Origin: Phallusia mammillata
Lineage: Eukaryota
DNA: 64,000 nucleotides
Assembly (NCBI GenBank): GCA_965637545.1
Contig: OZ281499.1
Span: 3,100,001-3,164,000, forward strand
Direction of reading: 5' to 3'
Below the pieces are notes generated by a model. The model did no database searches. It was not told where the DNA came from and was given only the letters and a program-made list of their open reading frames with translations. The position numbers and the translations under genes are program-made. How positions within the stretch are numbered: the stretch's first letter is position 1; the number at the start of each line of letters is the position of its first letter. Shown in pieces: positions 1 to 64,000 of this stretch.

Positions 1-3000
1 TTGAAAGATAATTTTATAACAGTGCTCAACTTAAACTTTACTTCGGCGGCTATATTTTATTTTATGAAACGCAAAAAGAATTATTGGTCATTTGACGTGC
101 AATGACTCAAACCTTGGCGACGGGAAATGGTTTCATGTTATGGGTCACACTTCAAAATGCTGTTGCTTCCAGCGTAATGTGACAATACTTCGTGTGCGGC
201 CAACAGCTTCTGATATATAGTATTTTACTAGGCTAAACAACTGCTAGCACCACTATACAAAGTGTCAAGTACAAGTTTGTAAATATTAAAATAATGGCTA
301 ATGCTGTTAAAAAACGCACGTACATACATCTGTTTTAGTAACATTTAAACATATTTGCTTAAAGCTCGTTCGAAACTCATTGAAAAACAGCGGTAATGTG
401 AACCTACCTACAACAGATATCGATTAATCTTAAGACAGTAAGCCTTTTTACATTGAGCTTTTAAGCGTTCTACACGCATTTCTCTCGTTTCGGAAAAAGA
501 AAAACTGCAAAGCGTGTAAGACATCTCCGATTTTTATTTGTACGGTTTACCGAAAAAATGCACTTGACATTGCCACACGACGTTCACTTTCACTGGACAT
601 ATAGATACAAGTATTGCATTTAGTCAAAACCTTACTGCAACTAATATCCGAAGCATGGCAATGAAACCCGTTCATGCATCAATCAATCCACCACGACCTG
701 AACAATACCTGACACGAATCGCGTTACGTTAATCCCGCCAAGTTACCAGTCTCGATTAGTAAAGACACGAATTATTGCAAACGGAAGGAAAACTAGTGAC
801 GAGTCATACTGCGTATGTGTGGGATTAAGCTCCATCCTTTGCGTCATCGTTTCTTTATTGCATTTTTTAATAAGACAGAAAACAGGCTTTCATATAGTAC
901 AGCCATCGTTACTGTACAACTTTTTCTCCTTCATTTGCCAAGACAGTAACCGCTAATGTATTGGTCTTTATATTCTTGCCACACTGTTTATAGTATAGCC
1001 TTGTAAGCTTATTGACTTTAAATTTAACAAAGCCATTCCTAGACCAAAAACTTTGTATTATAATGGAAAAGAGATAAAGTTAAAAAGAAATGAGTGTTTT
1101 AAAGTAGTTGTGACCCACGAAACATTGTACGAACTCGCGGTTGAAACACACTATAACGTTTATAAAGTAGACAATTAATGAAAGCTATCGCCTAATTTAC
1201 CAGAAAACCTTTCATGTTTGGATAAACTTCCTCAAATCTACTTCTTTAAATTCCAATCGCACATATCTTTTACAGGGTTCTGTCTGCTTACACTCTGAAA
1301 CGCTTAAACATTGTGCATTTGAGTAGGCTTTAATATTTTAAACTTTGCTGTATAGCTTAAGCCTGTTAGCGGTTTGCCCCCGAGTCATATTCACTAATCA
1401 GTACATCGTTGTGTACATATGCTGGTTTGCGACTTCACTAAGAGTTGCTTTTCAGACAAGCGTGTATTTTTCCGCCAGCACGTTTGTCGCAAACACTTTG
1501 TTGAGATAAAAAGCTCGTGTGTTCTAACAATAGATTACGTTATGAGCTCTGTTTAGTGACTTTAATGCGAATCATATCTGTTTATTTTTGTTCACTACAG
1601 TTTCTTTTCCTAAGCAATACATTCTGTTCACTGATTTGCAAAAAAACTCAAATACATAATCCTTTCTAAACCAATAATCTGCAGTCACGTTGCTCTAGTG
1701 GCCTTTTTACAGGGTTAGAATTTAAAAAGCGCAGAAGCATTATTTAATTGGCGGTACGGCATTTGCAGTCCGTTTACGTAATGTCAAATTATGCCAGACA
1801 AAACTACCACTCGTTTCGGAGTATAACTGACAATTAATCCAGTTAGTCACTCCATTATTACAAGTCCTGTGTGCACGTATCTTCTGGGAAAGTATGCAAC
1901 AGCACATTTGCGTTGCATAATCTGTATCAGCACTTTCTGGGATTGAATGTAAACGGCTGATGCATGACACGTTTTTAAATAATTTTTAACGGCAGCAAAT
2001 CTAGCACGCTTTATTCAATCAATTTGTCGTTTCCTGTGCAAACAAAACATTCAACAATACTGCGGCAATGCAAACTAGTTCAATAGAAACGACTCTGCTA
2101 CTACATGTTTTATTTGCCCGTCTATAGCGCCCAGTCATTCAGATGAAAACGATGCCTCAAAAGAGAAATAACGGCTAAAAACATTGACCTTGGACCATTT
2201 TTATTGTTTGCACAACACTACAAAAAAGACGTTTATCTATTTTAACAAATGTAATGTCTTTCCAATGATACATACAAGACAAAACAACCTAAGTCAAATT
2301 AAACTTTGTCAAAAAAGTGGAATTTATTTGCCAGGTTTTTAAACAAATGCATATGGCAGTTTTAGCAGCTTTTAAATTATCAGTTCGTAGAAACCAACCA
2401 AATTTCCCTTTTTTTCTTCGTTCCTAACATTGTCTTCTGCATTATGTGCCGGCGGCATAACAAACATTTAAACTCGTTGTCAGTAAAGATTTTGAAGATC
2501 GAATCATGTACCTTTTGGGGAAAACTCCTATGTCCGTAAAATTTCGATTTGGTCCAGTTGCAGGCTTGTAGTTTTGTTTGTGGTCAGGTTTTAACTTAAA
2601 TACAGGGTTCTCTTACAACTGTGCATAGTTTCAAAGGACAAATTAGCGCTTTCGAATTTTGAATGTATCGAAGCATCTGGTGTACCGCATGTTGACCCCG
2701 GTATTAAATTTTAAAAACTACAAAACACACGACACTTGCAATGTACGTGACCGTATATGTAGGGGAAAACCTGCTACCGCAGCTTTTACAAATGATGCCA
2801 TTAGGAATAGCTGTCCAATTTTTTATACCTCCTTTGAGTAACCTCAACAATCTTTCTATGATTGAAAGAAAATAAAAACGAAATTTCCGTTTGTTTGTTT
2901 TTCCTTTGCGCATGGTGACGCTAGAGGACTATGGGAAGTTGCGCTATTAATTGTGCTGACTGGGCTCTGAGTATACGATCCTAAAACATTATTATTAGGT

Positions 3001-3832
3001 GAAAGGTTACCTTTCATTATTTACAATCATTCGCCGTAAAAGGTAATTAGAAACGGAAATTTCGTTTCGAATAACGTTTGCAAAACGAAACTTCGCTTTC
3101 ATGTTAAGTTTGAAAACGAAATACAAGTTGGTTTGGATTACACGATTAAATTAGTTGAATATTACAACATGTGTGGGAATAAATGAAATTGTGACATAGT
3201 TATATTTCAAATTCGATATACTCAAAATGTAAGGATGTTATTTGTGTAGAAAACAGTTCATTTCAATGATTGCATTCTCACTTACACAGGCTAACTCGAA
3301 ATTTTAGTCAACAAATTATTTGTTATAACCTGCAAAGTTTCATGTCATTCCGATGAGCGAATCAAAAATGAGAAACGCGCATCGTCATTATTCGCAGGGC
3401 ATGACCGCTAAAATTAAGGCGCACTGACGACCAGAGAAAGATCTATCGGGTATAAAACATGAACGAATTAACAAAAATACAAACCCCCTTCAGGGAAGGG
3501 GACCCATAATAACTTCCAACATCCGACATGTTTCACTTTTAGTAAATGATGTTCCATCTTCTCATGTTCTTTCGACAATAAAGAATGAAGCGTACAGTAT
3601 CGTTGCTAGGTAACGACATAATTGTTTTTGATAAACAAATATTTATTTTAACCTGGGTAAGATCGCTACTGTTAATGAACTATAAACCTAGCTGACTGCA
3701 AAACTAAAAGTCGAGCCAAAAACGGTACGGAAGTTTCCACGACCTGTAACATTTAAAGGAAAAAAGAGCGTTTCGTGTTAAGTCAGATCCTTGACTGTCA
3801 CCGTTCCCTTGGCAGGGCAACAAAACAGATGG

Positions 3833-4125
3833 AGCTACTAACGTAAAAACTCACAGGAACCAGGTTTGCTAATTTCCGGTACGTGGCGCACGCAAAAATT
3901 AAATGCAATTTGTGTAAAAAATACTTACGGTTAGGGCTATTAGGGTTGGTCTGAGGTTGCATAATAATATTAACAATTAAATCAATCTAAAAACCCAGTT
4001 CTTTATGTTAAAATTTGTCCCCAATCCTACCCGAGCTTCATTGTAAATTTTAAATAACTGCGTTCTTTACGCCATCTACCATAAATTTGCAAACCTGGCT
4101 ACTGTGAGTTCTTACGTTAGTAGCT
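3833..4125. mobile_element. MITE-like element with ~43-bp imperfect terminal inverted repeats (TIRs)
   Basis: agctactaacgtaaaaactcacaggaaccaggtttgctaattt (from 3833) is the near reverse complement of aaatttgcaaacctggctactgtgagttcttacgttagtagct (to 4125). Internal ggttagg-like motifs. Confidence 0.65.
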
Positions 4126-4900
4126 GCGTTCTCACTGCCTCACATGGCGAAACAATAATAGTGGAATGTTTGGGGTTCGTTGCAGGGCACTGAGGCTTAA
4201 AGGGAAGCAGAACCGACCAGTTAATTCTCGAAACAAACCACACCCGGAACTCCACGAAAAATCTTATGGTAAATAGCCTAGTCTACTGTTTGTGAACCAC
4301 GGCGCAAAAAAACACACTAAACTTTCCACGACATGTCGTATTTAAAGAGAAAAGGGACGCCCGAAGTTCGATTACTTTGACAGCGTTCTTGTATCACCGA
4401 ACTTTATAAGTAGGAAACGAAATTATTTTACTGAAAATTAAACGACGAAGGTTTAGGAACGATCGCTCAAACCCCAAATGCGCTTTAATGCTGTGTAATA
4501 TCTTAACCATTAGTTATAAACGCATTTACGTTAAGATTTGAACACAATATTACGTATTAATTTTGATGTCTTTCATTTTAATGTAAGGTGAACAAAGTTC
4601 ATTATAGGCTTTGTCTCAAGAAAATCAACCATCTAAAATCTGCTAAGTCTTGTGACTTTGGGAAGAGCATACTTGGCCACGATTTGCAGAAAACAAGATA
4701 TTAAAAAAACATTTAGTTTTCGGCGTTGCTTGTGGCAGTAGGAAAGGTAAAACTAGTCGGTGAGCAAAACTTGAGCTTGCAGTCAGCTGGAATGATTGGG
4801 GCTCGTTGAAGGGCACTGAGGCGTGAAGGGAGGCAGAACCGAAGATGGCTTAACTTGCAAGGTCTGCAACAAATGTTGCAATGATGCATAACGTGCAAAG

Positions 4901-4902
<2 letters not shown>

Positions 4903-4964
<62 letters not shown>
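4903..4964. repeat. (AC)31 microsatellite
   Basis: Perfect AC dinucleotide run; it produces the spurious CVCVCV ORFs in the track. Confidence 0.98.
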
Positions 4965-4966
<2 letters not shown>

Positions 4967-5360
4967 AAATAAATTTTCGTTTTACAAACGTTATTCAAAC
5001 GACATTAAATTAGAAAAATTCTACTTATTTTTTTTTTCTTGCTATGATTGAAAAGTAGTCCTAATAAGTCTTTAGTTTGGGCAAATTTTGGTTGCAAAAA
5101 AGAAAGCAATGCACCTTTTGACAATGACCGAGTTATATTTTAACCGTATTAAACAAACTTGAATGCATGTGACCAAGCTTAAGGTTATACTAAACCATCT
5201 TTTTGTGATACGCTTTGTTTTAATAAAATTATTGTCTTGATTGTTGAACAAGACTTTTATTAAGCTTTTCAGAACGCCTACAAGTCTATTTGTTTTATTT
5301 ATGTACATAACAATAGAAAAAGAATAACTGACACAAAACTATAAAATGTATTCAGGGTTT

Positions 5361-8300
5361 TTAAATAGCAATGCTGTTTGGAACCCTGGATGGCAGTAGA
5401 AAGGTGTAAGGGTGATCCAGCTTGCTGTTGCGGGCTTTTATCTTAGCTTCGAGTGCTTGTAGATCGCTCATGTAATTATGTTGGATGTCAATGATCTTCT
5501 GCTCTGTGAAGAGACGCTCCGGAAATTGTCCCAAGTAAACCTATACATCGGTAAAGCATTTGCAAATAACTTGATTTTTTATGCAGTTCTGTTGCATGCT
5601 TTGCCATCAATCATATGCGTTTTTCAGGAAATTATGTTAGGTATGGTCGTTAATATCACTCAATATTTTACTCACAAATTTTCATGTAGAAAAAATACAT
5701 TTAAATTGTTGAAGCTATGTTAAAGAAATGTAAGATTATGGTGAACTGCAGTTTAAAATTGCTCATTGTGGTTTGATCTTAAAAAAAAACGCGTCAAGCA
5801 GATATACCGAACCGAAATACTGTTAACATTGGTGAAAAAATCACTTACTTACAGAAATCAAATAACAATCCTATAATAAAGAAATAAATACATTATACAT
5901 ACATACAATATATACCACATTATATACACATAAAAACAACATTATATATACATACAAAAGTATAGTGAATTATTTATTATGCCTACCTCGTTTGGCGAAA
6001 TTGAAGAAAGTTTGTAACTAATTGCAATCGCTGTAGCAGACATTACATTATCAGGCAGGCTGTTTAAAATCCGGCTTTCGTTTGCCTGAAACATAAAACA
6101 TTTTTGTAGCATACTTTAACGTTAAAACTTTTATATACTAGTAACTAGCATCTTCCGATACCCACAGCTAAAATAAACCTATACACACTAAACAAAAAGT
6201 ACGCAAACTTTTCGCACTTATCAAAAACAGAAGTATTGTGCCTTATTACCTTCAGGTGCCTTATAGCAGGGTGTCAAACTCGTGGGGTTCGCGGGCCACA
6301 TCGCAGTTTGGAAATTATGCCGAGGGCCGCATGTGATTTTTAGTCTAGTTTTATACACTTAAACAACCTTTTCGCTACGACGACCGCATTGCAGATCCTT
6401 ATTTCACTAACCGCCGCCAATTTGCTGCTGGTTTTTGTTTAAAAATTACACGAAACATGTTCATATCATATAAATATATCATCTATTGACGCCCCAGAAG
6501 CCTGGATTAATTTCCAACTTAATGTACAGATTAAGACCAGCAGTTTTATTATTACGTCATAATCTATATTGTGACGCTTTTCCTACCTGTTTTTTCGCAT
6601 TGTTTGCACACAATAGGCCTGCAAAATGTCTGTCGCATGGCTACTAGGCTGGTAATACTCTTTTCAGTAACACAAAATCTATTTAGGGCAGTTTGAAAAT
6701 CAGATGTTTTGGAAAAGGAGTTTTAAATACATCACGCCTGCCAGTACATACATTTTAATGCGGTCGTATGGCCGCGGGTTGTACGCCCTTGACTGAAACT
6801 TTAAGAACGGTTTAATTACTATCGTTTCTATTCATAACATATGAATTTGTATGTATAAATTAAATTTCGGTAAACGTATGTTTAAATAATAGCTTTCAAC
6901 TTGAAAAGTAAAAAAAAATTAATATAATTAGATAAAAATCTGACAAAAAAACTACAATTGTTGCTGACTGCTTGTGGGCCGCATTGGAGGGCTTCGTGGG
7001 CCGCCGCCTGCCTTATAGTAAGGAAAGCATTCTGAAACGTGTTAGCAAAACAATGCACTTACTTCACCCTTTTTGTGCGGTGGCAACCTCATGCCTAGAG
7101 GAGAATTCGGGATAAACTTGTAGTTTTCAAACTGTCCAGAATTTACAGCGGCGTGTTGAACTGTACTTGTAAACATCAATATCACGCAAATTTCCACCTA
7201 AAACGACACAAAAACACAAGTTGATTAGGAATCACCTCTTTTTATGCGTGATTGGTTTGCGCTAGTTTAAGTGTGAATGTTATTTACTTGTACAAAACCA
7301 ATCAAGCAAAATCTATGTTTTTTAACAAGGATTTATCTTATTGAGCAAGTAAACTTTCTAACATAGTATATAGGCTACCGTTGGTGCCGCTTTTAGCTCT
7401 AGTTTAGGTAGAACAAGAGGCTTAAGTTATAATTAAGTCATTGGTTGGGAAACCATGCGTTCTTTTCCGATCGTATATTTCACGCATCACCGGTTTTGCG
7501 TTTTTTCCTCAGGCGCCTCTTTCGAATTTGTCCAAAGGCACCGTTGCTGTTTCAAGTGCTAAGGCAGACAGGTGTTTCGTGTTTTGAAACGACTTGTTTC
7601 TGATTGTGGACTTGCAACTTGTCAGTGCAAATGCTTAGTTACTTTTTGCCTCTTATTTAGTCGATTTAGGATCTGTTTAGCGCTAGGATTGGTATTGTAA
7701 GGTGTATAAGATATTAGGGTTTTACTGGAAAAAAAGTTTTACTACAGAACAGATACCTATGCCTTTATCCCTTGTTATTGAGTTGTTTTTATAAACTAGG
7801 CATTGAGCTTAGTAGCATTTACGACTATGACTGACAGGAAAATGAAGTTTTTTGGAGCGTTAGTCTTATTTTTTGAGTAGTGTAAAATCAGTGCATAGTT
7901 TAAATTTAAATTAATATAAAAGTTAACATTATTCATCCGCGAAGCCAATAACCTCAATCAATAAAATGTTCACAATTTTAGCATGTTTTATAAACAATTA
8001 CAGCTTTTCTAGTTGTTATGTTACGTCGTTTTCATTAACTGATTTTATTTACATTTTTGCAGCCAAAATTATCGGTCTGTTACGTCATAACTAATAATTT
8101 ACGGAACAATCATTGTGTGACGTAAACGTTCTATTACCTCATCGCCGCGCTTGCATGACTTTAGGATGAGGCTGCTTAGTTTAAATTAAAATACATTTAC
8201 GCTGTGCTAATTCTAAATAGAATTGTATTGGGGATGGAAATAAAAAGCAGCTGCTTGTAGCAAACTACTTTTCGGTTTTCAAGATGGGCTTGAATTAGAT

Positions 8301-11300
8301 GACAAATTGTGCAATTTCGGTAAGTTTGTCCAAATTATTCATTAAACTGTGTAAGTATCTGTGCTCTGTTGTAGTACTAAGTTTACTTGCGCATATCTTA
8401 CTGTGTGAAATCCTTACCCTATTTGCACTATAAAAAAGTTGTGTAAATTACATTAATCACAACAGTTGGAAAAAGTTGGGTCGCCTGTAAATTCTGTTGG
8501 GTCGCCAGTTTTTGTGAAAATTAGAGCATCTACGTTTCGTAGCGTTATTTTGTTGTTTCCCAAGGCTGTTGTTTTCCCAATTGTTTCCAATGACAATTTC
8601 ATGACTATTTGGCGTGATAGTGAATTATTCTGTTTGTGACGTCATAATGTTTGTGTGAGATCACTGTTAAGCGTTGTCTGGCTCATAATGCGTTGAACCA
8701 GCTCTGAAGTTGGCGGAAAAACGAATAATGTTTGTGTGATGTGTTTTTTTCAAACTAGCGTAGTAATTTTCGAAAAACTTTCCTGTTTTACAAACAAAAA
8801 TACAACCAAACTAGCAAGAATGCATATCCATGGGTCGCGAGAAGCCACAAAACAAAATTTTGGTAAGTATTTGGGTCGCGACAAAAAATGGTTGGGAACC
8901 ACTGGTTTAGGTAATGAATTTTTTTTTGCAAAATCTAGAAAATCCAAACGTGGCTGAGCGTATGTTCTAGATGTTTGGAATAGCGTCCACGTTGTAAAGT
9001 TACCTAACATGGTCTTTTGCAAAGATGTAAGTTGTGCAGATTTCTTAACTTGAGCAACATTTAAGTTTATTATGTTTGGCACAAGTAATTTGTTATTGTA
9101 CCACCCCACAATCGCCATCGGAGTTTAAGTTCAAGCTTTTATTTTGCGTTTTCGTTGGGTAACGCTGCAGGCGTTTTATTTTTTTTCACAGTTTGAATTT
9201 TCATTTAAAGCCAATGTAAGCAATGAAACTACAGGTATAATTTTTGGCAAAGCGATACACACCAGCAGATAGAATGCTGCTTATCATTTCAACCAAAAAA
9301 TACCGGACCAAATCTCATAGTAATTCACGTGTAAAAACGTTTAACGTTAAAAGAAATAATACTCGTATTAATAGTGTCGGTTACCAGTTGGTTGATTGTT
9401 GTCAGTTTTTCTGACATCCCCTTGGTGTCGCTGCTTTGCCAACCCAGACCTTCCTTAGCTACGTCTTTTGCCCAGGCATGCAGTTCAAAATCTCTGCCTA
9501 CATCCTGTAAATGTGACAGTTTACAAGCACTTGAGATTATACGTGTAAGGCCCCGTAGAAACTGTAGGGATCGCCACCAACCGGATATACTGTGTAATAG
9601 TGTTTCAGAAAAGTGTAAAAGTTAACTTTGATTAGGCTAAGCATAAGTTTGATGACAGTACATTTTCTTCTCTGCTAAAGTTTATAAAAACCGTTTCAAA
9701 TGACAATATGTTAGACTTACACAAACGTTTTTGTCAACATGGCCTGCAAAGAGTATCTAAAGATGTTATACTAGATAATGTAGGGCATACGTTTTTTCCA
9801 ATGTGCGTTATTGATCGCTTGGCCAGTATGCGTTAATTTATTTTTCACTTATAGTATTTTTTGGTTTGTTATTTTATCTACTGTAATGGCCTTTTTCTTA
9901 CCACGTCGCTTTTGTAATAATGTCGAATTACGGAATTGACATATTTTTCCATAATTTTCCAATGTCCAACGACGTCGTTTCTGTATTGATAATTCGGCAA
10001 AAAATTGGGGTCGTCCGTTCCTGACACATAAATTGAAATACTTATTTTCTAATGCAAGAACAGGTTGTGTATGCCAAATCTCTCTCGGCTTTTCCTTCTG
10101 GTTTTGGCGTTGTATTTTGTTATGAGATAAACAACCTTTCTGGTTTTCAAATTAAAGTGAAAAATTAATTTGAAACGCTGGTTTAAAAAGTTGAAAGCAT
10201 TGGTATAAATGTTATGAATACTCCTACCGTTTTTCCTTAGTTGAAGTGGGATGTTCAAATCGGATAACTTGAACGTCCTGTAAGCCTTTCTTGCCAAATG
10301 CGCTGCAGCTGTAACAATATTTTGTAAGTGACATTATAACACATACGTTTCATTACATCCCGTCTTTAAACAAAGTAAAGCGTTTAACCGGGAACACAGG
10401 TATTCTTGACATTACAGTTAGCCTCTTAATTGATCGTCACAAGATTAGAATATATGTTTTTGTCGTTTCAACTTACAGACAAAGGCGGTTATTCGCATAT
10501 ATATATATATATTTGTTTAATTGCTTAGGTATGTCAAATTAGCCATTTGTTAACAAAATCTTCAAGGATATCTCTAAGTCAGTATCTCATAGATAATTGC
10601 ATTAAAAAACAAGGCAAATTAATCATGTGAAATTATTTATGATGCAGAAATGGTTTTATAACTTACATATGGAAATCCCCTGACTAGAGAGCGCATGTGG
10701 TGGAAGAAGGCTCGTTCTTACGTCAGTGTTCTTTGCCGGCACCATGCGGAGGAATGGGCGGAGAAGTTTAAATACTGGATGAGAGCGGGGTAAACATCGG
10801 AACACAGACACCGCGAAGGGCTCCAATACTAAGTGAGTGTCTAATAGGTTTTCGATCCACTGCAGAAGACAGTTACAATGTTTGTTATGTTTTGGAAAAA
10901 CAAATACCTGGATTTTACTGTTAAACAAATGTTGTGAAGAATTGTGTCATACCGTCCTTATTTCTGAAACTCGCCCCTTTTTTAATGGGCGGCGTTTTAG
11001 AAATATGGTTATCCTTTAACTACAGACAGTGCACACTGTTTCGACCTGTATAGTTCATCAGTGGGCGCATTGGTTAGTGTAGCCAACCAATATAGCCTAC
11101 CTCTCGACACCAGTTGCACTGACTGCAGCTTATACATAAACACCTTATAGGTCGAAACATGGTGCACTGTCTGTAGTTTATCATTTACTGGCTTGATGCT
11201 TTTTACATGGTTACCCTTCTCAAGAAATGTCCTTGTATTTAGCTCGCGCTTTGTTTTGTCCTTTTTTTTATTAACGTCCACAAATTTCTTCACCCCGGAG

Positions 11301-14300
11301 CAGTGGTTCTCAAACTTTTCAAACTATCAGCGCAGTAGCAAACTACTTTTTTATTCCGTGACACACTTCGTATGCCAATTTTGCAAAATGTTGTTGAAAG
11401 AAAATTAATTTGCAATTGTTATAGGTAGGGTTGATTTTTATCACCAACAAGTCCTATCTTATCAGAGAGTATATACACTTTTTGATTTAGCTAATATTTT
11501 TTGGCCCACAGTTTAAGAAGCACCGCCCCAGACGAATTATAGTAGCGCAGTAACTTGCGTGATGTGTATGGATACTAATGTTTCCTTGAAATTTAGCGTT
11601 TGGCACAAATCAATTGGTTGACATCAGTGACTTGAATACAAAGATTTGCTTATTTAATTCTATGTTTTTATTTTTGTTTTGTACAGTACCTGATGCATAT
11701 TGCTCTGTGCGCACCGGAAGTACATCTTGGCAAGCAGCCAATCCTCCTTCCGGTCGTTGGGAGTGAACACGTGATCCCGGCTACCAGGGACCAGTTGAAT
11801 TGCCAGAGGAACACATCTTCTCGAATTATTGACGTAAAACAGTCCGATACAGTCTTGACAGTGGAGGGGATTTCCCGTCGCGTAGTGCTTTACGCGGGGA
11901 ACGCCCTTCAGCGTTTCGTGAAAATCGGCGATGAAGATTTTTCCCGCCTATGTCAAAAAATTGAAATAACTTAAAAAGTAATCCCCGATTGTTATTTACC
12001 TTAGAAACAGTGGGAGAAATCAATTTTTTTGTCAGTCGATTCTATCACAAAAGTCATATTTTTCATCCTGTTCTGTTACAAAATCCATTTACATTAACCA
12101 GTAACGCTAACCGGTTCGCTGATCTCATAAAACTTCGTGAGACGGTTCTATAGAACCGGTGCGAACCGGCTGAATCCCACCACTGCTTAGAAGCTTAACT
12201 ATCTTTTATTCTAAAGCACCTTTTATTACATTGATATTGTAAAACGTCATACCCTTATTTCTCCTTCGATAGTTGTGTGGTCATCAAGGATCAAGGCGAC
12301 GTCCATGTTGGTAATTCTTGCGGTCGGAGGGATTGCATTGCAGCGTTTAAAACACAGAGGACTGACGCCATTGAGAACATGCTGAACAAAAGCCTTGTCG
12401 GTATACCAGCTGCAAATGCAAAGACTTTTCACTTGAACACGACTTGGTGCGCAAAATGTGTTGTCATTCGTGGTTCTTTAATCATTGCAGGTGAGCTTTT
12501 AAACCATACTGGCTAGGATAAACATATGTCATTTACTGGGATCAGCCCTATAGCGTTCCTGCACATCAGAGACCAACAATTAGGATACACTTATAAATAA
12601 ATCGTAGTACCTAACCCATATTGACGGCGTTGTATCGAATTCGAATCGAGCTGGTCTCTAAGACATCGTTTGGCTTCTGTCGTGGTTCGCATTCCACCAC
12701 CACCCTTTTCTGGCTTATATACCATCACATGGGAATGCTTGGGAGACCAGCTCGGTTCGGTACACCGCTTTCAATAGGCGTGGTGTACTGTGACTTAAAC
12801 TAAATTTAATCTGCGATCAGGAAACACTGTTAACTTACTCATTTAGGTTTGGTTGTTTTTCGCCTTTCGGTGGCAAACTCGCATAAAGAGCTTTATAATC
12901 TTCAAGTTTGTTGATGGATTTCGCTGTTTCTGTGATGTATATTATAGAAGTGGTTAAATGATTGTCAGGCAATGTTTTTGCTATCTTCCGTGTTTTAGTT
13001 TTAGAAATTCTAAGGTTCATAACCTCGCCGTTATTTTTTTAAGATTTGGTTGCTGTTGGGTTTGAATTTGACCACAAATAGACGATCCCACTATCTTGCA
13101 CCTAGTTGGGAATGAATTTGAGAAAAAATGATTTGCACCCAAACCAATTAAAAAAGTGCACTTGAATGCAACATGCTTAACAATTTGGGCTTTTGGTATG
13201 TTGGTGATGGATCTATCCAATGATTTGCAGCTGTCCAAATCTGGATCAGTGACCGACTTCTAATGTTATGTTAGTCGCTTTCAATTGATAGTGAAGGTAA
13301 AGTATGACTTTTTAACAAAAATCTTTTGTTCATATAAGACATTTTAATGCATTGTAGACAATTACATTGTGTATTGTAGCTCGTTGTGAAGCAATAGTTT
13401 TAAAAACCTAGCCCGAGGGCACAAATCAGTCTTTTTTGTGATTCCTTTTTAAAAGACTGGTGCAAACTACTATTACACACAACAAATTTTAATTTTGGCA
13501 TAACAAGTAAGTTGGCACACGGCGTAAACGAGTTGCCGACCCTTGCACTAAACCATCTACTTACTTCCTATGTCTTGAAAGACTGAATTTAAATCAATTT
13601 CAAAACCGGATCCAACGAAGTGGTTGGCGCGAATCTCGTCGCGTTGAAAAATTTTCGGCAACTGTTGGTACGTGGAAGCATTGACGTGACGAGGGAATCC
13701 CCACCCTATGTCAATGGGTTTGGGCATCGGAATCCACGCGAACTTGCTTCGGTTTTTCGCCACCTCTTGCAGGCGTAACTTCTTCACTTGGTTGTTGGTG
13801 ACATTTTGGGGAATGCAAGCTGAACGAATAATTTGTGTTGGATATGTTGGATAAATGTTCAAATTCAAGTCGCATGTGGAAAAGTATGACAAGACAACAG
13901 CTAAAACGGTATGATTTATTCCTAATTATGTGTCTGTCTTGCATTTAATGCTTGCACTTATATTAGCATGTGCTTTTCTCATGAAATGTTGTAAAAAATT
14001 CGCGTATATTGGTTTGAACAAACACTTTAATAATAACACACACAAGTATATTTAATTTAGTACGGCGCGTAAAAGGTTTAGAGAAGCAGTTCCCAACCTG
14101 TGTGGTGCCGTGACCCCCTTTTCTAAGATAACATTTGCTAAGTTGCGGTGAAGGACAAACTTAGTGGGCTACATATTAAAACTGACTGTATTTTTTTCTC
14201 AACAATAAAGTGGCCCATTATTGGGCTTAGTGGTCCATGGCCTCAAACAAGTTAAGAACCACTGCCTAAGGCGACTTCAGTTGGGGTCGCGACCCCAGGT

Positions 14301-15383
14301 TTAGAATCATGAAGCACCATTGTTACCAAAGCAGGATCTTTGTACTAAAAACACATGATATGGTACATGATACAATTGCGTAGGTTTAGCGAAACAAAGC
14401 CTTGTGGTTAACGACTTCCACCTCAACACGTTAGGTAATTGAGGTTTTTATTTATAAATCTGAGTTTGTTTGTTTCTTATTTCCATTTAGGATTATGTTG
14501 GATTTAATGTGGATTACATTACCTTCGCCTCGTGTCACTTCAACATTGGAATCTATCCAGTCATAAATCGGAAATTCAGCGAACTGCCCGTTGTACTCAA
14601 CCGTGACGAAATCGCATAACCACTCATCCGTTTCGCACCAGTTCAAAAGTTCTGACAAGAAAAGCACTGTATGTACTTACCTTTATTTCAGTACTACTAG
14701 AAGTTTGGTTATTTCAGGACTAACTTTCCGGCCTGTACGAAATCCGCTTCATACAACTTACTGAATCTGATAATTATTGGCAATCCTACGTCATCACACG
14801 TGATATCGTAAACGTCACGCTTGTCCTTGAACGTGTTGGCTTCGAATATGTTTTCCACCGCATAATATCCGCTCGGTTTTCCGTTTCCACCAACCAGTTC
14901 CAATTGAATTGCAAGGCGCGTAGTAGATTCGCACCCCGCTTTCGCTGTCTGAAAAGCGATTGTATAACTCATGGTGATACGCCGAACCACCGAAAAGGAT
15001 TCGGACCGAATTCAGTGTCCATTTCCGGAATCTAAAACACACGTCTTACACGGTGTTTGCAAAGATTCATATACTGTGATGCCAATAAGCCAGGTCATTA
15101 AATTCCGTACACCTTTTCAAATGCAGTGTGATTTGCATGTTGTAGATGCAGCGATTAGTAAATGTATTGCGCTGTAATTATCGGTCGATTGATTTCAGAC
15201 CATTAATCTACACAAACTTTATCAATAAACGGCATCCATATGTATATGGATTTGCGTTGCGAACTTGTGGTAAGTTACCCAATCGTTTTTTTTTTTTTTT
15301 TCTTGCTACACATTTGGGCATTTTCTTTTTGATCGACAACAACATACACTCACCACAATCGTAACTTTGTATGTAGTCTTCAT
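5361..15383 (-). CDS. LOX1: divergent ALOX5-like lipoxygenase (PLAT + LOX domain), 14 exons, 677 aa, iron-ligand His->Asn variant
   Basis: Exons 5'->3' on minus: 15383-15354, 14948-14762, 14651-14523, 13819-13565, 12929-12839, 12409-12253, 11947-11690, 10859-10667, 10308-10228, 10020-9902, 9504-9385, 7197-7063, 6085-5987, 5540-5361. All introns GT-AG with consistent phase. Motifs: MKTTYKVTIV, FPIYDW, WLLAK, PLAIQL, HQ-WIENLLDTH, HPVFKLL, QHAAVNSGQ, C-terminal PNSIAI*. Confidence 0.9.
6267..7010. mobile_element. hAT-type MITE in LOX1 intron 12, with a second element nested inside (~6360-6791)
   Basis: Perfect 8-bp TSD CCTTATAG at 6259-6266 and 7011-7018. Termini CAGGG...CCTG with subterminal gcgggcc motifs. 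The inner segment shares gatccttatttcac...gccgccaatt and ggccgc.ggttgt with the element at 46891. Confidence 0.8.
11301..11525. mobile_element. Degenerate hAT-type MITE (CAGTGGTTCTCAAAC terminus)
   Basis: Left terminus cagtggttctcaaactttt; degenerate right terminus gtttaagaagcaccg; TSD-like ccccggag/ccccagac. Confidence 0.6.
12008..12185. mobile_element. ~180-bp hAT-type MITE (family CAGTGGTGGGA...TCCCACCACTG), copy 1
   Basis: TSD cttagaaa/cttagaag; homologous along its length to 19658-19837. Confidence 0.8.
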
Positions 15384-16640
15384 TTCTTCTGCTCTAAATC
15401 TTTGCACCACAAACCTATAATATCTCTGAAATCCCAAGCTTAAACATTAGTTCATCATTCAAAACATTGTCGAGGCTTTTCCGCGGTAACAGCACTCATA
15501 TAAAGTTCATATATTTGGTCAATTTGTGCATGGACTATTTGGTCTCTTTTTTAACAACAAATAATATACTTCTAGACTGGAGGCTTCCAGCACAACCAAA
15601 ACGTTTGCTCTCATTGCTTTCATTCTTTCTGTCAGAATATTGTATATACTTGTTACTGTCACTGTGTTCCTATTGCATATAATTCACGTTATCATGCTTA
15701 ATCTGTTTGGTGTATAACAAGCGGACTTCCTAACGAATACCGGTTACTGCGCAGGACAAATTACAGAACAATTACATTCGGTTGGTAGACCCTCTCACCA
15801 GCTAGACACACACTACCTACTGTTTTAGGATTATTACACTGAAAATTAGAATATTTTATTTTAGTGCCAGATACGCATGGTATCTCTAACCGCCTGAAAG
15901 TGAACAGTCGGTTTCGGACTTTAAATAAAACGGGCTGGTTTGAGTTTTTTTGATGAAAATAAATCCACGTTCGGGTATATATATTTTTTGTTTGTTTTTG
16001 TCTATATTTTTGTTAACGACTGAAGTACAACGGTGTAAATTAACTGCCTTAATTGCCTTACGTTGAAAACAAGCACCTCCAGTGTATGTTTGTGCTGTAG
16101 CCTAATATGCAGTGCAATAGTCTTCATGAAAATTTATCACCTGGTTTTGTTTAAGCACTCACTGTAGGAAACTGGAATTAAGTTGTTTTTCTTGGATAAT
16201 TCTGTTTTTTTTTTTTTTTTGTAAGCAATCACTGTTGTATTATTCTGGTCGCATAAATATGTTTCAGACGACTTGATGTCCACAGTTGGTATCCGATTTG
16301 GTTAACAAAAACTTTATTTTTATGATTGCATTCGTTAACGCAAGCGAAGCTTATGTACAATCTTCATCCGAATATACTGCATGCAAAGTTAAGTGAAGGG
16401 CACACAACGCTAGGCATTAAATTTTAAAGTCCATAAAATTCCACTAAAATGTAAAAACTTTTTTCCTTGTTTTGAATTTTTTATGTTCATCTGTGGTATT
16501 TTTAATCAAGGCAAGCTATACAGTCTATTCGATAATAGATTGGATTGACAAACGATTTACCAAAAAAACTATCGAAGTGGTTATAAAACCCTTAGATTTA
16601 CACATTGGAAATAGGCACTGCGTTTCGGGCTTTTGTAAAG

Positions 16641-19600
16641 TTAGATAGCAACGCTGTTTGGGATCCTGGATGGCAGTAAGTAGGTGTATGGGTGCACCAA
16701 CTTCTCGTTGCGAGCTTTTATCTTAGCTTCGAGCGCTTGTAGATCGCTCATGTAATTACGTTGGATGTCGAGAATGGTCTTTTCAGTGAAGAGACGTTCC
16801 GGAAATTGTCCAAGGAAAACCTGAACAATGGTTTATGCTTTTATATAGCTATGTTCGTTGCTGTTACGGTTCAAAAGCAAAATATTATTTCTGTAGTTGA
16901 AAATGGCGTTTAAACCAATAGTAACCAGTGACATGGGTAGTGTTCCACCTGTCAGGAAGCGTTGTTTCAGCACTTTAAATTTCGACCAAACAGCTTAGTT
17001 ATTTATTGTTAAAAGTGAAACACTTTACCCATTCCGTACATGTGTATATATTAGTTTGCTAAGTGAAGGTTACCTCGTCTGGCGAGTAATCAGAAAGTGC
17101 AAACAACACTGCAATGATAGATGAAGCCATCACCGAATCTGGGAGACTGTCCAAAATTCTTTGTTTGTTGGCCTAAACATTGCACAAAATGATATGAAAT
17201 CAATTTAAATAGTATAGCACAGGGATTGCCGACGAGGATAAACCACGTGTGTCTGAGCAATTTCCCGCCTTTCTGGAATCTTTATTTAGTCAATAATTTA
17301 TCTGCTCTGGTTATTGTCATCTGAGTGCAATCTACACTGATTCAGATGCTATTTACCTGTCCGTTTTTGTGTGGAGGCAGACGCATAGCAAGAGGGGAAT
17401 TTGGGACGAACTTGTAAGTCTCGAACTGACCAAAATTGACAGCAGCATGTTGCACAGAACTTGTGAATATCAGTATGACACAAATTTCAATCTATAAAAC
17501 ACAAGAGAGAAAAGCTATAGTAAGTTATGCCCACTAAACAAACAAAACGTTCGTTTTCCTGCTTAATACTTGCCCATGGAAATCAGTGAAATGTACGCAA
17601 AAAATGCTTACGTTACTAGTTATAATTAAACTAAAATCTTGAGGTCGTGTCTTTGAAAAAGCCTTATATATGTTAATGCGTTATTTCATTAAGGTGTATT
17701 TAACTTTACGCTAACGTATCTAGTAAAAAGTCCATGTCACCATTTGCTAAATTATTTGCTGTTTTCCTTTTCTCAATCTCCAATTTAAATAACAAAGAAC
17801 AATGTTGAAGTAACAGTATTAGGAAATGCTTCTCTCACCAGTTGATCGACTGAAGTCAGGTTTTCTGGCATTCCCTTTGTATCGTTGTCTTGCCAACCTA
17901 GACCCTCTTTGGCGACATCTTTTGCCCAAAATTGCAGCTCGTAGTCGTTGACAACGTCCTAAAAGTTCGAAGATATTTCGTGAAATACTTGCACAATAGA
18001 CACTTTTGTTAATTAAAGTTTGAAATATTAATGAGATCCTAAACTGAGGTTTTGCCTAAATTTTAACACTGAACCTCCTAAGCTTTGTAGCTTTGGATTC
18101 TATCTTAAACCTACCTCATCACACTTGTAGTAGTGACGAATGCATGCACTCGCGTATTTCTCCATGATCTTCCACTGGTCAAGTGCATCGTCTCGGTAAT
18201 AGTAGTTGGGCAGAAGAGTTGCATCGTCCGTTCCTGCGAAAGCGTTTGGATGTTTAAAAAATAGCATCCTGATATTATGCTGTTGTATGTCTACTTGACA
18301 GTGAAGGAAAGCTTACCGAATTTTTTGAGCATGTTTGGAATGTGAAGGTTTTGGATGTTGTACGTTTTGTAGATTTTCTTTACCAATGCAAGTGCACCTG
18401 CAAAAAATATCCATTATCCCAGGTAAGATACACTCTAAAAAAAATGAGCGAAATTTGAGCGAAAAATTCTGCGAGTGAAACAAAAGCTCACTTTAAACGA
18501 GTGAACAACTTTACTCACTGATTTGAGTGAATAAAAGACTAAATTTGCAGGGTTTTTGGTCTTTATTTCACTCATTGGTTTGAGCTATTGAAAGAAGCAG
18601 GTGCTGTGTGGTTGGTTCTTATTTTGCTCACCTTTCAAGCAAATACACATTAAAAACATCACAATATGTTCACTGGTTTATTTTTCTGGGCACAAATGAA
18701 CACACCAACACAGTTGTTACATCACAGCACTAAGAGAATGGAAACTGGTCTGGATCATATATTCGTCCAACGACGACCAACAATGGCTGACTGAGTTTGA
18801 CTTTTGACTTGTTCAGGGCATATTCAGCAATGTTGTTGCCGGCCTGTAAAAACATCAGAGCTAGTGAGGATGTTTTATACTGTACAACTATATTTTAATC
18901 ACAGCAAATGATAATCCAGAAAATATCAGGGATTGGGAACTTACTGAAAAATAAACTTTGAACAAGCTTTGGTTTTGCTAAAAAAACAATTATACTTACT
19001 TGCATCACGGGCTAATCTTTACCACTTACAGTCTTTGCAAGTAGATCCACATTTGAAAGGACAATTAGAAATGTCAATGTTCATTAACTTTATTGTTTTG
19101 TTTTATGAATATTGTACATTTATGCAGGAAATTTTTAATAAAAACAAGACCACAAAATAAATCCTAAAAACATACACAATATATAAGTACAAGAAAATAA
19201 AACGACTTACTTCTCATTTTCTCCTCAATACTATCGTCAATTAACTGTTGATCCTTTAGAAACAGAAGCGGCTCTTCAATGCCAAACTGTGAAATATCTG
19301 CTTTGGACACTTTGTATGCAACGCTAGCCTATGGTGATATCTAAGCCCAACTTGGCCTCGTTTGGTAATTCACGCCATCCAAACCCTATCCCGCAGTTTT
19401 GCGCAATAGATGTGACTGTGACGTAATTCAATTTCATTCCCCTCGCTTGCGCCAGCCAATCACGTTGTCGACTTCGGAACGCGCGATTTTGAAAAGAGAG
19501 AAAGGTTCTCTCGTTTCGCCGCGAAAAAAGGTTTGAGCGAAAATTTCACTTCTTTCCAGACGAAAGACTGGAATTTCGCTCGCCGCCTCCCGCCGGGGAG

Positions 19601-22600
19601 AAGAAATGAGCGAAGTTTTTTTAGAGTGTACGCTTTGCCAAAATTGCAGTCTATACCCAGTGGTGGGACTCAAATTTTTTGTCAGTCGGCTTTATCACAA
19701 AAGTCATATTTTTTAGCCGATTCTGTTACAAAATGTCCCTTGGCAGTAACCAGTAATGCTAACCGGCTCGGTGATCTCATAAGATTTCATGAGACGGTTG
19801 TATAGAATCGGTGCGCACCGACTGAATCCCACCACTGTCTGTAACTTTTCACATAGTTTCATATTACACATACCTACATGTAACAAGGTGTGTAACATTC
19901 TATGGTTTGTCATACGTAGACTTGGCAACCTATAAATCCAATGATACTTACTTGTGGAAACCCCCTTTCCCGCTAAAGAGTCGGGTGGTAAAAGAGTGTC
20001 CCTTGCGTCATTGTTGATACACGAAACTGAACGAAGGTGGGGACGCAGCAATTTGTAAATCGGATGAGCACGAGGCAAACATCGGAATAGCGCCACAGCG
20101 AAAGGTTCTGTTGCAGCGTGTGTCTCCATGTGATGATAGATCCACTAGAAACAAAACATCAATGGTAGATGTTTCAATTACATAATTAAAAATGTCATGA
20201 GCTGTCTTTAATTATTAAAAAAATCTTGATTTGCTGGAATTGTCGTTGAATTTAAATTTTTACTCATAGCAGAAATTGTTTTGTTCCAATTCTGTCACAC
20301 TTAACGAAGAGTTGTACTAGCTTGCGTCCAGTCGTTGCTTTATGCATTACCAGTGTAGTGCTTTGAAATGTACGGATCTGTTCATAAGTTTAAAGGTAAA
20401 AATAACGGCCCAAATAGGCGTTAAAAGCGACATGCTTTATTGTTCAAACGTTTTGACAAATGCTCATGCCATCATCAGTGATATGAAGACGACATCAGTG
20501 TAGTGCTTTTTACCAAATAATAAGTAACTATAAAACGGTGATAACCCTTCAAAAAACTGGACTTTATCTAACCTCGTGCATGTTGCCTTGTGAACAACGA
20601 AAGTACATCTTGGCAAGCAGCCAATCCTCTTCACTGTCGTTGGGTGTGAACACGTGATCAGGGCTACCGGGAACCAGTTGAATTGCCAAGGGCAGAAATT
20701 CACCTTTGTCGTTTACGTAAAAGAGTCCAATGCATTCAGGACAATTAAGTGGTTTTTTTGTTCTGTAGTTGTCAACTCTTTGGACTCCTTGAAATACTTC
20801 AGTGAAGTCAGCAATGTAGATTTTACCGGCCTGTTGTAAATGTCAGATGTTTTACAGTTATGTTATTTATTGAACCAAGATATTTTGTCTTCTGATTTTT
20901 AAAAGGATACAGTTCTGTCGCTAAACACCGCCTTTACATTACAATCTAAGTTGCTGTTTACAAAATGTATGAAAAGACGAGGGTTGGCCTACTTTCCCTT
21001 GTGCCCTTTCCCTTCTTGTAGTAGGCTATAGTTTAATGTTTTTGATACATTTGACAATGGACAGTTACACGGAGACTGAAATGCTTTGTACCTTCATTTC
21101 ACCTTCCAGCGTTTTGCCTGTTCCAAGTGTCGTATCTACGTCACTGTTCATGATGTCACAGTTTGATGGCAGTGATGTGCAACGTTTGAAACAAAGTGGG
21201 GCCACTCCGTTTAATGTTTGTCTACCAGTGCTTTTGTCCGAAAACCAACTGTAAAAGAGCAAAGTATACATTACACCGAAATGGTGTTTTTTGAACCTGA
21301 CTTGCAAAATGTAGTCTCTATGTACTGGTGTTAAATAATAATTACGCCTCACATACTCCATGGCGCATCTAGTGTTCCGTGTGGTGAACTGCGCTATTTC
21401 TACGTGGCAGTTGGAACACATGTAGTTAATGCTGTGAGGGCACATGCAACTTTCCTCTATTCTCAAAGTATTTCTTGTTCTCAAAGTTCTCAAAGTATGG
21501 GTCGCGACCCAAACATGGGTCGCGCAGCGTCAAAAAATGGGTCGCGCTATGGTGATTCAGTTCTGCCCAAACGAACTTTTTTCATTTCATTTTTAAAGTA
21601 TTTTTAATTCTCCATCATGACTGAATTATTGCATCATTATTGCTTCATCTCAGTAACTTGGAGTATTGCATCATAAGTGGTTTTCTGAAAGTTTTGATGG
21701 CAGAGTATAGCCATAGCCAAGTACAGCCTCACTCAACCACGTTGTACAGTAAAATAAACCAACCATTACCGCTTACATACAATAGCCTTCCAATTTTACT
21801 GTTATGCACGTGGTGATTGTAACGTCATAGCACGGGAAATAATAGGACAAGTTAATCATGCGAAACTGAACTTGGAGATGTAACAGTTAGCGTTCAAGGA
21901 TGAGTTAGTATTCGTACAAGGAAAAAAATACATTTTTGTTGTTTGAGGCTTGGGTCGTAAGATGCACATAAAGTTCAGATTTGGGTCGCGCTCAAAAAAG
22001 TTTGAGAACCACTGCTCTAAGGTTTGATCAACTTTTTTTACTTTATAATAAAGGCAAGTCTATAGCCGACCGAACCACAAAGACGTATAACACTTACTCA
22101 TCCAAATACATTGGGTCTTCTCGTAGCAGTGACTCGTGTTTGTATATCGAGTGATAATCTTTCAATTCGTCGATTGGGGACATGATTCCTGCAATAGAAT
22201 GAAACAACTGGAGTGTTGATATTTCTGCAATTGTTCTTATTTTGGTTACAACTGGTTAATTAGTGAATAGTCTAAAACTTGTTAGTTCATGTTTCAAGAA
22301 TTTTGTGGTCCGTTCACGACTGTTGTCACACACACCGTACACGACTGTTGTCAAACCCAGTCGCGCCACCTTTAGTCCCACTCGTTTCTCAAAGCCAGAT
22401 TTCAACCTTCTCAGGCCTTTACCAGATTCAAGGTGTACACAACAAAATGAAGTGCATTTTTTCTTTGCACCATCATAACAAAAATCCTTGTCCCAAAATC
22501 CCATCATTTACCCTAAAGACAAGATGATTGGCATAACTTACTTTGAATGGTATTGAGTGCAGAGGTGGATATTGCTTTCAGAACGCTTCCCATGAAGTGA

Positions 22601-24332
22601 GTGGCCTTCACTCTGTCCTGCCGAAATATTCTGGGAAGTTCACGGCGCGTTGCACCTTTGACGAAACGAGGAAGTCCCCAATTCATGTCACTCTCATTCG
22701 GTATTGGAACCCATTCGAATTTCTTCAAATTTTCCGCTATCTCGTCAATACGAAGTTTCTTTACCTTCGGGTTTGTGACATTTTGAGGAATTTGAGCTTG
22801 GAAAATAATAACACGTTTTATTGTTAAATGTCTGCAAAAATTGAAACCCGGTCAAATGGCAACTAACGGTCCCTAAATTTGTCTTATCTTTTTAGGAAAC
22901 TTTAAACAGTAGACCCCGCAATTGGTAGGCTTGAGTGATTGCCAAATAATCTTGGAGCACTTGCGTGTCAGCGTGTCAGCGCGTACTGAAAAACATTCTC
23001 ATGGAAAAAAGTCCAATTAACCCCCTATCCAGTTTTACAAAAGGGCGCTTTTACAAAATGTTGCTGATTTTAATTTTCCAAACAGTTTTACAATCAAATC
23101 AGCAACACCAGACCGAGCAGCCAGAATATCGTCTATCTCGTTGACTTGAATAAGCGCATAAGCTCTGCTGAATAGCACCCAAGTTTTGTGTTAACAAAAG
23201 ATTTTTGGTTCAATGGCGAAGTCAGGGCCAAAATCGTAAAAGGATGAAAATTTGGTCACCAAATCTTTCCTCAGTGGGGTATTAAGGAGTTTTTTGACGA
23301 TCGCGCGCAATCGTGCTTTTAGTCTATGGACCACCAAGTCAGTTAAAAGCAGAATCGAGGACAATACCGTTTAAGCATTCACAGCAAACATCTTTTCTGC
23401 TGAAATTTTTTCCTTACCTTCTCCTCTGGCCACATCGATTGTAGTTGTAATCCAATCATAGATGGGAAACTCTGCCACTTCAATACCCTTTTCCACTTTA
23501 ACCATATTGCACATCCATTCATCTTCACCAAACCAAGATGACAGCTCTACAATAAAACTAAATGCTCACTTTTGCATAAATGACCATGTAACACGTATAA
23601 AAAATGTTTTAGCATTTGTAAAAGCGCAAATTTTTGTCATTTAAAACGGTATATTTAATAACTTACTGAATCGAATGATTATTGGTAGACCGACGTCTTC
23701 GCAAGTTAAATTGTAAACATCAGTTTTTCCGGGCTCGAAGTCGTCATGCAGGAATTTATCGAGCTTTAGCCAGTCGGTGGTGACGATGGTGGCGTCCTTC
23801 TCCCCAACCATCTGAAGGGACACTGTGGCGTTTGTGCCAGCCTTATTGGTCGCATCTGAGGTCTGCCCAAATAAAATTGATATTTTCCAACCGGATAGGA
23901 AACGTTTTAGATTTTGTGCTATTGCCCTTTTCCATCAAATGCAGTTCTTGAAACTAGCTAAACAAACGATGTTGGTTAAACTGTAAGCTGCGGCGTAGCT
24001 TTTTTGATACAGATTGTGTGGGTTGATATCAAGGCCGCTTACAACTAATGACATGCTGATATTGTTTCTAGCCTCCCGCGTTTTTTATTTATTCATTTAG
24101 AACTCTTTGTAGATGTAGACATTGTACGCCAACACGCCTTTTGCTAGCATGATATAATAGCACAAATGATACAGCTATTTGCTATCGTTAACCAATCTAG
24201 CATTACAACATGCGGCTTACTTTTTTAACACCACATCATGTGGCTTACCATCGTGAGATTTCGGTATTTGCATTTAATCTTGCTCACATATGTTATTCAA
24301 CTTACCGACACTGAAACTCTGTAAGTAGTCAT
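16641..24332 (-). CDS. LOX2: ALOX5-like lipoxygenase, 14 exons, 679 aa, canonical iron ligands
   Basis: Exons: 24332-24306, 23862-23667, 23546-23418, 22796-22542, 22188-22098, 21248-21092, 20830-20573, 20144-19952, 18397-18317, 18233-18115, 17958-17839, 17491-17357, 17172-17074, 16820-16641 (2040 nt). Motifs [41 protein letters not shown]. Confidence 0.93.
18431..19628. mobile_element. ~1.2-kb non-autonomous DNA transposon, EnSpm/CACTA-like, in LOX2 intron 8
   Basis: TIRs CACTCTAAAAAAA / TTTTTTTAGAGTG flanked by TA on both sides; repeated subterminal TGAGCGAAA/TGAGTGAA motifs; no transposase ORF. Confidence 0.75.
19658..19837. mobile_element. ~180-bp hAT-type MITE, copy 2 of the 12008 family
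   Basis: TIRs cagtggtgggactc / gaatcccaccactg; degenerate TSD tctatacc/tctgtaac. Confidence 0.8.
21460..22014. mobile_element. hAT-type MITE (tgggtcgcg subterminal repeats, GTTTGAGAACCACTG right end)
   Basis: Repeated gggtcgcg motifs at both ends. The same kind of right end occurs at 8870-8904. Left boundary approximate. Confidence 0.6.
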
Positions 24333-26179
24333 CTTTTTTCTCCTTTGTAGTGCAGTCACTCACTTGTAAGAGCTAATTGTTTAACTTAGCTGCACACATA
24401 ACATACATGTTGAAATCAGAGTGATTTCGTATCACTACTTTTCTTGCGACAAACATGCTTTCCATAAAACCACAAAAAGTGTTTTAACTAACACAAAGCT
24501 TAGACCAAGAACGACGTTTTTATTAACTTATTTTACTGCGAACGAAACATTTTATCCAAGAAAATTGCATTTGTACGTTATCTTATTCGCGGTAGTTTTA
24601 AGGCGTCAACAACTTGAACAGTTACGTGTGTCTTTGTCTAAGTATCGTTGCTTTGCAAAACTTTCCAATATAGTTGAACCGCCTGGAAAACGAGCGAAAA
24701 AGGAGTTTAGGAATTGTAGAGCAAGAGAGCAATTGAACCATGCAATCCGCGCCGAAGAGTGATTCTGCACCAAACTATGCTGAAATTATTGACTTATTCA
24801 AGGGCATCGAAACGTGAAGATCAAACAAAGCAAATATGGGCTTCTATCGCTCTATCAATATCCGGGTTAAATTAAACTTTGAAAAGAAAAAAACGGCTTT
24901 TTTCAGAAATTGGGGAGCAATAATTTTAGGGCGAGGCAAATAAGTGACATTCAAAGCGGTGAAATTCAATTACATGCGTTTTTCGCAAAGTTTGGCGAAC
25001 AAAGAAGCCTTCAAATACAAATGTCACTATGTGCTATGTATTGTAAACTCTCCATGAAAGCAACAAATTCTCTGTCAGTTGTCACCGCTTCCTCTATTCA
25101 GGACTAAGTTTACAATGTTTTTTGATCTGGGTTCAAGTTGTACACTCACACCTTGTTTATGTATCTGTCACAAAAAGTTCAAAATTTCACCATTTTTGTA
25201 CTCTATTTGTACTCGGGTAAAGAATGAACCTTACATGCCTTTCAAAATTCTGCTTCACAGCAAAACGATGCAAAAGTTTTTGCTGCTTTTTGAACAACAC
25301 CTTGTTTAGACCGGTTTGCACTAAATCTTTTGCATCCTCAAGATATACTTATCGAATTGAGTGGGATTTGTTTTGATTTGACGGGCCGAAATATCTATTT
25401 ATTTACAATTTTTAGAAACGTAGTATACATAGATAAGTGTCTAATGATTTAAGCCAAACATATACATTCATTTTTAACCATTTTGTTATTAGTTGCTTAG
25501 GTTTTAGTGACCTCACACTGACGACTGCTGTGTAGTGACGCGACTTGATATATAAAAACTGTGTGTGAAGACACATTCCATTAGATTTTAGGGTCCATTA
25601 TTACCCATGGTTGTGCGTGCGATTTTCTGTTGTCGCAATTAACTACCGCTTATTGTATTGTCTTAAAGTTTTCGACATTTTGTTGCTCTGTTTCTGGTCG
25701 CATAATCTGAGTGTGTATTAGACTCACTTACGTACAGCCTCGCAAATACGCATTACCTTTTAGATTGTATTTGTCAAAAGCACACAAACTGCACGCTAAG
25801 CCGGCAAAAGCTTTATACAATTCAAGCCCTTATTGGACCAGTGGTTATTAAACAAATTGCACCTCCCCTTTTGGTATTTTTAACGAATTTATCCCGAATG
25901 CCCCATTTAGAAATGCAAACGGGCCTTTTGGGGCAATGGCGTACATTTGAGAACCACTGATCTAGACCTAGTGCATGCAAAACTAATGACATTCACACAA
26001 AGCACAAGCAGATACATCAGAAACTACAAGCAAATTAGTGTGATTGCTTTTCCGTTAACAATATCGTTTTGCAAAAAAATTTACAATAGATGTTATCTTT
26101 TTCGAAAAAAACTACATTTGCTGTCAAATATTGTGGTTACTTTTTATTTAACTTCGATTTATCAAGTGATTTTGTGGAC

Positions 26180-29100
26180 TTAAATAGCAATGCTGTTTGG
26201 AACTCTGGATGGCAGTAGGAATTTGTAAGGGTAATCCAACCCCTCGTTGCGAGCTTTTATCTTAGCTTCGAGTGCTTGTAGAGCTTTCATGTAATTCTGC
26301 TGAATCTCAATGATTTTCTGCTCTGTGAAGAGACGCTCCGGAAATTGCCCCAAGTAAACCTGAACAACAATTTAACAATTTTGAAGCAGTGTGCACTGTC
26401 TGCAGCTTAACGATTTTGTTGTTTGGCAATTTTCGTATCATTCACTATGCAAACGACCCAAAACAACAGAGATTCTTTTGGGTTGTGTAGCTTTTAGCGA
26501 TGTTGTAGTATCGTGTGTTTTTAAACTATAGTAAGTTGCCATATGAAAGTAGCTAAGAATAGAATAACTTTTAAAATTTAAATTTTGTGAGCATGATTTG
26601 TCGTTCTCATGAAACTATATGTTGCTTTGCGATTGTCTTACTTAACTGAGCTATGTTCGCTAGTGGAAGTTTACGTTCAGTGCCATTGTTTCCATTTTAT
26701 ACACAAATCCAAATTTATCTTGTGGGTTTCGATGTCTCAACGTCTATTTGTGGCAATAGTTGGCCCAACAACCCAAAAACCGATCGCTTGTTAATAGTCT
26801 CACAGAATTAAAACCATTGGTGAATAGCTTTTGACTACCAAGCAATGATTACCTCGTTGGGTGAATACTCAGAAAGTGCAAACACCACTGAAATGACAGA
26901 CCCCGCCATGAATGAATCTGGGAGGCTATCCAAAATCCGTTGTTTGTTTGCCTAAAAATAAAAACGGTTAAAAATCACTTTCAAATAAGCGTGGTTGCAC
27001 TTATTTCATAACTTATTCAACGTTTTAATTGCCAATATCTTTACTTATTTAAGTTTGTTTTTGGTCACTCCTATTTGTTTTTTGTGACTCGAAGCAATAT
27101 TGTACTGCGCCACTTTTGTAACTTGTGACTGATATAACTTACCATTCAAATGTATTGATATTTGTTTATCCAAATGGTACCATTACTTAAAGTCATAAAT
27201 TTTTTTACTCACATCTCCTTTTTTGTGTGGAGACAGACGCATAGAAAGTGGGGCATTTGGGACGAACTTGTAAGTCTCGAACTGACCAAAATTGACAGCA
27301 GCGTGTTGCACAGAACTTGTGAACATCAGTATAAGACAAATTTCAATCTATAAAAAGCAATTGCTGTGTTGTTGGGTTTGTTGTTTTTAAAGTCTTTCAT
27401 ACACAGGTTGTAATGACAGCTGACATGTCACTTTATTTTCTAATCACAAATAGTAAAACAAACGCAAAACAAGGCGCAAAATTAGAGCTACATTGAAGTC
27501 TATGACATGCAATTCAACAACCTTTGGAAATGCTCAATTTGAATGCTACAAATCGATATCGATATACTGCAGTGATATAACACCATAGTGTTTTTTTTTA
27601 ATAAGTGTTTCTTACCAGTTCATCGACTGAAGTCAGGTTTTCTGGCATTCCCTTTGTGTCGTTGTCTTGCCAACCAAGACCCTCGTTGGCGACTTCTTTT
27701 GCCCAAAGCTGCAGCTCATAATCTTTTACAACGTCCTGAAAGGTGGGCATCAATTAATACGGGGTAATCACCACTATTACTGCTACTAACGCATATTGTA
27801 ATAGTTGATAGTACTATAGTTGAGTTTGTGGTTTTCCATAATGAAGGCTTAATTAGTTCCAATCTTGTCATCCGACAGACACTTCATCAAGCTTTTATTT
27901 AAAAAAGTTCATTGAAGAGGTTAGTCTAGACGCAAGGTTTTTAATCTTATCACCTCTTTACCCTTGTTAAAATTAAATGGCAAAAATTTAACCTACATCA
28001 TCACACTTGTAGTAGTAACGAATGCATGCACTCGCGTATTTCTCCATGATCGTCCACTGGTCAAGTGCATCGTCTCGGTAATAGTAGTTAGGCAGAAGGG
28101 TTGCATCGTCCGTCCCTACAAAAGAGTTTGTTTGTTTCAAAAATCTTCTAAACTTGTAGTGTTGTATGCCTACTTGAACAGATAAATGCTTTTTTGAAAA
28201 AAAATAGAAGTACGCCCACCGAATTTTTTGAGAAGTTTTGGAATGTGAAGGCTTTCGATGTTGAACGTTTTGTAGATTTTTTTCGTCAGTGCCAGCGCCT
28301 CTGGAAAGGCAAACATATGTTTACATTATGCATTGACATCAATACAGGGCTGAACATTTGAACACATTAAAGAGTTTTTACGAAGCTTTTTTTGTCATGT
28401 GCCCAAGTGGTTAACACAACAGACTTATGTTTATGGGGTTCTAATCCCATTTTGGTCGCTTGTGTTTCCTTGAGCAAGGAACTTTGGCGGCGTTGCCTCA
28501 ACCCAGTGGTCCCAGATGAGTAAATTGAAGTCACTAACTGCTCTACTCGAAAAAATCAAATAAAAAATGATCAACGGACTTCCAATAAAAACACACAGCT
28601 TGACGCGGACTTATTGCGAGCATAACGCATTCAGGAGTTGCCTGATCACCTAGAATATAGTTGAAGCAAACAAACAAACCACTGCCTGTAAGATCACCAG
28701 TTACTAACTTGTGGAAATCCCCTTTCCAGGAAGAGCCTTCGATGACAAGAGCGTAACTCTTGCGTCATTGTTGATGCACGAAACTGTACGAAGGTGGGGA
28801 CGCAGCAGTTTGTAAATCGGATGAGCACGTGGCAAACATCGGAACAGCGCCACACCAAAAGGTTCCATAGAACCGTGCGTTTCCAAATAGTGGTAGATCC
28901 ACTGAACACATTCAATTGCGTTATAATGGCAGATAGTTAAATTAGCTATGTGACCATACCTCATGCATGTTGCTCTGTGAACACCGTAGGTACATCTTGG
29001 CAAGCAACCAATCCGCTTTGCGGTCGTTACGCGTAAAAATGTAATCCCGATTACCAGGAACCAGTTGAATTGCCAAGGGCAGAAATTGACCTTTGTCGTT

Positions 29101-32100
29101 GACGTAAAAGAGTCCAATGCACTCAGCACAGTAAAGTTGCTCATTTTTTAAGTAATGCTCCATTCTCTCGACTCCGCTGAAAACCTCCGAGAAGTCGACG
29201 ATGTAGATTTTACCTGCCTGTTGAGAGGTATATAGCCAAGAAGTACATTACTGTTATTTTAAGAACTTTGACTTCTTTTCAAAGGATATACATCCTTCCG
29301 CCATTTACGATTTCCTTACTTTTATGCTTTTAACAATTTTTTTGTTGCGATTTCTTTGATTACGGTTTGTACATAACACCAAACCACGGTTGTTTCACGC
29401 TTGGTTTATGATTTTAATTTGTACCTTCATTTCACCCTCCAGGGTTTTGCCTGTTCCAAGAATCGTATCTACGTCACTATTGTTGATATTACAGTTTGAT
29501 GGCAATGACGTGCACCGTTTGAAGCAGAGTGGAACAATTCCGTTTAACGTTTGTCTGCCGGTGCTATAATCCGAAAACCAACTGCAAATACCAAATTGCA
29601 TAATATACTGCACAAGGAGTCCTAAAAACTTTAATGTGGTTATATGTACTTACTCATCCAAATCTATTGGTTCCTCTCCTGCCATTGACTCGTGCTTGTA
29701 CAATGAGTGATAATCTGTTAACTCGTCAATTGGCGACATGATGGCTGCAATATGCATACATTTTTCTGTTTTCAAACTGATCATACTTTTTGAAGTTTAG
29801 TTTACAATAGAAGCAAGTTGAGTTGTGATATTTTCTTTTTTTAACATTTTTGTTTTTGCGAAGACGTAGCATTGTGTCATAAAAAAGTTCGTTAGTACGA
29901 ATTATTCTACGTATATTTCCGTCTCTCACACCACATAAGTGTTTACTAACGGGATTGTGCGCCATGCAGGGTGTTTATTTGGGCATTTGGACTTGCCATG
30001 CTTCTTTAACAAAAACAACCAAAATTGCTTTCAAATATTTATCTTTTTCTATTTGTGGATATGGAGGCATTAGAATTTTAAAGTCGATTTGACTGGCAAA
30101 GCTAAAACTAAGCAAAAAATCATTTACTTGACTTACTTTGGATAGTGTCGAATATAGACTCGGCGAGCCCAGCTAGAGCGGTGCCCACGAAGTGAGTTGC
30201 CTTAACCTTGTCCTGTTGAAATATTCTCGGGAGTTGAAAACGCGTGGCACCTTTGACGTAACGGGGAAGTCCCCAGCTGCTGTCACCTTCCTTTGGTTTC
30301 GGAATCCATTCAAATTTCTTGAAGTTTTCGGCTATCTCATCAATACGAAGTTTCTTTATCTTCGGGTTGGTGATGTTTTGTGGGAGTTGAGCTAAAAGGG
30401 AAATGTACATTTTCGTTGCCAGTGCAAATTTATTTGACTAAAAGGCACTCTTTGGCCTCCCAAAGAAGTTTGTTTTAGCTCTTAAAAATGTGTTACCAGA
30501 TTTGGACGAGGCAACCTTGTCTACTGACTTAACAAAAACATAATTTGAATGTAGTGAGATGCGTGATGAGAGGGTTAAACATGAACAAGAGTGTTAAACA
30601 TGAAGGAGATAGAGGAAATCGCAAAAGACAGGAAAAGTGGAACAATCTTGCTGCCCAATGCGCCCAAGAGTGCGGGAAACTATAATAAATAGTGACATAT
30701 AATAATAGTCTACCCAAGTTTACAAACTCCCTCATCTGTGACTGCGCCGGCGCCCGGGTTTAGAAGCGATAATATATGACAATACAGTTTGCAGAAAACA
30801 TAAAATACCATAATCGAGATTTCTACGAAAGAAAAATTCCAAGTAATACAAGCAAACAACAAGTCAGACCGAGAATATGTGAACTTTACCGTAACGTTAA
30901 GTCAAGCGAAAACGCCACAAACCCAATTTCCGTGTTGAAATAACCTTTCATGAAATGAAAATTGAGTTTGTATAAATTTTTCGCTGCCAGTCAAATATGC
31001 GTGGGTGGGAACAAAAAATTGTGGCTATGCATAAATTTGATTGAAACACCGGATTTAAAAATCAAATAATTTGCAACGTTTGCTGCGTTTCTTTGTAATT
31101 TACTGAACCGAATGATGACCGGAAGACCAATATTTATGCCCTCTGGCTCCGCCATATTTTAGTATTGTTAAACAAGACCTCTTTGGCCAAGAGGTTTCTG
31201 ACAATTTCGCTTAAGTAAACATCGAAATTAATGCAAAACATGTCGAGCATTGGTTAGGTTTTTGGTCTCTATAGTTTTGTTTTATTAACAGAATGATTAC
31301 AATAATTACTGGGCCAGGTAAATACTCAAAGGTACTTGTAATATTTTTGAGTGTTTAAGACCCATTTTTTTCTCAGAAATTTTTATTTTACCTTTTGTAT
31401 TTCAAAAAGCATCAGAGTAGTGCAAAATTTTACGACTTGATGTGTTATAGGCCACTTTACTTAACAAATGTCACAAGGAAATGCAAATGAAACACAGGCG
31501 AGACGCATGAGACCTAAACTTTGACATACCCTCTCCTCTGGCCACATCAATTTCAGTTGTAATCCAATCATAGATGGGGAACTCAGCTGTTTCCACACCA
31601 TGTTCCACTTTAACCATGTTACACATCCATTCATCTTCACCAAACCAAGATGACAACTCTGTTGATTGTTGAAAAAGAAAGTGAATTTTTTTATTTACTG
31701 TTGGTCAATGAAGTATTATTCTGTGGTTTCACATAAACTTATGATCCCATTTAAGCTAGGGGTCGGTAACCTTTTTTGTGCCGGGGACCGGTTTGAAACT
31801 GAAATTTTATATTACTGACCGGCCTTTTGAAACCACACATGGTTAGTCCGGAAAACTAATTACGGTTGTTACAACTTTTCAATGTGAACCTTGAGCAAGA
31901 CGGACCGGCACTGGGCCGCGGGTTTCTATATTTACCTGATTTCATTACTTGGAAATAGTTTTTAGATATTCACACATAAAGTTCCGTTATAACTTACTAA
32001 ACCGAATGATGATTGGTAGACCGACGTCTTCGCAAGTTAAATTGTAAACATCAGTTTTTCCGGGCTCGAAGTCGTCATGCAGGAATTTATCGAGTTTTAG

Positions 32101-32503
32101 CCAGTCGGTGGTGACGATGGTGTTGTCCTTCTCCCCAACCATCTGAAGGGACACTGTGGCGTTTGTGCCGGCCTTAATCGACGTATCAGAAGTCTGTGTA
32201 AAAGAAGATGATATCCTTTCTCAAAAGTTCTACTTGCTATTAGCTTATTAGAAGCTGACGAATTTTACTGAAAAACATGTCCTGCGAAAAATTCAATCAT
32301 AATTGTTTAAAGCTTTTGCTCATTCGTTTTTTTGACATTGCTTATAGTTCTACGAGGCATCAACGGAACATTTTGGTGCAATTACTTATTTGACGTCGTT
32401 TAATAGGAAATTAAACAAACAAATTCGACTTGCATTTAGCGTTAGACTTGCTCACATATTTTCTTTAACTTACCGACACTGAAACTCTGTAAGTAGTTTT
32501 CAT
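26180..32503 (-). CDS. LOX3: ALOX5-like lipoxygenase, 14 exons, 680 aa, canonical iron ligands
   Basis: Exons: 32503-32474, 32193-31998, 31658-31530, 30391-30137, 29744-29654, 29581-29425, 29217-28960, 28901-28709, 28300-28220, 28115-27997, 27735-27616, 27347-27213, 26951-26853, 26359-26180. Motifs [25 protein letters not shown]. Confidence 0.93.
28394..28680 (+). mobile_element. tRNA-derived SINE in LOX3 intron 8
   Basis: Pol III A-box-like TGCCCAAGTGG (28400-28410), B-box-like GGTTCTAATCC (28437-28447), then tgtgtttccttgagcaaggaactt resembling the conserved SINE core motif, and a (CAAA)n tail near 28667-28680. Confidence 0.65.
30500..30690 (+). mobile_element. Possible 3' fragment of an RTE-like LINE
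   Basis: Translates, with one frameshift, as ...EEIAKDR/EKWNNLAAQCAQECGKL*. This resembles the A-x-D-R-x-x-W C-terminal signature of RTE-type ORFs and is followed by a TAATAA tail. Confidence 0.35.
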
Positions 32504-34502
32504 TTCTTTGCAGTGCAATCAATCACTTGTAAGAGCTAATTGTTTATATTATCTGCACACAGAATAAATCATGTACCCAAAGTTGAAAGCACAGAAATTG
32601 AAACTCTCCACTTTTTTACGCCAACTCAAGCGGTATAAATAATATTATAACAAAATGCTTTTATAAAAACAGACATTTCCTTTTTGTTTCAATGAGTTTG
32701 TTCTTTGGTATTCGACGTGAAAAATGGCAGTTGAGCAACATAGGTTTCCATCAATGTATTCTATACTGACCAATGCTTTTTGCAGTTATAATATTATTTT
32801 TTTCCTGGTTTCTGTCTTTGTCTAAGTCCTTTGCATGTTTCTGAAATATGGCAACCTGTACTTAGCAACAAAACAAAGGTTCTAAGATACTCTCAGTAGT
32901 ACCACGAAAAGTCAAATCTGCATCAAATTTCACTGAAGTTAACATAAGTGTCCCAAACTTTGTTGCGAGTTGTTAACTTGCCACTTTCAAAAAATATTCC
33001 TGACATCCAGCTAAGTTTGCTCCTGAATCTATATTCGTACCACGCCGGCCAACCAATACATCACCACGCCTGGGCTGAACAAAGATCGCTAAACAAGTTC
33101 ATCAATGCGTTGGGGCAAACCGACTGAGCGAAGAGCAAACACTTCGATGAGTAAAACTCCACAAAAAAGGCGCCGACTGGAATCAGCATTGAATAGCGCT
33201 GAAACGTTAAGGCTCCAGTATTGCAAATATAGTGTACTCCCACGCATCTGTTTTCGGCTTGATATCATTAACAGACTGACAAAAATGCTCTTTGGTTTGA
33301 TTTTAGGTGGGGCAATACAATTACAACACGAGGTGTGGAAATTTAATGCAGATATCGTTCACTAAAGTTTGATCAACCTTTGATTAAAAGTTTATGACTA
33401 AAAATCTCTTTTTTATTGGGACACGTTTTCACTTTTAAGCTACGTGGCCTCAAGCAAAACATTTATGGTTCATCCCTTTATAATGTCATTTACCTAATTC
33501 ACCACTCCTACCCCAGCCTGTTGTTGTTCTTTAACGTGCAACGATTGAAATAGCCTATAAACATACATTTAAAAATGATCGTACATGTTTTTAGATGTTT
33601 ACTGGTTAATGTCACACACTCAAAAAAGTTCAATGAACACATAAATATTGCTACTGTATATATTTTTTATATATGCTTATTCCCTTTACACCAAGAGCCA
33701 ATTTTATGCATAACAAGTCATTTTTTGCATAATCTAGTATCGGTTTTCTATGACAAGGTTATCTCTTTGCAGAGTTTATCTTTCGAAACATTTATCATTA
33801 TACATGTTGCCGAGCCGAATCGCATTCAAGGTTTTCAGCTTTGCGCAAAAACGATATGGTGGTTATTGTAAAGTGATATACAAACATAAGGCCGCTTAAT
33901 TGGTAATTTTAAAGTATTTTTAGACTTTTAGTCTATTCTTCCCAAAAAATCTGAATTAATTTGTGTGCAGCAGTTGTTTGCGTCGAATTTAGACATACCA
34001 AATGTATGAATTTCTTTATTGTGAACAGTTAAACCATCAGGAGTAGTTGGAAGAAACATTCAAAGTGTATAGATCACTCTGACTTCATTGTCCAATAGTA
34101 ATACATGCTGATTTCTAAGTTTACATACTAAAACTGTATTACATTCCCAGGCCATGTAGCACATTAAAAAAATCCTTTATATGACTGTACAAATCTATTA
34201 AATTTGTTTCATTAGAGTCTCTTGTGCGTTATATGTATAAAAAACGACTAATTTGTATAACTTTGCACCAGTTGGACGAACAAATTAATGAAATATGTAA
34301 CTTGGTGTATGGAACGTATGTTCAGCATTAACTACAAATTTCCCCGTAATTGTAGTTCTATGGAAAAGCTTTGCGTGAAGTCACAAGTCACCTCAACCCA
34401 AAACCTTACTTTAAATGTTTGCGGGCCATACGAAAGAAAATTTGAAACAACAGCTGCGGGCCACTTGAAATGCCGTCGCGGGCCGCACTTTGGACACCCC
34501 TG

Positions 34503-34637
34503 GCGTAAGCGGACAAAAAAGCACGATGATATTTATATAACTGCCAGATCAAACCCATCAAATGTTAATATATAATGATGCAAATGTATGTCTTTAATTT
34601 TGTCCTATTTCATTCAATAGCAATGCTGTTTGGAACT
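34503..34637 (-). pseudogene. Relic stub of a LOX terminal exon (last ~8 codons, VPNSIAI region) plus 3' flank
   Basis: 34614-34637 tcaatagcaatgctgtttggaact matches the LOX4 stop region with one base deleted. 34503-34610 matches the LOX5 3' flank at ~42840-42948. Confidence 0.75.
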
Positions 34638-35533
34638 AAATACGGAAGGTTAATACGGAAACCACGAAAACGCAACGACCCCACCTTGCACTTGCGTGCA
34701 GCAAATTTTGCCAACCCCCTTAGTGGCAGCCAAACTGAAGTATCCATTGTAATCTACATGGAAGTTTTGCGGCGAGGCAACCAAGTATAACGTACTTGAC
34801 GAAGTGCAAGAGCCCTGATGATAGGTTTATCAGGAAAACACAGCATTGGCTCCATTGGAGTGTGAAGAACTCAGTGTAGAAACAAAACCACGAAAAAGCA
34901 TTGACCTCTTTGAAAGGGGAGAATTCACATGAGTAATTGCACTGTAGTTCCACGCAACAAATTTGGACAGAACGACACACACCCTTTGTTAATAGAGTTT
35001 TGGTGAGGCAAAACACATTTGCCATAACTTTCGTACAGTTGTTGAGCATTGCAACTTGTGTCTGTCGATTTTTTCTAAACATCAGCAACTTGGCATTGTT
35101 GCCCAACCGTTGCCGTTTTTTTATGCTTCACTGAAAGTCGGCTACATAAGAGTCTGTTGAGCAAATGGCGTCAAACTGCGATTAAACTTTGCAAACTCAA
35201 CTTTGCACGATTTAGGTCCGCTGTTTTTAAACTACCATATCCTATTTTCGTTAATCCTTGGAGCATGCATTCCGTTTTTCACAGATTTTAGTTGATTTCA
35301 TTGTTCAAAAACTTTTATTCTATTTACGTGGCATTCACTTTTTTCACTTTTTTTTAAATCACCTAACAACACATACAAATTTGAACGTTTGGTTGGATGC
35401 AGTATTGTTTGTATTGCTTAGAGCGGTCAAAAATGACAGTCATTGATATTTACATATAGCTTCCAGATATATTTACATCATATTATAGCATATAGTGCTG
35501 CAAATATATGTCTTTAATTTTGTCCTATTTCAT

Positions 35534-38500
35534 TCAAATAGCAATGCTGTTTGGAACTCTGGATGGCAGTAGGAATTTGTAAGGGTAATCCAAACCCTCG
35601 TTGCGAGCTTTTATCTTAGCCTCAAGCGCTTGTAGATCGCTCATGTAATTATGTTGGATGTCGAGAATGATCTTTTCTGTGAAGCGGCGCTCTGGAAATT
35701 GTCCCAAGTAAACCTGAACGACAACTTGGCCTAAGTTTTTGGCAACATAAATGCCACACTATTGTCAGAGGCTTGATTTGGTTTGTTCATTTTTATCTCC
35801 CAATTTATTTACATTTAAATTAATTAAATTATTCGTTTAAGTCAGTGGTTCCCAACCGGTGTTACGTTACTACCTACTTTAACAAAGCTTTGATTACCTC
35901 GTTGGGTGAATACTCAGAAAGTGCAAACACCAATGATATAACAGACCCAGCCATCAATGAATCTGGGAGGCTATCCAAAATCCTTTGTTTGTTTGCCTAA
36001 AAGTTAAAGCTCTTATAAAAACATGGAAATGTGAGGTTTTGTTACCTTCTCTGCAAACCGTTATTTTCTTAAATATTTCCTTAAAAACCTGTTTTTGAAA
36101 TGTATGTATTTCGGTGAGCTTTTTGGGCTTATTTACTTGAAGTTTATGTTCTTTTATGGTGACTGGCATAACTTCAGTGTTTTACCACCTAGTAAAGTCA
36201 TAAAAATTTTTACTCACCTCTCCCTTTTTGTGTGGAGGAAGACGCATAGCAAGCGGTGCATTTGGGACGAACTTGTAAGTCTCGAACTGACCAAAATTGA
36301 CAGCAGCGTGTTGCACAGAACTTGTGAACATCAATATGACACAAATTTCAATCTATAAAACACAAAATTGCAGTGTTGTTGAGTTTGTACTTAGAAATTA
36401 TGGGAAAAGATTTTTGTCGGCAGAAATAATTTATATTGTTATCAGTTCTTCAAATCACAGTTTTCTTTTCACAATCACCAATCAAAGAGGGGAAAACGAT
36501 GCGCAAACATGTAGATTTTAGTTGTTAACCTTTGAAAACAAACAAGATTAAACAATTCCCAATTTAGATGACGCTTTTGGTGCAGTTTAGAAATGTTTCT
36601 CACCAGTTGATCGACTGAAGTCAGGTTTTCTGGCATTCCCTTTGTGTCGTGGTCTTGCCAACCGAGACCCTCTTTGGCGACATCTTTTGCCCAAAGTTTC
36701 AGCTCGTAGTCGTTGACAACGTCCTCAAAGACAAAAATTTATTTACGGCACTTAAGCAGCACATCTTAAATCAATCATGTTTCCACTTCCTTACAAGAAC
36801 CATTAAATGCACCATTAAATAAAAGTGTCCAACTCTACAGAGAGTTTGGATGAACATGTCACAATGCGCAATTTCAAACGGTTCCATACCTCATCACACT
36901 TGTAGTGATGACGGATACAAGCACTCGCATATTTCTCCATGACCTCCCAGTGGTCAAGTGCATCGTCTCGGTAATAGTAGTTAGGCAGAAGAGTTGCATC
37001 GTTCGTTCCTGCAAAAATGTTTTGTTGTTCTGTTATTGTCCCTAACATAGACCGTTAGAAAACCTACCAAATTGTTTAATCATCTTTGGAATGTTAAGGC
37101 TTTCGATACTGAACGTTTTGTAGTGTTTTCTTGTCAAGGAAAGCGCCTCTGCAAAGATAAATATGTAAATGCATCATACATTGACGTAAATTCTTATGGC
37201 GTTTACTTGTGGAAATCCCCTTTCCAGGAAGAGCCTTCGAGGGCAAGAGCGCAAGTTTTGCGTCATTGTTGATGCACGAAACTGTACGAAGGTGGGGACG
37301 CAGCAGTTTGTAAATCGGATGAGCACGTGGCAAACATCGGAATAGAGCCACACCGAACGGTTCCATACAAGCGTGCGTTTCCAAATAGTTGTAGATCCAC
37401 TAAAAGTGTGAACGGTAAAACAGGGCGGATATTTTTTACACACGTCAGGGTTATAAAGTTCTGCTTTTATCCACATATCCCACCGCAGCCTAGATTTTTC
37501 TAGCCTACGACCAGCCATATGGGGATGCTTGGTGACCGGCTGATTAAATGGGCCTGGAGTACTATGATTGTTACATATGTGTGTCATGATCACTGCATCG
37601 ACGTTTCATGGCTGATCCCAGCTATTATTCTATGCTTTATATAAAGTCGAAGTTTTGATACGTTTTATTTACTATTTGGTTAAAACGGTTTTGTCATATT
37701 AGTGCTGTACCTTCCTTTTATCATCTTAGCTTTGTGAATTCACCTGATGCATGTTGCTCTGTGCACACCGCAGGTACATCTTGGCAAGCAGCCAATCCTC
37801 TTCGCTGTCGTTGGGAGTGAACAGGTGATCACGACTTCCAGGAACCAGTTGAATTGCCAAGGGCAGAAATTCACCTTTGTCGTTTACGTAAAAGAGAGCA
37901 ATGCACTCAGCACAGTAAAGTTGCTCCATTCTTTCGACTCCGTTGAAGACTTCCGAGAAGTCAGAAATGTAGATTTTGCCGGCCTGTTAAAAAATGTCAT
38001 AACTCAAGAGGTATTTTAAGTTGCTAACTGTTTTAATTAGAACTTTAACTTGCATGTGCGGTCTTATAACCTAATTTGTACCTCCATTTCACCGTCCAGT
38101 GTTTTGTCTGCTCCAAGAATCTTATTTACGTCACTGTTGATGATGTCGCAGTTTGCTGGCAGTGACGTGCAACGTTTAAATGAGAGTGGGACGATTCCGT
38201 TTAGTGTTTGTCTACCGGTGCTTTGATCCGAAAACCAACTGTGAAAACAAAACCACAAGATCCTGAAAAAAGCCTTCTCAAAACGAACCAAATATTCCTG
38301 TTTCTATTTACTTACTCATCCAAATTCATCGGGTCGTTACGTGTCATGGATTCGTGCTTGTACAACGAGTGGTAATCCTTTAACTCTTCAATAGGCGACA
38401 TGATCGCTGCAATATTAGATTATTTTTCTGTTTTCATTCGCTTCAATCTTTTTGATATTTAGTTTCAAAATGAAACAAAATGAATTCATAATTTTTGTTT

Positions 38501-41174
38501 TTCAGGTTAGTTTTGGCGGTGTTGTTTTAATAAAAACGTAGCATTGTGTTATACGAAAACTTATGTTTAGCACGAATAAATACAGACAAATCTGCTAATA
38601 ATATATTTTATTGAGGCTTTCAAACTTACAATGTTCCTTTAACAAATGTCATTTAAAGCTTCTTCGGAAAACAAATTAAAATGTTTTGAAACCTTTCATG
38701 ACACTGCGTGTATTACTATTTGTGGATATGGAGGCGTTCCAATTTTATAGTTGACTTGGTGGGTCGAAAACAAAAGCTTTAGTAAGCATTGCCCTAAGCC
38801 CAAAATCTTCACATGACTTACATTTGATGGTGTCAAATGTAGATCCGGCTACTCCAGACAGAGCTGCGCCCTCGGATTGAGTAGATTTAACTTGGTCCTG
38901 TTGATATATTCTCGTCAGTTGAAGGCTGTTGGCACCTTTGACGTAACGTGGAAATCCCCAGCCGCTGTCACCGTCCGTTGGTTTTGGCATCCACTTGAAC
39001 TTGTCAACATTTTCGCGTATCTCATCGATGCGAAGTTTCCTTACATTCGGGTTGGTGATGTTTTGAGGGAGTTGAGCTGAAAAATGTGAACTGTATAGTT
39101 TCGTTGTCACTGCAAATTTGGTTAACAAACAATTTTGTTGGTTGTTGACCTGAAGGAAACAGTTCGTTTATTTCGATTGTTGATGAAATTATACTGAACT
39201 CTAATCTTTGTCCCGGGAGACTTTGTTTGTGTTTTATTGTGTTTTATTTACAGTATTTTTCTTTTATGTGTGTTTTATCCTTGGTTTATTGGAACTGAAC
39301 ATGCCATGTATGCCGGTCAAATGACCAGAGTTTGATACTGTTCAGTTCAGTATAATCACTCTTGGGACCGTGGTCCCAAAAGAAAATTGCTTTATTCTCT
39401 TGAAAAGTGTTGAAAAGATTTGTAACAAGGCAATTCGAGCTTGACTTGAATGTACCACATGACAAATATGAGTAGTGCCCATAGAATAGTACATAAAGCC
39501 AACAGGTGTTATTGCACTACGGCCCATGATTGAAAGCCGTAGAGACGGCCTATGATTGAAAGCCGTAGTGGTCAATAAAGCGAGTTGGAGGAGTTGCGGA
39601 AACGCTCTATTAATGCATAACACATAGAAATAAGTTATCGGGCTTTGTACGCATTGCCCAATTTTCAAAACGCAATTATAAATGTTCATATAAGTGACTA
39701 TTGATTGATATGGGAACGTTAAGAACAAATCAAGCGAAAAGACCGTATCATAACACGCCTTATAAATGTCTTTCGTGAAGAAAAAATGACCTTATGGTAG
39801 AATGACACTGACATATCAAATAGAGTGGTTGGAATCAAAATAGTGGCGCAGTTACGGAAATTGGTCTGCAATACTGCTTCAGAATGTCTTTCAGCGCCAA
39901 GTTTTTGTTGTTTTTGAGGGGAGTAATGGGCCATTGTACCTTGTCCACGCCTTCGTTGGAATTTCCTTAATTAAGAAAACCAATTTATCAGAACGGTTTC
40001 TTGCAATTTCGTCTAAGCCAACATTTACAGCAAAGGAAATGAAATCAAAACATATCAAGTATCTGTCACTTTTTTTATTTAAGTGTCATTTTGAATGAGA
40101 TAGCTGAATAAAAACTTTAGTGAATTCCATGCAAGAATTCTATGTACAGCAATCATTAAGTTTTTCTCGAGGCAGTGTAAAACTGTACGACTTTGTATGG
40201 GCTACCATAATCTACAAATAGACAGAAAGTAACTTGGCTTTACTTAAGTTACAGTGGGTTTAGGAAACAAATTAAACAAATACTTCACTGAACCTTCTCC
40301 TCTGGTCACATCTATTGTAGATGTTATCCAATCATAGATCGGGAACTCAGCAGTTTCCTTATCGTATTCCACTTGAACCATGTTGCACATCCATTCATCC
40401 TCACCACTCCACATTGACAAATCTGATCGTTGTTAAAAATAGAAAAGACGAATGAATATTACAATGATTCTTTTTAGGCATGTTAAAAACCACAAACCGT
40501 TCTTTCGACCCACTGGTAATTCAAAAACTCTTTGTTTAGCAATAAATATTGCTTAACGAATATTTAATTTTTTGAAAGAAAAGTCTAAAACTAATTAAGC
40601 AACAGAAATGGATCCTTCTCATACCTAAGTTTTTTTACTCATAAATTGTTAAAACATGTTTTGTTAACAGTTGAAACCAAGTTTAAAATAGTTTATTAAA
40701 GCACATATTTCTTGCCACATTAAAGTTTATGCATAACTCACTGAATCGAATGATGATTGGTAGACCGACGTCTTCGCAAGTTAAATCGAAGACATCAGTT
40801 TGTCCTAGCTGAAATTCTTCAAAGAACATTTTATCTAGTGTTAGCCATTCGGTGGTGGCGCCGTTCTCACCGACCATCTGAAGGTATACGGTGGCGTCGG
40901 TACCAGCCTCTTTGGACGCTTCAGAGGTCTGTTGAAATGAACATCTTTTATCAAAACGTTTTAATCGCTAATTAGGAACCGGGAACGCCAAACACCTTTG
41001 CTAAAACAAATGGTTCTGTAAATATGTTAACGCAGTTTTACAATGGCATTTTTTTACATAATGCAAGACTATACATCAACATGAGAAGCTTTTTTAAATG
41101 CGCTTATGTTTGTCGTTATTCTTGGTAACCTACTTTATTTAACTTACCGTCACTGAAATTTTATATTGATTCAT
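35534..41174 (-). CDS. LOX4: ALOX5-like lipoxygenase, 14 exons, 670 aa, iron-ligand His->Asn variant with a 6-aa in-frame deletion in exon 7
   Basis: Exons: 41174-41148, 40928-40742, 40422-40294, 39076-38822, 38406-38316, 38238-38082, 37983-37744 (240 nt vs 258 in paralogs), 37399-37207, 37148-37068, 37008-36890, 36723-36604, 36352-36218, 35996-35898, 35713-35534. Exon lengths keep the frame. Motifs [25 protein letters not shown]. The exon 11 acceptor is an uncommon GAG. Confidence 0.85.
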
Positions 41175-42948
41175 CTTCTTTGTTGTGCAATCAATCACTG
41201 GTAATAGCTAAATGTTTAAATAAGCTAAACATGCATGTCATGAGCACACGAAATATATAAAAATCTTTTTTTAGTAAGTTATAAAAATGTGTAAAACTGG
41301 AATCAAAATCTTTTTGTCGGTTTATTTGTTTTTATTTTATTATTAGTTCTTTTGTGCTTGCTGTCTGTATCGTATCTTCTCACTAGCAACAAAACAAAGT
41401 TAGTCGCTCTTTCACCACTAATCGTGTTAAGACTTCGTCGAAATCCGCCCACAAACAAAGTTATATCATCATGTTACAAAAGACGTGTGCTCCCAGGTAT
41501 ACTTGTATCAAACTGATCGACCAAACTCATACCAATCCATGGCCAACCGAATCCAGCACTCGCGCAAGACAGGCAAAAAACTCATATGATACGATTGAAT
41601 AACATTTGAGAATGCAATTTAGCGAAATGATCGAGCGAGGAGCGAAACACGACAAAAAACACAAAATTGCTGCTGACTTGGGTAACCATTGACCGGCACT
41701 GAAACGTGAAGACTTTAGTATCGTAAATCGGGTCCGGTGGTAACTGCACTAAGTGCAACATATCAAACTGTTTTTGCATTTGAACAATGTAAAAGTGTTA
41801 AAAACGTGTAATGTTGTGTATGCTTTGATCCGCCAAACACGTAATAGTTTGTCAAAAACATTAGATCGATGTAAATCGAGTTATGTTATTAGGGTAATTT
41901 GTTACTTGCCAGGCACAATTTATGCCTTCTGCACTTACCACCTTTAGTGCATTCGTGACTTTGCGCAACTTAACAGTAGGATTACCGCTTCAGCAAGAGA
42001 TTTAGTTCTAGAAACCGCCAATTTTGGAAAAAGTGCTTTGCCGCATAACGCGTCGTTTTGAACGTCATTAGGGATTTCCCCCCGAAAAAATTGTTGGACC
42101 CCCCCCCCTTTAAAAATTTCTGGATACGCCCCTGGGTTGATATCATTATCAGAAAGACAAAATTGCCCTCCGGTTTAGGGAAGGTTGATCATTTTAGGTT
42201 TGGCCCTACAATTACAACACAAGGTGCGGAAATTTAATGCAGACGTCGGTCACCAAAGTTTGATCAACCTTTGATTAAAATGTTATGACTAAAAATCTCT
42301 TTTTTATTACGACACGTCTTCACTTTTATGCTACGCGGACTCCAGCAAAACGATTCATGATTCATCCTTTTATAATGGTATTTTCTTAATTCACCACTCT
42401 AACCCAGCCTGTTGTTGTTCTTACACGTGCAACGATTCAAATATAGCCTATAAACATACATAAAAAATGATCGTACATGTGTTAGTTGTTTACTGGTTAA
42501 TGTCACACACTCAAAAAAGTTCAATGAACACATAAAAATAGCTACAGTATATATTTGTATATATAGGCATATTCCCTTTACACCAAGAGCCAATTTTATA
42601 CATAACTGGTTATTTTTGTTTGCATAATCTAGTCTCGGTTTTCTATGACAAGGTTATCTCTAAGCAGATTTCATCTTTCGAAACATTTACTTTACGTCAC
42701 TTTACGTTCGGTTTTTGCCGATTTACTTTGATTTCATGTGTCAAAGTCTGTTTAACGATGTAATTTTCACTTGCAGTCAATGTCTAAATAAAACCACGTA
42801 ACAACACATAGCAAATTGAAACTTTACTATAATGCAATAGCGTAAGCGGACAAAAAAGCACGATGATATTTATATAGCTGCCAGATCTAAACCATCATAT
42901 GTTAATATATAATGATGCAAATGTATGTCTTCAATTTGTGCCTATTTG

Positions 42949-45900
42949 TCAAATAGCAACGCTGTTTGGAACCCTGGATGGCAACAGGAAGGTGTAAGGG
43001 TGCTCCAACTTCTCGTTGCGAGCTTTTATCTTAGCTTCGAGTGCTTGCAGATCTTTCATGTAATTCTGTTGGATGTCGAGAATGATCTTTTCTGTGAATC
43101 GACGCTCCGGAAAATGTCCCAAGTATACCTGAACAACAATTTTGTTATCGAAGTTTTGTTACCGATCATACAAATCCACGTTGCGCAGCGTTATTCTCAC
43201 AACAAGTTCATTGTCCAACTGCCTGCGTCATTGCAACGCACTAGCGGCGTTTATTATGTTCGTTTTGCTCTAAAAGAATGTTCTGTGAATTACCCAATTA
43301 GGTCAATATTCCGTTTTAGTGTTGTTTCGAATAACGTCAATTATTCCATTAGGTGAATCACCGTTTAACCGGTGATACGCGTACCACCGTTTGGCAACCA
43401 CTGGTTAACGCCTTTTCTGCCAATCGACTTTTGGTCAAACAACTTTCGCTTGTTAACAGTACCCACATAATCAAAGAAAATGGTGACAGACTTTAAGAAA
43501 TATTATTGATGACTTTTACCAAGCAATGATTACCTCGTTGGGTGAATACTCAGAAAGTGCAAACACCAATGATATAACAGACCCAGCCATCAATGAATCT
43601 GGGAGGCTATCCAAAATCCTTTGTTTGTTTGCCTAAAAGTTAAAGCTCTTATAAAAACATGGAAATGTGAGGTTTTGTTACCTTCTCTGCAAACCGTTAT
43701 TTTCTTAAAAACCTGTTTTTGAAATGTATGTATTTCGGTGAGCTTTTTGGGCCTATTTACTTGAAGTTTATGTTCTTTTATGATAACTGACATAACTTCA
43801 GTGTTTTATCACCTAGTAAAATCATAAAAATTTTTACTCACCTCTCCCTTTTTGTGTGGAGGAAGACGCATAGCAAGCGGTGCATTTGGGACGAACTTGT
43901 AAGTCTCGAACTGACCGAAATTGACAGCAGCGTGTTGCACCGAACTTGTGAATATCAGTATGACACAAATTTCAATCTATAAAACACAAAATTACAGTTT
44001 TGTTGAGTTTGTACTTAGAAAATATGGGGAAAGATTTTTGTCGGCAGAAATAATTTATCTTGTTGTCATTTCTTCAATCACTTGTAGTTTCTTTTCACAA
44101 TCACCCATCAAAGAGGGAAAAACGATGCGCAAACATGCAGATTTTAGTTGTTAGCCTTTGAAAACAAACAAGATTTAAAAAAAATCCCATTTAGATAACA
44201 CTTTTGGTGAAGTTTAGAAATGTTTCTCACCAGTTGATCGACTGAAGTCAGGTTTTCTGACATTCCCTTTGTGTCGTGGTCTTGCCAACCGAGACCCTCT
44301 TTGGCGACATCTTTTGCCCAAAGTTTCAGCTCGTAGTCGTTGACAACGTCCTCAAAGATAAAAATTTATTTTATTTACGGCACTTAAGCAGCACATCTTT
44401 AATCAATAATGTTTCCACTTCCTTAAAAGCACCATTAAATGTGCCAAACTTTACAGTGAGTGTGAATGAATATGTCACTATTCCCAATTTCAAACGGTTC
44501 CATACCTCATCACACTTGTAGTAATGACGGATACAAGCACTCGCATATTTCTCCATGATCTCCCAGTGGTCAAGTGCATCGTCTCGGTAATAGTGGTTAG
44601 GCAGAAGAGTTGCATCGTTCGTTCCTGCAAAAATGTTTTGTTGTTCTGTTATTGTCCCCAACATAGACCGTTAGAAAACCTACCAAAATGTTTAAACATC
44701 TTTGGAATGTTAAGGCTTTCGATACTGAACGTTTTGTAGTGTTTCCTTGTCAAGGAAAGCGCCTCTGCAAAGATAAATATGTAAATGCATCATACATTGA
44801 CGTAAATTCTTATGGCGTTTACTTGTGGGAATCCCCTTTCCAGGAAGAGCCTCCGAGGGCAAGAGCGCAAGTCTTGCGTCCTTGTTGATGCACGAAACTG
44901 TACGAAGGTGGGGACGTAGCAGTTTGTAAATCGGATGAGCACGAGGTAAACATCGGAATAGCGCCACAGCAAAAGGTTCCATGAAAACGTGCGTTTCCAA
45001 ATAGTTGTAGATCCACTGAAAGTGTGAACGGTAAAACAGGGTTGATATTTTTTTCACACCTCAGGGTTATAAAAATTCTGCTTTTATCCATATATCCCAC
45101 TGCAGGCTATATATTTCTAGCCGACGCCTTGACATACGGTAAATAATACTTGGTGACCGACTGATTTGAATCAACGCCTTTAATAACCCTGGCGTACTAT
45201 AACTGTTATATGAGTGTGCCGTGATCGCTGGTCTGCATCGACGTTTCGTGCCTGATCTCAGCTATTCATCTATGTCTTAAATAAAGTCAAGGTTTAGACA
45301 CGTTTTACAAACCTTTTTGATAAATCAGTTTTGTCATGTTAGTGGTATGTGAATTCACCTGATGCATGTTGCTCTGTGAACACCGCAGATACATCTTGGC
45401 AAGAAGTCAAGATACATCTTGGCAAATTCATAATTTTTGTTTTTCAGGTTAGTTTTGGCGGTGTTGTTTTAAAAAAACGTAGCATTGTGTTATACGAAAA
45501 CTTATGTTTAGCACGAATAAATACAGACAAATCTGCTAATAATACAAATTAAAATGTTTTGAAACCTTTCATGACACTGCGTGTATTACTATTTGTGGAT
45601 ATGGAGGCGTTCCAATTTTATAGTTGACTTGGTGGGTCGAAAACAAAAGCTTTAGTAAGCATTGCCCTAAGCCCAAAATCTTCACATGACTTACATTTGA
45701 TGGTGTCAAATGTAGATCCGGCTACTCCAGACAGAACTGCGCCCTCGGATTGAGTAGATTTAACTTGGTCCTGTTGAAATATTCTCGTCAGTTGAAGGCT
45801 GTTGGCACCTTTGACGTAACGTGGAAATCCCCAGCCGCTGTCACCTTCCGTTGGTTTTGGCACCCACTTAAACTTTTCAACATTTTCGCGTATCTCATCG

Positions 45901-48177
45901 ATGCGAAGTTTCATTACATTCGGGTTGGTGATGTTTTGAGGGAGTTGAGCTGAAAAATGTGAACTGTATAGTTTGTACACTGCAAATTTGGTTAACAAAC
46001 AATTTTGTTGGTTGTTGACCTGAAGGAAACAGTTCGTTTATTTCGATTGTTGATGAAATTATACTGAAACTATAATCTTTGTCCCGGGAGACTTTGTTTG
46101 TGTTTTATTGTGTTTTATTTGCAGTATTTTTCTTTTATGTGTGTTTTATCCTTGGTTTATTGGAACTGAACATGCCATGTATGCCGGTCAAATGACCAGA
46201 GTTTGATACTGTTCAGTTCAGTATAATCACTCTTGGGACCGTGGTCCCAAAAGATAATTGCTTTATTCTCATGAAAAGTGTTAAAAAGATTTGTAACAAG
46301 GCAATTCGAGCTTGACTTGAATGTACCACATGACGAATATGAATAGTGCCCACAGAATAGTACATAAAGCCATCAGGTGTTATTGCACTACGGCCTATGA
46401 TTGAAAGCCGTAGTGGTCATTAAAGCGAGTTGGAGCAGTTGCGGAAACGCTTTATTAATGTATAACACATAGAAATAAGTTATCGGGCTTCGTACGCATT
46501 GCCCAGTTTTCAAAACGCAATTATATTTTTTTCCCGTCACGTTCTGCGATAAATCTCGTTGATATGAGTGACTATTGACTGATGGAAATGTTAAGAACAA
46601 ATCAAGCGAAAAGACCGTATCATAACACGCCTTATAAATGTCTTTCGTGAAGAAAAAATGACCTTATGGTAGAATGACACTGACATATCAAATAGAGTGG
46701 TTGGAATCAAAATAGTGGTGCAGTTACGGAAATTGGTTTGCAATACCGCTCCAGAATGTCTTTCAGCGCCAAGTTTTTGTTGTTTTTGAGGGGAGTTATG
46801 GGCCATTGTACCTTTGCCACGCCTTTGTTGGAATTTCCTTAATTAAGAAAACCAATTTATCAGAACGGTTTCTTGCAATTTCCTCTAAGCCAGGGGTGCA
46901 CAACCTTTTCGTTAAGACGGCCGCATGGTAGATCCTTATTTCACCAACGGCCGCCAATTAGGCCGTACGGCCGCAGGTTGTGCACCCCTGCTCTAAGCCA
47001 ACATTTACAGCAAAGGAAATGAAATCAAAACATATCAAGTATCTGTCACTTTTTCGTTATTTAAGTGTCATTTTGAATGAGATAGCTGAATAAAAACTGG
47101 ACTGAATTCCATGTAAGAATTCTATGTACAGCAATCATTAAGGTTTTCTCGAAAAATTTTTTTACAGTAACGTTTTGAGGCAGTGTAAAACTGTACGACT
47201 TTGCATGGGCTACAATAATCTACAAATAGACAGAAAGTAATTTGGTTTTACTTAAGTTACAGTGGGTTTAGGAAACAAATTAAACAAATACTTCACCGAA
47301 CCTTCTCCTCTGGTCACATCTATTGTAGATGTAATCCAATCATAGATCGGGAACTCAGCTGTTTCCTTATCGTATTCCACTTGAACCATGTTGCACATCC
47401 ATTCATCTTCACCACTCCACATTGACAAGTCTGATCGTTGTTAAAAAAAGGCGAATGAATATTACAATGATTCTTTTTAGGCATGTTAAAAACCACAAAC
47501 CGTTCTTTCGACCCACTGGTAATTCAAAAACTCTTTGTTTAGCAATAAATATTGCTCAACAAATATTTAATTTTTTGAAAGAAAAGTCTAAAACTAATGA
47601 AGCAACAGAAATTGATTCTTCTCATACCTAAGTTTTTTTACTCATAAATTGTTAAAACATGTTTTGTTAACAGTTGAAACCAAGTTTAAAATAGTTTATT
47701 AAAGCACATATTTTTTGCCACATCAAAGTTTATGCATAACTCACTGAATCGAATGATGATTGGTAGACCGACGTCTTCGCAAGTAAAATCGAAGACATCA
47801 GTTTGTCCTAGCTGAAATTCTTCAAAGAACATTTTATCTAGTGTTAGCCATTCGGTGGTGGCGCCGTTCTCACCGACCATCTGAAGGTATACGGCGGCGT
47901 CGGTACCAGCCTCTTTGGACGCATCAGAGGTCTGTTGAAATGAACATCTTTTATCAAATAGTTTTAACTGCTAATCAGGAACCGAGAACGCCAAACACCT
48001 TTGCTAAAACAAATGGTTCTGTAAATATGTTAACGCAGTTTTACAATGGCATTTTTTTACATAATGCAAGACTATACATCAACGTGAGAAGCTTTTTTAA
48101 ATGCGCTTATGTTTGTCGTTATTCTTGGTCACCTACTTAATTTAACTTACCGTCACTGAAATTTTATATTGATTCAT
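42949..48177 (-). pseudogene. LOX5: duplicate of LOX4 with an internal deletion of exons 5, 6 and most of exon 7; probable pseudogene
   Basis: Present: exons 1-4 (48177-48151, 47931-47745, 47430-47302, 45949-45695), only the 3' ~50 nt of exon 7 (~45410-45359), and exons 8-14 (45015-44823, 44764-44684, 44624-44506, 44350-44231, 43976-43842, 43632-43534, 43128-42949). About 690 bp matching LOX4 ~37795-38483 is missing. Splicing exon 4 (ends phase 1) to exon 8 (starts phase 0) shifts the frame. Confidence 0.85.
46891..46990. mobile_element. Young 100-bp hAT MITE inserted in LOX5 intron 3 after the LOX4/LOX5 duplication
   Basis: Perfect TIR CAGGGGTGCACAACC and perfect TSD CTCTAAGC (46883-46890, 46991-46998). 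The empty site gtctaagc is in LOX4 at 40011-40018. Confidence 0.92.
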
Positions 48178-49294
48178 CTTCTTTGTTGTGCAATCAATCA
48201 CTGGCAATAGCTAAATGTTTAAATAAGCTAAACATGCATGTCATGAGCACACGAAATATATAAAAATCTTTTTTTAGTAAGTTATAAAAATGTTTAAAAC
48301 TGGAATCAAAATCTTTTTGTCGGTTTATTTGTTTTTATTTTATTATTAGTTCTTTTGTGCTTGCTGTCTGTATCGTATCTTCTCACTAGCAACAAAACAA
48401 AGTTAGTCGCTCTTTCACCACTAATCGTGTTAAGACTTCGTCGAAATCCGCCCACAAACAAAGTTATATCATCATGTTACAAAAGACGTGTGCTCCCAGG
48501 TATACTTGTATCAAACTGATCGACCAAACTCATACCAATCCATGGCCAACCGAATCCAGCACTCGCGCAAGACAGGCAAAAAACTCATATGATACGATTG
48601 AATAACATTTGAGAATGCAATTTAGCGAAATGATCGAGCGAGGAGCGAAACACGACAAAAAACACAAAATTGCTGCTGACTTGGGTAACCATTGACCGGC
48701 ACTGAAACGTGAAGACTTTAGTATCGTAAATCGGGTGTACCAATATCGAGTTCATATCATGAGAAAGTACAAACTGCTCTTTGTAAAAAAGGTGCGAAAA
48801 TTTAATGTAGACACCGTTTACCTTTTTCCAGTTTGTCAAACCTTTCATTAATAATTTTAATCTACCAAGAAATTTATTTTTTTATTTTTTAAAGCACGCA
48901 ATATAGTCAACTACACCATATTATTTTGCCATATCATGCAGTTGTTAAAAGTAAACTTTGATGACGATTCAAATATCTAAATTTAAATATGTATGTATTT
49001 ACGAGTTAACTACACACTCTTGTGGCATTTTTTCCAGGGCATTGGTTTGACATTTTGATTTAGCGCCTGACCTGAGCTATTTATGGTTAAATTAGTACTA
49101 TTTGCTCGATATAACTTACTCAGCCATACATAACGTGCTCTGGTATACAATTTCAGTTCTAGTGTACCAATGAGGCAAACTATAAGTCGTACAAACGGTC
49201 AAAAAGCGCAGGCTTTATTAATTAGCTTCCGGATATATTACAATTATATGTCGATATACAATGCTGCCAATATATGTTATTAATTAAAACCATT

Positions 49295-52200
49295 TTAAAT
49301 AGCAATGCTGTTCGGAACCCTGGATGGCAGTAGAAAGGTGTAAGGGTGATCTAACTTGCTATTGCGGGCTTTTATCTTAGCTTCGAGCGCTTGTAGATCG
49401 CTCATGTAATTATGTTGGATGTCGAGAATGATCTTTTCTGTGAAGAGACGCTCCGGAAATTGTCCCAAGTAAATCTGAAACAAACAGTTTGTTATTGACT
49501 ATTTTTGCTTACGTGAACTTTCCGATTAAATGAATTTTTCAAATAAGTGTATTACTAGGTAAATAAGCCTAATAAGTGAATTATCCGTTCATCGCCTATT
49601 CTGCTAACGAACTTTAGCCAAACAACTTTTTGATTGCTTGTTAACAGTACTTAAGAACAGTAAGAAATGTTTTCTTTTACCAAGCATTGATTACCTCGTT
49701 GGGTGAGAATTCGGAAAGTGCAAACACCACTGAAATAATAGCCCCTGCCATCACTGTGTCGGGAAGGCTATCCAAAATCCTTTCTTTGTTTGCCTAAAAA
49801 AATGTGGATGGGGTTTCTATATATTTGCAGTTAACATTTAGGTCTCGCATTTTAACATAACTTTTTTATGGTTTCCTGCATGCATATACTTGATTTTTAA
49901 ATTTACTATTTTTGGTGAGGTTTTTGAGGCTATTTATTTAAAGCAATGGTAAGTTACATGTTCTTTTGTGATAACTGATATAACTTCAGTGTTTTTTCCA
50001 CCTAGTGAAAGCATTACACTATGACATACCTCTCCCTTTTTGTGTGGAGGCAGGCGCATAGCAAGCGGTGAATTAGGGACAAACTTGTAAGTCTCGAACT
50101 GACCAAAATTGACAGCAGCGTGTTGCACAGAACTAGTGAACATTAGAATGACACAGATTTCAATCTGTAGAACATGAAATTGCACCAATATTTAGTTTAT
50201 ACTGTTATAATAGCTGAGGTTCTTTCAAAACGATAACAAAATTGTTTCTCTGTATTCATTTTCTAATTTACTGTATTTTTTTTCTCAATCACCAACAACG
50301 GTGACAAATCCCAATTTAAATAACACAGAGCAAAGTTGGTGCAGTAATGTTTAGAAATGTTTCGTACCAGTTGATCGACTGAAGTCAGGTTTTCTGGCAT
50401 TCCCTTTGTGTCGTTGTCTTGCCAACCTAGACCTTCGTGGGCGACTTCTTTTGCCCAAAGCTGCAGCTCAGAATCTTGCACAACGTCCTGAAAGTTGAAT
50501 GCGAATATGTGGAAATCATAAAGTCTTACTATGAGTAGCACAATATGCTTGTTCCCGGTTTACGTAATACTCAGCAAACAGAATTTGCTCTTATTATGCT
50601 TTAAATTCTTTATTGCCGCTTTTAAATTATATTACTTAGCTTATGGACTCAAAGTTTACAAACATTTACTCTGCTTTAAGAAATGCTTTATTACATTTAC
50701 TGCCAAACCGTTACAAACGGAACATTTAAAACCCTGGACAATTATGTAACTGTGCCTTGATTAGTTCCATACCTCGTCACACGTGTAGTAGTGACGGATG
50801 CACGCACTCGCGTATTTTTCCATGATGTTCCACTGGTCAAGTGCATCGTCTCGGTAATAGTAGTTAGGCAGAAGAGTTGCATCGTCTGTCCCTACAAATC
50901 GAGTTTGCTTGTATTAATAATCTTTAAAGTTCATACTGTTTTGTGCCCACTTATGAAAAGCAAAAAGCACAAGAATACTTACCGAATTTTTTGAGCATAT
51001 TTGGAATGTGAAGGTTTTGTATGTTGAACGATTTGTAGACTTTCTTTGTCAAAGCAAGCGCCTCTACAAATGTAAATGTATGTTTACATCCTACATTATC
51101 TTCAATGCATAGTTAAACTTTAGATAACATTAAACAGCGTTCACTTGACACTCACTTGTGGAAATCCCTTTTCCCGGAATGGCGTAGGAAGGCAAGAGGG
51201 TAATTCTTGCGTCATTGTTGATGCACGAAACTGTGCGAAGGTGGGGACGCAGCAGTTTGTAAATCGGATGAGCACGAGGCAAACATCGGAATAGAGCCAC
51301 ACCGAAAGGTTCCATTGAACCGTGGGTTTCCAAATAGTGATAGATCCACTGAAAGTACCAACAACTTTAAAGGCGGATATTATCCTGCTTGCACATCAAA
51401 TTTTAATTCCAATTTGATAGTGCGTTTTGCCAAATTACATTTATCGTTTTGGTAAATCGTTTTTTCTATATCGCTACTGAACATACGTTCTCACATTAGC
51501 TATGTGGCCATACCTCATGCATGTTGCTTTGTGAACACCGCAGGTACATCTTGGCAAGCAGCCAATCTTCTTTACTGTCGTTGGGCGTAAAAATGTGATC
51601 CCGATTACCAGGAACCAGTTGAATTGCCAAGGGCAGAAATTCACCTTTGTCGTTGACGAAAAAGAGACCAATGCTCTCGGCACAATAAAGTTGCCCTTTT
51701 TTTAAGTAATGCTCCATTCTCTTGACACCGTTGAAAGCCTCTGAGAAGTCACCAATGTAGATTTTACCGGCCTGCAAAGAACATGTGAAGTTTTGAGATG
51801 CATGACTGATTTAATCCAAATATTAACTTGCAAACGATTTGAAGAATGAGTTGCTATTTGTGGCTTTCTTTTGACAACGAAATATGTCCTTAGATCACAA
51901 CCTTTTAAGATAGTAGGTAATCATTAATGGTAACCACTATCTGTTTAGTGCCTAATGTCGTTATTCTATTTTGTGTTGTGCCTTTGCCTTCTTGACATTT
52001 TAAAAAAGGTATTAAAATCCGGTTGCATACTTGGTCTAAACCTCCTAATTTGTACCTTCATTTCACCCTCCAACGTTTTGCCTGCTCCAAGAACCGTATC
52101 TACGTCACTGTTGGTGATGTCACAGTTTGTTGGCAGTGACGTGCAACGTTTAAAGGAGAGGGGAACGATTCCGTTTAAAGTTTGTCTACCAGTGCTTTGA

Positions 52201-54022
52201 TCCGAAAACCAACTGTGAAACAAAATCGCACAATATACTAAACTGTAAATTTTTAACACGTACAATATATGGTAGTTCTTGTTTACTTACTCTTCCAAAT
52301 TAATTGAGTCGTTGCGTGACATTGACTTGTCCTTGTACAATATGTGGTAATCCTTCAATTCGTCGATCGGTGACGTAATGGCTGCAACATGACAAAAAAT
52401 TTATATTTTTAAACAATACAACTTTTAGTTTACAATCCTAATTTTAGTTCACAATCCCGAAATGTTAAATATTCCAACGTTTCAGCTAAGATAAACATAT
52501 TCATACTGGGATCAGCCATGAAGCGTCAATGCAGACCAGCGATATCGATTCCAACGTTTTGTATTTTTATTTTTCAGGATTTGCTTAACGTTAAAGTTTC
52601 GACGAAAACAAAGTATAATGTTGTCAAAAAAGTTGCTCGGCATCATGCCTTAATTTTATCCACTTTTCAGCGTGGTTTGATTGTTTCAAATAAATTCGAA
52701 CTCGTGCTCGGGTTTAGGCTTGTGCTTTCAAGTTAGGGCGATAAACTTGGCCTCGCTTTGCAGTTAACGTGCCACTTCTTTTTCCTTGAAATAATTTACA
52801 TGACTTACTTTGGATAGCACTGACTGTAGAATCAGTGACTCCGGAGAGAATGGAGCCCACGAAGTGAGTTGCCTTAACCGTGTCCTGTTGAAAGATTCTC
52901 GGCAGTTGAAGACGCGTGGCACCTTTGACGTAGCGGGGAAGTCCCCAGCTGCTGTCACCTTCCTTTGGTTTCGGAATCCATTCGAAAATTTTAAAGTTTA
53001 CCTCTATCTCATCACTACGAAGTTTCTTTATCTTCGGGTTGGTGATTTTTTGCGGGAGTTGAGCTGATGGATTGAAAACGTTTGGTTTGATTTTCAGCAA
53101 CACGAATATATATCTGTGTTGATGTAATCTTTTGTCGAGATATAATTGCCCTTTAGGATAATTACACTGCCAGGGTTTGGGAAAAGCAGACAGGACAAGC
53201 ACTGGATAGTTATAACTGTTTACATACCTTCTCCTCTAGCCACATCTATTGTAGATGTAATCCAATCATATATAGGAAACTCAGCTGTTTCCACACCATG
53301 TTCCACTTTAACCATGTTACACATCCATTCATCTTTACCCAGCCAAGTTGACAACTCTGTTCATTGTGGCAAATAGTAGGTCAGAGCATACTACAGCGAT
53401 TCTTAACTTTTGTAACTAGGTTTTTTGTTAATCACCAGTTCTATATTCTGTGTTGATTCATTGACTGATTCCGTTACTTAAAAATTATTTAACGATCTCG
53501 TTAGTCACCTATGAAGTATTTTCTAACTTACTGAATCGAATGATGATTGGCAAACCGACGTCTTTGCATGTTAAGTTGAAGACATCAATCCTTCCAGGCT
53601 GAAAGTCGTCGTGCAAGAATTTATCGAGTTTTAGCCAGTCGGTGGCGTCGTTCTCACCCACCATCTGGAGGTACACCTTGGCGTTTGTGCCTGCCTTGTC
53701 GGTCGCATCAGACGTCTGTGCAGATGAATCAATAAGATTTTGCTTAAGCAAATCACCTACAATGCCAAGCACAGATGACAAATTCACCTAGGGTTTATAC
53801 TTACTCTTTGTAGCTAGACCAACAGCGAAATACGTGCTTATCTATGTGTTGATTTTAGCACTTATTTGCTAAAGGGCGTAATATTGTTTTATTTAACGTT
53901 TTTCAATAAGTAAATCATCCAATAAGTGTTTTTTTTTTATCTAAAATTGACTGGTATTGAGTGTTAATCTTGCTCACATATTTTTTTGAACTTACCGACA
54001 CTGATACTCTGTAAGAAGTCAT
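49295..54022 (-). CDS. LOX6: ALOX5-like lipoxygenase, 14 exons, 675 aa, canonical iron ligands
   Basis: Exons: 54022-53996, 53715-53532, 53356-53228, 53063-52809, 52381-52291, 52212-52056, 51771-51514, 51348-51156, 51063-50983, 50891-50773, 50487-50368, 50164-50030, 49793-49695, 49474-49295. Motifs [25 protein letters not shown]. Confidence 0.93.
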
Positions 54023-54579
54023 GTTTGTTCTCCTTTGCAGTACAATCAATCACTTGTATGAGCTAATTGTTTAAAATAGCTAGACACTGCACAAAGCATG
54101 CATGTTAAAAGCACAGAAATAACAAATCAACTTCATGCCACCACCTACGTTTTATCAACGCTACTAAAAACACATTTAACAGAATCGAATATTTCTTATT
54201 TATAATTAGCATTTTGGCCTTCGGCCTTCAATTCTACAATATTAGAACTGCATCGACCAATGCTTTTCACAATAGTAATGTTAATTGGTTCGTGGTTGCT
54301 ATTTTTGTCTAAGCACCTTGTCACTACCTAAGTGTGACTATAGCAGCAACAAAACAAACATGTTTGCGGTTAGCAACATTACGGATGTTTTTAATACTGC
54401 ATCCCCTTCCGCGCAGAAGTTAATAAAAATTTTATGCCACCTGATCGTGGATAATTTGTCACACATATCCTAAGGACGTTAATACCTATCGGAAGTTTTA
54501 CCTTCCATCCGGTTTTGAATGCAGTTTCTCTTTAATTTATACAGTTACATCATAATTGAAAGCCTGTTTATACCAAAGC

Positions 54580-56410
54580 CTACGTTCAACAAAGGTCGCG
54601 AAAAATGTTTGCTGAACTGAATCGTGTGCTGTGATATACATGATCTATGTACGGTGAGGCAACCAAGCAAAACCCACGCGAGGAGCAAGAACTCCAATGT
54701 GCATGATGTGCAGAAAAATGCACCCACACGATAAGCATTGATCCCCACTAAAATGCAAAATAATGTACTTAGTAAGAACCTTTACCTGGCATTCGCGCTT
54801 GGTTTTGTCCTTTCTACTACTCTTAATGGTTTTTACTTCTTTTTTTGTTTTTTACATTTATTCATTTAAGAATGACAAAACTTGCTGTCGAAACGTCATG
54901 TTTTATACAAATATTCTGGCTTGCTTGTTTCTGGGTATTATCAAAAATCCGATTGTTTTCGCACTTGTTTTAAGTACAATGACCATTGCCATTACTATAA
55001 GGCAGGTGTCCAAAGTGCGGCCCGCGAGCCAAATGCGGCCCCCAGATACATTTCACATGGCCCGCGGCTGTTTTTTCAAATTGTGTTGCGTAAGTTTGGA
55101 TTAAGTTTTTGGGTTTCGGCGACTTGCCACTTCACGCAAAAGCTTTCCATGGAACTTTACCGGTAAAAAAGTGTACCAGTAGATCGGTAAACTGGAAGGT
55201 GGTGACGCAACAAAATCCTACAGGTTCCTAAATCCCGTAAATTTGTGTTCAAATTCTAAAAAACGTTGGCGCGCGGGCGTCTTCGTCTGGTAAATATTGG
55301 CCCCCACTAAAAAAGTTTGGACACCCCTGCTATAAGGGTAACGTTTCAAACTTACATAACCATTTAAAGTATAAGCTTTTAATGTGTGTTTTAAGTGTTT
55401 TTGTATGGTTCGCTAAAGTCGGCTGCTTAAGGGTCTGTTGAACAAATGGGGTCAACTACGGGTAAACGGGTGCTTTGCAAAGTCTATTTTGCACGGTCTG
55501 ATCTGCTGTTTTTATTTTATCATCCCCCGTTAATCTTTGCAGCATGCAAAACTTTGCGATTTGAAAGTATCTATTTTTTAACCCTTTAAATCTTTTGAAA
55601 TGTTAACACCAACGTCTAAGTTCAACAAAGGTCGCGAAAAATGTTTACTGAACTAAATCGTCTGGTGTGGTATACATGACCGATGTAGTAGGAGGCAACC
55701 AACCAAAACGCACGCGAGGAGCAAGAACTCTAATGTGCAGAAAAATGCACTGGAACGAAGCATTGATCCGCTCTTAAATGTCAAGAATTCGGTGCAGTAG
55801 ATACGTTGGCTTGTTCGTGAAGAACCTTTACTTACCATTAGCGCTTGTTTTTGTCCTTGTTAGTGCTTTTATTGGTTTTTTCTTGCTTCTTGGTTTTTAC
55901 ATTTATTCATTGGATAAAGACACAGGTTGCTGTCGAAACGTCATGTTTTATACAAATATTCTGGCTTGCTTGTTTCTGGGTATTATCAAAAATTCAATTG
56001 TCTTTCGTACTTGTTTTAAGTACAATGACCATTGCCATTATTATAAGAGTGACGATTCCAGTATACATAATCATTCTAAATATAAGATATTATCCTGATT
56101 TCAAGGGTGATATATTAACGACGTTGCACTAAACACATTTGCAATAATTATTAACGATATTTAAGCATTGCAACTAGTGTCTGTCGATTTTGTTCTAAAC
56201 ATTAACAAATTTGAACTTGGTATTGGTGCCCAAACGTGGCCGTTTTTTATGGTTTACTGAATATCGGCTGCTTAAGGGTCTGTTGAACAAATGGGGTCAA
56301 CTACGGGTAAACGCGTGCTTTGCAAAGTCGATTTTGCACGGTCTAGGTCTGCTGATTTTAATTTATCATCTCCTTTTACAGTTAACCTTTGCAGCATGCA
56401 AAACTTTGCG
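54580..56410. repeat. Local tandem duplication in the LOX6-LOX7 intergenic region
   Basis: 54583-55000 resembles 55620-56045, and 55410-55560 resembles 56260-56410. Confidence 0.8.
55003..55329. mobile_element. hAT-type MITE (CAGG(G)TGTCCAAA TIR)
   Basis: Perfect TSD CTATAAGG at 54995-55002 and 55330-55337; empty site in the paralogous block near 56040; a related inverted partial copy ends at ~34502. Confidence 0.88.
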
Positions 56411-56650
56411 TTTCGTTTTTTTTTCAGATTTTGGTTATTGTGTGATTCATAAACTAACAACATTTTCGTTGCATTCTCTTTTCAAATCAGTAACGTAACA
56501 ACAAATTGAAACTTTGTTTTGATGCAGTATGATTTGTATTGAAGTTATCAAAAACGAAGTATTTAGTGGTTAGCTTCCAGATATATCATAATTATATGTT
56601 GGTGTGTAAGATATGCGAATATTGCCTAAGCTTTAAATTTTAGCACAATT

Positions 56651-59600
56651 TTAAATAGCAATGCTGTTTGGAACCCTGGATGGCAGTAGGAAGGTGTAAG
56701 GGTGATCCAACTTGCTGTTGCGGGCTTTTATCTTAGCTTCGAGCGCTTGAAGATCTTTCATGTAATTCTGTTGGATGTCGAGAATAATCTTTTCTGTGAA
56801 GAGACGCTCCGGAAATTGTCCCAAGTAAACCTGAAAATTAGGTTTAGTTTATTTATTGTAGTATTCCCAGATTTGTAAAAGCTCTCTATGACTTGTATTA
56901 AGCTGGGTTTAAACAATAGCAACGGTTTCTGATAGAAAATACCTCGTTTGGAGAATAGGCCGAAAGTGCGAACACCACTGCTATAACTGATCCAGCCATC
57001 ACAGAATCAGGCAAGGTATCCAGAATTCTTTGCTGGTTGCCCTGGAACGTATTTTTACCGTTGGTAAGTCTTAATTATTGTCTACAAGTCATAATGGCCT
57101 TACCTCTCCCTTTTTGTGAGGTGCCAGCCTCATGCTTAAGGGTGAATTAGGAACGTATTTGTAGGTCTCGAATTGGCCAAAGTTTACTGCAGCATGTTGC
57201 ACTGAACTTGTGAACATCAAAGTCAAGCAGATCTCAATCTGAAAAAAATCAAACATGGTCAAGCTAGTCTTTATGACTTTGTGCTTTATGCAACAATCCG
57301 TGTCTTTGAATTGTTCGAACAAGGCAATGGTAACCAACCCATTTGTTGCAATGGATCATTTCATCTGCGCTATTCATCAAGTAAAACACCAGGAAACCCC
57401 TACAACGAATTCACTTAAACCTCGTTTGACAAATTAATTGCTATTTTGAAACTCAAAAAATTCAACAACAAAGCCCCTGAAACCCACCCCACGGAGAGTT
57501 TACGAATCCCAGGTCGGAAACCACTAAACCACAGGGATAAACAACCTCTAAACTACGTTTTTCATCCGCGTGTTTGTGCTAGTTTTCCTTCTGCTATCAC
57601 CTTGTGTGGTGTTATAAGAACGATTGTGTTGAGTAGTGTACCGTTACTCTGATGAAGACGTCCAGAATGAGACGTCGAAACGAAGGATGAATTATATATA
57701 ATTGCCGGGTGCAGAGTTGCAAGTCGGGCCGGGTTTTTCGGGCCGGGTTTTTCGGGTTCGGGCCGGGTTCGGGCTTAGGTATTTGTCAGAAAACGGGCCT
57801 GACTTTACGTTCCGTTTCCGCCATTTTTTAGTAACAATTGTCGCAAGGCTTTCGTGGATAAGCCTGTCAATCAAATTTCGGGCCTAAACGGGCTTTGCAA
57901 AAACGTTTCGGGTTCGGGCCGGGCTTCGGGCTTATACTTTCGGGTTCTGGCCGGGTTCGGACTCAGATTTCGGGCCCGCAACTCTGGCCGGGTGAGCAAA
58001 AAGAAACGTTTATGACATACGCCTGCAACAACACTGTATCATAGGATTTAGTGTTGAGTCTTACCAGCTGATCAACTGTTGTTAGAGTTTCTGGCATTCC
58101 TTTTGTATCGTTGTCTTGCCATCCTAGTCCCTCTGTGGCGACATCTTTTGCCCAGCATTGCAGTTCGAAATCACCAACAACGTCCTAAATAAAAAACGAT
58201 AGGCAAAGTGGTTGAGTTGATTCGTTCCGGAAACCCTAGAACCTTTTTGCACTTAAATTGTTTGTCTAAGATTGCAAATTTTGATCCAAATATAAACCCA
58301 AATATTTTCCATTTATAACAAGAAGAATCAACTACCTAAGTATCACTTTAAACTACTGAAGACGATTTACATTATGTTGTATAGGCAAAAGACAATTCCA
58401 TGCAGTTTAATTTGCATTGTTCCAAGCTCTTTCTCTTACCGAATCACACTTGTAGTAGTAACGAATGCAAGCACTCGCATATTTCTCCATGATCTTCCAC
58501 TGGTCAAGTGCATCGTCTCGGTAATAGTAGTTAGGCAGAAGAGTTGCATCGTCCGTCCCTATGTTTCAACGAAACAGGTCAAAAGTGTGATCGAAACTTA
58601 AAGTTCTGTTTTCTCACCGTTTTCCTTCAGTAACTTGGGAATGTTGAGACTACCAATGTTAAACGTCTTGTACACTTTACGTGTAAGAGCAATAGCCTCT
58701 AAAATGCAAAAACATTTCAACAAAACAGTTCTGCAAAGTTTATTTCGGTCATTACGGTTTAATCCCCTACTTATTAAATTTTTGTTTAAGTATTTGCTTC
58801 GGACGCCGAAATAAACTCAACTCAACAAAACAACTTAACTAGCAGGAGCTTTCAACAGTCGGCAAAATAACATGCCTTAGGTTGAATTTGAAAAAAAAAA
58901 ATTAAGAAAATGTAATCACAGTGACAAACAAGCTAGCAACAAACTAGTAACATGGTTACTTGAAAGGAGCTTATCTTGGACATTGAAGTTTGTGTTGCTA
59001 GCTTGGTTGTCCTGACAGAAGCTTAATAGTTTCCAAATTTGTTTGATTAACTTGACAAAGGGTTTGTTCCGCTTCACCATACAAACCTGTTGCTATCCCC
59101 TTTCCTGGCATAGCTGTTGGCGGAATAAGAGTTGTTCTCGCATCTGTGTTGATAACAGACACCGAACGAAGATGGGGACGCATCAGCTTGTAAATCGGAT
59201 GAGCACGAGGTAAACACCGAAACAATGCCACACCGAAAGGTTCCATGGCACCATGAGTCTCCAAGTAATGACAAATCCACTGTAATTCAAACAAGAAACA
59301 AAAGCAACAATTACATTGTCTGTAAGGAGTGTTGCTCCAAATGAATACTTCAGACACTACACAAACCGGTAGTAAAGGTGTGAAATCCTACGAATTATAG
59401 TTTTATAGGGAGCTGTAATAATATCCTACTGACAGCACTGGCGTAGACCTTTGTTCAAATGTCGAAATCCTTTTTTTAGAGTTCCAAAATATAGGATCGG
59501 TTTAGGTTGTTCATAAAAAAGGGTTTGGGGCAAAATCATGATATTGTCGCATTGGTGTAGAACTTTCGGATGAAAAACTACATATATTTAGGCCCAGTTC

Positions 59601-62600
59601 GGGCTTTCAGCATAACGTCGTCTTGATTTATGGTCCCAGGCCAAAAAATGATACGTTAGTTGAGAAAAAAGAGGGTAATGGTTGCTTTTCCTTACACTTT
59701 TGTATTTCTTTGCTGTCTTTATGTTTAGTGGATTTTATGCAATAAGAAATAATCTTGTATCAACAAAATTTTGGCTCTTTCAGCAGTCTTTATTAAAGTA
59801 TGCCAACGTTTCGATGTCCCATACTAGACACCTTTATTGGTTTTCCCAAAAGCTTCCAATACGGCTGAGTTCAGAACAGACAAACCGATTGTAAAATCCA
59901 ATTACTACCAGCTTACCTCATGCATGTTGCTCTGTGCACACCGCAGGTACATCTTGGCAAGCAGCCAATCCTCTTTACTGTCGTTGGGTGTGAACACGTG
60001 ATCCCGATTACCAGGAACTAGTTGAATTGCCAAGGGAAGGAATTCACCTTTGTCGTTGACGTAAAAGAGACCCATACAGTCAGCGCAGTGAAGGGGCTTT
60101 CCACTTGAGTAGTGTTTGATCCTTGCGATTCCATTGAGAAGATTATAGAAGTCGGCGATGTAGATTTTGCCAGCCTAAGCATTTTTTTGTTTAGTGGTTT
60201 AGGTACCGTTTTAGCTTCGAATTTATGAAATAATACGACTTTCAATCTGGTCCAAAGTTTGTGAGTTAGCTCTGCTAGTGATTTGAAACGCAAAAGTGGG
60301 GACATGTAAGTTTAAATTATCCTACAAGGGAGTACTTATTTAGTTATAACTAATGTACAGATATCCATTTGTTTTGAATATAGCTTGGTGAATGTTAAAA
60401 CGGTACCAGATATGCATTAACGCTTAAATTGTTTGTGCAGTTATCAACGTAACACGGTACAGGTAAACACCTTCACTTCTCCTTCCAAGGTCTTTCCCCC
60501 GCCCAATATCTGACAGACGTCATCGTTAGTGATGTCACAATTAGCCGGTAGTGACTTGCAACGCTTGAAGCACAGTGGACTGATTCCATTCAGGATCTGT
60601 CGTCCCATGCTGTGGTCCTCGTACCAACTAATTAACAGATGAAATAAGTTATAAATGCAAAGGAACATTCAATGTTTAATGACACCTAAATATCAACAAC
60701 ACTACACAGCAATTATAAGGTTGCCTACCCCTGACAAATGTACATACATTCTACATTACATGCTAGTTGTAAACACCAAATCGAAAAAAATATCGGTATA
60801 TTACAGCAAAAAGTTGTACAGAATCTATGCACTTACTCTTCCAAATACATGGGATTTTCTCGTTTCAATGACTCGTGCTGATACAAACTGTGGTAATCTT
60901 TCAGCTCATCAATGGGTGCAAATAAAGCTACAAAAGAATGTTTAGTTGAAAGCTTAGCTTGTAGAGCGCGAGTCCCGGAAAAGTTCCTGTCGTGGGTTTG
61001 AATGTCACCATGTTGTATGGGAAGGCTTGTTGAAGGGCTTTTTTGGAACACCTTCTTATCAATGTGGACTGCATGTGCCTTAATTGTATGATATAAATGC
61101 GTCGTTGGAATAATTCAAAAAAGAATTATTTACTCGTTGTTTCTACATACTGAACTAATGATGGCAATTTTGCCAATTGTGCAATCAGAAGTTCATGACT
61201 GATTTTGTAACTTGTAAATATTCCTAACTAAGATTTAATATGACTCAAAATATCCGACAAATGTTAAAAAAACTGAAAATATTCGATCTTTGCTGGGCCC
61301 AAGGGTAAAACTGGATTAACTGTAACATACTTTCGACAAGGCCATATGCTGTATTGATGGCTCCCGAAAACTCAGCACTGAGAAAATGGTTTGAGCGAAT
61401 CTCGTCTCGTTGGAAAATTCTGGGCAATTGCTGATGCGTGGTAGCGTTGACGTAACGAGGAAGTCCCCATCCGATGTCTGTGGGCTTCGTCGGTTTTGGA
61501 ACCCACGCAAATTTTGTAAAATTTCCTGAGACTTCGTCTTTTCGCAACTTTTTAACGTCGTTGTTGGTGATCTTTTGCGGAAGTTGAGCTGTAAAACAAC
61601 TTGTTCCTTTTTGTTGTTACCATACTTATACAGCAAAATGACATTGCCATAAAAGCCTTTGGAAATAAACCTAAGGATTTTAAATGTTGACCTGCAGACA
61701 GTGCACACTGTTTTGACATATAAGGTCTCATCAGAATTTGAATGTGCTTTTGAATAACTCCTGACTTCAGCAAAACAAAAATTGTGTGGAAAAACATCGT
61801 TGAAATGTAGAACTTATATTACAAGCGTGTAACGAAATTAACCACTCTTTGATACAGATCACGGTTACTACATGGTCTGAATCAATTACATAGACTTGAA
61901 ATAACAAAACAGATGCTTAGAGAAGTTGGAGTACACCAATCGTGTAGTTGTTTGTTATACGTTGCACTCTCACCCTCTCCCCTTGCAACTTCGATGGAAG
62001 TAGAAATCCAGTCGTAGATAGGAAATTCAGCCGATTCTTTTCCGTATTCCACTTTAACCATGTTACACATCCATTCGTCGGTGCTGAACCAGTTTGTTAG
62101 CTCTGTCAGATAAAGAAATGTTGAAATGCGGATTATTAATACACGTGCAGCTTGATTACAACGACATACTCTTTCCAAAAACTATTCAAGTGTTATCTAT
62201 TACATGCTTTATTTTTTGAATATTTTTTAAATGAAAACTTACATTCCTCTCGACAGTACCTCAAAACTGCCATCCATGACACAGCGTATTGTGTATACAA
62301 GGTATTATGTTTGTAAATGGTATTTTATGTAGCCTATACTGTTGCCCTCAGCATACTAGACTAAGAATATTCGTGTATCTGACATTTCTGCCTTAAGTGC
62401 GCTAAGTTTTAATCACTGCAATGGCACAAAATGCAACGGAACGAGGAAAGTGGAAAGGTGGATAAAGTTAAGTTCAGGGTTATAAAAGTGGTTATTATTT
62501 TGTCGTCAATAAACTCACTAAATCGAATGATAATCGGAAGCCCAACATCTTCACATGAGAGATCATAAGTATCGCTCTCCCCAACTGAGAAATCGTTGTG

Positions 62601-63260
62601 CAGAAATTTATCCAATGTCAACCAACCAGTAGTCTTACCACTTTCACCAACCATTTCGAGATGCACTGTGGAGTTTGTACCAGCGTTGTCCGTGGCATCG
62701 GATGTCTGTAAACAGGTTTTGTTATTGACATCCAAAATAACTTTTAAAAGCAAGGTGTGTCAAGCAGAGTTGTAAACGGGCCTGAAATTGGAGCCCGAAA
62801 TTGGAGCCCGAACCCGAATCGTTTTTGTTAAGCTCGTGAAGGCCCGAAAGTTTGATTGACAGGCCAATACATTGAGCCCTCAGAAAGACAACAAACGCAA
62901 AGGACGGTTGGTCGTGAACAATGCGTTTTGAGAGTCTTTGGTCCAACAACTGTCTACTTAGCTAGTCAAATTTATTCAAAATAATACTGACACAGAGTGT
63001 AAAGTCAGGCCCGAATCAAGCACTTTTTTAAAGGAACCCAAGCCCGAACCCGGTCCGAAAAAGCCTGGCTCGATTTAAAACTCTGGTGTCAAGTATTTGT
63101 AGAAATTTTCCATTGCATCATAAAATTAGCTTCAAGCCAATGCAGACACTTGTTTCTCAGAGATGTGAAAGTTATTAATTCAGTTCAAGCTTTTACCTAC
63201 CTATCTGTTTTGTAGCTTTTCACTTACCGTTACCGAAACTTTGTAGTTGGCCTGCGTCAT
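56651..63260 (-). CDS. LOX7: ALOX5-like lipoxygenase, 14 exons, 679 aa, canonical iron ligands
   Basis: Exons: 63260-63228, 62705-62519, 62102-61974, 61588-61331, 60927-60837, 60627-60471, 60174-59917, 59279-59087, 58698-58618, 58558-58440, 58184-58065, 57238-57104, 57041-56943, 56830-56651. Motifs [39 protein letters not shown]. Confidence 0.93.
57712..57986. mobile_element. GC-rich hAT-type MITE (CAGAGTTG TIR, internal CGGGT/CGGGC repeats) in LOX7 intron 11
   Basis: Perfect TSD GCCGGGTG at 57704-57711 and 57987-57994. Confidence 0.88.
62765..63085. mobile_element. Related hAT-type MITE in the opposite orientation, in LOX7 intron 1
   Basis: CAGAGTT...AACTCTG termini; perfect TSD GTGTCAAG at 62757-62764 and 63086-63093; internal gcccga motifs. 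Confidence 0.85.
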
Positions 63261-63594
63261 CTTTTTGCAATTTTTAGTTTAAAACTACAAACACCTAAAC
63301 TTTTGAATTTCCTATCTAATAAAAACAAATTCAAAATATTGTTGTAACTCAAAGATAATATTTCAAAGGCCAACTTACAGAATTTAACACTTCTGTTTGC
63401 TACCTTCCGCTTTTTGGTTGACTAACATTCAGTTGCACAATGTTTTCAGTCAGCAATCCATGACTTCAGTCAGTTAACAAGTAATTTTCTGCCATGTCGC
63501 GTTTAAGATATATACCCCCAAAACACCCTCTCACTTTCACATAACTTTTCAAAAACATGTTTACTGTAATGTCGGTTTATGCGCAAAACACCTT

Positions 63595-64000
63595 CGCCAG
63601 ACAACTGAATTACCCAGGAGTTTACTTAGCGGTTTTGCCGGGGTAATATTGACTTTGATCAACTGTGGCCGCTTTTACGCGTGGGGAATGGTCCGTGAAA
63701 CCCTGCTGACTTGGCAATCATCACATTAGTGACTGGAATTTCTCTCAGAGTTCAAATCTTGACGGTCACATTTCCGTACACTTTTTAAATCTTATGTATC
63801 TGGCACTTTTTCTCAGAAAATGCTTTTTCCCCATACTACAATCACTAGTCCCAATTTTCGTTACTTTTGCAGACTGGCCTCTTGTCATTTCGCCAGACAC
63901 TGTTGTTTTATTGCTAAACGGAGTTTGCACAGCAGTTTTTCACGGGCAATATTGACTTTGACCAACTGTTCACAATTTTACGCGTGGGCAATCGTCCGTG
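63595..64000. repeat. Diverged tandem repeat with a ~296-bp period, running off the window end
   Basis: tcgccagaca...ggagttt...aatattgactttga.caactgt...ttttacgcgtggg.aat.gtccgtg occurs at 63595-63697 and again at 63890-64000. Confidence 0.7.

What the first reader, a model, noticed from the sequence alone, without database searches (positions are those of the whole stretch)
5361..15383. LOX1 is structurally intact but has an altered active site and PLAT domain
Seen: all 14 exons keep paralog-like lengths and splice sites despite deep divergence. By manual alignment to ALOX5 numbering it carries H367N, H399F (RPFLR vs RPHLR), I406K (AKNTD vs CINND), Val at the Ala/Gly stereo-determinant position 410 (DVR vs DAR) and HAAVNSGQ. 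Its PLAT exon lacks the AGT(D/N) and (D/N)DF-x-x-G-x-x-D motifs of its neighbours (TAKAGCEST...EANTFKDKRD). Known: position 410 (Coffa site) is usually Ala in S-LOX and Gly in R-LOX, and these PLAT acidic loops bind Ca2+ and membranes in ALOX5 and coral LOX. Inference: long retention of an intact frame implies selection on a non-canonical, possibly Ca2+-independent function.
Basis: partly seen in the sequence, partly recalled or inferred. Interest (0 to 1): 0.7.

Follow-up and report, generated by a model that had tools for sequence, protein, structure and literature searches.

The report
Conserved lipoxygenase missing an iron histidine
An intact lipoxygenase gene, likely from a sea squirt, has lost one of the three histidines that hold the enzyme's iron yet shows purifying selection, so it likely works as a non-catalytic lipid-binding or regulatory partner of its presumably active neighbours, and several other copies in the same genome have lost the same histidine.

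Summary
LOX1 is a 14-exon, all GT-AG, 677-aa open gene on the minus strand. In ALOX5 numbering it has H367N, H399F, I406K, A410V and F555S, and a PLAT loop without the Asp/Glu calcium pair. H367 is an iron ligand (His in 180 of 193 homologs), and H367N is used as a dead mutant of ALOX5. The gene is not decaying: branch dN/dS is about 0.08 (p=7e-20 against 1), and 11 of 17 exonic allele differences are synonymous.

(1) The key change is loss of the iron ligand, not the stereo site or calcium. (2) It is not unique: 5 of 22 intact LOX models in this genome lack His367, including neighbour W4 with the same Asn, and one has a 63%-identical ligand-less counterpart in Ciona savignyi. Exon 14, which carries the C-terminal Ile ligand, looks recently gene-converted, so its conservation is no evidence of iron binding.

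Best reading: a selected pseudo-lipoxygenase (0.55). Rival: an iron-retaining hydroperoxide-processing enzyme (0.25). Expression, activity and true orthologs of LOX1 are untested.

The parts
5361..15383 (-). LOX1 gene, 14 coding exons, 677 aa, PLAT plus lipoxygenase domain
   Evidence: Pfam PLAT and Lipoxygenase hits exon by exon
15354..15383 (-). exon 1 (ATG, 30 nt)
   Evidence: W3 model has the same 30-nt start
14762..14948 (-). exon 2, PLAT first half; AGT loop (14948-14916) and calcium loop (14840-14823) altered
14523..14651 (-). exon 3, PLAT second half
   Evidence: PF01477 E=0.0011
13565..13819 (-). exon 4; 7 of 7 allele differences synonymous
12839..12929 (-). exon 5, most divergent exon (26-32% aa to the array clade)
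12253..12409 (-). exon 6; conserved Gly and Gln replaced (G239V, Q241H, LOX1 numbering)
11690..11947 (-). exon 7 with WxxAK motif, His362 and Gln363 equivalents
10667..10859 (-). exon 8, active-site helix and arched helix
10848..10850 (-). Asn373 (AAC) in place of iron ligand His367
10833..10835 (-). His378, retained ligand (His372)
10752..10754 (-). Phe405 in place of conserved His399
10731..10733 (-). Lys412 in place of Ile406; 0 of 192 homologs have Lys
10719..10721 (-). Val416 at the Ala/Gly (Coffa) site
10228..10308 (-). exon 9
9902..10020 (-). exon 10
9385..9504 (-). exon 11
7063..7197 (-). exon 12 with retained His550 (7155-7153) and Asn554 (7143-7141) equivalents, Ser at 555
5987..6085 (-). 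exon 13
5361..5540 (-). exon 14 with C-terminal Ile and stop; probable gene-conversion tract 5359-5547, 92-94% identical to W6, W7, C4a, C4b
16641..24329 (-). W2, canonical LOX neighbour with all five ligands; spliced contigs in run X8 lie on it
26180..32503 (-). W3, canonical LOX
35534..41165 (-). W4, intact LOX with the same His367Asn (codon 37390-37388)
42949..48168 (-). W5, recent duplicate of W4 with Asn367; about 690 bp missing near 45410-45425 (exons 5, 6 and most of 7)
49295..54019 (-). W6, canonical LOX
56651..63254 (-). W7, canonical LOX, closest paralog of LOX1 (61% aa)

Best explanation
LOX1 is an intact, old member of a tandem lipoxygenase array that has Asn in place of the first iron-binding histidine and shows purifying selection, so it is likely a pseudo-lipoxygenase that would act without oxygenating fatty acids, by binding lipid or by regulating its presumably active neighbours. 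Shown: intact frame, the substitutions, low dN/dS, synonymous-rich allele differences, and a deep split from its sister clade. Inferred: the fold is kept; iron is bound weakly or not at all; Lys412 and Val416 reshape the pocket into a binding site rather than an oxygenation site, with Lys possibly holding a lipid carboxylate; membrane contact is not calcium-triggered. Between the two non-catalytic modes I lean to lipid binding over heterodimer regulation, because exon 5, which I take from recall to lie by the alpha-2 dimer surface, is the most divergent part. Both modes are untested.
For: Gapless mapping of exon 8 onto 5-LOX, 12-LOX and 11R-LOX puts Asn373 on the first ligand. His is at that column in 180 of 193 homologs. 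Reviews call the first three His fixed. ALOX5 H367N is described as lacking activity. Further rare pocket changes pile up in the same exon: Phe at 399 in 3 of 192, Lys at 406 in 0 of 192, Val at 410 in 4 of 193. The rest is conserved: only 7 of 86 strongly conserved positions differ, against 0-10 in His367-bearing paralogs. Branch omega is 0.076, LRT against omega=1 is 83 (p=7e-20), and omega of 0.15 or more is rejected by the profile. Of 17 exonic allele differences 11 are synonymous (p=0.0002-0.003), and none of the listed differences is a stop or frameshift. Loss of His367 recurs in 5 of 22 intact models, and the ligand-less C2 gene has a 63%-identical Ciona savignyi counterpart. Precedents exist for non-catalytic LOX roles and allosteric monomers.
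Against: Four of five ligand positions are kept (His372, His550, Asn554 and C-terminal Ile equivalents), and Asn can ligate iron at the fourth position, so a metal site may persist; the Ile is in a converted exon, but His550 and Asn554 are not. dS on the branch is near saturation (about 2.6), and omega averages over time before His367 was lost. The two DNA-holding runs are of one study, of unrecorded kind, and may include the assembly's source; 7 of the 11 synonymous differences lie in one contig. No ortholog of LOX1 itself was found. The ALOX5 mutant result was read as one passage whose data sit in a supplement I did not see. No binding partner or ligand is shown.
Confidence: 0.55

Rival explanations
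1. LOX1 keeps an iron, bound by two His, two Asn and the C-terminus, cannot abstract hydrogen from fatty acids, but converts hydroperoxides made by its neighbours, working like eLOX3 (isomerase) or as a lyase or peroxidase.
For: Four of five ligand positions are retained and the replacement is a potential O-ligand. The same CAC-to-AAC change stands in W4/W5, in a different part of the tree, each time with Gln at 363 where their closest relatives have Glu. A named protein record carries Asn367 (P0001). eLOX3 has no normal dioxygenase activity yet is essential (PMC13059375).
Against: The first three His are described as invariable across 153 LOX sequences, which would include hydroperoxide-processing members. 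Other ligand-less copies use Arg or Lys, which fits loss rather than substitution. The shared Gln363 may come from conversion of the exon 7 end, 4 differences in 54 nt between LOX1 and W4. W4's omega is raised, 0.39 against a background of 0.17.
Confidence: 0.25
2. LOX1 is a formerly functional duplicate that was recently silenced or inactivated; its frame is intact only because decay has not had time.
For: The array turns over: W5 carries an internal deletion and W4 shows relaxed selection. No protein record matching LOX1 came back from searches with exon 7 or exon 8 (weak by the tool's own statement). Branch omega cannot date the loss.
Against: Present-day allele differences are 11 of 17 synonymous against 22-30% expected, with no stop or frameshift among those listed. 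Several independent active-site and PLAT changes have accumulated, some needing more than one base, while the frame and 13 introns stayed intact.
Confidence: 0.1
3. LOX1 is an active dioxygenase that tolerates Asn367 and has a changed product specificity and calcium-independent membrane binding (closest to the first reader's framing).
For: Strong purifying selection in both domains; WxxAK, His372, His550, Asn554, Leu414 and cluster spacing are kept.
Against: H367N is described as inactive in ALOX5. A Lys in the hydrophobic channel is seen in 0 of 192 homologs. No active LOX without this His appeared in the passages read.
Confidence: 0.1

Closest known systems
Animal PLAT-lipoxygenases (PF01477 + PF00305): human ALOX5 and ALOX12, coral 8R- and 11R-LOX
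   Same: Domain order, length, WxxAK, His372/His550/Asn554/C-terminal Ile, cluster spacing of 177 against 178 residues (ALOX5 numbers from PMC5113960).
   Different: Asn for His367, Phe for His399, Lys for Ile406, Val at the Ala/Gly site; PLAT lacks the Asp44/Glu46 pair.
Engineered ALOX5 H367N (PMC9672960, passages)
   Same: Identical substitution at the first iron ligand; reported to lack activity while ALOX5's non-enzymatic effect persisted.
   Different: LOX1 is natural, selected, and has further pocket and PLAT changes.
eLOX3 / ALOXE3 hydroperoxide isomerase (PMC13059375, passages)
   Same: A LOX-fold paralog without ordinary dioxygenase activity, working beside an active LOX.
   Different: eLOX3 is a proven iron enzyme with Ala at the Coffa site (PMC3840004); LOX1 lacks a His ligand and has no shown activity.
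Inactive 5-LO isoforms (delta4, delta13) and the ALOX15 allosteric monomer (PMC5113960, PMC11593649, passages)
   Same: Precedent for a non-catalytic LOX chain modulating an active one, proposed through dimers.
   Different: These are splice forms or conformers of one gene; LOX1 is a separate gene, and no interaction is shown.
Ligand-deficient invertebrate LOX-like records (Ciona savignyi H2YSA1, Nematostella EDO29209.1, Branchiostoma, Lingula, Ornithodoros)
   Same: Lack His367, often other ligands too; automatically annotated as LOX.
   Different: Those placed in the tree (H2YSA1, EDO29209.1) are not orthologs of LOX1; most have lost two or more ligands, LOX1 only one.

Membership tests
Lipoxygenase family (sequence) | PF00305 catalytic domain | tested here: met
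   Exon 8 E=8.6e-8 (above cutoff); exons 7, 10 and 12 weaker; exon 14 no hit; 4 of 5 catalytic exons scanned hit
Lipoxygenase family (sequence) | N-terminal PLAT domain | tested here: met
   Exon 3 PF01477 E=0.0011, below cutoff as a fragment; exon 2 no hit but aligns at family length
Authentic ALOX filter (PMC10531496) | W-xxx-AK motif | tested here: met
   Present in exon 7
Authentic ALOX filter (PMC10531496) | First iron cluster, His367 + His372 | tested here: not met
   Asn373 + His378
Authentic ALOX filter (PMC10531496) | Second cluster His550/Asn554, C-terminal Ile, and cluster spacing | tested here: met
   His555, Asn559, Ile677; spacing 177; the Ile exon looks gene-converted
Active dioxygenase LOX | Bound iron and PUFA oxygenation | not testable with these tools
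   Needs recombinant protein
S- or R-LOX (Coffa rule) | Ala or Gly at position 410 | tested here: not met
   Val; Ala 120, Gly 52, Val 4 of 193 homologs
Ca2+-binding LOX PLAT (ALOX5 type) | Asn43/Asp44/Glu46 loop (PMC5113960) | tested here: not met
   Loop reads ANTFKD, with no Asp/Glu pair in either register; 20 of 21 other models keep an acidic residue before the Phe
Pseudoenzyme | Lacks a canonical catalytic residue | tested here: met
Pseudoenzyme | Coding sequence kept under purifying selection | tested here: met
Pseudoenzyme | Expressed as protein and shown inactive | not testable with these tools
   Needs deeper RNA or proteomics and assays
eLOX3-like hydroperoxide isomerase | Complete His ligand set and isomerase activity | tested here: not met
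   Ligand set incomplete; activity not testable

The most novel reading that the evidence does not exclude
Invertebrate chordates repeatedly evolve a class of selected lipoxygenase paralogs without His367. In LOX1 (and W4) the His-to-Asn change, with Lys in the pocket, builds a new two-His/two-Asn iron site that processes lipid hydroperoxides instead of making them, a natural rewiring of a ligand set held to be invariant.
Probability: 0.2. Interest if true: 0.75.

Novelty: new variant of a known kind. Interest (0 to 1): 0.5.

Why it matters
The three iron histidines are treated as invariant, and sequences lacking them have been filtered out before study (PMC10531496, passage). This genome shows such copies are not all debris. 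LOX1 carries the exact laboratory dead mutation yet is under purifying selection, and another ligand-less copy is conserved at 63% between two ascidian genera. That gives natural test cases for the open question of non-catalytic LOX functions, with presumably active sister genes as controls. It also warns that automatic 'ALOX5-like' names overcount active enzymes: 15 of 189 homologs examined lack at least one of the three His.

Tried and rejected
Expression: no RNA holder listed for window 9385-13819. Four of the 12 RNA?-labelled runs (one per study) were laid on 5300-25000; the listed pieces on LOX1 were intronic repeats, most of its exon bins had no cover, and X8 gave spliced pieces on W2. 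This is no evidence for or against LOX1 expression. Homolog search with exon 8 alone: nothing among 20 candidates. With exon 7: 6 tunicate proteins among 14 candidates, none identical to LOX1. Structure: the one AlphaFold job folded the W0 protein P0002, not LOX1, on a 15-row alignment; pLDDT was 54.6, so it was not used and no fold search was run. LOX1 has no structural model here, so pocket geometry rests on sequence alignment. No complex job was sent. My recollection that zebrafish LOX1 has Val at the Coffa site was wrong; it has Gly. PLAT-only omega (0.01) is unreliable because dS ran to about 31. A sixth-exon candidate at 12770-12594 was rejected: phases join exon 5 directly to 12409. An assembly error at Asn373 is unlikely: contigs of X1 and X2 cover exon 8 and list no change at 10848-10850, although changes near contig ends are not listed. 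A single origin of Asn367 spread by conversion was considered: exon 8 codons of LOX1 and W4 are otherwise diverged (15 of 35 shared synonymous codons, as for other paralogs), so two origins are more likely. Primary papers on Coffa-site mutants were not held. Eight literature searches listed no paper on a natural His367-less LOX or on this array; only the top 20 or fewer titles of each were seen, and most subscription papers are not held. Earlier findings of the scan: none.
Full report
Setting. The window is G000:C6:3100001-3164000 of a 240-Mb genome. A search with LOX1 exon 8 found 23 matches, one at 100% and the next at 60%. The window holds seven minus-strand lipoxygenase genes (LOX1, W2-W7), part of a 12-gene array on C6. 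I fetched 30 stretches covering the other loci and modelled all 23 with a spliced aligner of my own: 22 give full-length frames without internal stops, and W5 is broken. First exons are less certain. Two named Phallusia mammillata records are 100% identical to model W0 and 96% to W4, so the genome is very likely that ascidian or a close relative.

The observation. LOX1 has 14 exons, all introns GT-AG, 677 codons and a single terminal stop. Exon 8 aligns without gaps to 5-LOX, 12-LOX and coral 11R-LOX chains, giving Asn373 = His367, Phe405 = His399, Lys412 = Ile406 and Val416 = Ala410. His372, His550, Asn554, Leu414 and the C-terminal Ile equivalents are kept (two columns were off by one and were corrected). 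I aligned 202 database homologs. Of those with a residue in the column, 180 of 193 have His at 367, 182 of 192 His at 399, 0 of 192 Lys at 406, 4 of 193 Val at 410 and 14 of 196 Ser at 555. The PLAT exon keeps its length but loses the AGT and (N/D)DFExG motifs. It finds no PDB or Pfam match, whereas W7's exon 2 matches coral LOX and PLAT. ALOX5 binds calcium with Asn43, Asp44 and Glu46 (PMC5113960, passages). The Glu is also replaced in several paralogs, but the acidic residue before the Phe is missing only in LOX1 and Cc, 2 of 22.

What the key change means. His367 is an iron ligand. A 2026 review calls three histidines fixed in all LOX (PMC13059375, passages), and an alignment of 153 LOX found them invariable (PMC3840004, passages). 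H367N was built as an enzyme-inactivation mutant of ALOX5 and is said to lack activity (PMC9672960, passages; the data are in a supplement I did not see, and the wording does not make fully clear whether the three mutations were single). The original iron-content study was seen only as a reference entry; I recall that His367 mutants kept part of their iron, which I could not check. The substitution therefore predicts loss of dioxygenase activity, which makes the stereo-determinant a side issue.

Selection. In a protein tree of exons 2-13, LOX1 is sister to the W2-W7/C4 clade, with a branch of 0.48 against 0.28-0.54 to the sister tips, so it is old rather than fast. It differs at 7 of 86 strongly conserved positions, against 0-2 in the canonical members of its clade and 3-10 in older His-bearing paralogs. 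A GY94 branch model on 600 codons and 10 of the 22 genes (exon 14 and exon 1 left out) gives omega 0.076 on the LOX1 branch against a background of 0.19. The LRT against omega=1 is 83 (p=7e-20), and the profile rejects 0.15 and above. dS is about 2.6, near saturation, and the estimate spans time before the His was lost. The catalytic exons alone give 0.117, and exon 8 alone gives 0.17 (p=0.03). For present-day constraint, two runs holding the locus were laid at 96% likeness. Of 34 listed differences 18 are exonic: 12 synonymous, 6 non-synonymous, none a stop; the two listed indels are intronic. Dropping the exon 14 site, which paralogs share, leaves 11 of 17 synonymous (p=0.0002 at 22% expected, 0.003 at 30%). 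The runs are of one study and unrecorded kind and may include the assembly's source.

Gene conversion. Exon 14 is 92-94% identical to W6, W7, C4a and C4b over 5359-5547, with 47-48 of 53-55 synonymous codons shared against roughly 20-65% in the other exons, and the match stops at the exon's edges. The retained C-terminal Ile is thus not independent evidence that iron binding is selected. The end of exon 7 may be a second short tract.

Not unique. His367 is replaced in 5 of 22 intact models: Asn in LOX1 and W4, Arg in W11 and E (E also lacks His372), and Lys in C2 (also Tyr at 550); broken W5 has Asn too. W4 nests among His-bearing genes, so its Asn probably arose separately; its omega is 0.39, still below 1 (p=1e-6). 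Record P0001 carries Asn367 and is W4-like in front and W5-like behind. C2 groups with Ciona savignyi H2YSA1 (support 1.00, 63% identity; Lys367 and Asn550), more conserved than the 52-53% best matches of the canonical Ciona records P0006 and P0007. Among homologs, 15 of 189 lack at least one of the three His, and the named ones include Nematostella, Branchiostoma, Lingula and Ornithodoros records; some may be gene-model or alignment errors. No ortholog of LOX1 itself appeared.

Mechanism. Shown: an intact, selected LOX-family gene with four of five ligands and a rare pocket. Inferred, most likely (0.55): a pseudoenzyme that binds lipid, with Lys412 as a possible carboxylate anchor, or that modulates sibling enzymes, as proposed for inactive 5-LO isoforms and allosteric ALOX15 monomers (PMC5113960 and PMC11593649, passages). 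Rivals: an iron-retaining hydroperoxide-processing enzyme working like eLOX3 (0.25), a recently silenced copy (0.10), or an active dioxygenase (0.10). It belongs to the LOX sequence family but fails the iron-cluster test for an authentic ALOX (PMC10531496, passages). PMC6612559 was read in passages for the Coffa rule; all other papers were seen as search listings only.

Verdict. This is a new variant of a known kind; eight searches listed no description of it. Interest is 0.5: real, testable and recurrent, but without expression, activity or an ortholog for LOX1.

Noticed in passing
G000:C2:7905425-7911493 (L026-L027), minus strand: LOX-like gene with Lys at 367, Tyr at 550 and Thr at 554; 63% identical to Ciona savignyi H2YSA1, which lacks the same ligands. 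It keeps the PLAT DDFExG loop. It is a stronger candidate for an ancient conserved pseudo-lipoxygenase than LOX1.
   Followed up: partly
window 35534-41165 (W4) and 42949-48168 (W5): A recent duplicate pair (89-99% DNA identity) with His367Asn. W5 lacks about 690 bp (exons 5, 6, most of 7). Named record P0001 is W4-like in front and W5-like from about exon 10, suggesting another haplotype or a chimeric assembly.
   Followed up: partly
G000:C6:3215360-3222655 (W11) and C6:27032316-27038394 (E): Two more intact LOX models with Arg at 367; E also has Asn at 372 and does not end in Ile or Val.
   Followed up: no
window 5359-5547 and exon 14 of W6, W7, C4a, C4b: The last exon is homogenised across diverged paralogs, including two on another contig.
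   Followed up: partly
G000:C6:9454034-9462064 (B1): The only one of 22 models with Gly at the Coffa site, so a predicted R-LOX.
   Followed up: no
window 6256-7009 (LOX1 intron 12): A contig of run X1 skips 752 bp here with 9 letters fitting both sides, which suggests a polymorphic transposon insertion.
   Followed up: no
window about 12020-12190 and 19650-19780: A high-copy short repeat family in LOX1 intron 6 and in W2, abundant in RNA?-labelled runs.
   Followed up: no
window 10841: Both X1 and X2 read a base giving Asp376Asn, between the two first-cluster ligand positions.
   Followed up: no

Follow-up and report, generated by a model that had tools for sequence, protein, structure and literature searches.

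The first histidine is a usual target when dead lipoxygenase mutants are made, and asparagine is already an iron ligand in lipoxygenases, at the fourth position. To our knowledge, the iron ligands of these enzymes are regarded as invariant. ALOXE3 (epidermal lipoxygenase-3), a hydroperoxide isomerase with the lipoxygenase fold, gave up ordinary dioxygenase activity and retains the canonical ligands. We found no description of a class of non-catalytic lipoxygenase-like proteins in the literature that we searched. The ligand list comprises His, His, His, Asn/His/Ser, and the C-terminal carboxylate of Ile/Val (PMC5113960). The H367N/H372N/H550N form of Alox5 is without activity, and H367N serves as an enzyme-dead mutant (PMC9672960).

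We analyzed a window of 64,000 nucleotides of the ascidian Phallusia mammillata (contig OZ281499.1), which carries seven tandem lipoxygenase genes (LOX1 to LOX7), all on the minus strand. LOX2 (16641-23862, intact from e1 to e13), LOX3 (26180-32503, intact), LOX6 (49295-54022, intact and used as the exon-boundary reference), and LOX7 (56651-62705, intact from e1 to e13) are canonical: they read W-I-x-H-x-x-E-T-H around the first iron ligand, and the preceding exon ends in GAG (HE). In LOX1, LOX4, and LOX5, the codon of this first histidine reads AAC (Asn) on the minus strand, at positions 10848-10850 (WIENLLDTH), 37388-37390 (WIYNYLETH), and 45004-45006 (WIYNYLETH), respectively, and the preceding exon ends in CAG (HQ). 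This CAG is the last codon of exon 7 (e6) at 11690-11692 in LOX1 and of e6 at 37744-37746 in LOX4, where the joint 37399|37744 is found in RNA contigs. All three copies retain the second His, the His and Asn of HAAVN, and the C-terminal Ile. Thus, the initial annotation was right about the His-to-Asn change, its association with HQ, and the conservation of the other ligands: four of the five listed ligands are present, and the remaining one, ligand 1, is Asn.

An assembly or sequencing error, or a misaligned exon in which another His is the actual ligand, is a very improbable source of this observation. The AAC codon recurs at three loci, in RNA contigs of two other studies, which show no T>G at 37390, and in a public cDNA protein, making a sequencing error very unlikely. 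The 193-nt exon of LOX4 (e7) differs from the RNA contigs by one mismatch. A phmmer comparison with the PDB placed the variable residue on His499 of soybean LOX-1, and a MAFFT family alignment placed it on the His of the ALOX5-type HQTITH motif, both without gaps, confirming the proposed equivalence to the first iron ligand of ALOX5. Moreover, the only other His of the nine-residue motif is the second ligand, and we found no point in favor of an artifact. The PDB matches were lipoxygenases throughout, the best ones being from plants and animals. When exons were scanned singly against Pfam, LOX4 e7 (exon 8), LOX1 e7, and LOX4 e11 matched PF00305 with 48.4, 31.6, and 31.8 bits (cutoff, 23.6 bits); LOX4 e1 matched PF01477 (PLAT) with 35.5 bits, and LOX1 e1 had no match at an E value of ≤0.01.

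The initial annotation had left open whether the Gln-Asn state arose twice or was transferred by conversion. LOX1 and LOX4 are 62% identical in the exon carrying the ligand codon and their introns are unalignable, which argues for two independent origins and against conversion. The covariation of Gln and Asn, previously put forward as suggestive, gained strength from the 23 lipoxygenase copies of the genome, since all four independent losses of the first His adjoin Gln and never Glu. The copies without this His (LOX1, LOX4/5, L009, and L015) have Gln, and their sister copies have Glu and His; the probability of such a pairing is ∼1e-4 if the five Glu-to-Gln changes are placed by branch length. 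The variable Glu/Gln stands four positions upstream of ligand 1 in the same helix. HQ by itself is not unusual, as four canonical copies here, ALOX5, and soybean LOX-1 have it. Other copies of the genome have lost two ligands; for example, at locus L016/L023 (contig C2), Lys occupies ligand position 1 and Tyr replaces the third His. Our search for His-to-Asn orthologues in other species returned none, and the LOX1/LOX4 clade had no orthologue in the databases searched; LOX1 and LOX4 are in a young species- or family-specific clade.

The three Asn copies represent just two events, since LOX5 (42949-48172) is a recent duplicate of LOX4. The two are 89 to 96% identical at the nucleotide level, introns included. 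LOX5 contains e0 to e3 and e7 to e13. A deletion took out e4 and e5 together with the larger part of e6 (in the earlier numbering, exons 5 and 6 and the larger part of 7), such that 14 nt stand in LOX5 where LOX4 has 687 nt (37796-38482), which include e4, e5, and 188 nt of e6. The deletion junction at 45410-45425 and the adjoining 52-nt remnant of e6 span 45359-45425. HQ is therefore present in LOX5 as claimed, but on this remnant and not on a whole exon 7. When the exons that remain are joined, the frame is lost, since e3 ends in phase 1 and e7 starts in phase 0, and the joined reading contains 10 stops; inspection by eye of both AG sites in the e6 remnant revealed no open frame through either. 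LOX5 is thus an unprocessed pseudogene that inherited its AAC from the LOX4/5 ancestor, which reduces the announced three paralogs to two.

LOX1 (5361-14972) is an intact 13-exon gene that encodes 675 amino acids, with its ATG within the first PLAT exon. All its introns have AG/GT boundaries, no stop interrupts the frame, and its exons match PF00305. It is a divergent paralogue that deviates at residues otherwise invariant in the clade (RPHL to RPFL, HAAVNF to HAAVNS, and YYYRDD to YQYRND). In a branch codon model run without e13, omega was 0.117 on the LOX1 branch (below 1, P = 2e-37), for a background of 0.223; dS is saturated on the LOX1 branch. LOX1 is an old gene under strong purifying selection, and the simple decay that an omega near 1 would have indicated was not seen. 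Putative RNA runs contained just 2 to 3% of LOX1 words.

LOX4 (35534-41174) has an intact 14-exon model of 670 amino acids, with exons e0 to e4 at 41174-41148, 40928-40742, 40422-40294, 39076-38822, and 38406-38316; e5 to e9 at 38238-38082, 37983-37744, 37399-37207, 37148-37068, and 37008-36890; and e10 to e13 at 36723-36604, 36352-36218, 35996-35898, and 35713-35534. Its frame of 670 codons is uninterrupted, and none of its 26 splice dinucleotides is disrupted. Each of the 11 junctions from e2/e3 to e12/e13 is present in RNA contigs of two studies (X8 and X12), including the HQ|WIYN joint, showing that LOX4 is transcribed and spliced as modeled from e2 to e13. The model is 96.3% identical over residues 75 to 670 to a public P. 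mammillata cDNA protein, CAB3221299.1, which has HQ, Asn, and the LOX4-only exons. This protein is the only known LOX4 product and starts at Met75, after e1, so it lacks the first 74 residues and half of the PLAT domain. Contigs joining e0-e1 to e2 were absent from the RNA data, where e0-e1 occurred in unspliced contigs only. Instead, an X8 contig showed e2 spliced to a cryptic upstream exon in intron 1, with its 3' end at 40498-40514 and a GT donor at 40497-40496; its reading frame contains a stop and no ATG ahead of Met75. The expressed sequence is a mosaic of LOX4 (e6 to e8) and LOX5 (e9 to e13), which may be an assembly chimera. LOX4 is a young gene whose transcripts are spliced correctly.

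We considered whether LOX1 alone is functional and LOX4, although transcribed, has begun to decay as its sister LOX5 did, the His-to-Asn change of their ancestor being the inactivating hit and the low omega a by-product of conversion from working neighbors. This reading is possible but rather unlikely. LOX4 has weak splice sites (the e2 donor GTTCAG and the e10 acceptor GAG), carries Lys in place of Arg in the conserved INxxAR motif, and has lost 6 amino acids, features that, like the missing e0-e1 joint, also fit early decay, as do the N-terminally shortened product and the broken state of LOX5. Omega on the LOX4/5 stem was 0.455, double the background (P = 6e-4) but also significantly below 1 (P = 4e-4), and the value of 0.33 on the LOX4 tip was marginally below 1 (P = 0.05). 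The excess dN of the LOX4/5 lineage lay in e0 to e3, and the three differences between LOX4 and LOX5 in e1 are all nonsynonymous; e4 to e12 had an omega of 0.18 to 0.26, like canonical pairs. Gene conversion is common within the array, where identity is mosaic exon by exon, LOX3 being closest to LOX4 in e7 and e12. Since conversion from functional neighbors can mimic purifying selection, the tests on both the stem and the tip of LOX4 are weakened. Against decay, however, stand the intact frame and splice dinucleotides, the correct use of the e2 to e13 junctions in two independent RNA data sets, and the persistence of the Asn codon in an exon that holds conversion tracts from the His-bearing LOX3.

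The most likely reading, in our view, is that LOX1 and LOX4 are retained lipoxygenase paralogues that are catalytically impaired or repurposed, within a lineage-specific, gene-converting tandem array of ascidian PLAT-lipoxygenase genes of which the window is a part; we give this explanation as a whole about an even chance of being correct. In this scheme, two lineages independently replaced the first iron ligand His with Asn and the Glu four residues upstream with Gln, so that the metal site is predicted to consist of Asn-His-His-Asn and the C-terminal carboxylate. Because the H367N variant of human 5-LOX serves as an enzyme-dead control, we infer by analogy that ordinary dioxygenation of fatty acids has been lost in both LOX1 and LOX4. 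They would have been kept as proteins with the lipoxygenase fold, whose role is either altered or noncatalytic (binding of lipids or partners), and the Glu-to-Gln change may be a coupled second-shell adjustment following the loss of His. Two features of a pseudoenzyme were found: the replaced residue, the first iron ligand, is one that catalysis requires, the engineered equivalent being used as an inactive form (PMC9672960), and the gene is intact under purifying selection in the case of LOX1 and in part in that of LOX4, where conversion confounds the signal. As for the enzyme/pseudoenzyme "system" that the initial annotation envisaged, nothing shows an interaction between the copies.

Lipoxygenases already use Asn as their fourth ligand, so iron binding and turnover might persist at an Asn-His-His-Asn site. 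LOX1 and LOX4 could thus still be catalysts in which the Asn side-chain oxygen binds iron or another metal, with a weaker ligand field shifting the redox properties and the Glu-to-Gln change tuning the new site; candidate activities are hydroperoxide isomerase-like, lyase-like, or those of a dioxygenase with changed specificity. The strict retention of four of the five ligands and of the second-shell Gln of HAAVNxGQ is in line with such chemistry, and so are the background omega of the LOX4 catalytic-domain exons and the low omega of LOX1. In addition, the residue preceding the ligand did not drift and is limited to Gln in all four lineages that lost the His, suggesting that the pocket is still under selection. 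Nevertheless, we consider altered catalysis a minority possibility, given the use of H367N 5-LOX as an inactive mutant (PMC9672960), the changes of LOX1 in RPHL, HAAVNF, and YYYRDD, and the loss of two ligands in other copies of the genome, which looks like a general trend to noncatalytic forms.

The first-ligand change has occurred here twice by natural means, in genes that stayed intact, each time with a Glu-to-Gln change at the same neighbor. The paralogue set poses the questions of how far lipoxygenase function depends on a complete iron site and what role the second-shell Glu/Gln plays, and provides a comparison set with LOX3 and LOX6 as controls, LOX4 one base from LOX3 at the ligand codon (their remaining 27-nt context being identical), and LOX1 as the old, constrained case. 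It also calls for caution, as one of the three Asn copies is a pseudogene and conversion blurs selection tests in such arrays. Noncatalytic lipoxygenase-like proteins may be a real, overlooked class, to whose evidence in this genome LOX1 and LOX4 add. More speculatively, and with a lower probability than any of the functional readings above, ascidian lipoxygenases may have repeatedly evolved selection-kept members with a degenerate metal site, in which Glu/Gln and ligand 1 are coupled, LOX1 and perhaps LOX4 being the mildest; such a class, undescribed to date, would comprise either proteins whose natural iron site, of the 2-His/2-Asn/carboxylate type, supports new chemistry or noncatalytic lipid-binding regulators of canonical neighbors.

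LOX1 and LOX4 belong to the same two-domain family (PF01477 plus PF00305) as canonical animal PLAT-lipoxygenases such as human ALOX5 and the 8R-LOX domain of the coral allene oxide synthase-lipoxygenase, and share with them the second His, the His and Asn of HAAVN, and the C-terminal Ile. Their closest database relatives are ascidian proteins named "allene oxide synthase-lipoxygenase protein-like." They differ from the canonical enzymes in their Asn at ligand 1, in the first exon of LOX1, which has no PLAT match, and in the LOX4 product, which is without residues 1 to 74. ALOXE3-like matches are just 38% identical to the ascidian clade, and we found no link between them and LOX1 or LOX4 beyond family membership. 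L016/L023 belong to the same genome and family but have lost two His ligands, whereas LOX1 and LOX4 have lost one, to the metal-capable Asn. The engineered human and mouse 5-LOX mutants (H367N, H372N, and H550N) include the identical substitution at the aligned residue; unlike in these laboratory mutants, the change in LOX1 and LOX4 is natural, arose twice, is accompanied by Glu-to-Gln, and in LOX1 is under purifying selection.

The window carries seven lipoxygenase (LOX) genes, LOX1 to LOX7, which all lie on the minus strand in a head-to-tail array. Exon models came from an alignment of all seven copies, anchored on tblastn matches of an ascidian LOX (P0001), in which the conserved AG/GT boundaries were read off; the canonical gene has 14 exons (e0 to e13). 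LOX1, -2, -3, -4, -6, and -7 have an open frame with AG/GT at every intron, and the models of LOX1 and LOX4 encode proteins of 675 and 670 aa, respectively. Pfam and database searches were run with exons singly, and joined coding sequences were used for alignment, trees, and codon analysis. Single exons matched the Pfam Lipoxygenase family, and e1 of LOX4 matched PLAT. The closest public proteins were ascidian (Clavelina, Ciona), and two Phallusia mammillata cDNA proteins matched genome copies: CAB3221299.1 corresponded to LOX4, and P0174 had the motif of L007, another LOX locus of this genome. These matches identify the genome as P. mammillata or a very close relative. The exon with the first iron-ligand His (ligand 1) occurs in at least 23 copies in the 240-Mb genome, the array itself being located on contig C6 (window at C6:3100001-3164000). 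Two other copies, L017 (C4:21355600-21365500) and L018 (C4:21338700-21348600), are intact LOX genes with HE at the end of e6 and His at ligand 1, and they belong to the same young clade as sister to LOX6. Their location outside C6 indicates that the array has given rise to copies in other parts of the genome.

The iron ligands of ALOX5 are His367, His372, His550, Asn554, and Ile673 (PMC5113960). The initial annotation reported Asn at the His367 equivalent in three of the seven paralogs, always with HQ instead of HE, across the junction of its exons 7 and 8, which are e6 and e7 here. In the window sequence, AAC is present in LOX1, LOX4, and LOX5 exactly where it had been placed, and e6 ends in CAG in these copies and in GAG in LOX2, -3, -6, and -7. 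A phmmer comparison with PDB sequences put the residue on His499 of soybean LOX-1, and the family alignment put it on the ligand His of ALOX5-type sequences. As reported, the remaining ligands are conserved, namely the second His, the His and Asn of HAAVN, and the C-terminal Ile. The LOX4 codon is one base apart from the CAC of LOX3, the rest of a 27-nt stretch being identical. A sequencing or assembly error was ruled out, since three loci share the AAC codon and both the RNA contigs and the cDNA protein contain it too; over the 193 nt of e7, the LOX4 RNA piece had a single mismatch, and none of the recorded changes was a T>G that could turn AAC into CAC.

Although all three substitutions were confirmed, they represent two events, and one copy is a pseudogene. 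LOX4 and LOX5 are sister branches in the tree and 89 to 96% identical, introns included, so their Asn reflects a single event. In LOX5, 14 nt (45410-45425) replace 687 nt of LOX4 (37796-38482), a loss that covers e4, e5, and 188 nt of e6, and the leftover exons are out of frame: LOX5 is a pseudogene. A rescue by splicing to the e6 remnant was rejected, as the two AG sites, checked by eye, lead to the wrong phase or to an immediate stop. The proposal that the Q...N state arose twice or was transferred by conversion stood in its first part but not in its second: gene conversion was ruled out as its route between LOX1 and LOX4, given their 62% identity in e7 and their unalignable introns.

Gene conversion did shape e13, which is homogenised in all copies (LOX1, 5361-5540; LOX2, 16641-16820; LOX3, 26180-26359; LOX4, 35534-35713; LOX5, 42949-43128; LOX6, 49295-49474; LOX7, 56651-56830; all minus strand), LOX1 and the C4 copies L017 and L018 included. 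The e13 of LOX1 is 92 to 94% identical to those of LOX6, LOX7, and the C4 copies, compared to 45 to 75% for other exons. This homogenisation represents concerted evolution, driven by gene conversion, that also includes copies on another contig. Identity by exon revealed other donor-recipient pairs in e9, e10-11, e7, and e12, and this mosaic indicates that gene conversion is frequent.

With C4a and C4b as the two copies on contig C4, the tree reads (LOX1,(LOX7,(LOX2,((LOX3,(LOX6,(C4a,C4b))),(LOX4,LOX5))))). We estimated branch omegas under a branch codon model, with a likelihood script that sums over ancestors and with e13 left out. The background omega was 0.223. The LOX1 branch had an omega of 0.117 (below 1, p=2e-37; dS saturated), and several residues invariant in the clade are also changed in LOX1. 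The stem of LOX4/5 reached 0.455, which is above background (p=6e-4) and below 1 (p=4e-4); omega was 0.33 on the LOX4 tip (below 1, p=0.05) and 0.43 on the LOX5 tip (not significant). The excess amino acid change in the LOX4/5 lineage is located in e0-e3, and e4-e12 of this lineage showed an omega of 0.18 to 0.26, as in canonical pairs.

Transcription of LOX4 was evaluated by comparing RNA contigs with positions 35500-41200. Contigs from runs X8 (2017 study) and X12 (2020 study) have spliced joints at 11 of 11 introns from e2/e3 to e12/e13, including 37399|37744 (HQ|WIYN). Two weak splice sites are common to LOX4 and LOX5: the donor of e2 (40294-40422) departs from the consensus (GTTCAG/GTTCGG), and the acceptor of e10 (36604-36723) reads GAG. 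Both weak sites of LOX4 are used in the RNA contigs. Furthermore, CAB3221299.1 (596 aa) aligned with residues 75 to 670 of LOX4 at 96.3% identity and free of gaps, and it contains the LOX4-only exons, including a 6-aa deletion, together with HQ and Asn. LOX4 also departs from the INxxAR motif in e7 (37283-37285), with Lys at the Arg position that LOX5 and all other copies conserve; this Lys and the in-frame 18-nt deletion in e6 (around 37900) are both carried by the public cDNA protein. Its diagnostic residues are LOX4-like in e6-e8 (11/11) and LOX5-like in e9-e13 (13/13), a mosaic that reflects a different haplotype or, alternatively, a transcript assembly that is chimeric.

At the 5' end, the first residue of CAB3221299.1 is Met75, within e2. 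Instead of e1, the X8 contig places a cryptic exon, with its 3' end at 40498, directly before e2, and the frame of this exon upstream of Met75 contains a stop and no ATG. Because the e0-intron-e1 segment was seen solely in unspliced contigs and the cDNA protein starts at Met75, the known LOX4 product is without half of the PLAT domain. X8 and X12 contigs span e0, intron 0, e1, and 64 nt of intron 1 unspliced (40678-41200), at a depth ∼2-fold that of the spliced exons, and an X8 contig jumps at 40678, next to a GT, to 394 nt absent from the window. This unspliced RNA is a separate or aberrant transcript. A 33-nt RNA piece in intron 6 (37477-37509) had a depth of 236 in run X3, and a similar stretch occurs in intron 6 of LOX5; the piece is part of an interspersed repeat, for which the genome has at least 712 candidate copies, and has no Rfam match. 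The possibility that LOX4 is transcribed solely for a small RNA encoded in its intron was ruled out, since intron 6 is without an Rfam match and the 33-nt piece is repetitive.

The claimed covariation held in that all four lineages that lost the ligand-1 His have HQ, but HQ alone is ordinary: it is also found in ALOX5-type sequences, soybean LOX-1, and four canonical copies of this genome. Among 23 copies, 13 combine HE with His, 4 from one clade combine HQ with His, and HQ with a non-His residue occurs in LOX1 (Asn), LOX4/5 (Asn), L009 (Arg), and L015 (Arg, with the second His changed to Asn). In a tree of e6+e7, every non-His lineage has HE+His sisters. With five Glu-to-Gln changes placed by branch length, the probability that 4/4 His-loss branches are hit is ∼1e-4, a rough value given that the tree rests on a short stretch (105 aa) with weak support and that more changes accumulate on relaxed branches. 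As the Glu/Gln position and ligand 1 are four residues apart on one helix, a direct contact between them is plausible from the sequence.

Other loci of the genome have degenerate sites: L009/L021 (C6:3214800-3224700) has Arg at ligand 1, HSAVN kept, and a C-terminal Leu; L015/L022 (C6:27030300-27040200) has Arg at ligand 1, the second His replaced by Asn, and HSLLS; and L016/L023 (C2:7903500-7913400) has Lys at ligand 1 and the third His replaced by Tyr. The tblastn pieces of L021, L022, and L023 were stop-free. Queries with e7 and with full-length ascidian proteins found no Asn-bearing orthologue in the searched collections. The full-length queries recovered the P. mammillata cDNA protein, and the next relative of LOX4 was 57% identical; a length-windowed search with e7 alone gave only two fragments (56 to 60% identity), and the best match in one representative search reached 59%. 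In a literature search, lipoxygenase and pseudoenzyme appeared together only as incidental co-occurrence. Altogether, LOX1 is an old constrained gene and LOX4 a young expressed gene, and the interpretation in the initial annotation is partly supported. Alox5 with engineered H367N/H372N/H550N is devoid of activity (PMC9672960), and LOX homologues with degenerate sites are present in other tunicates and in cnidarians.
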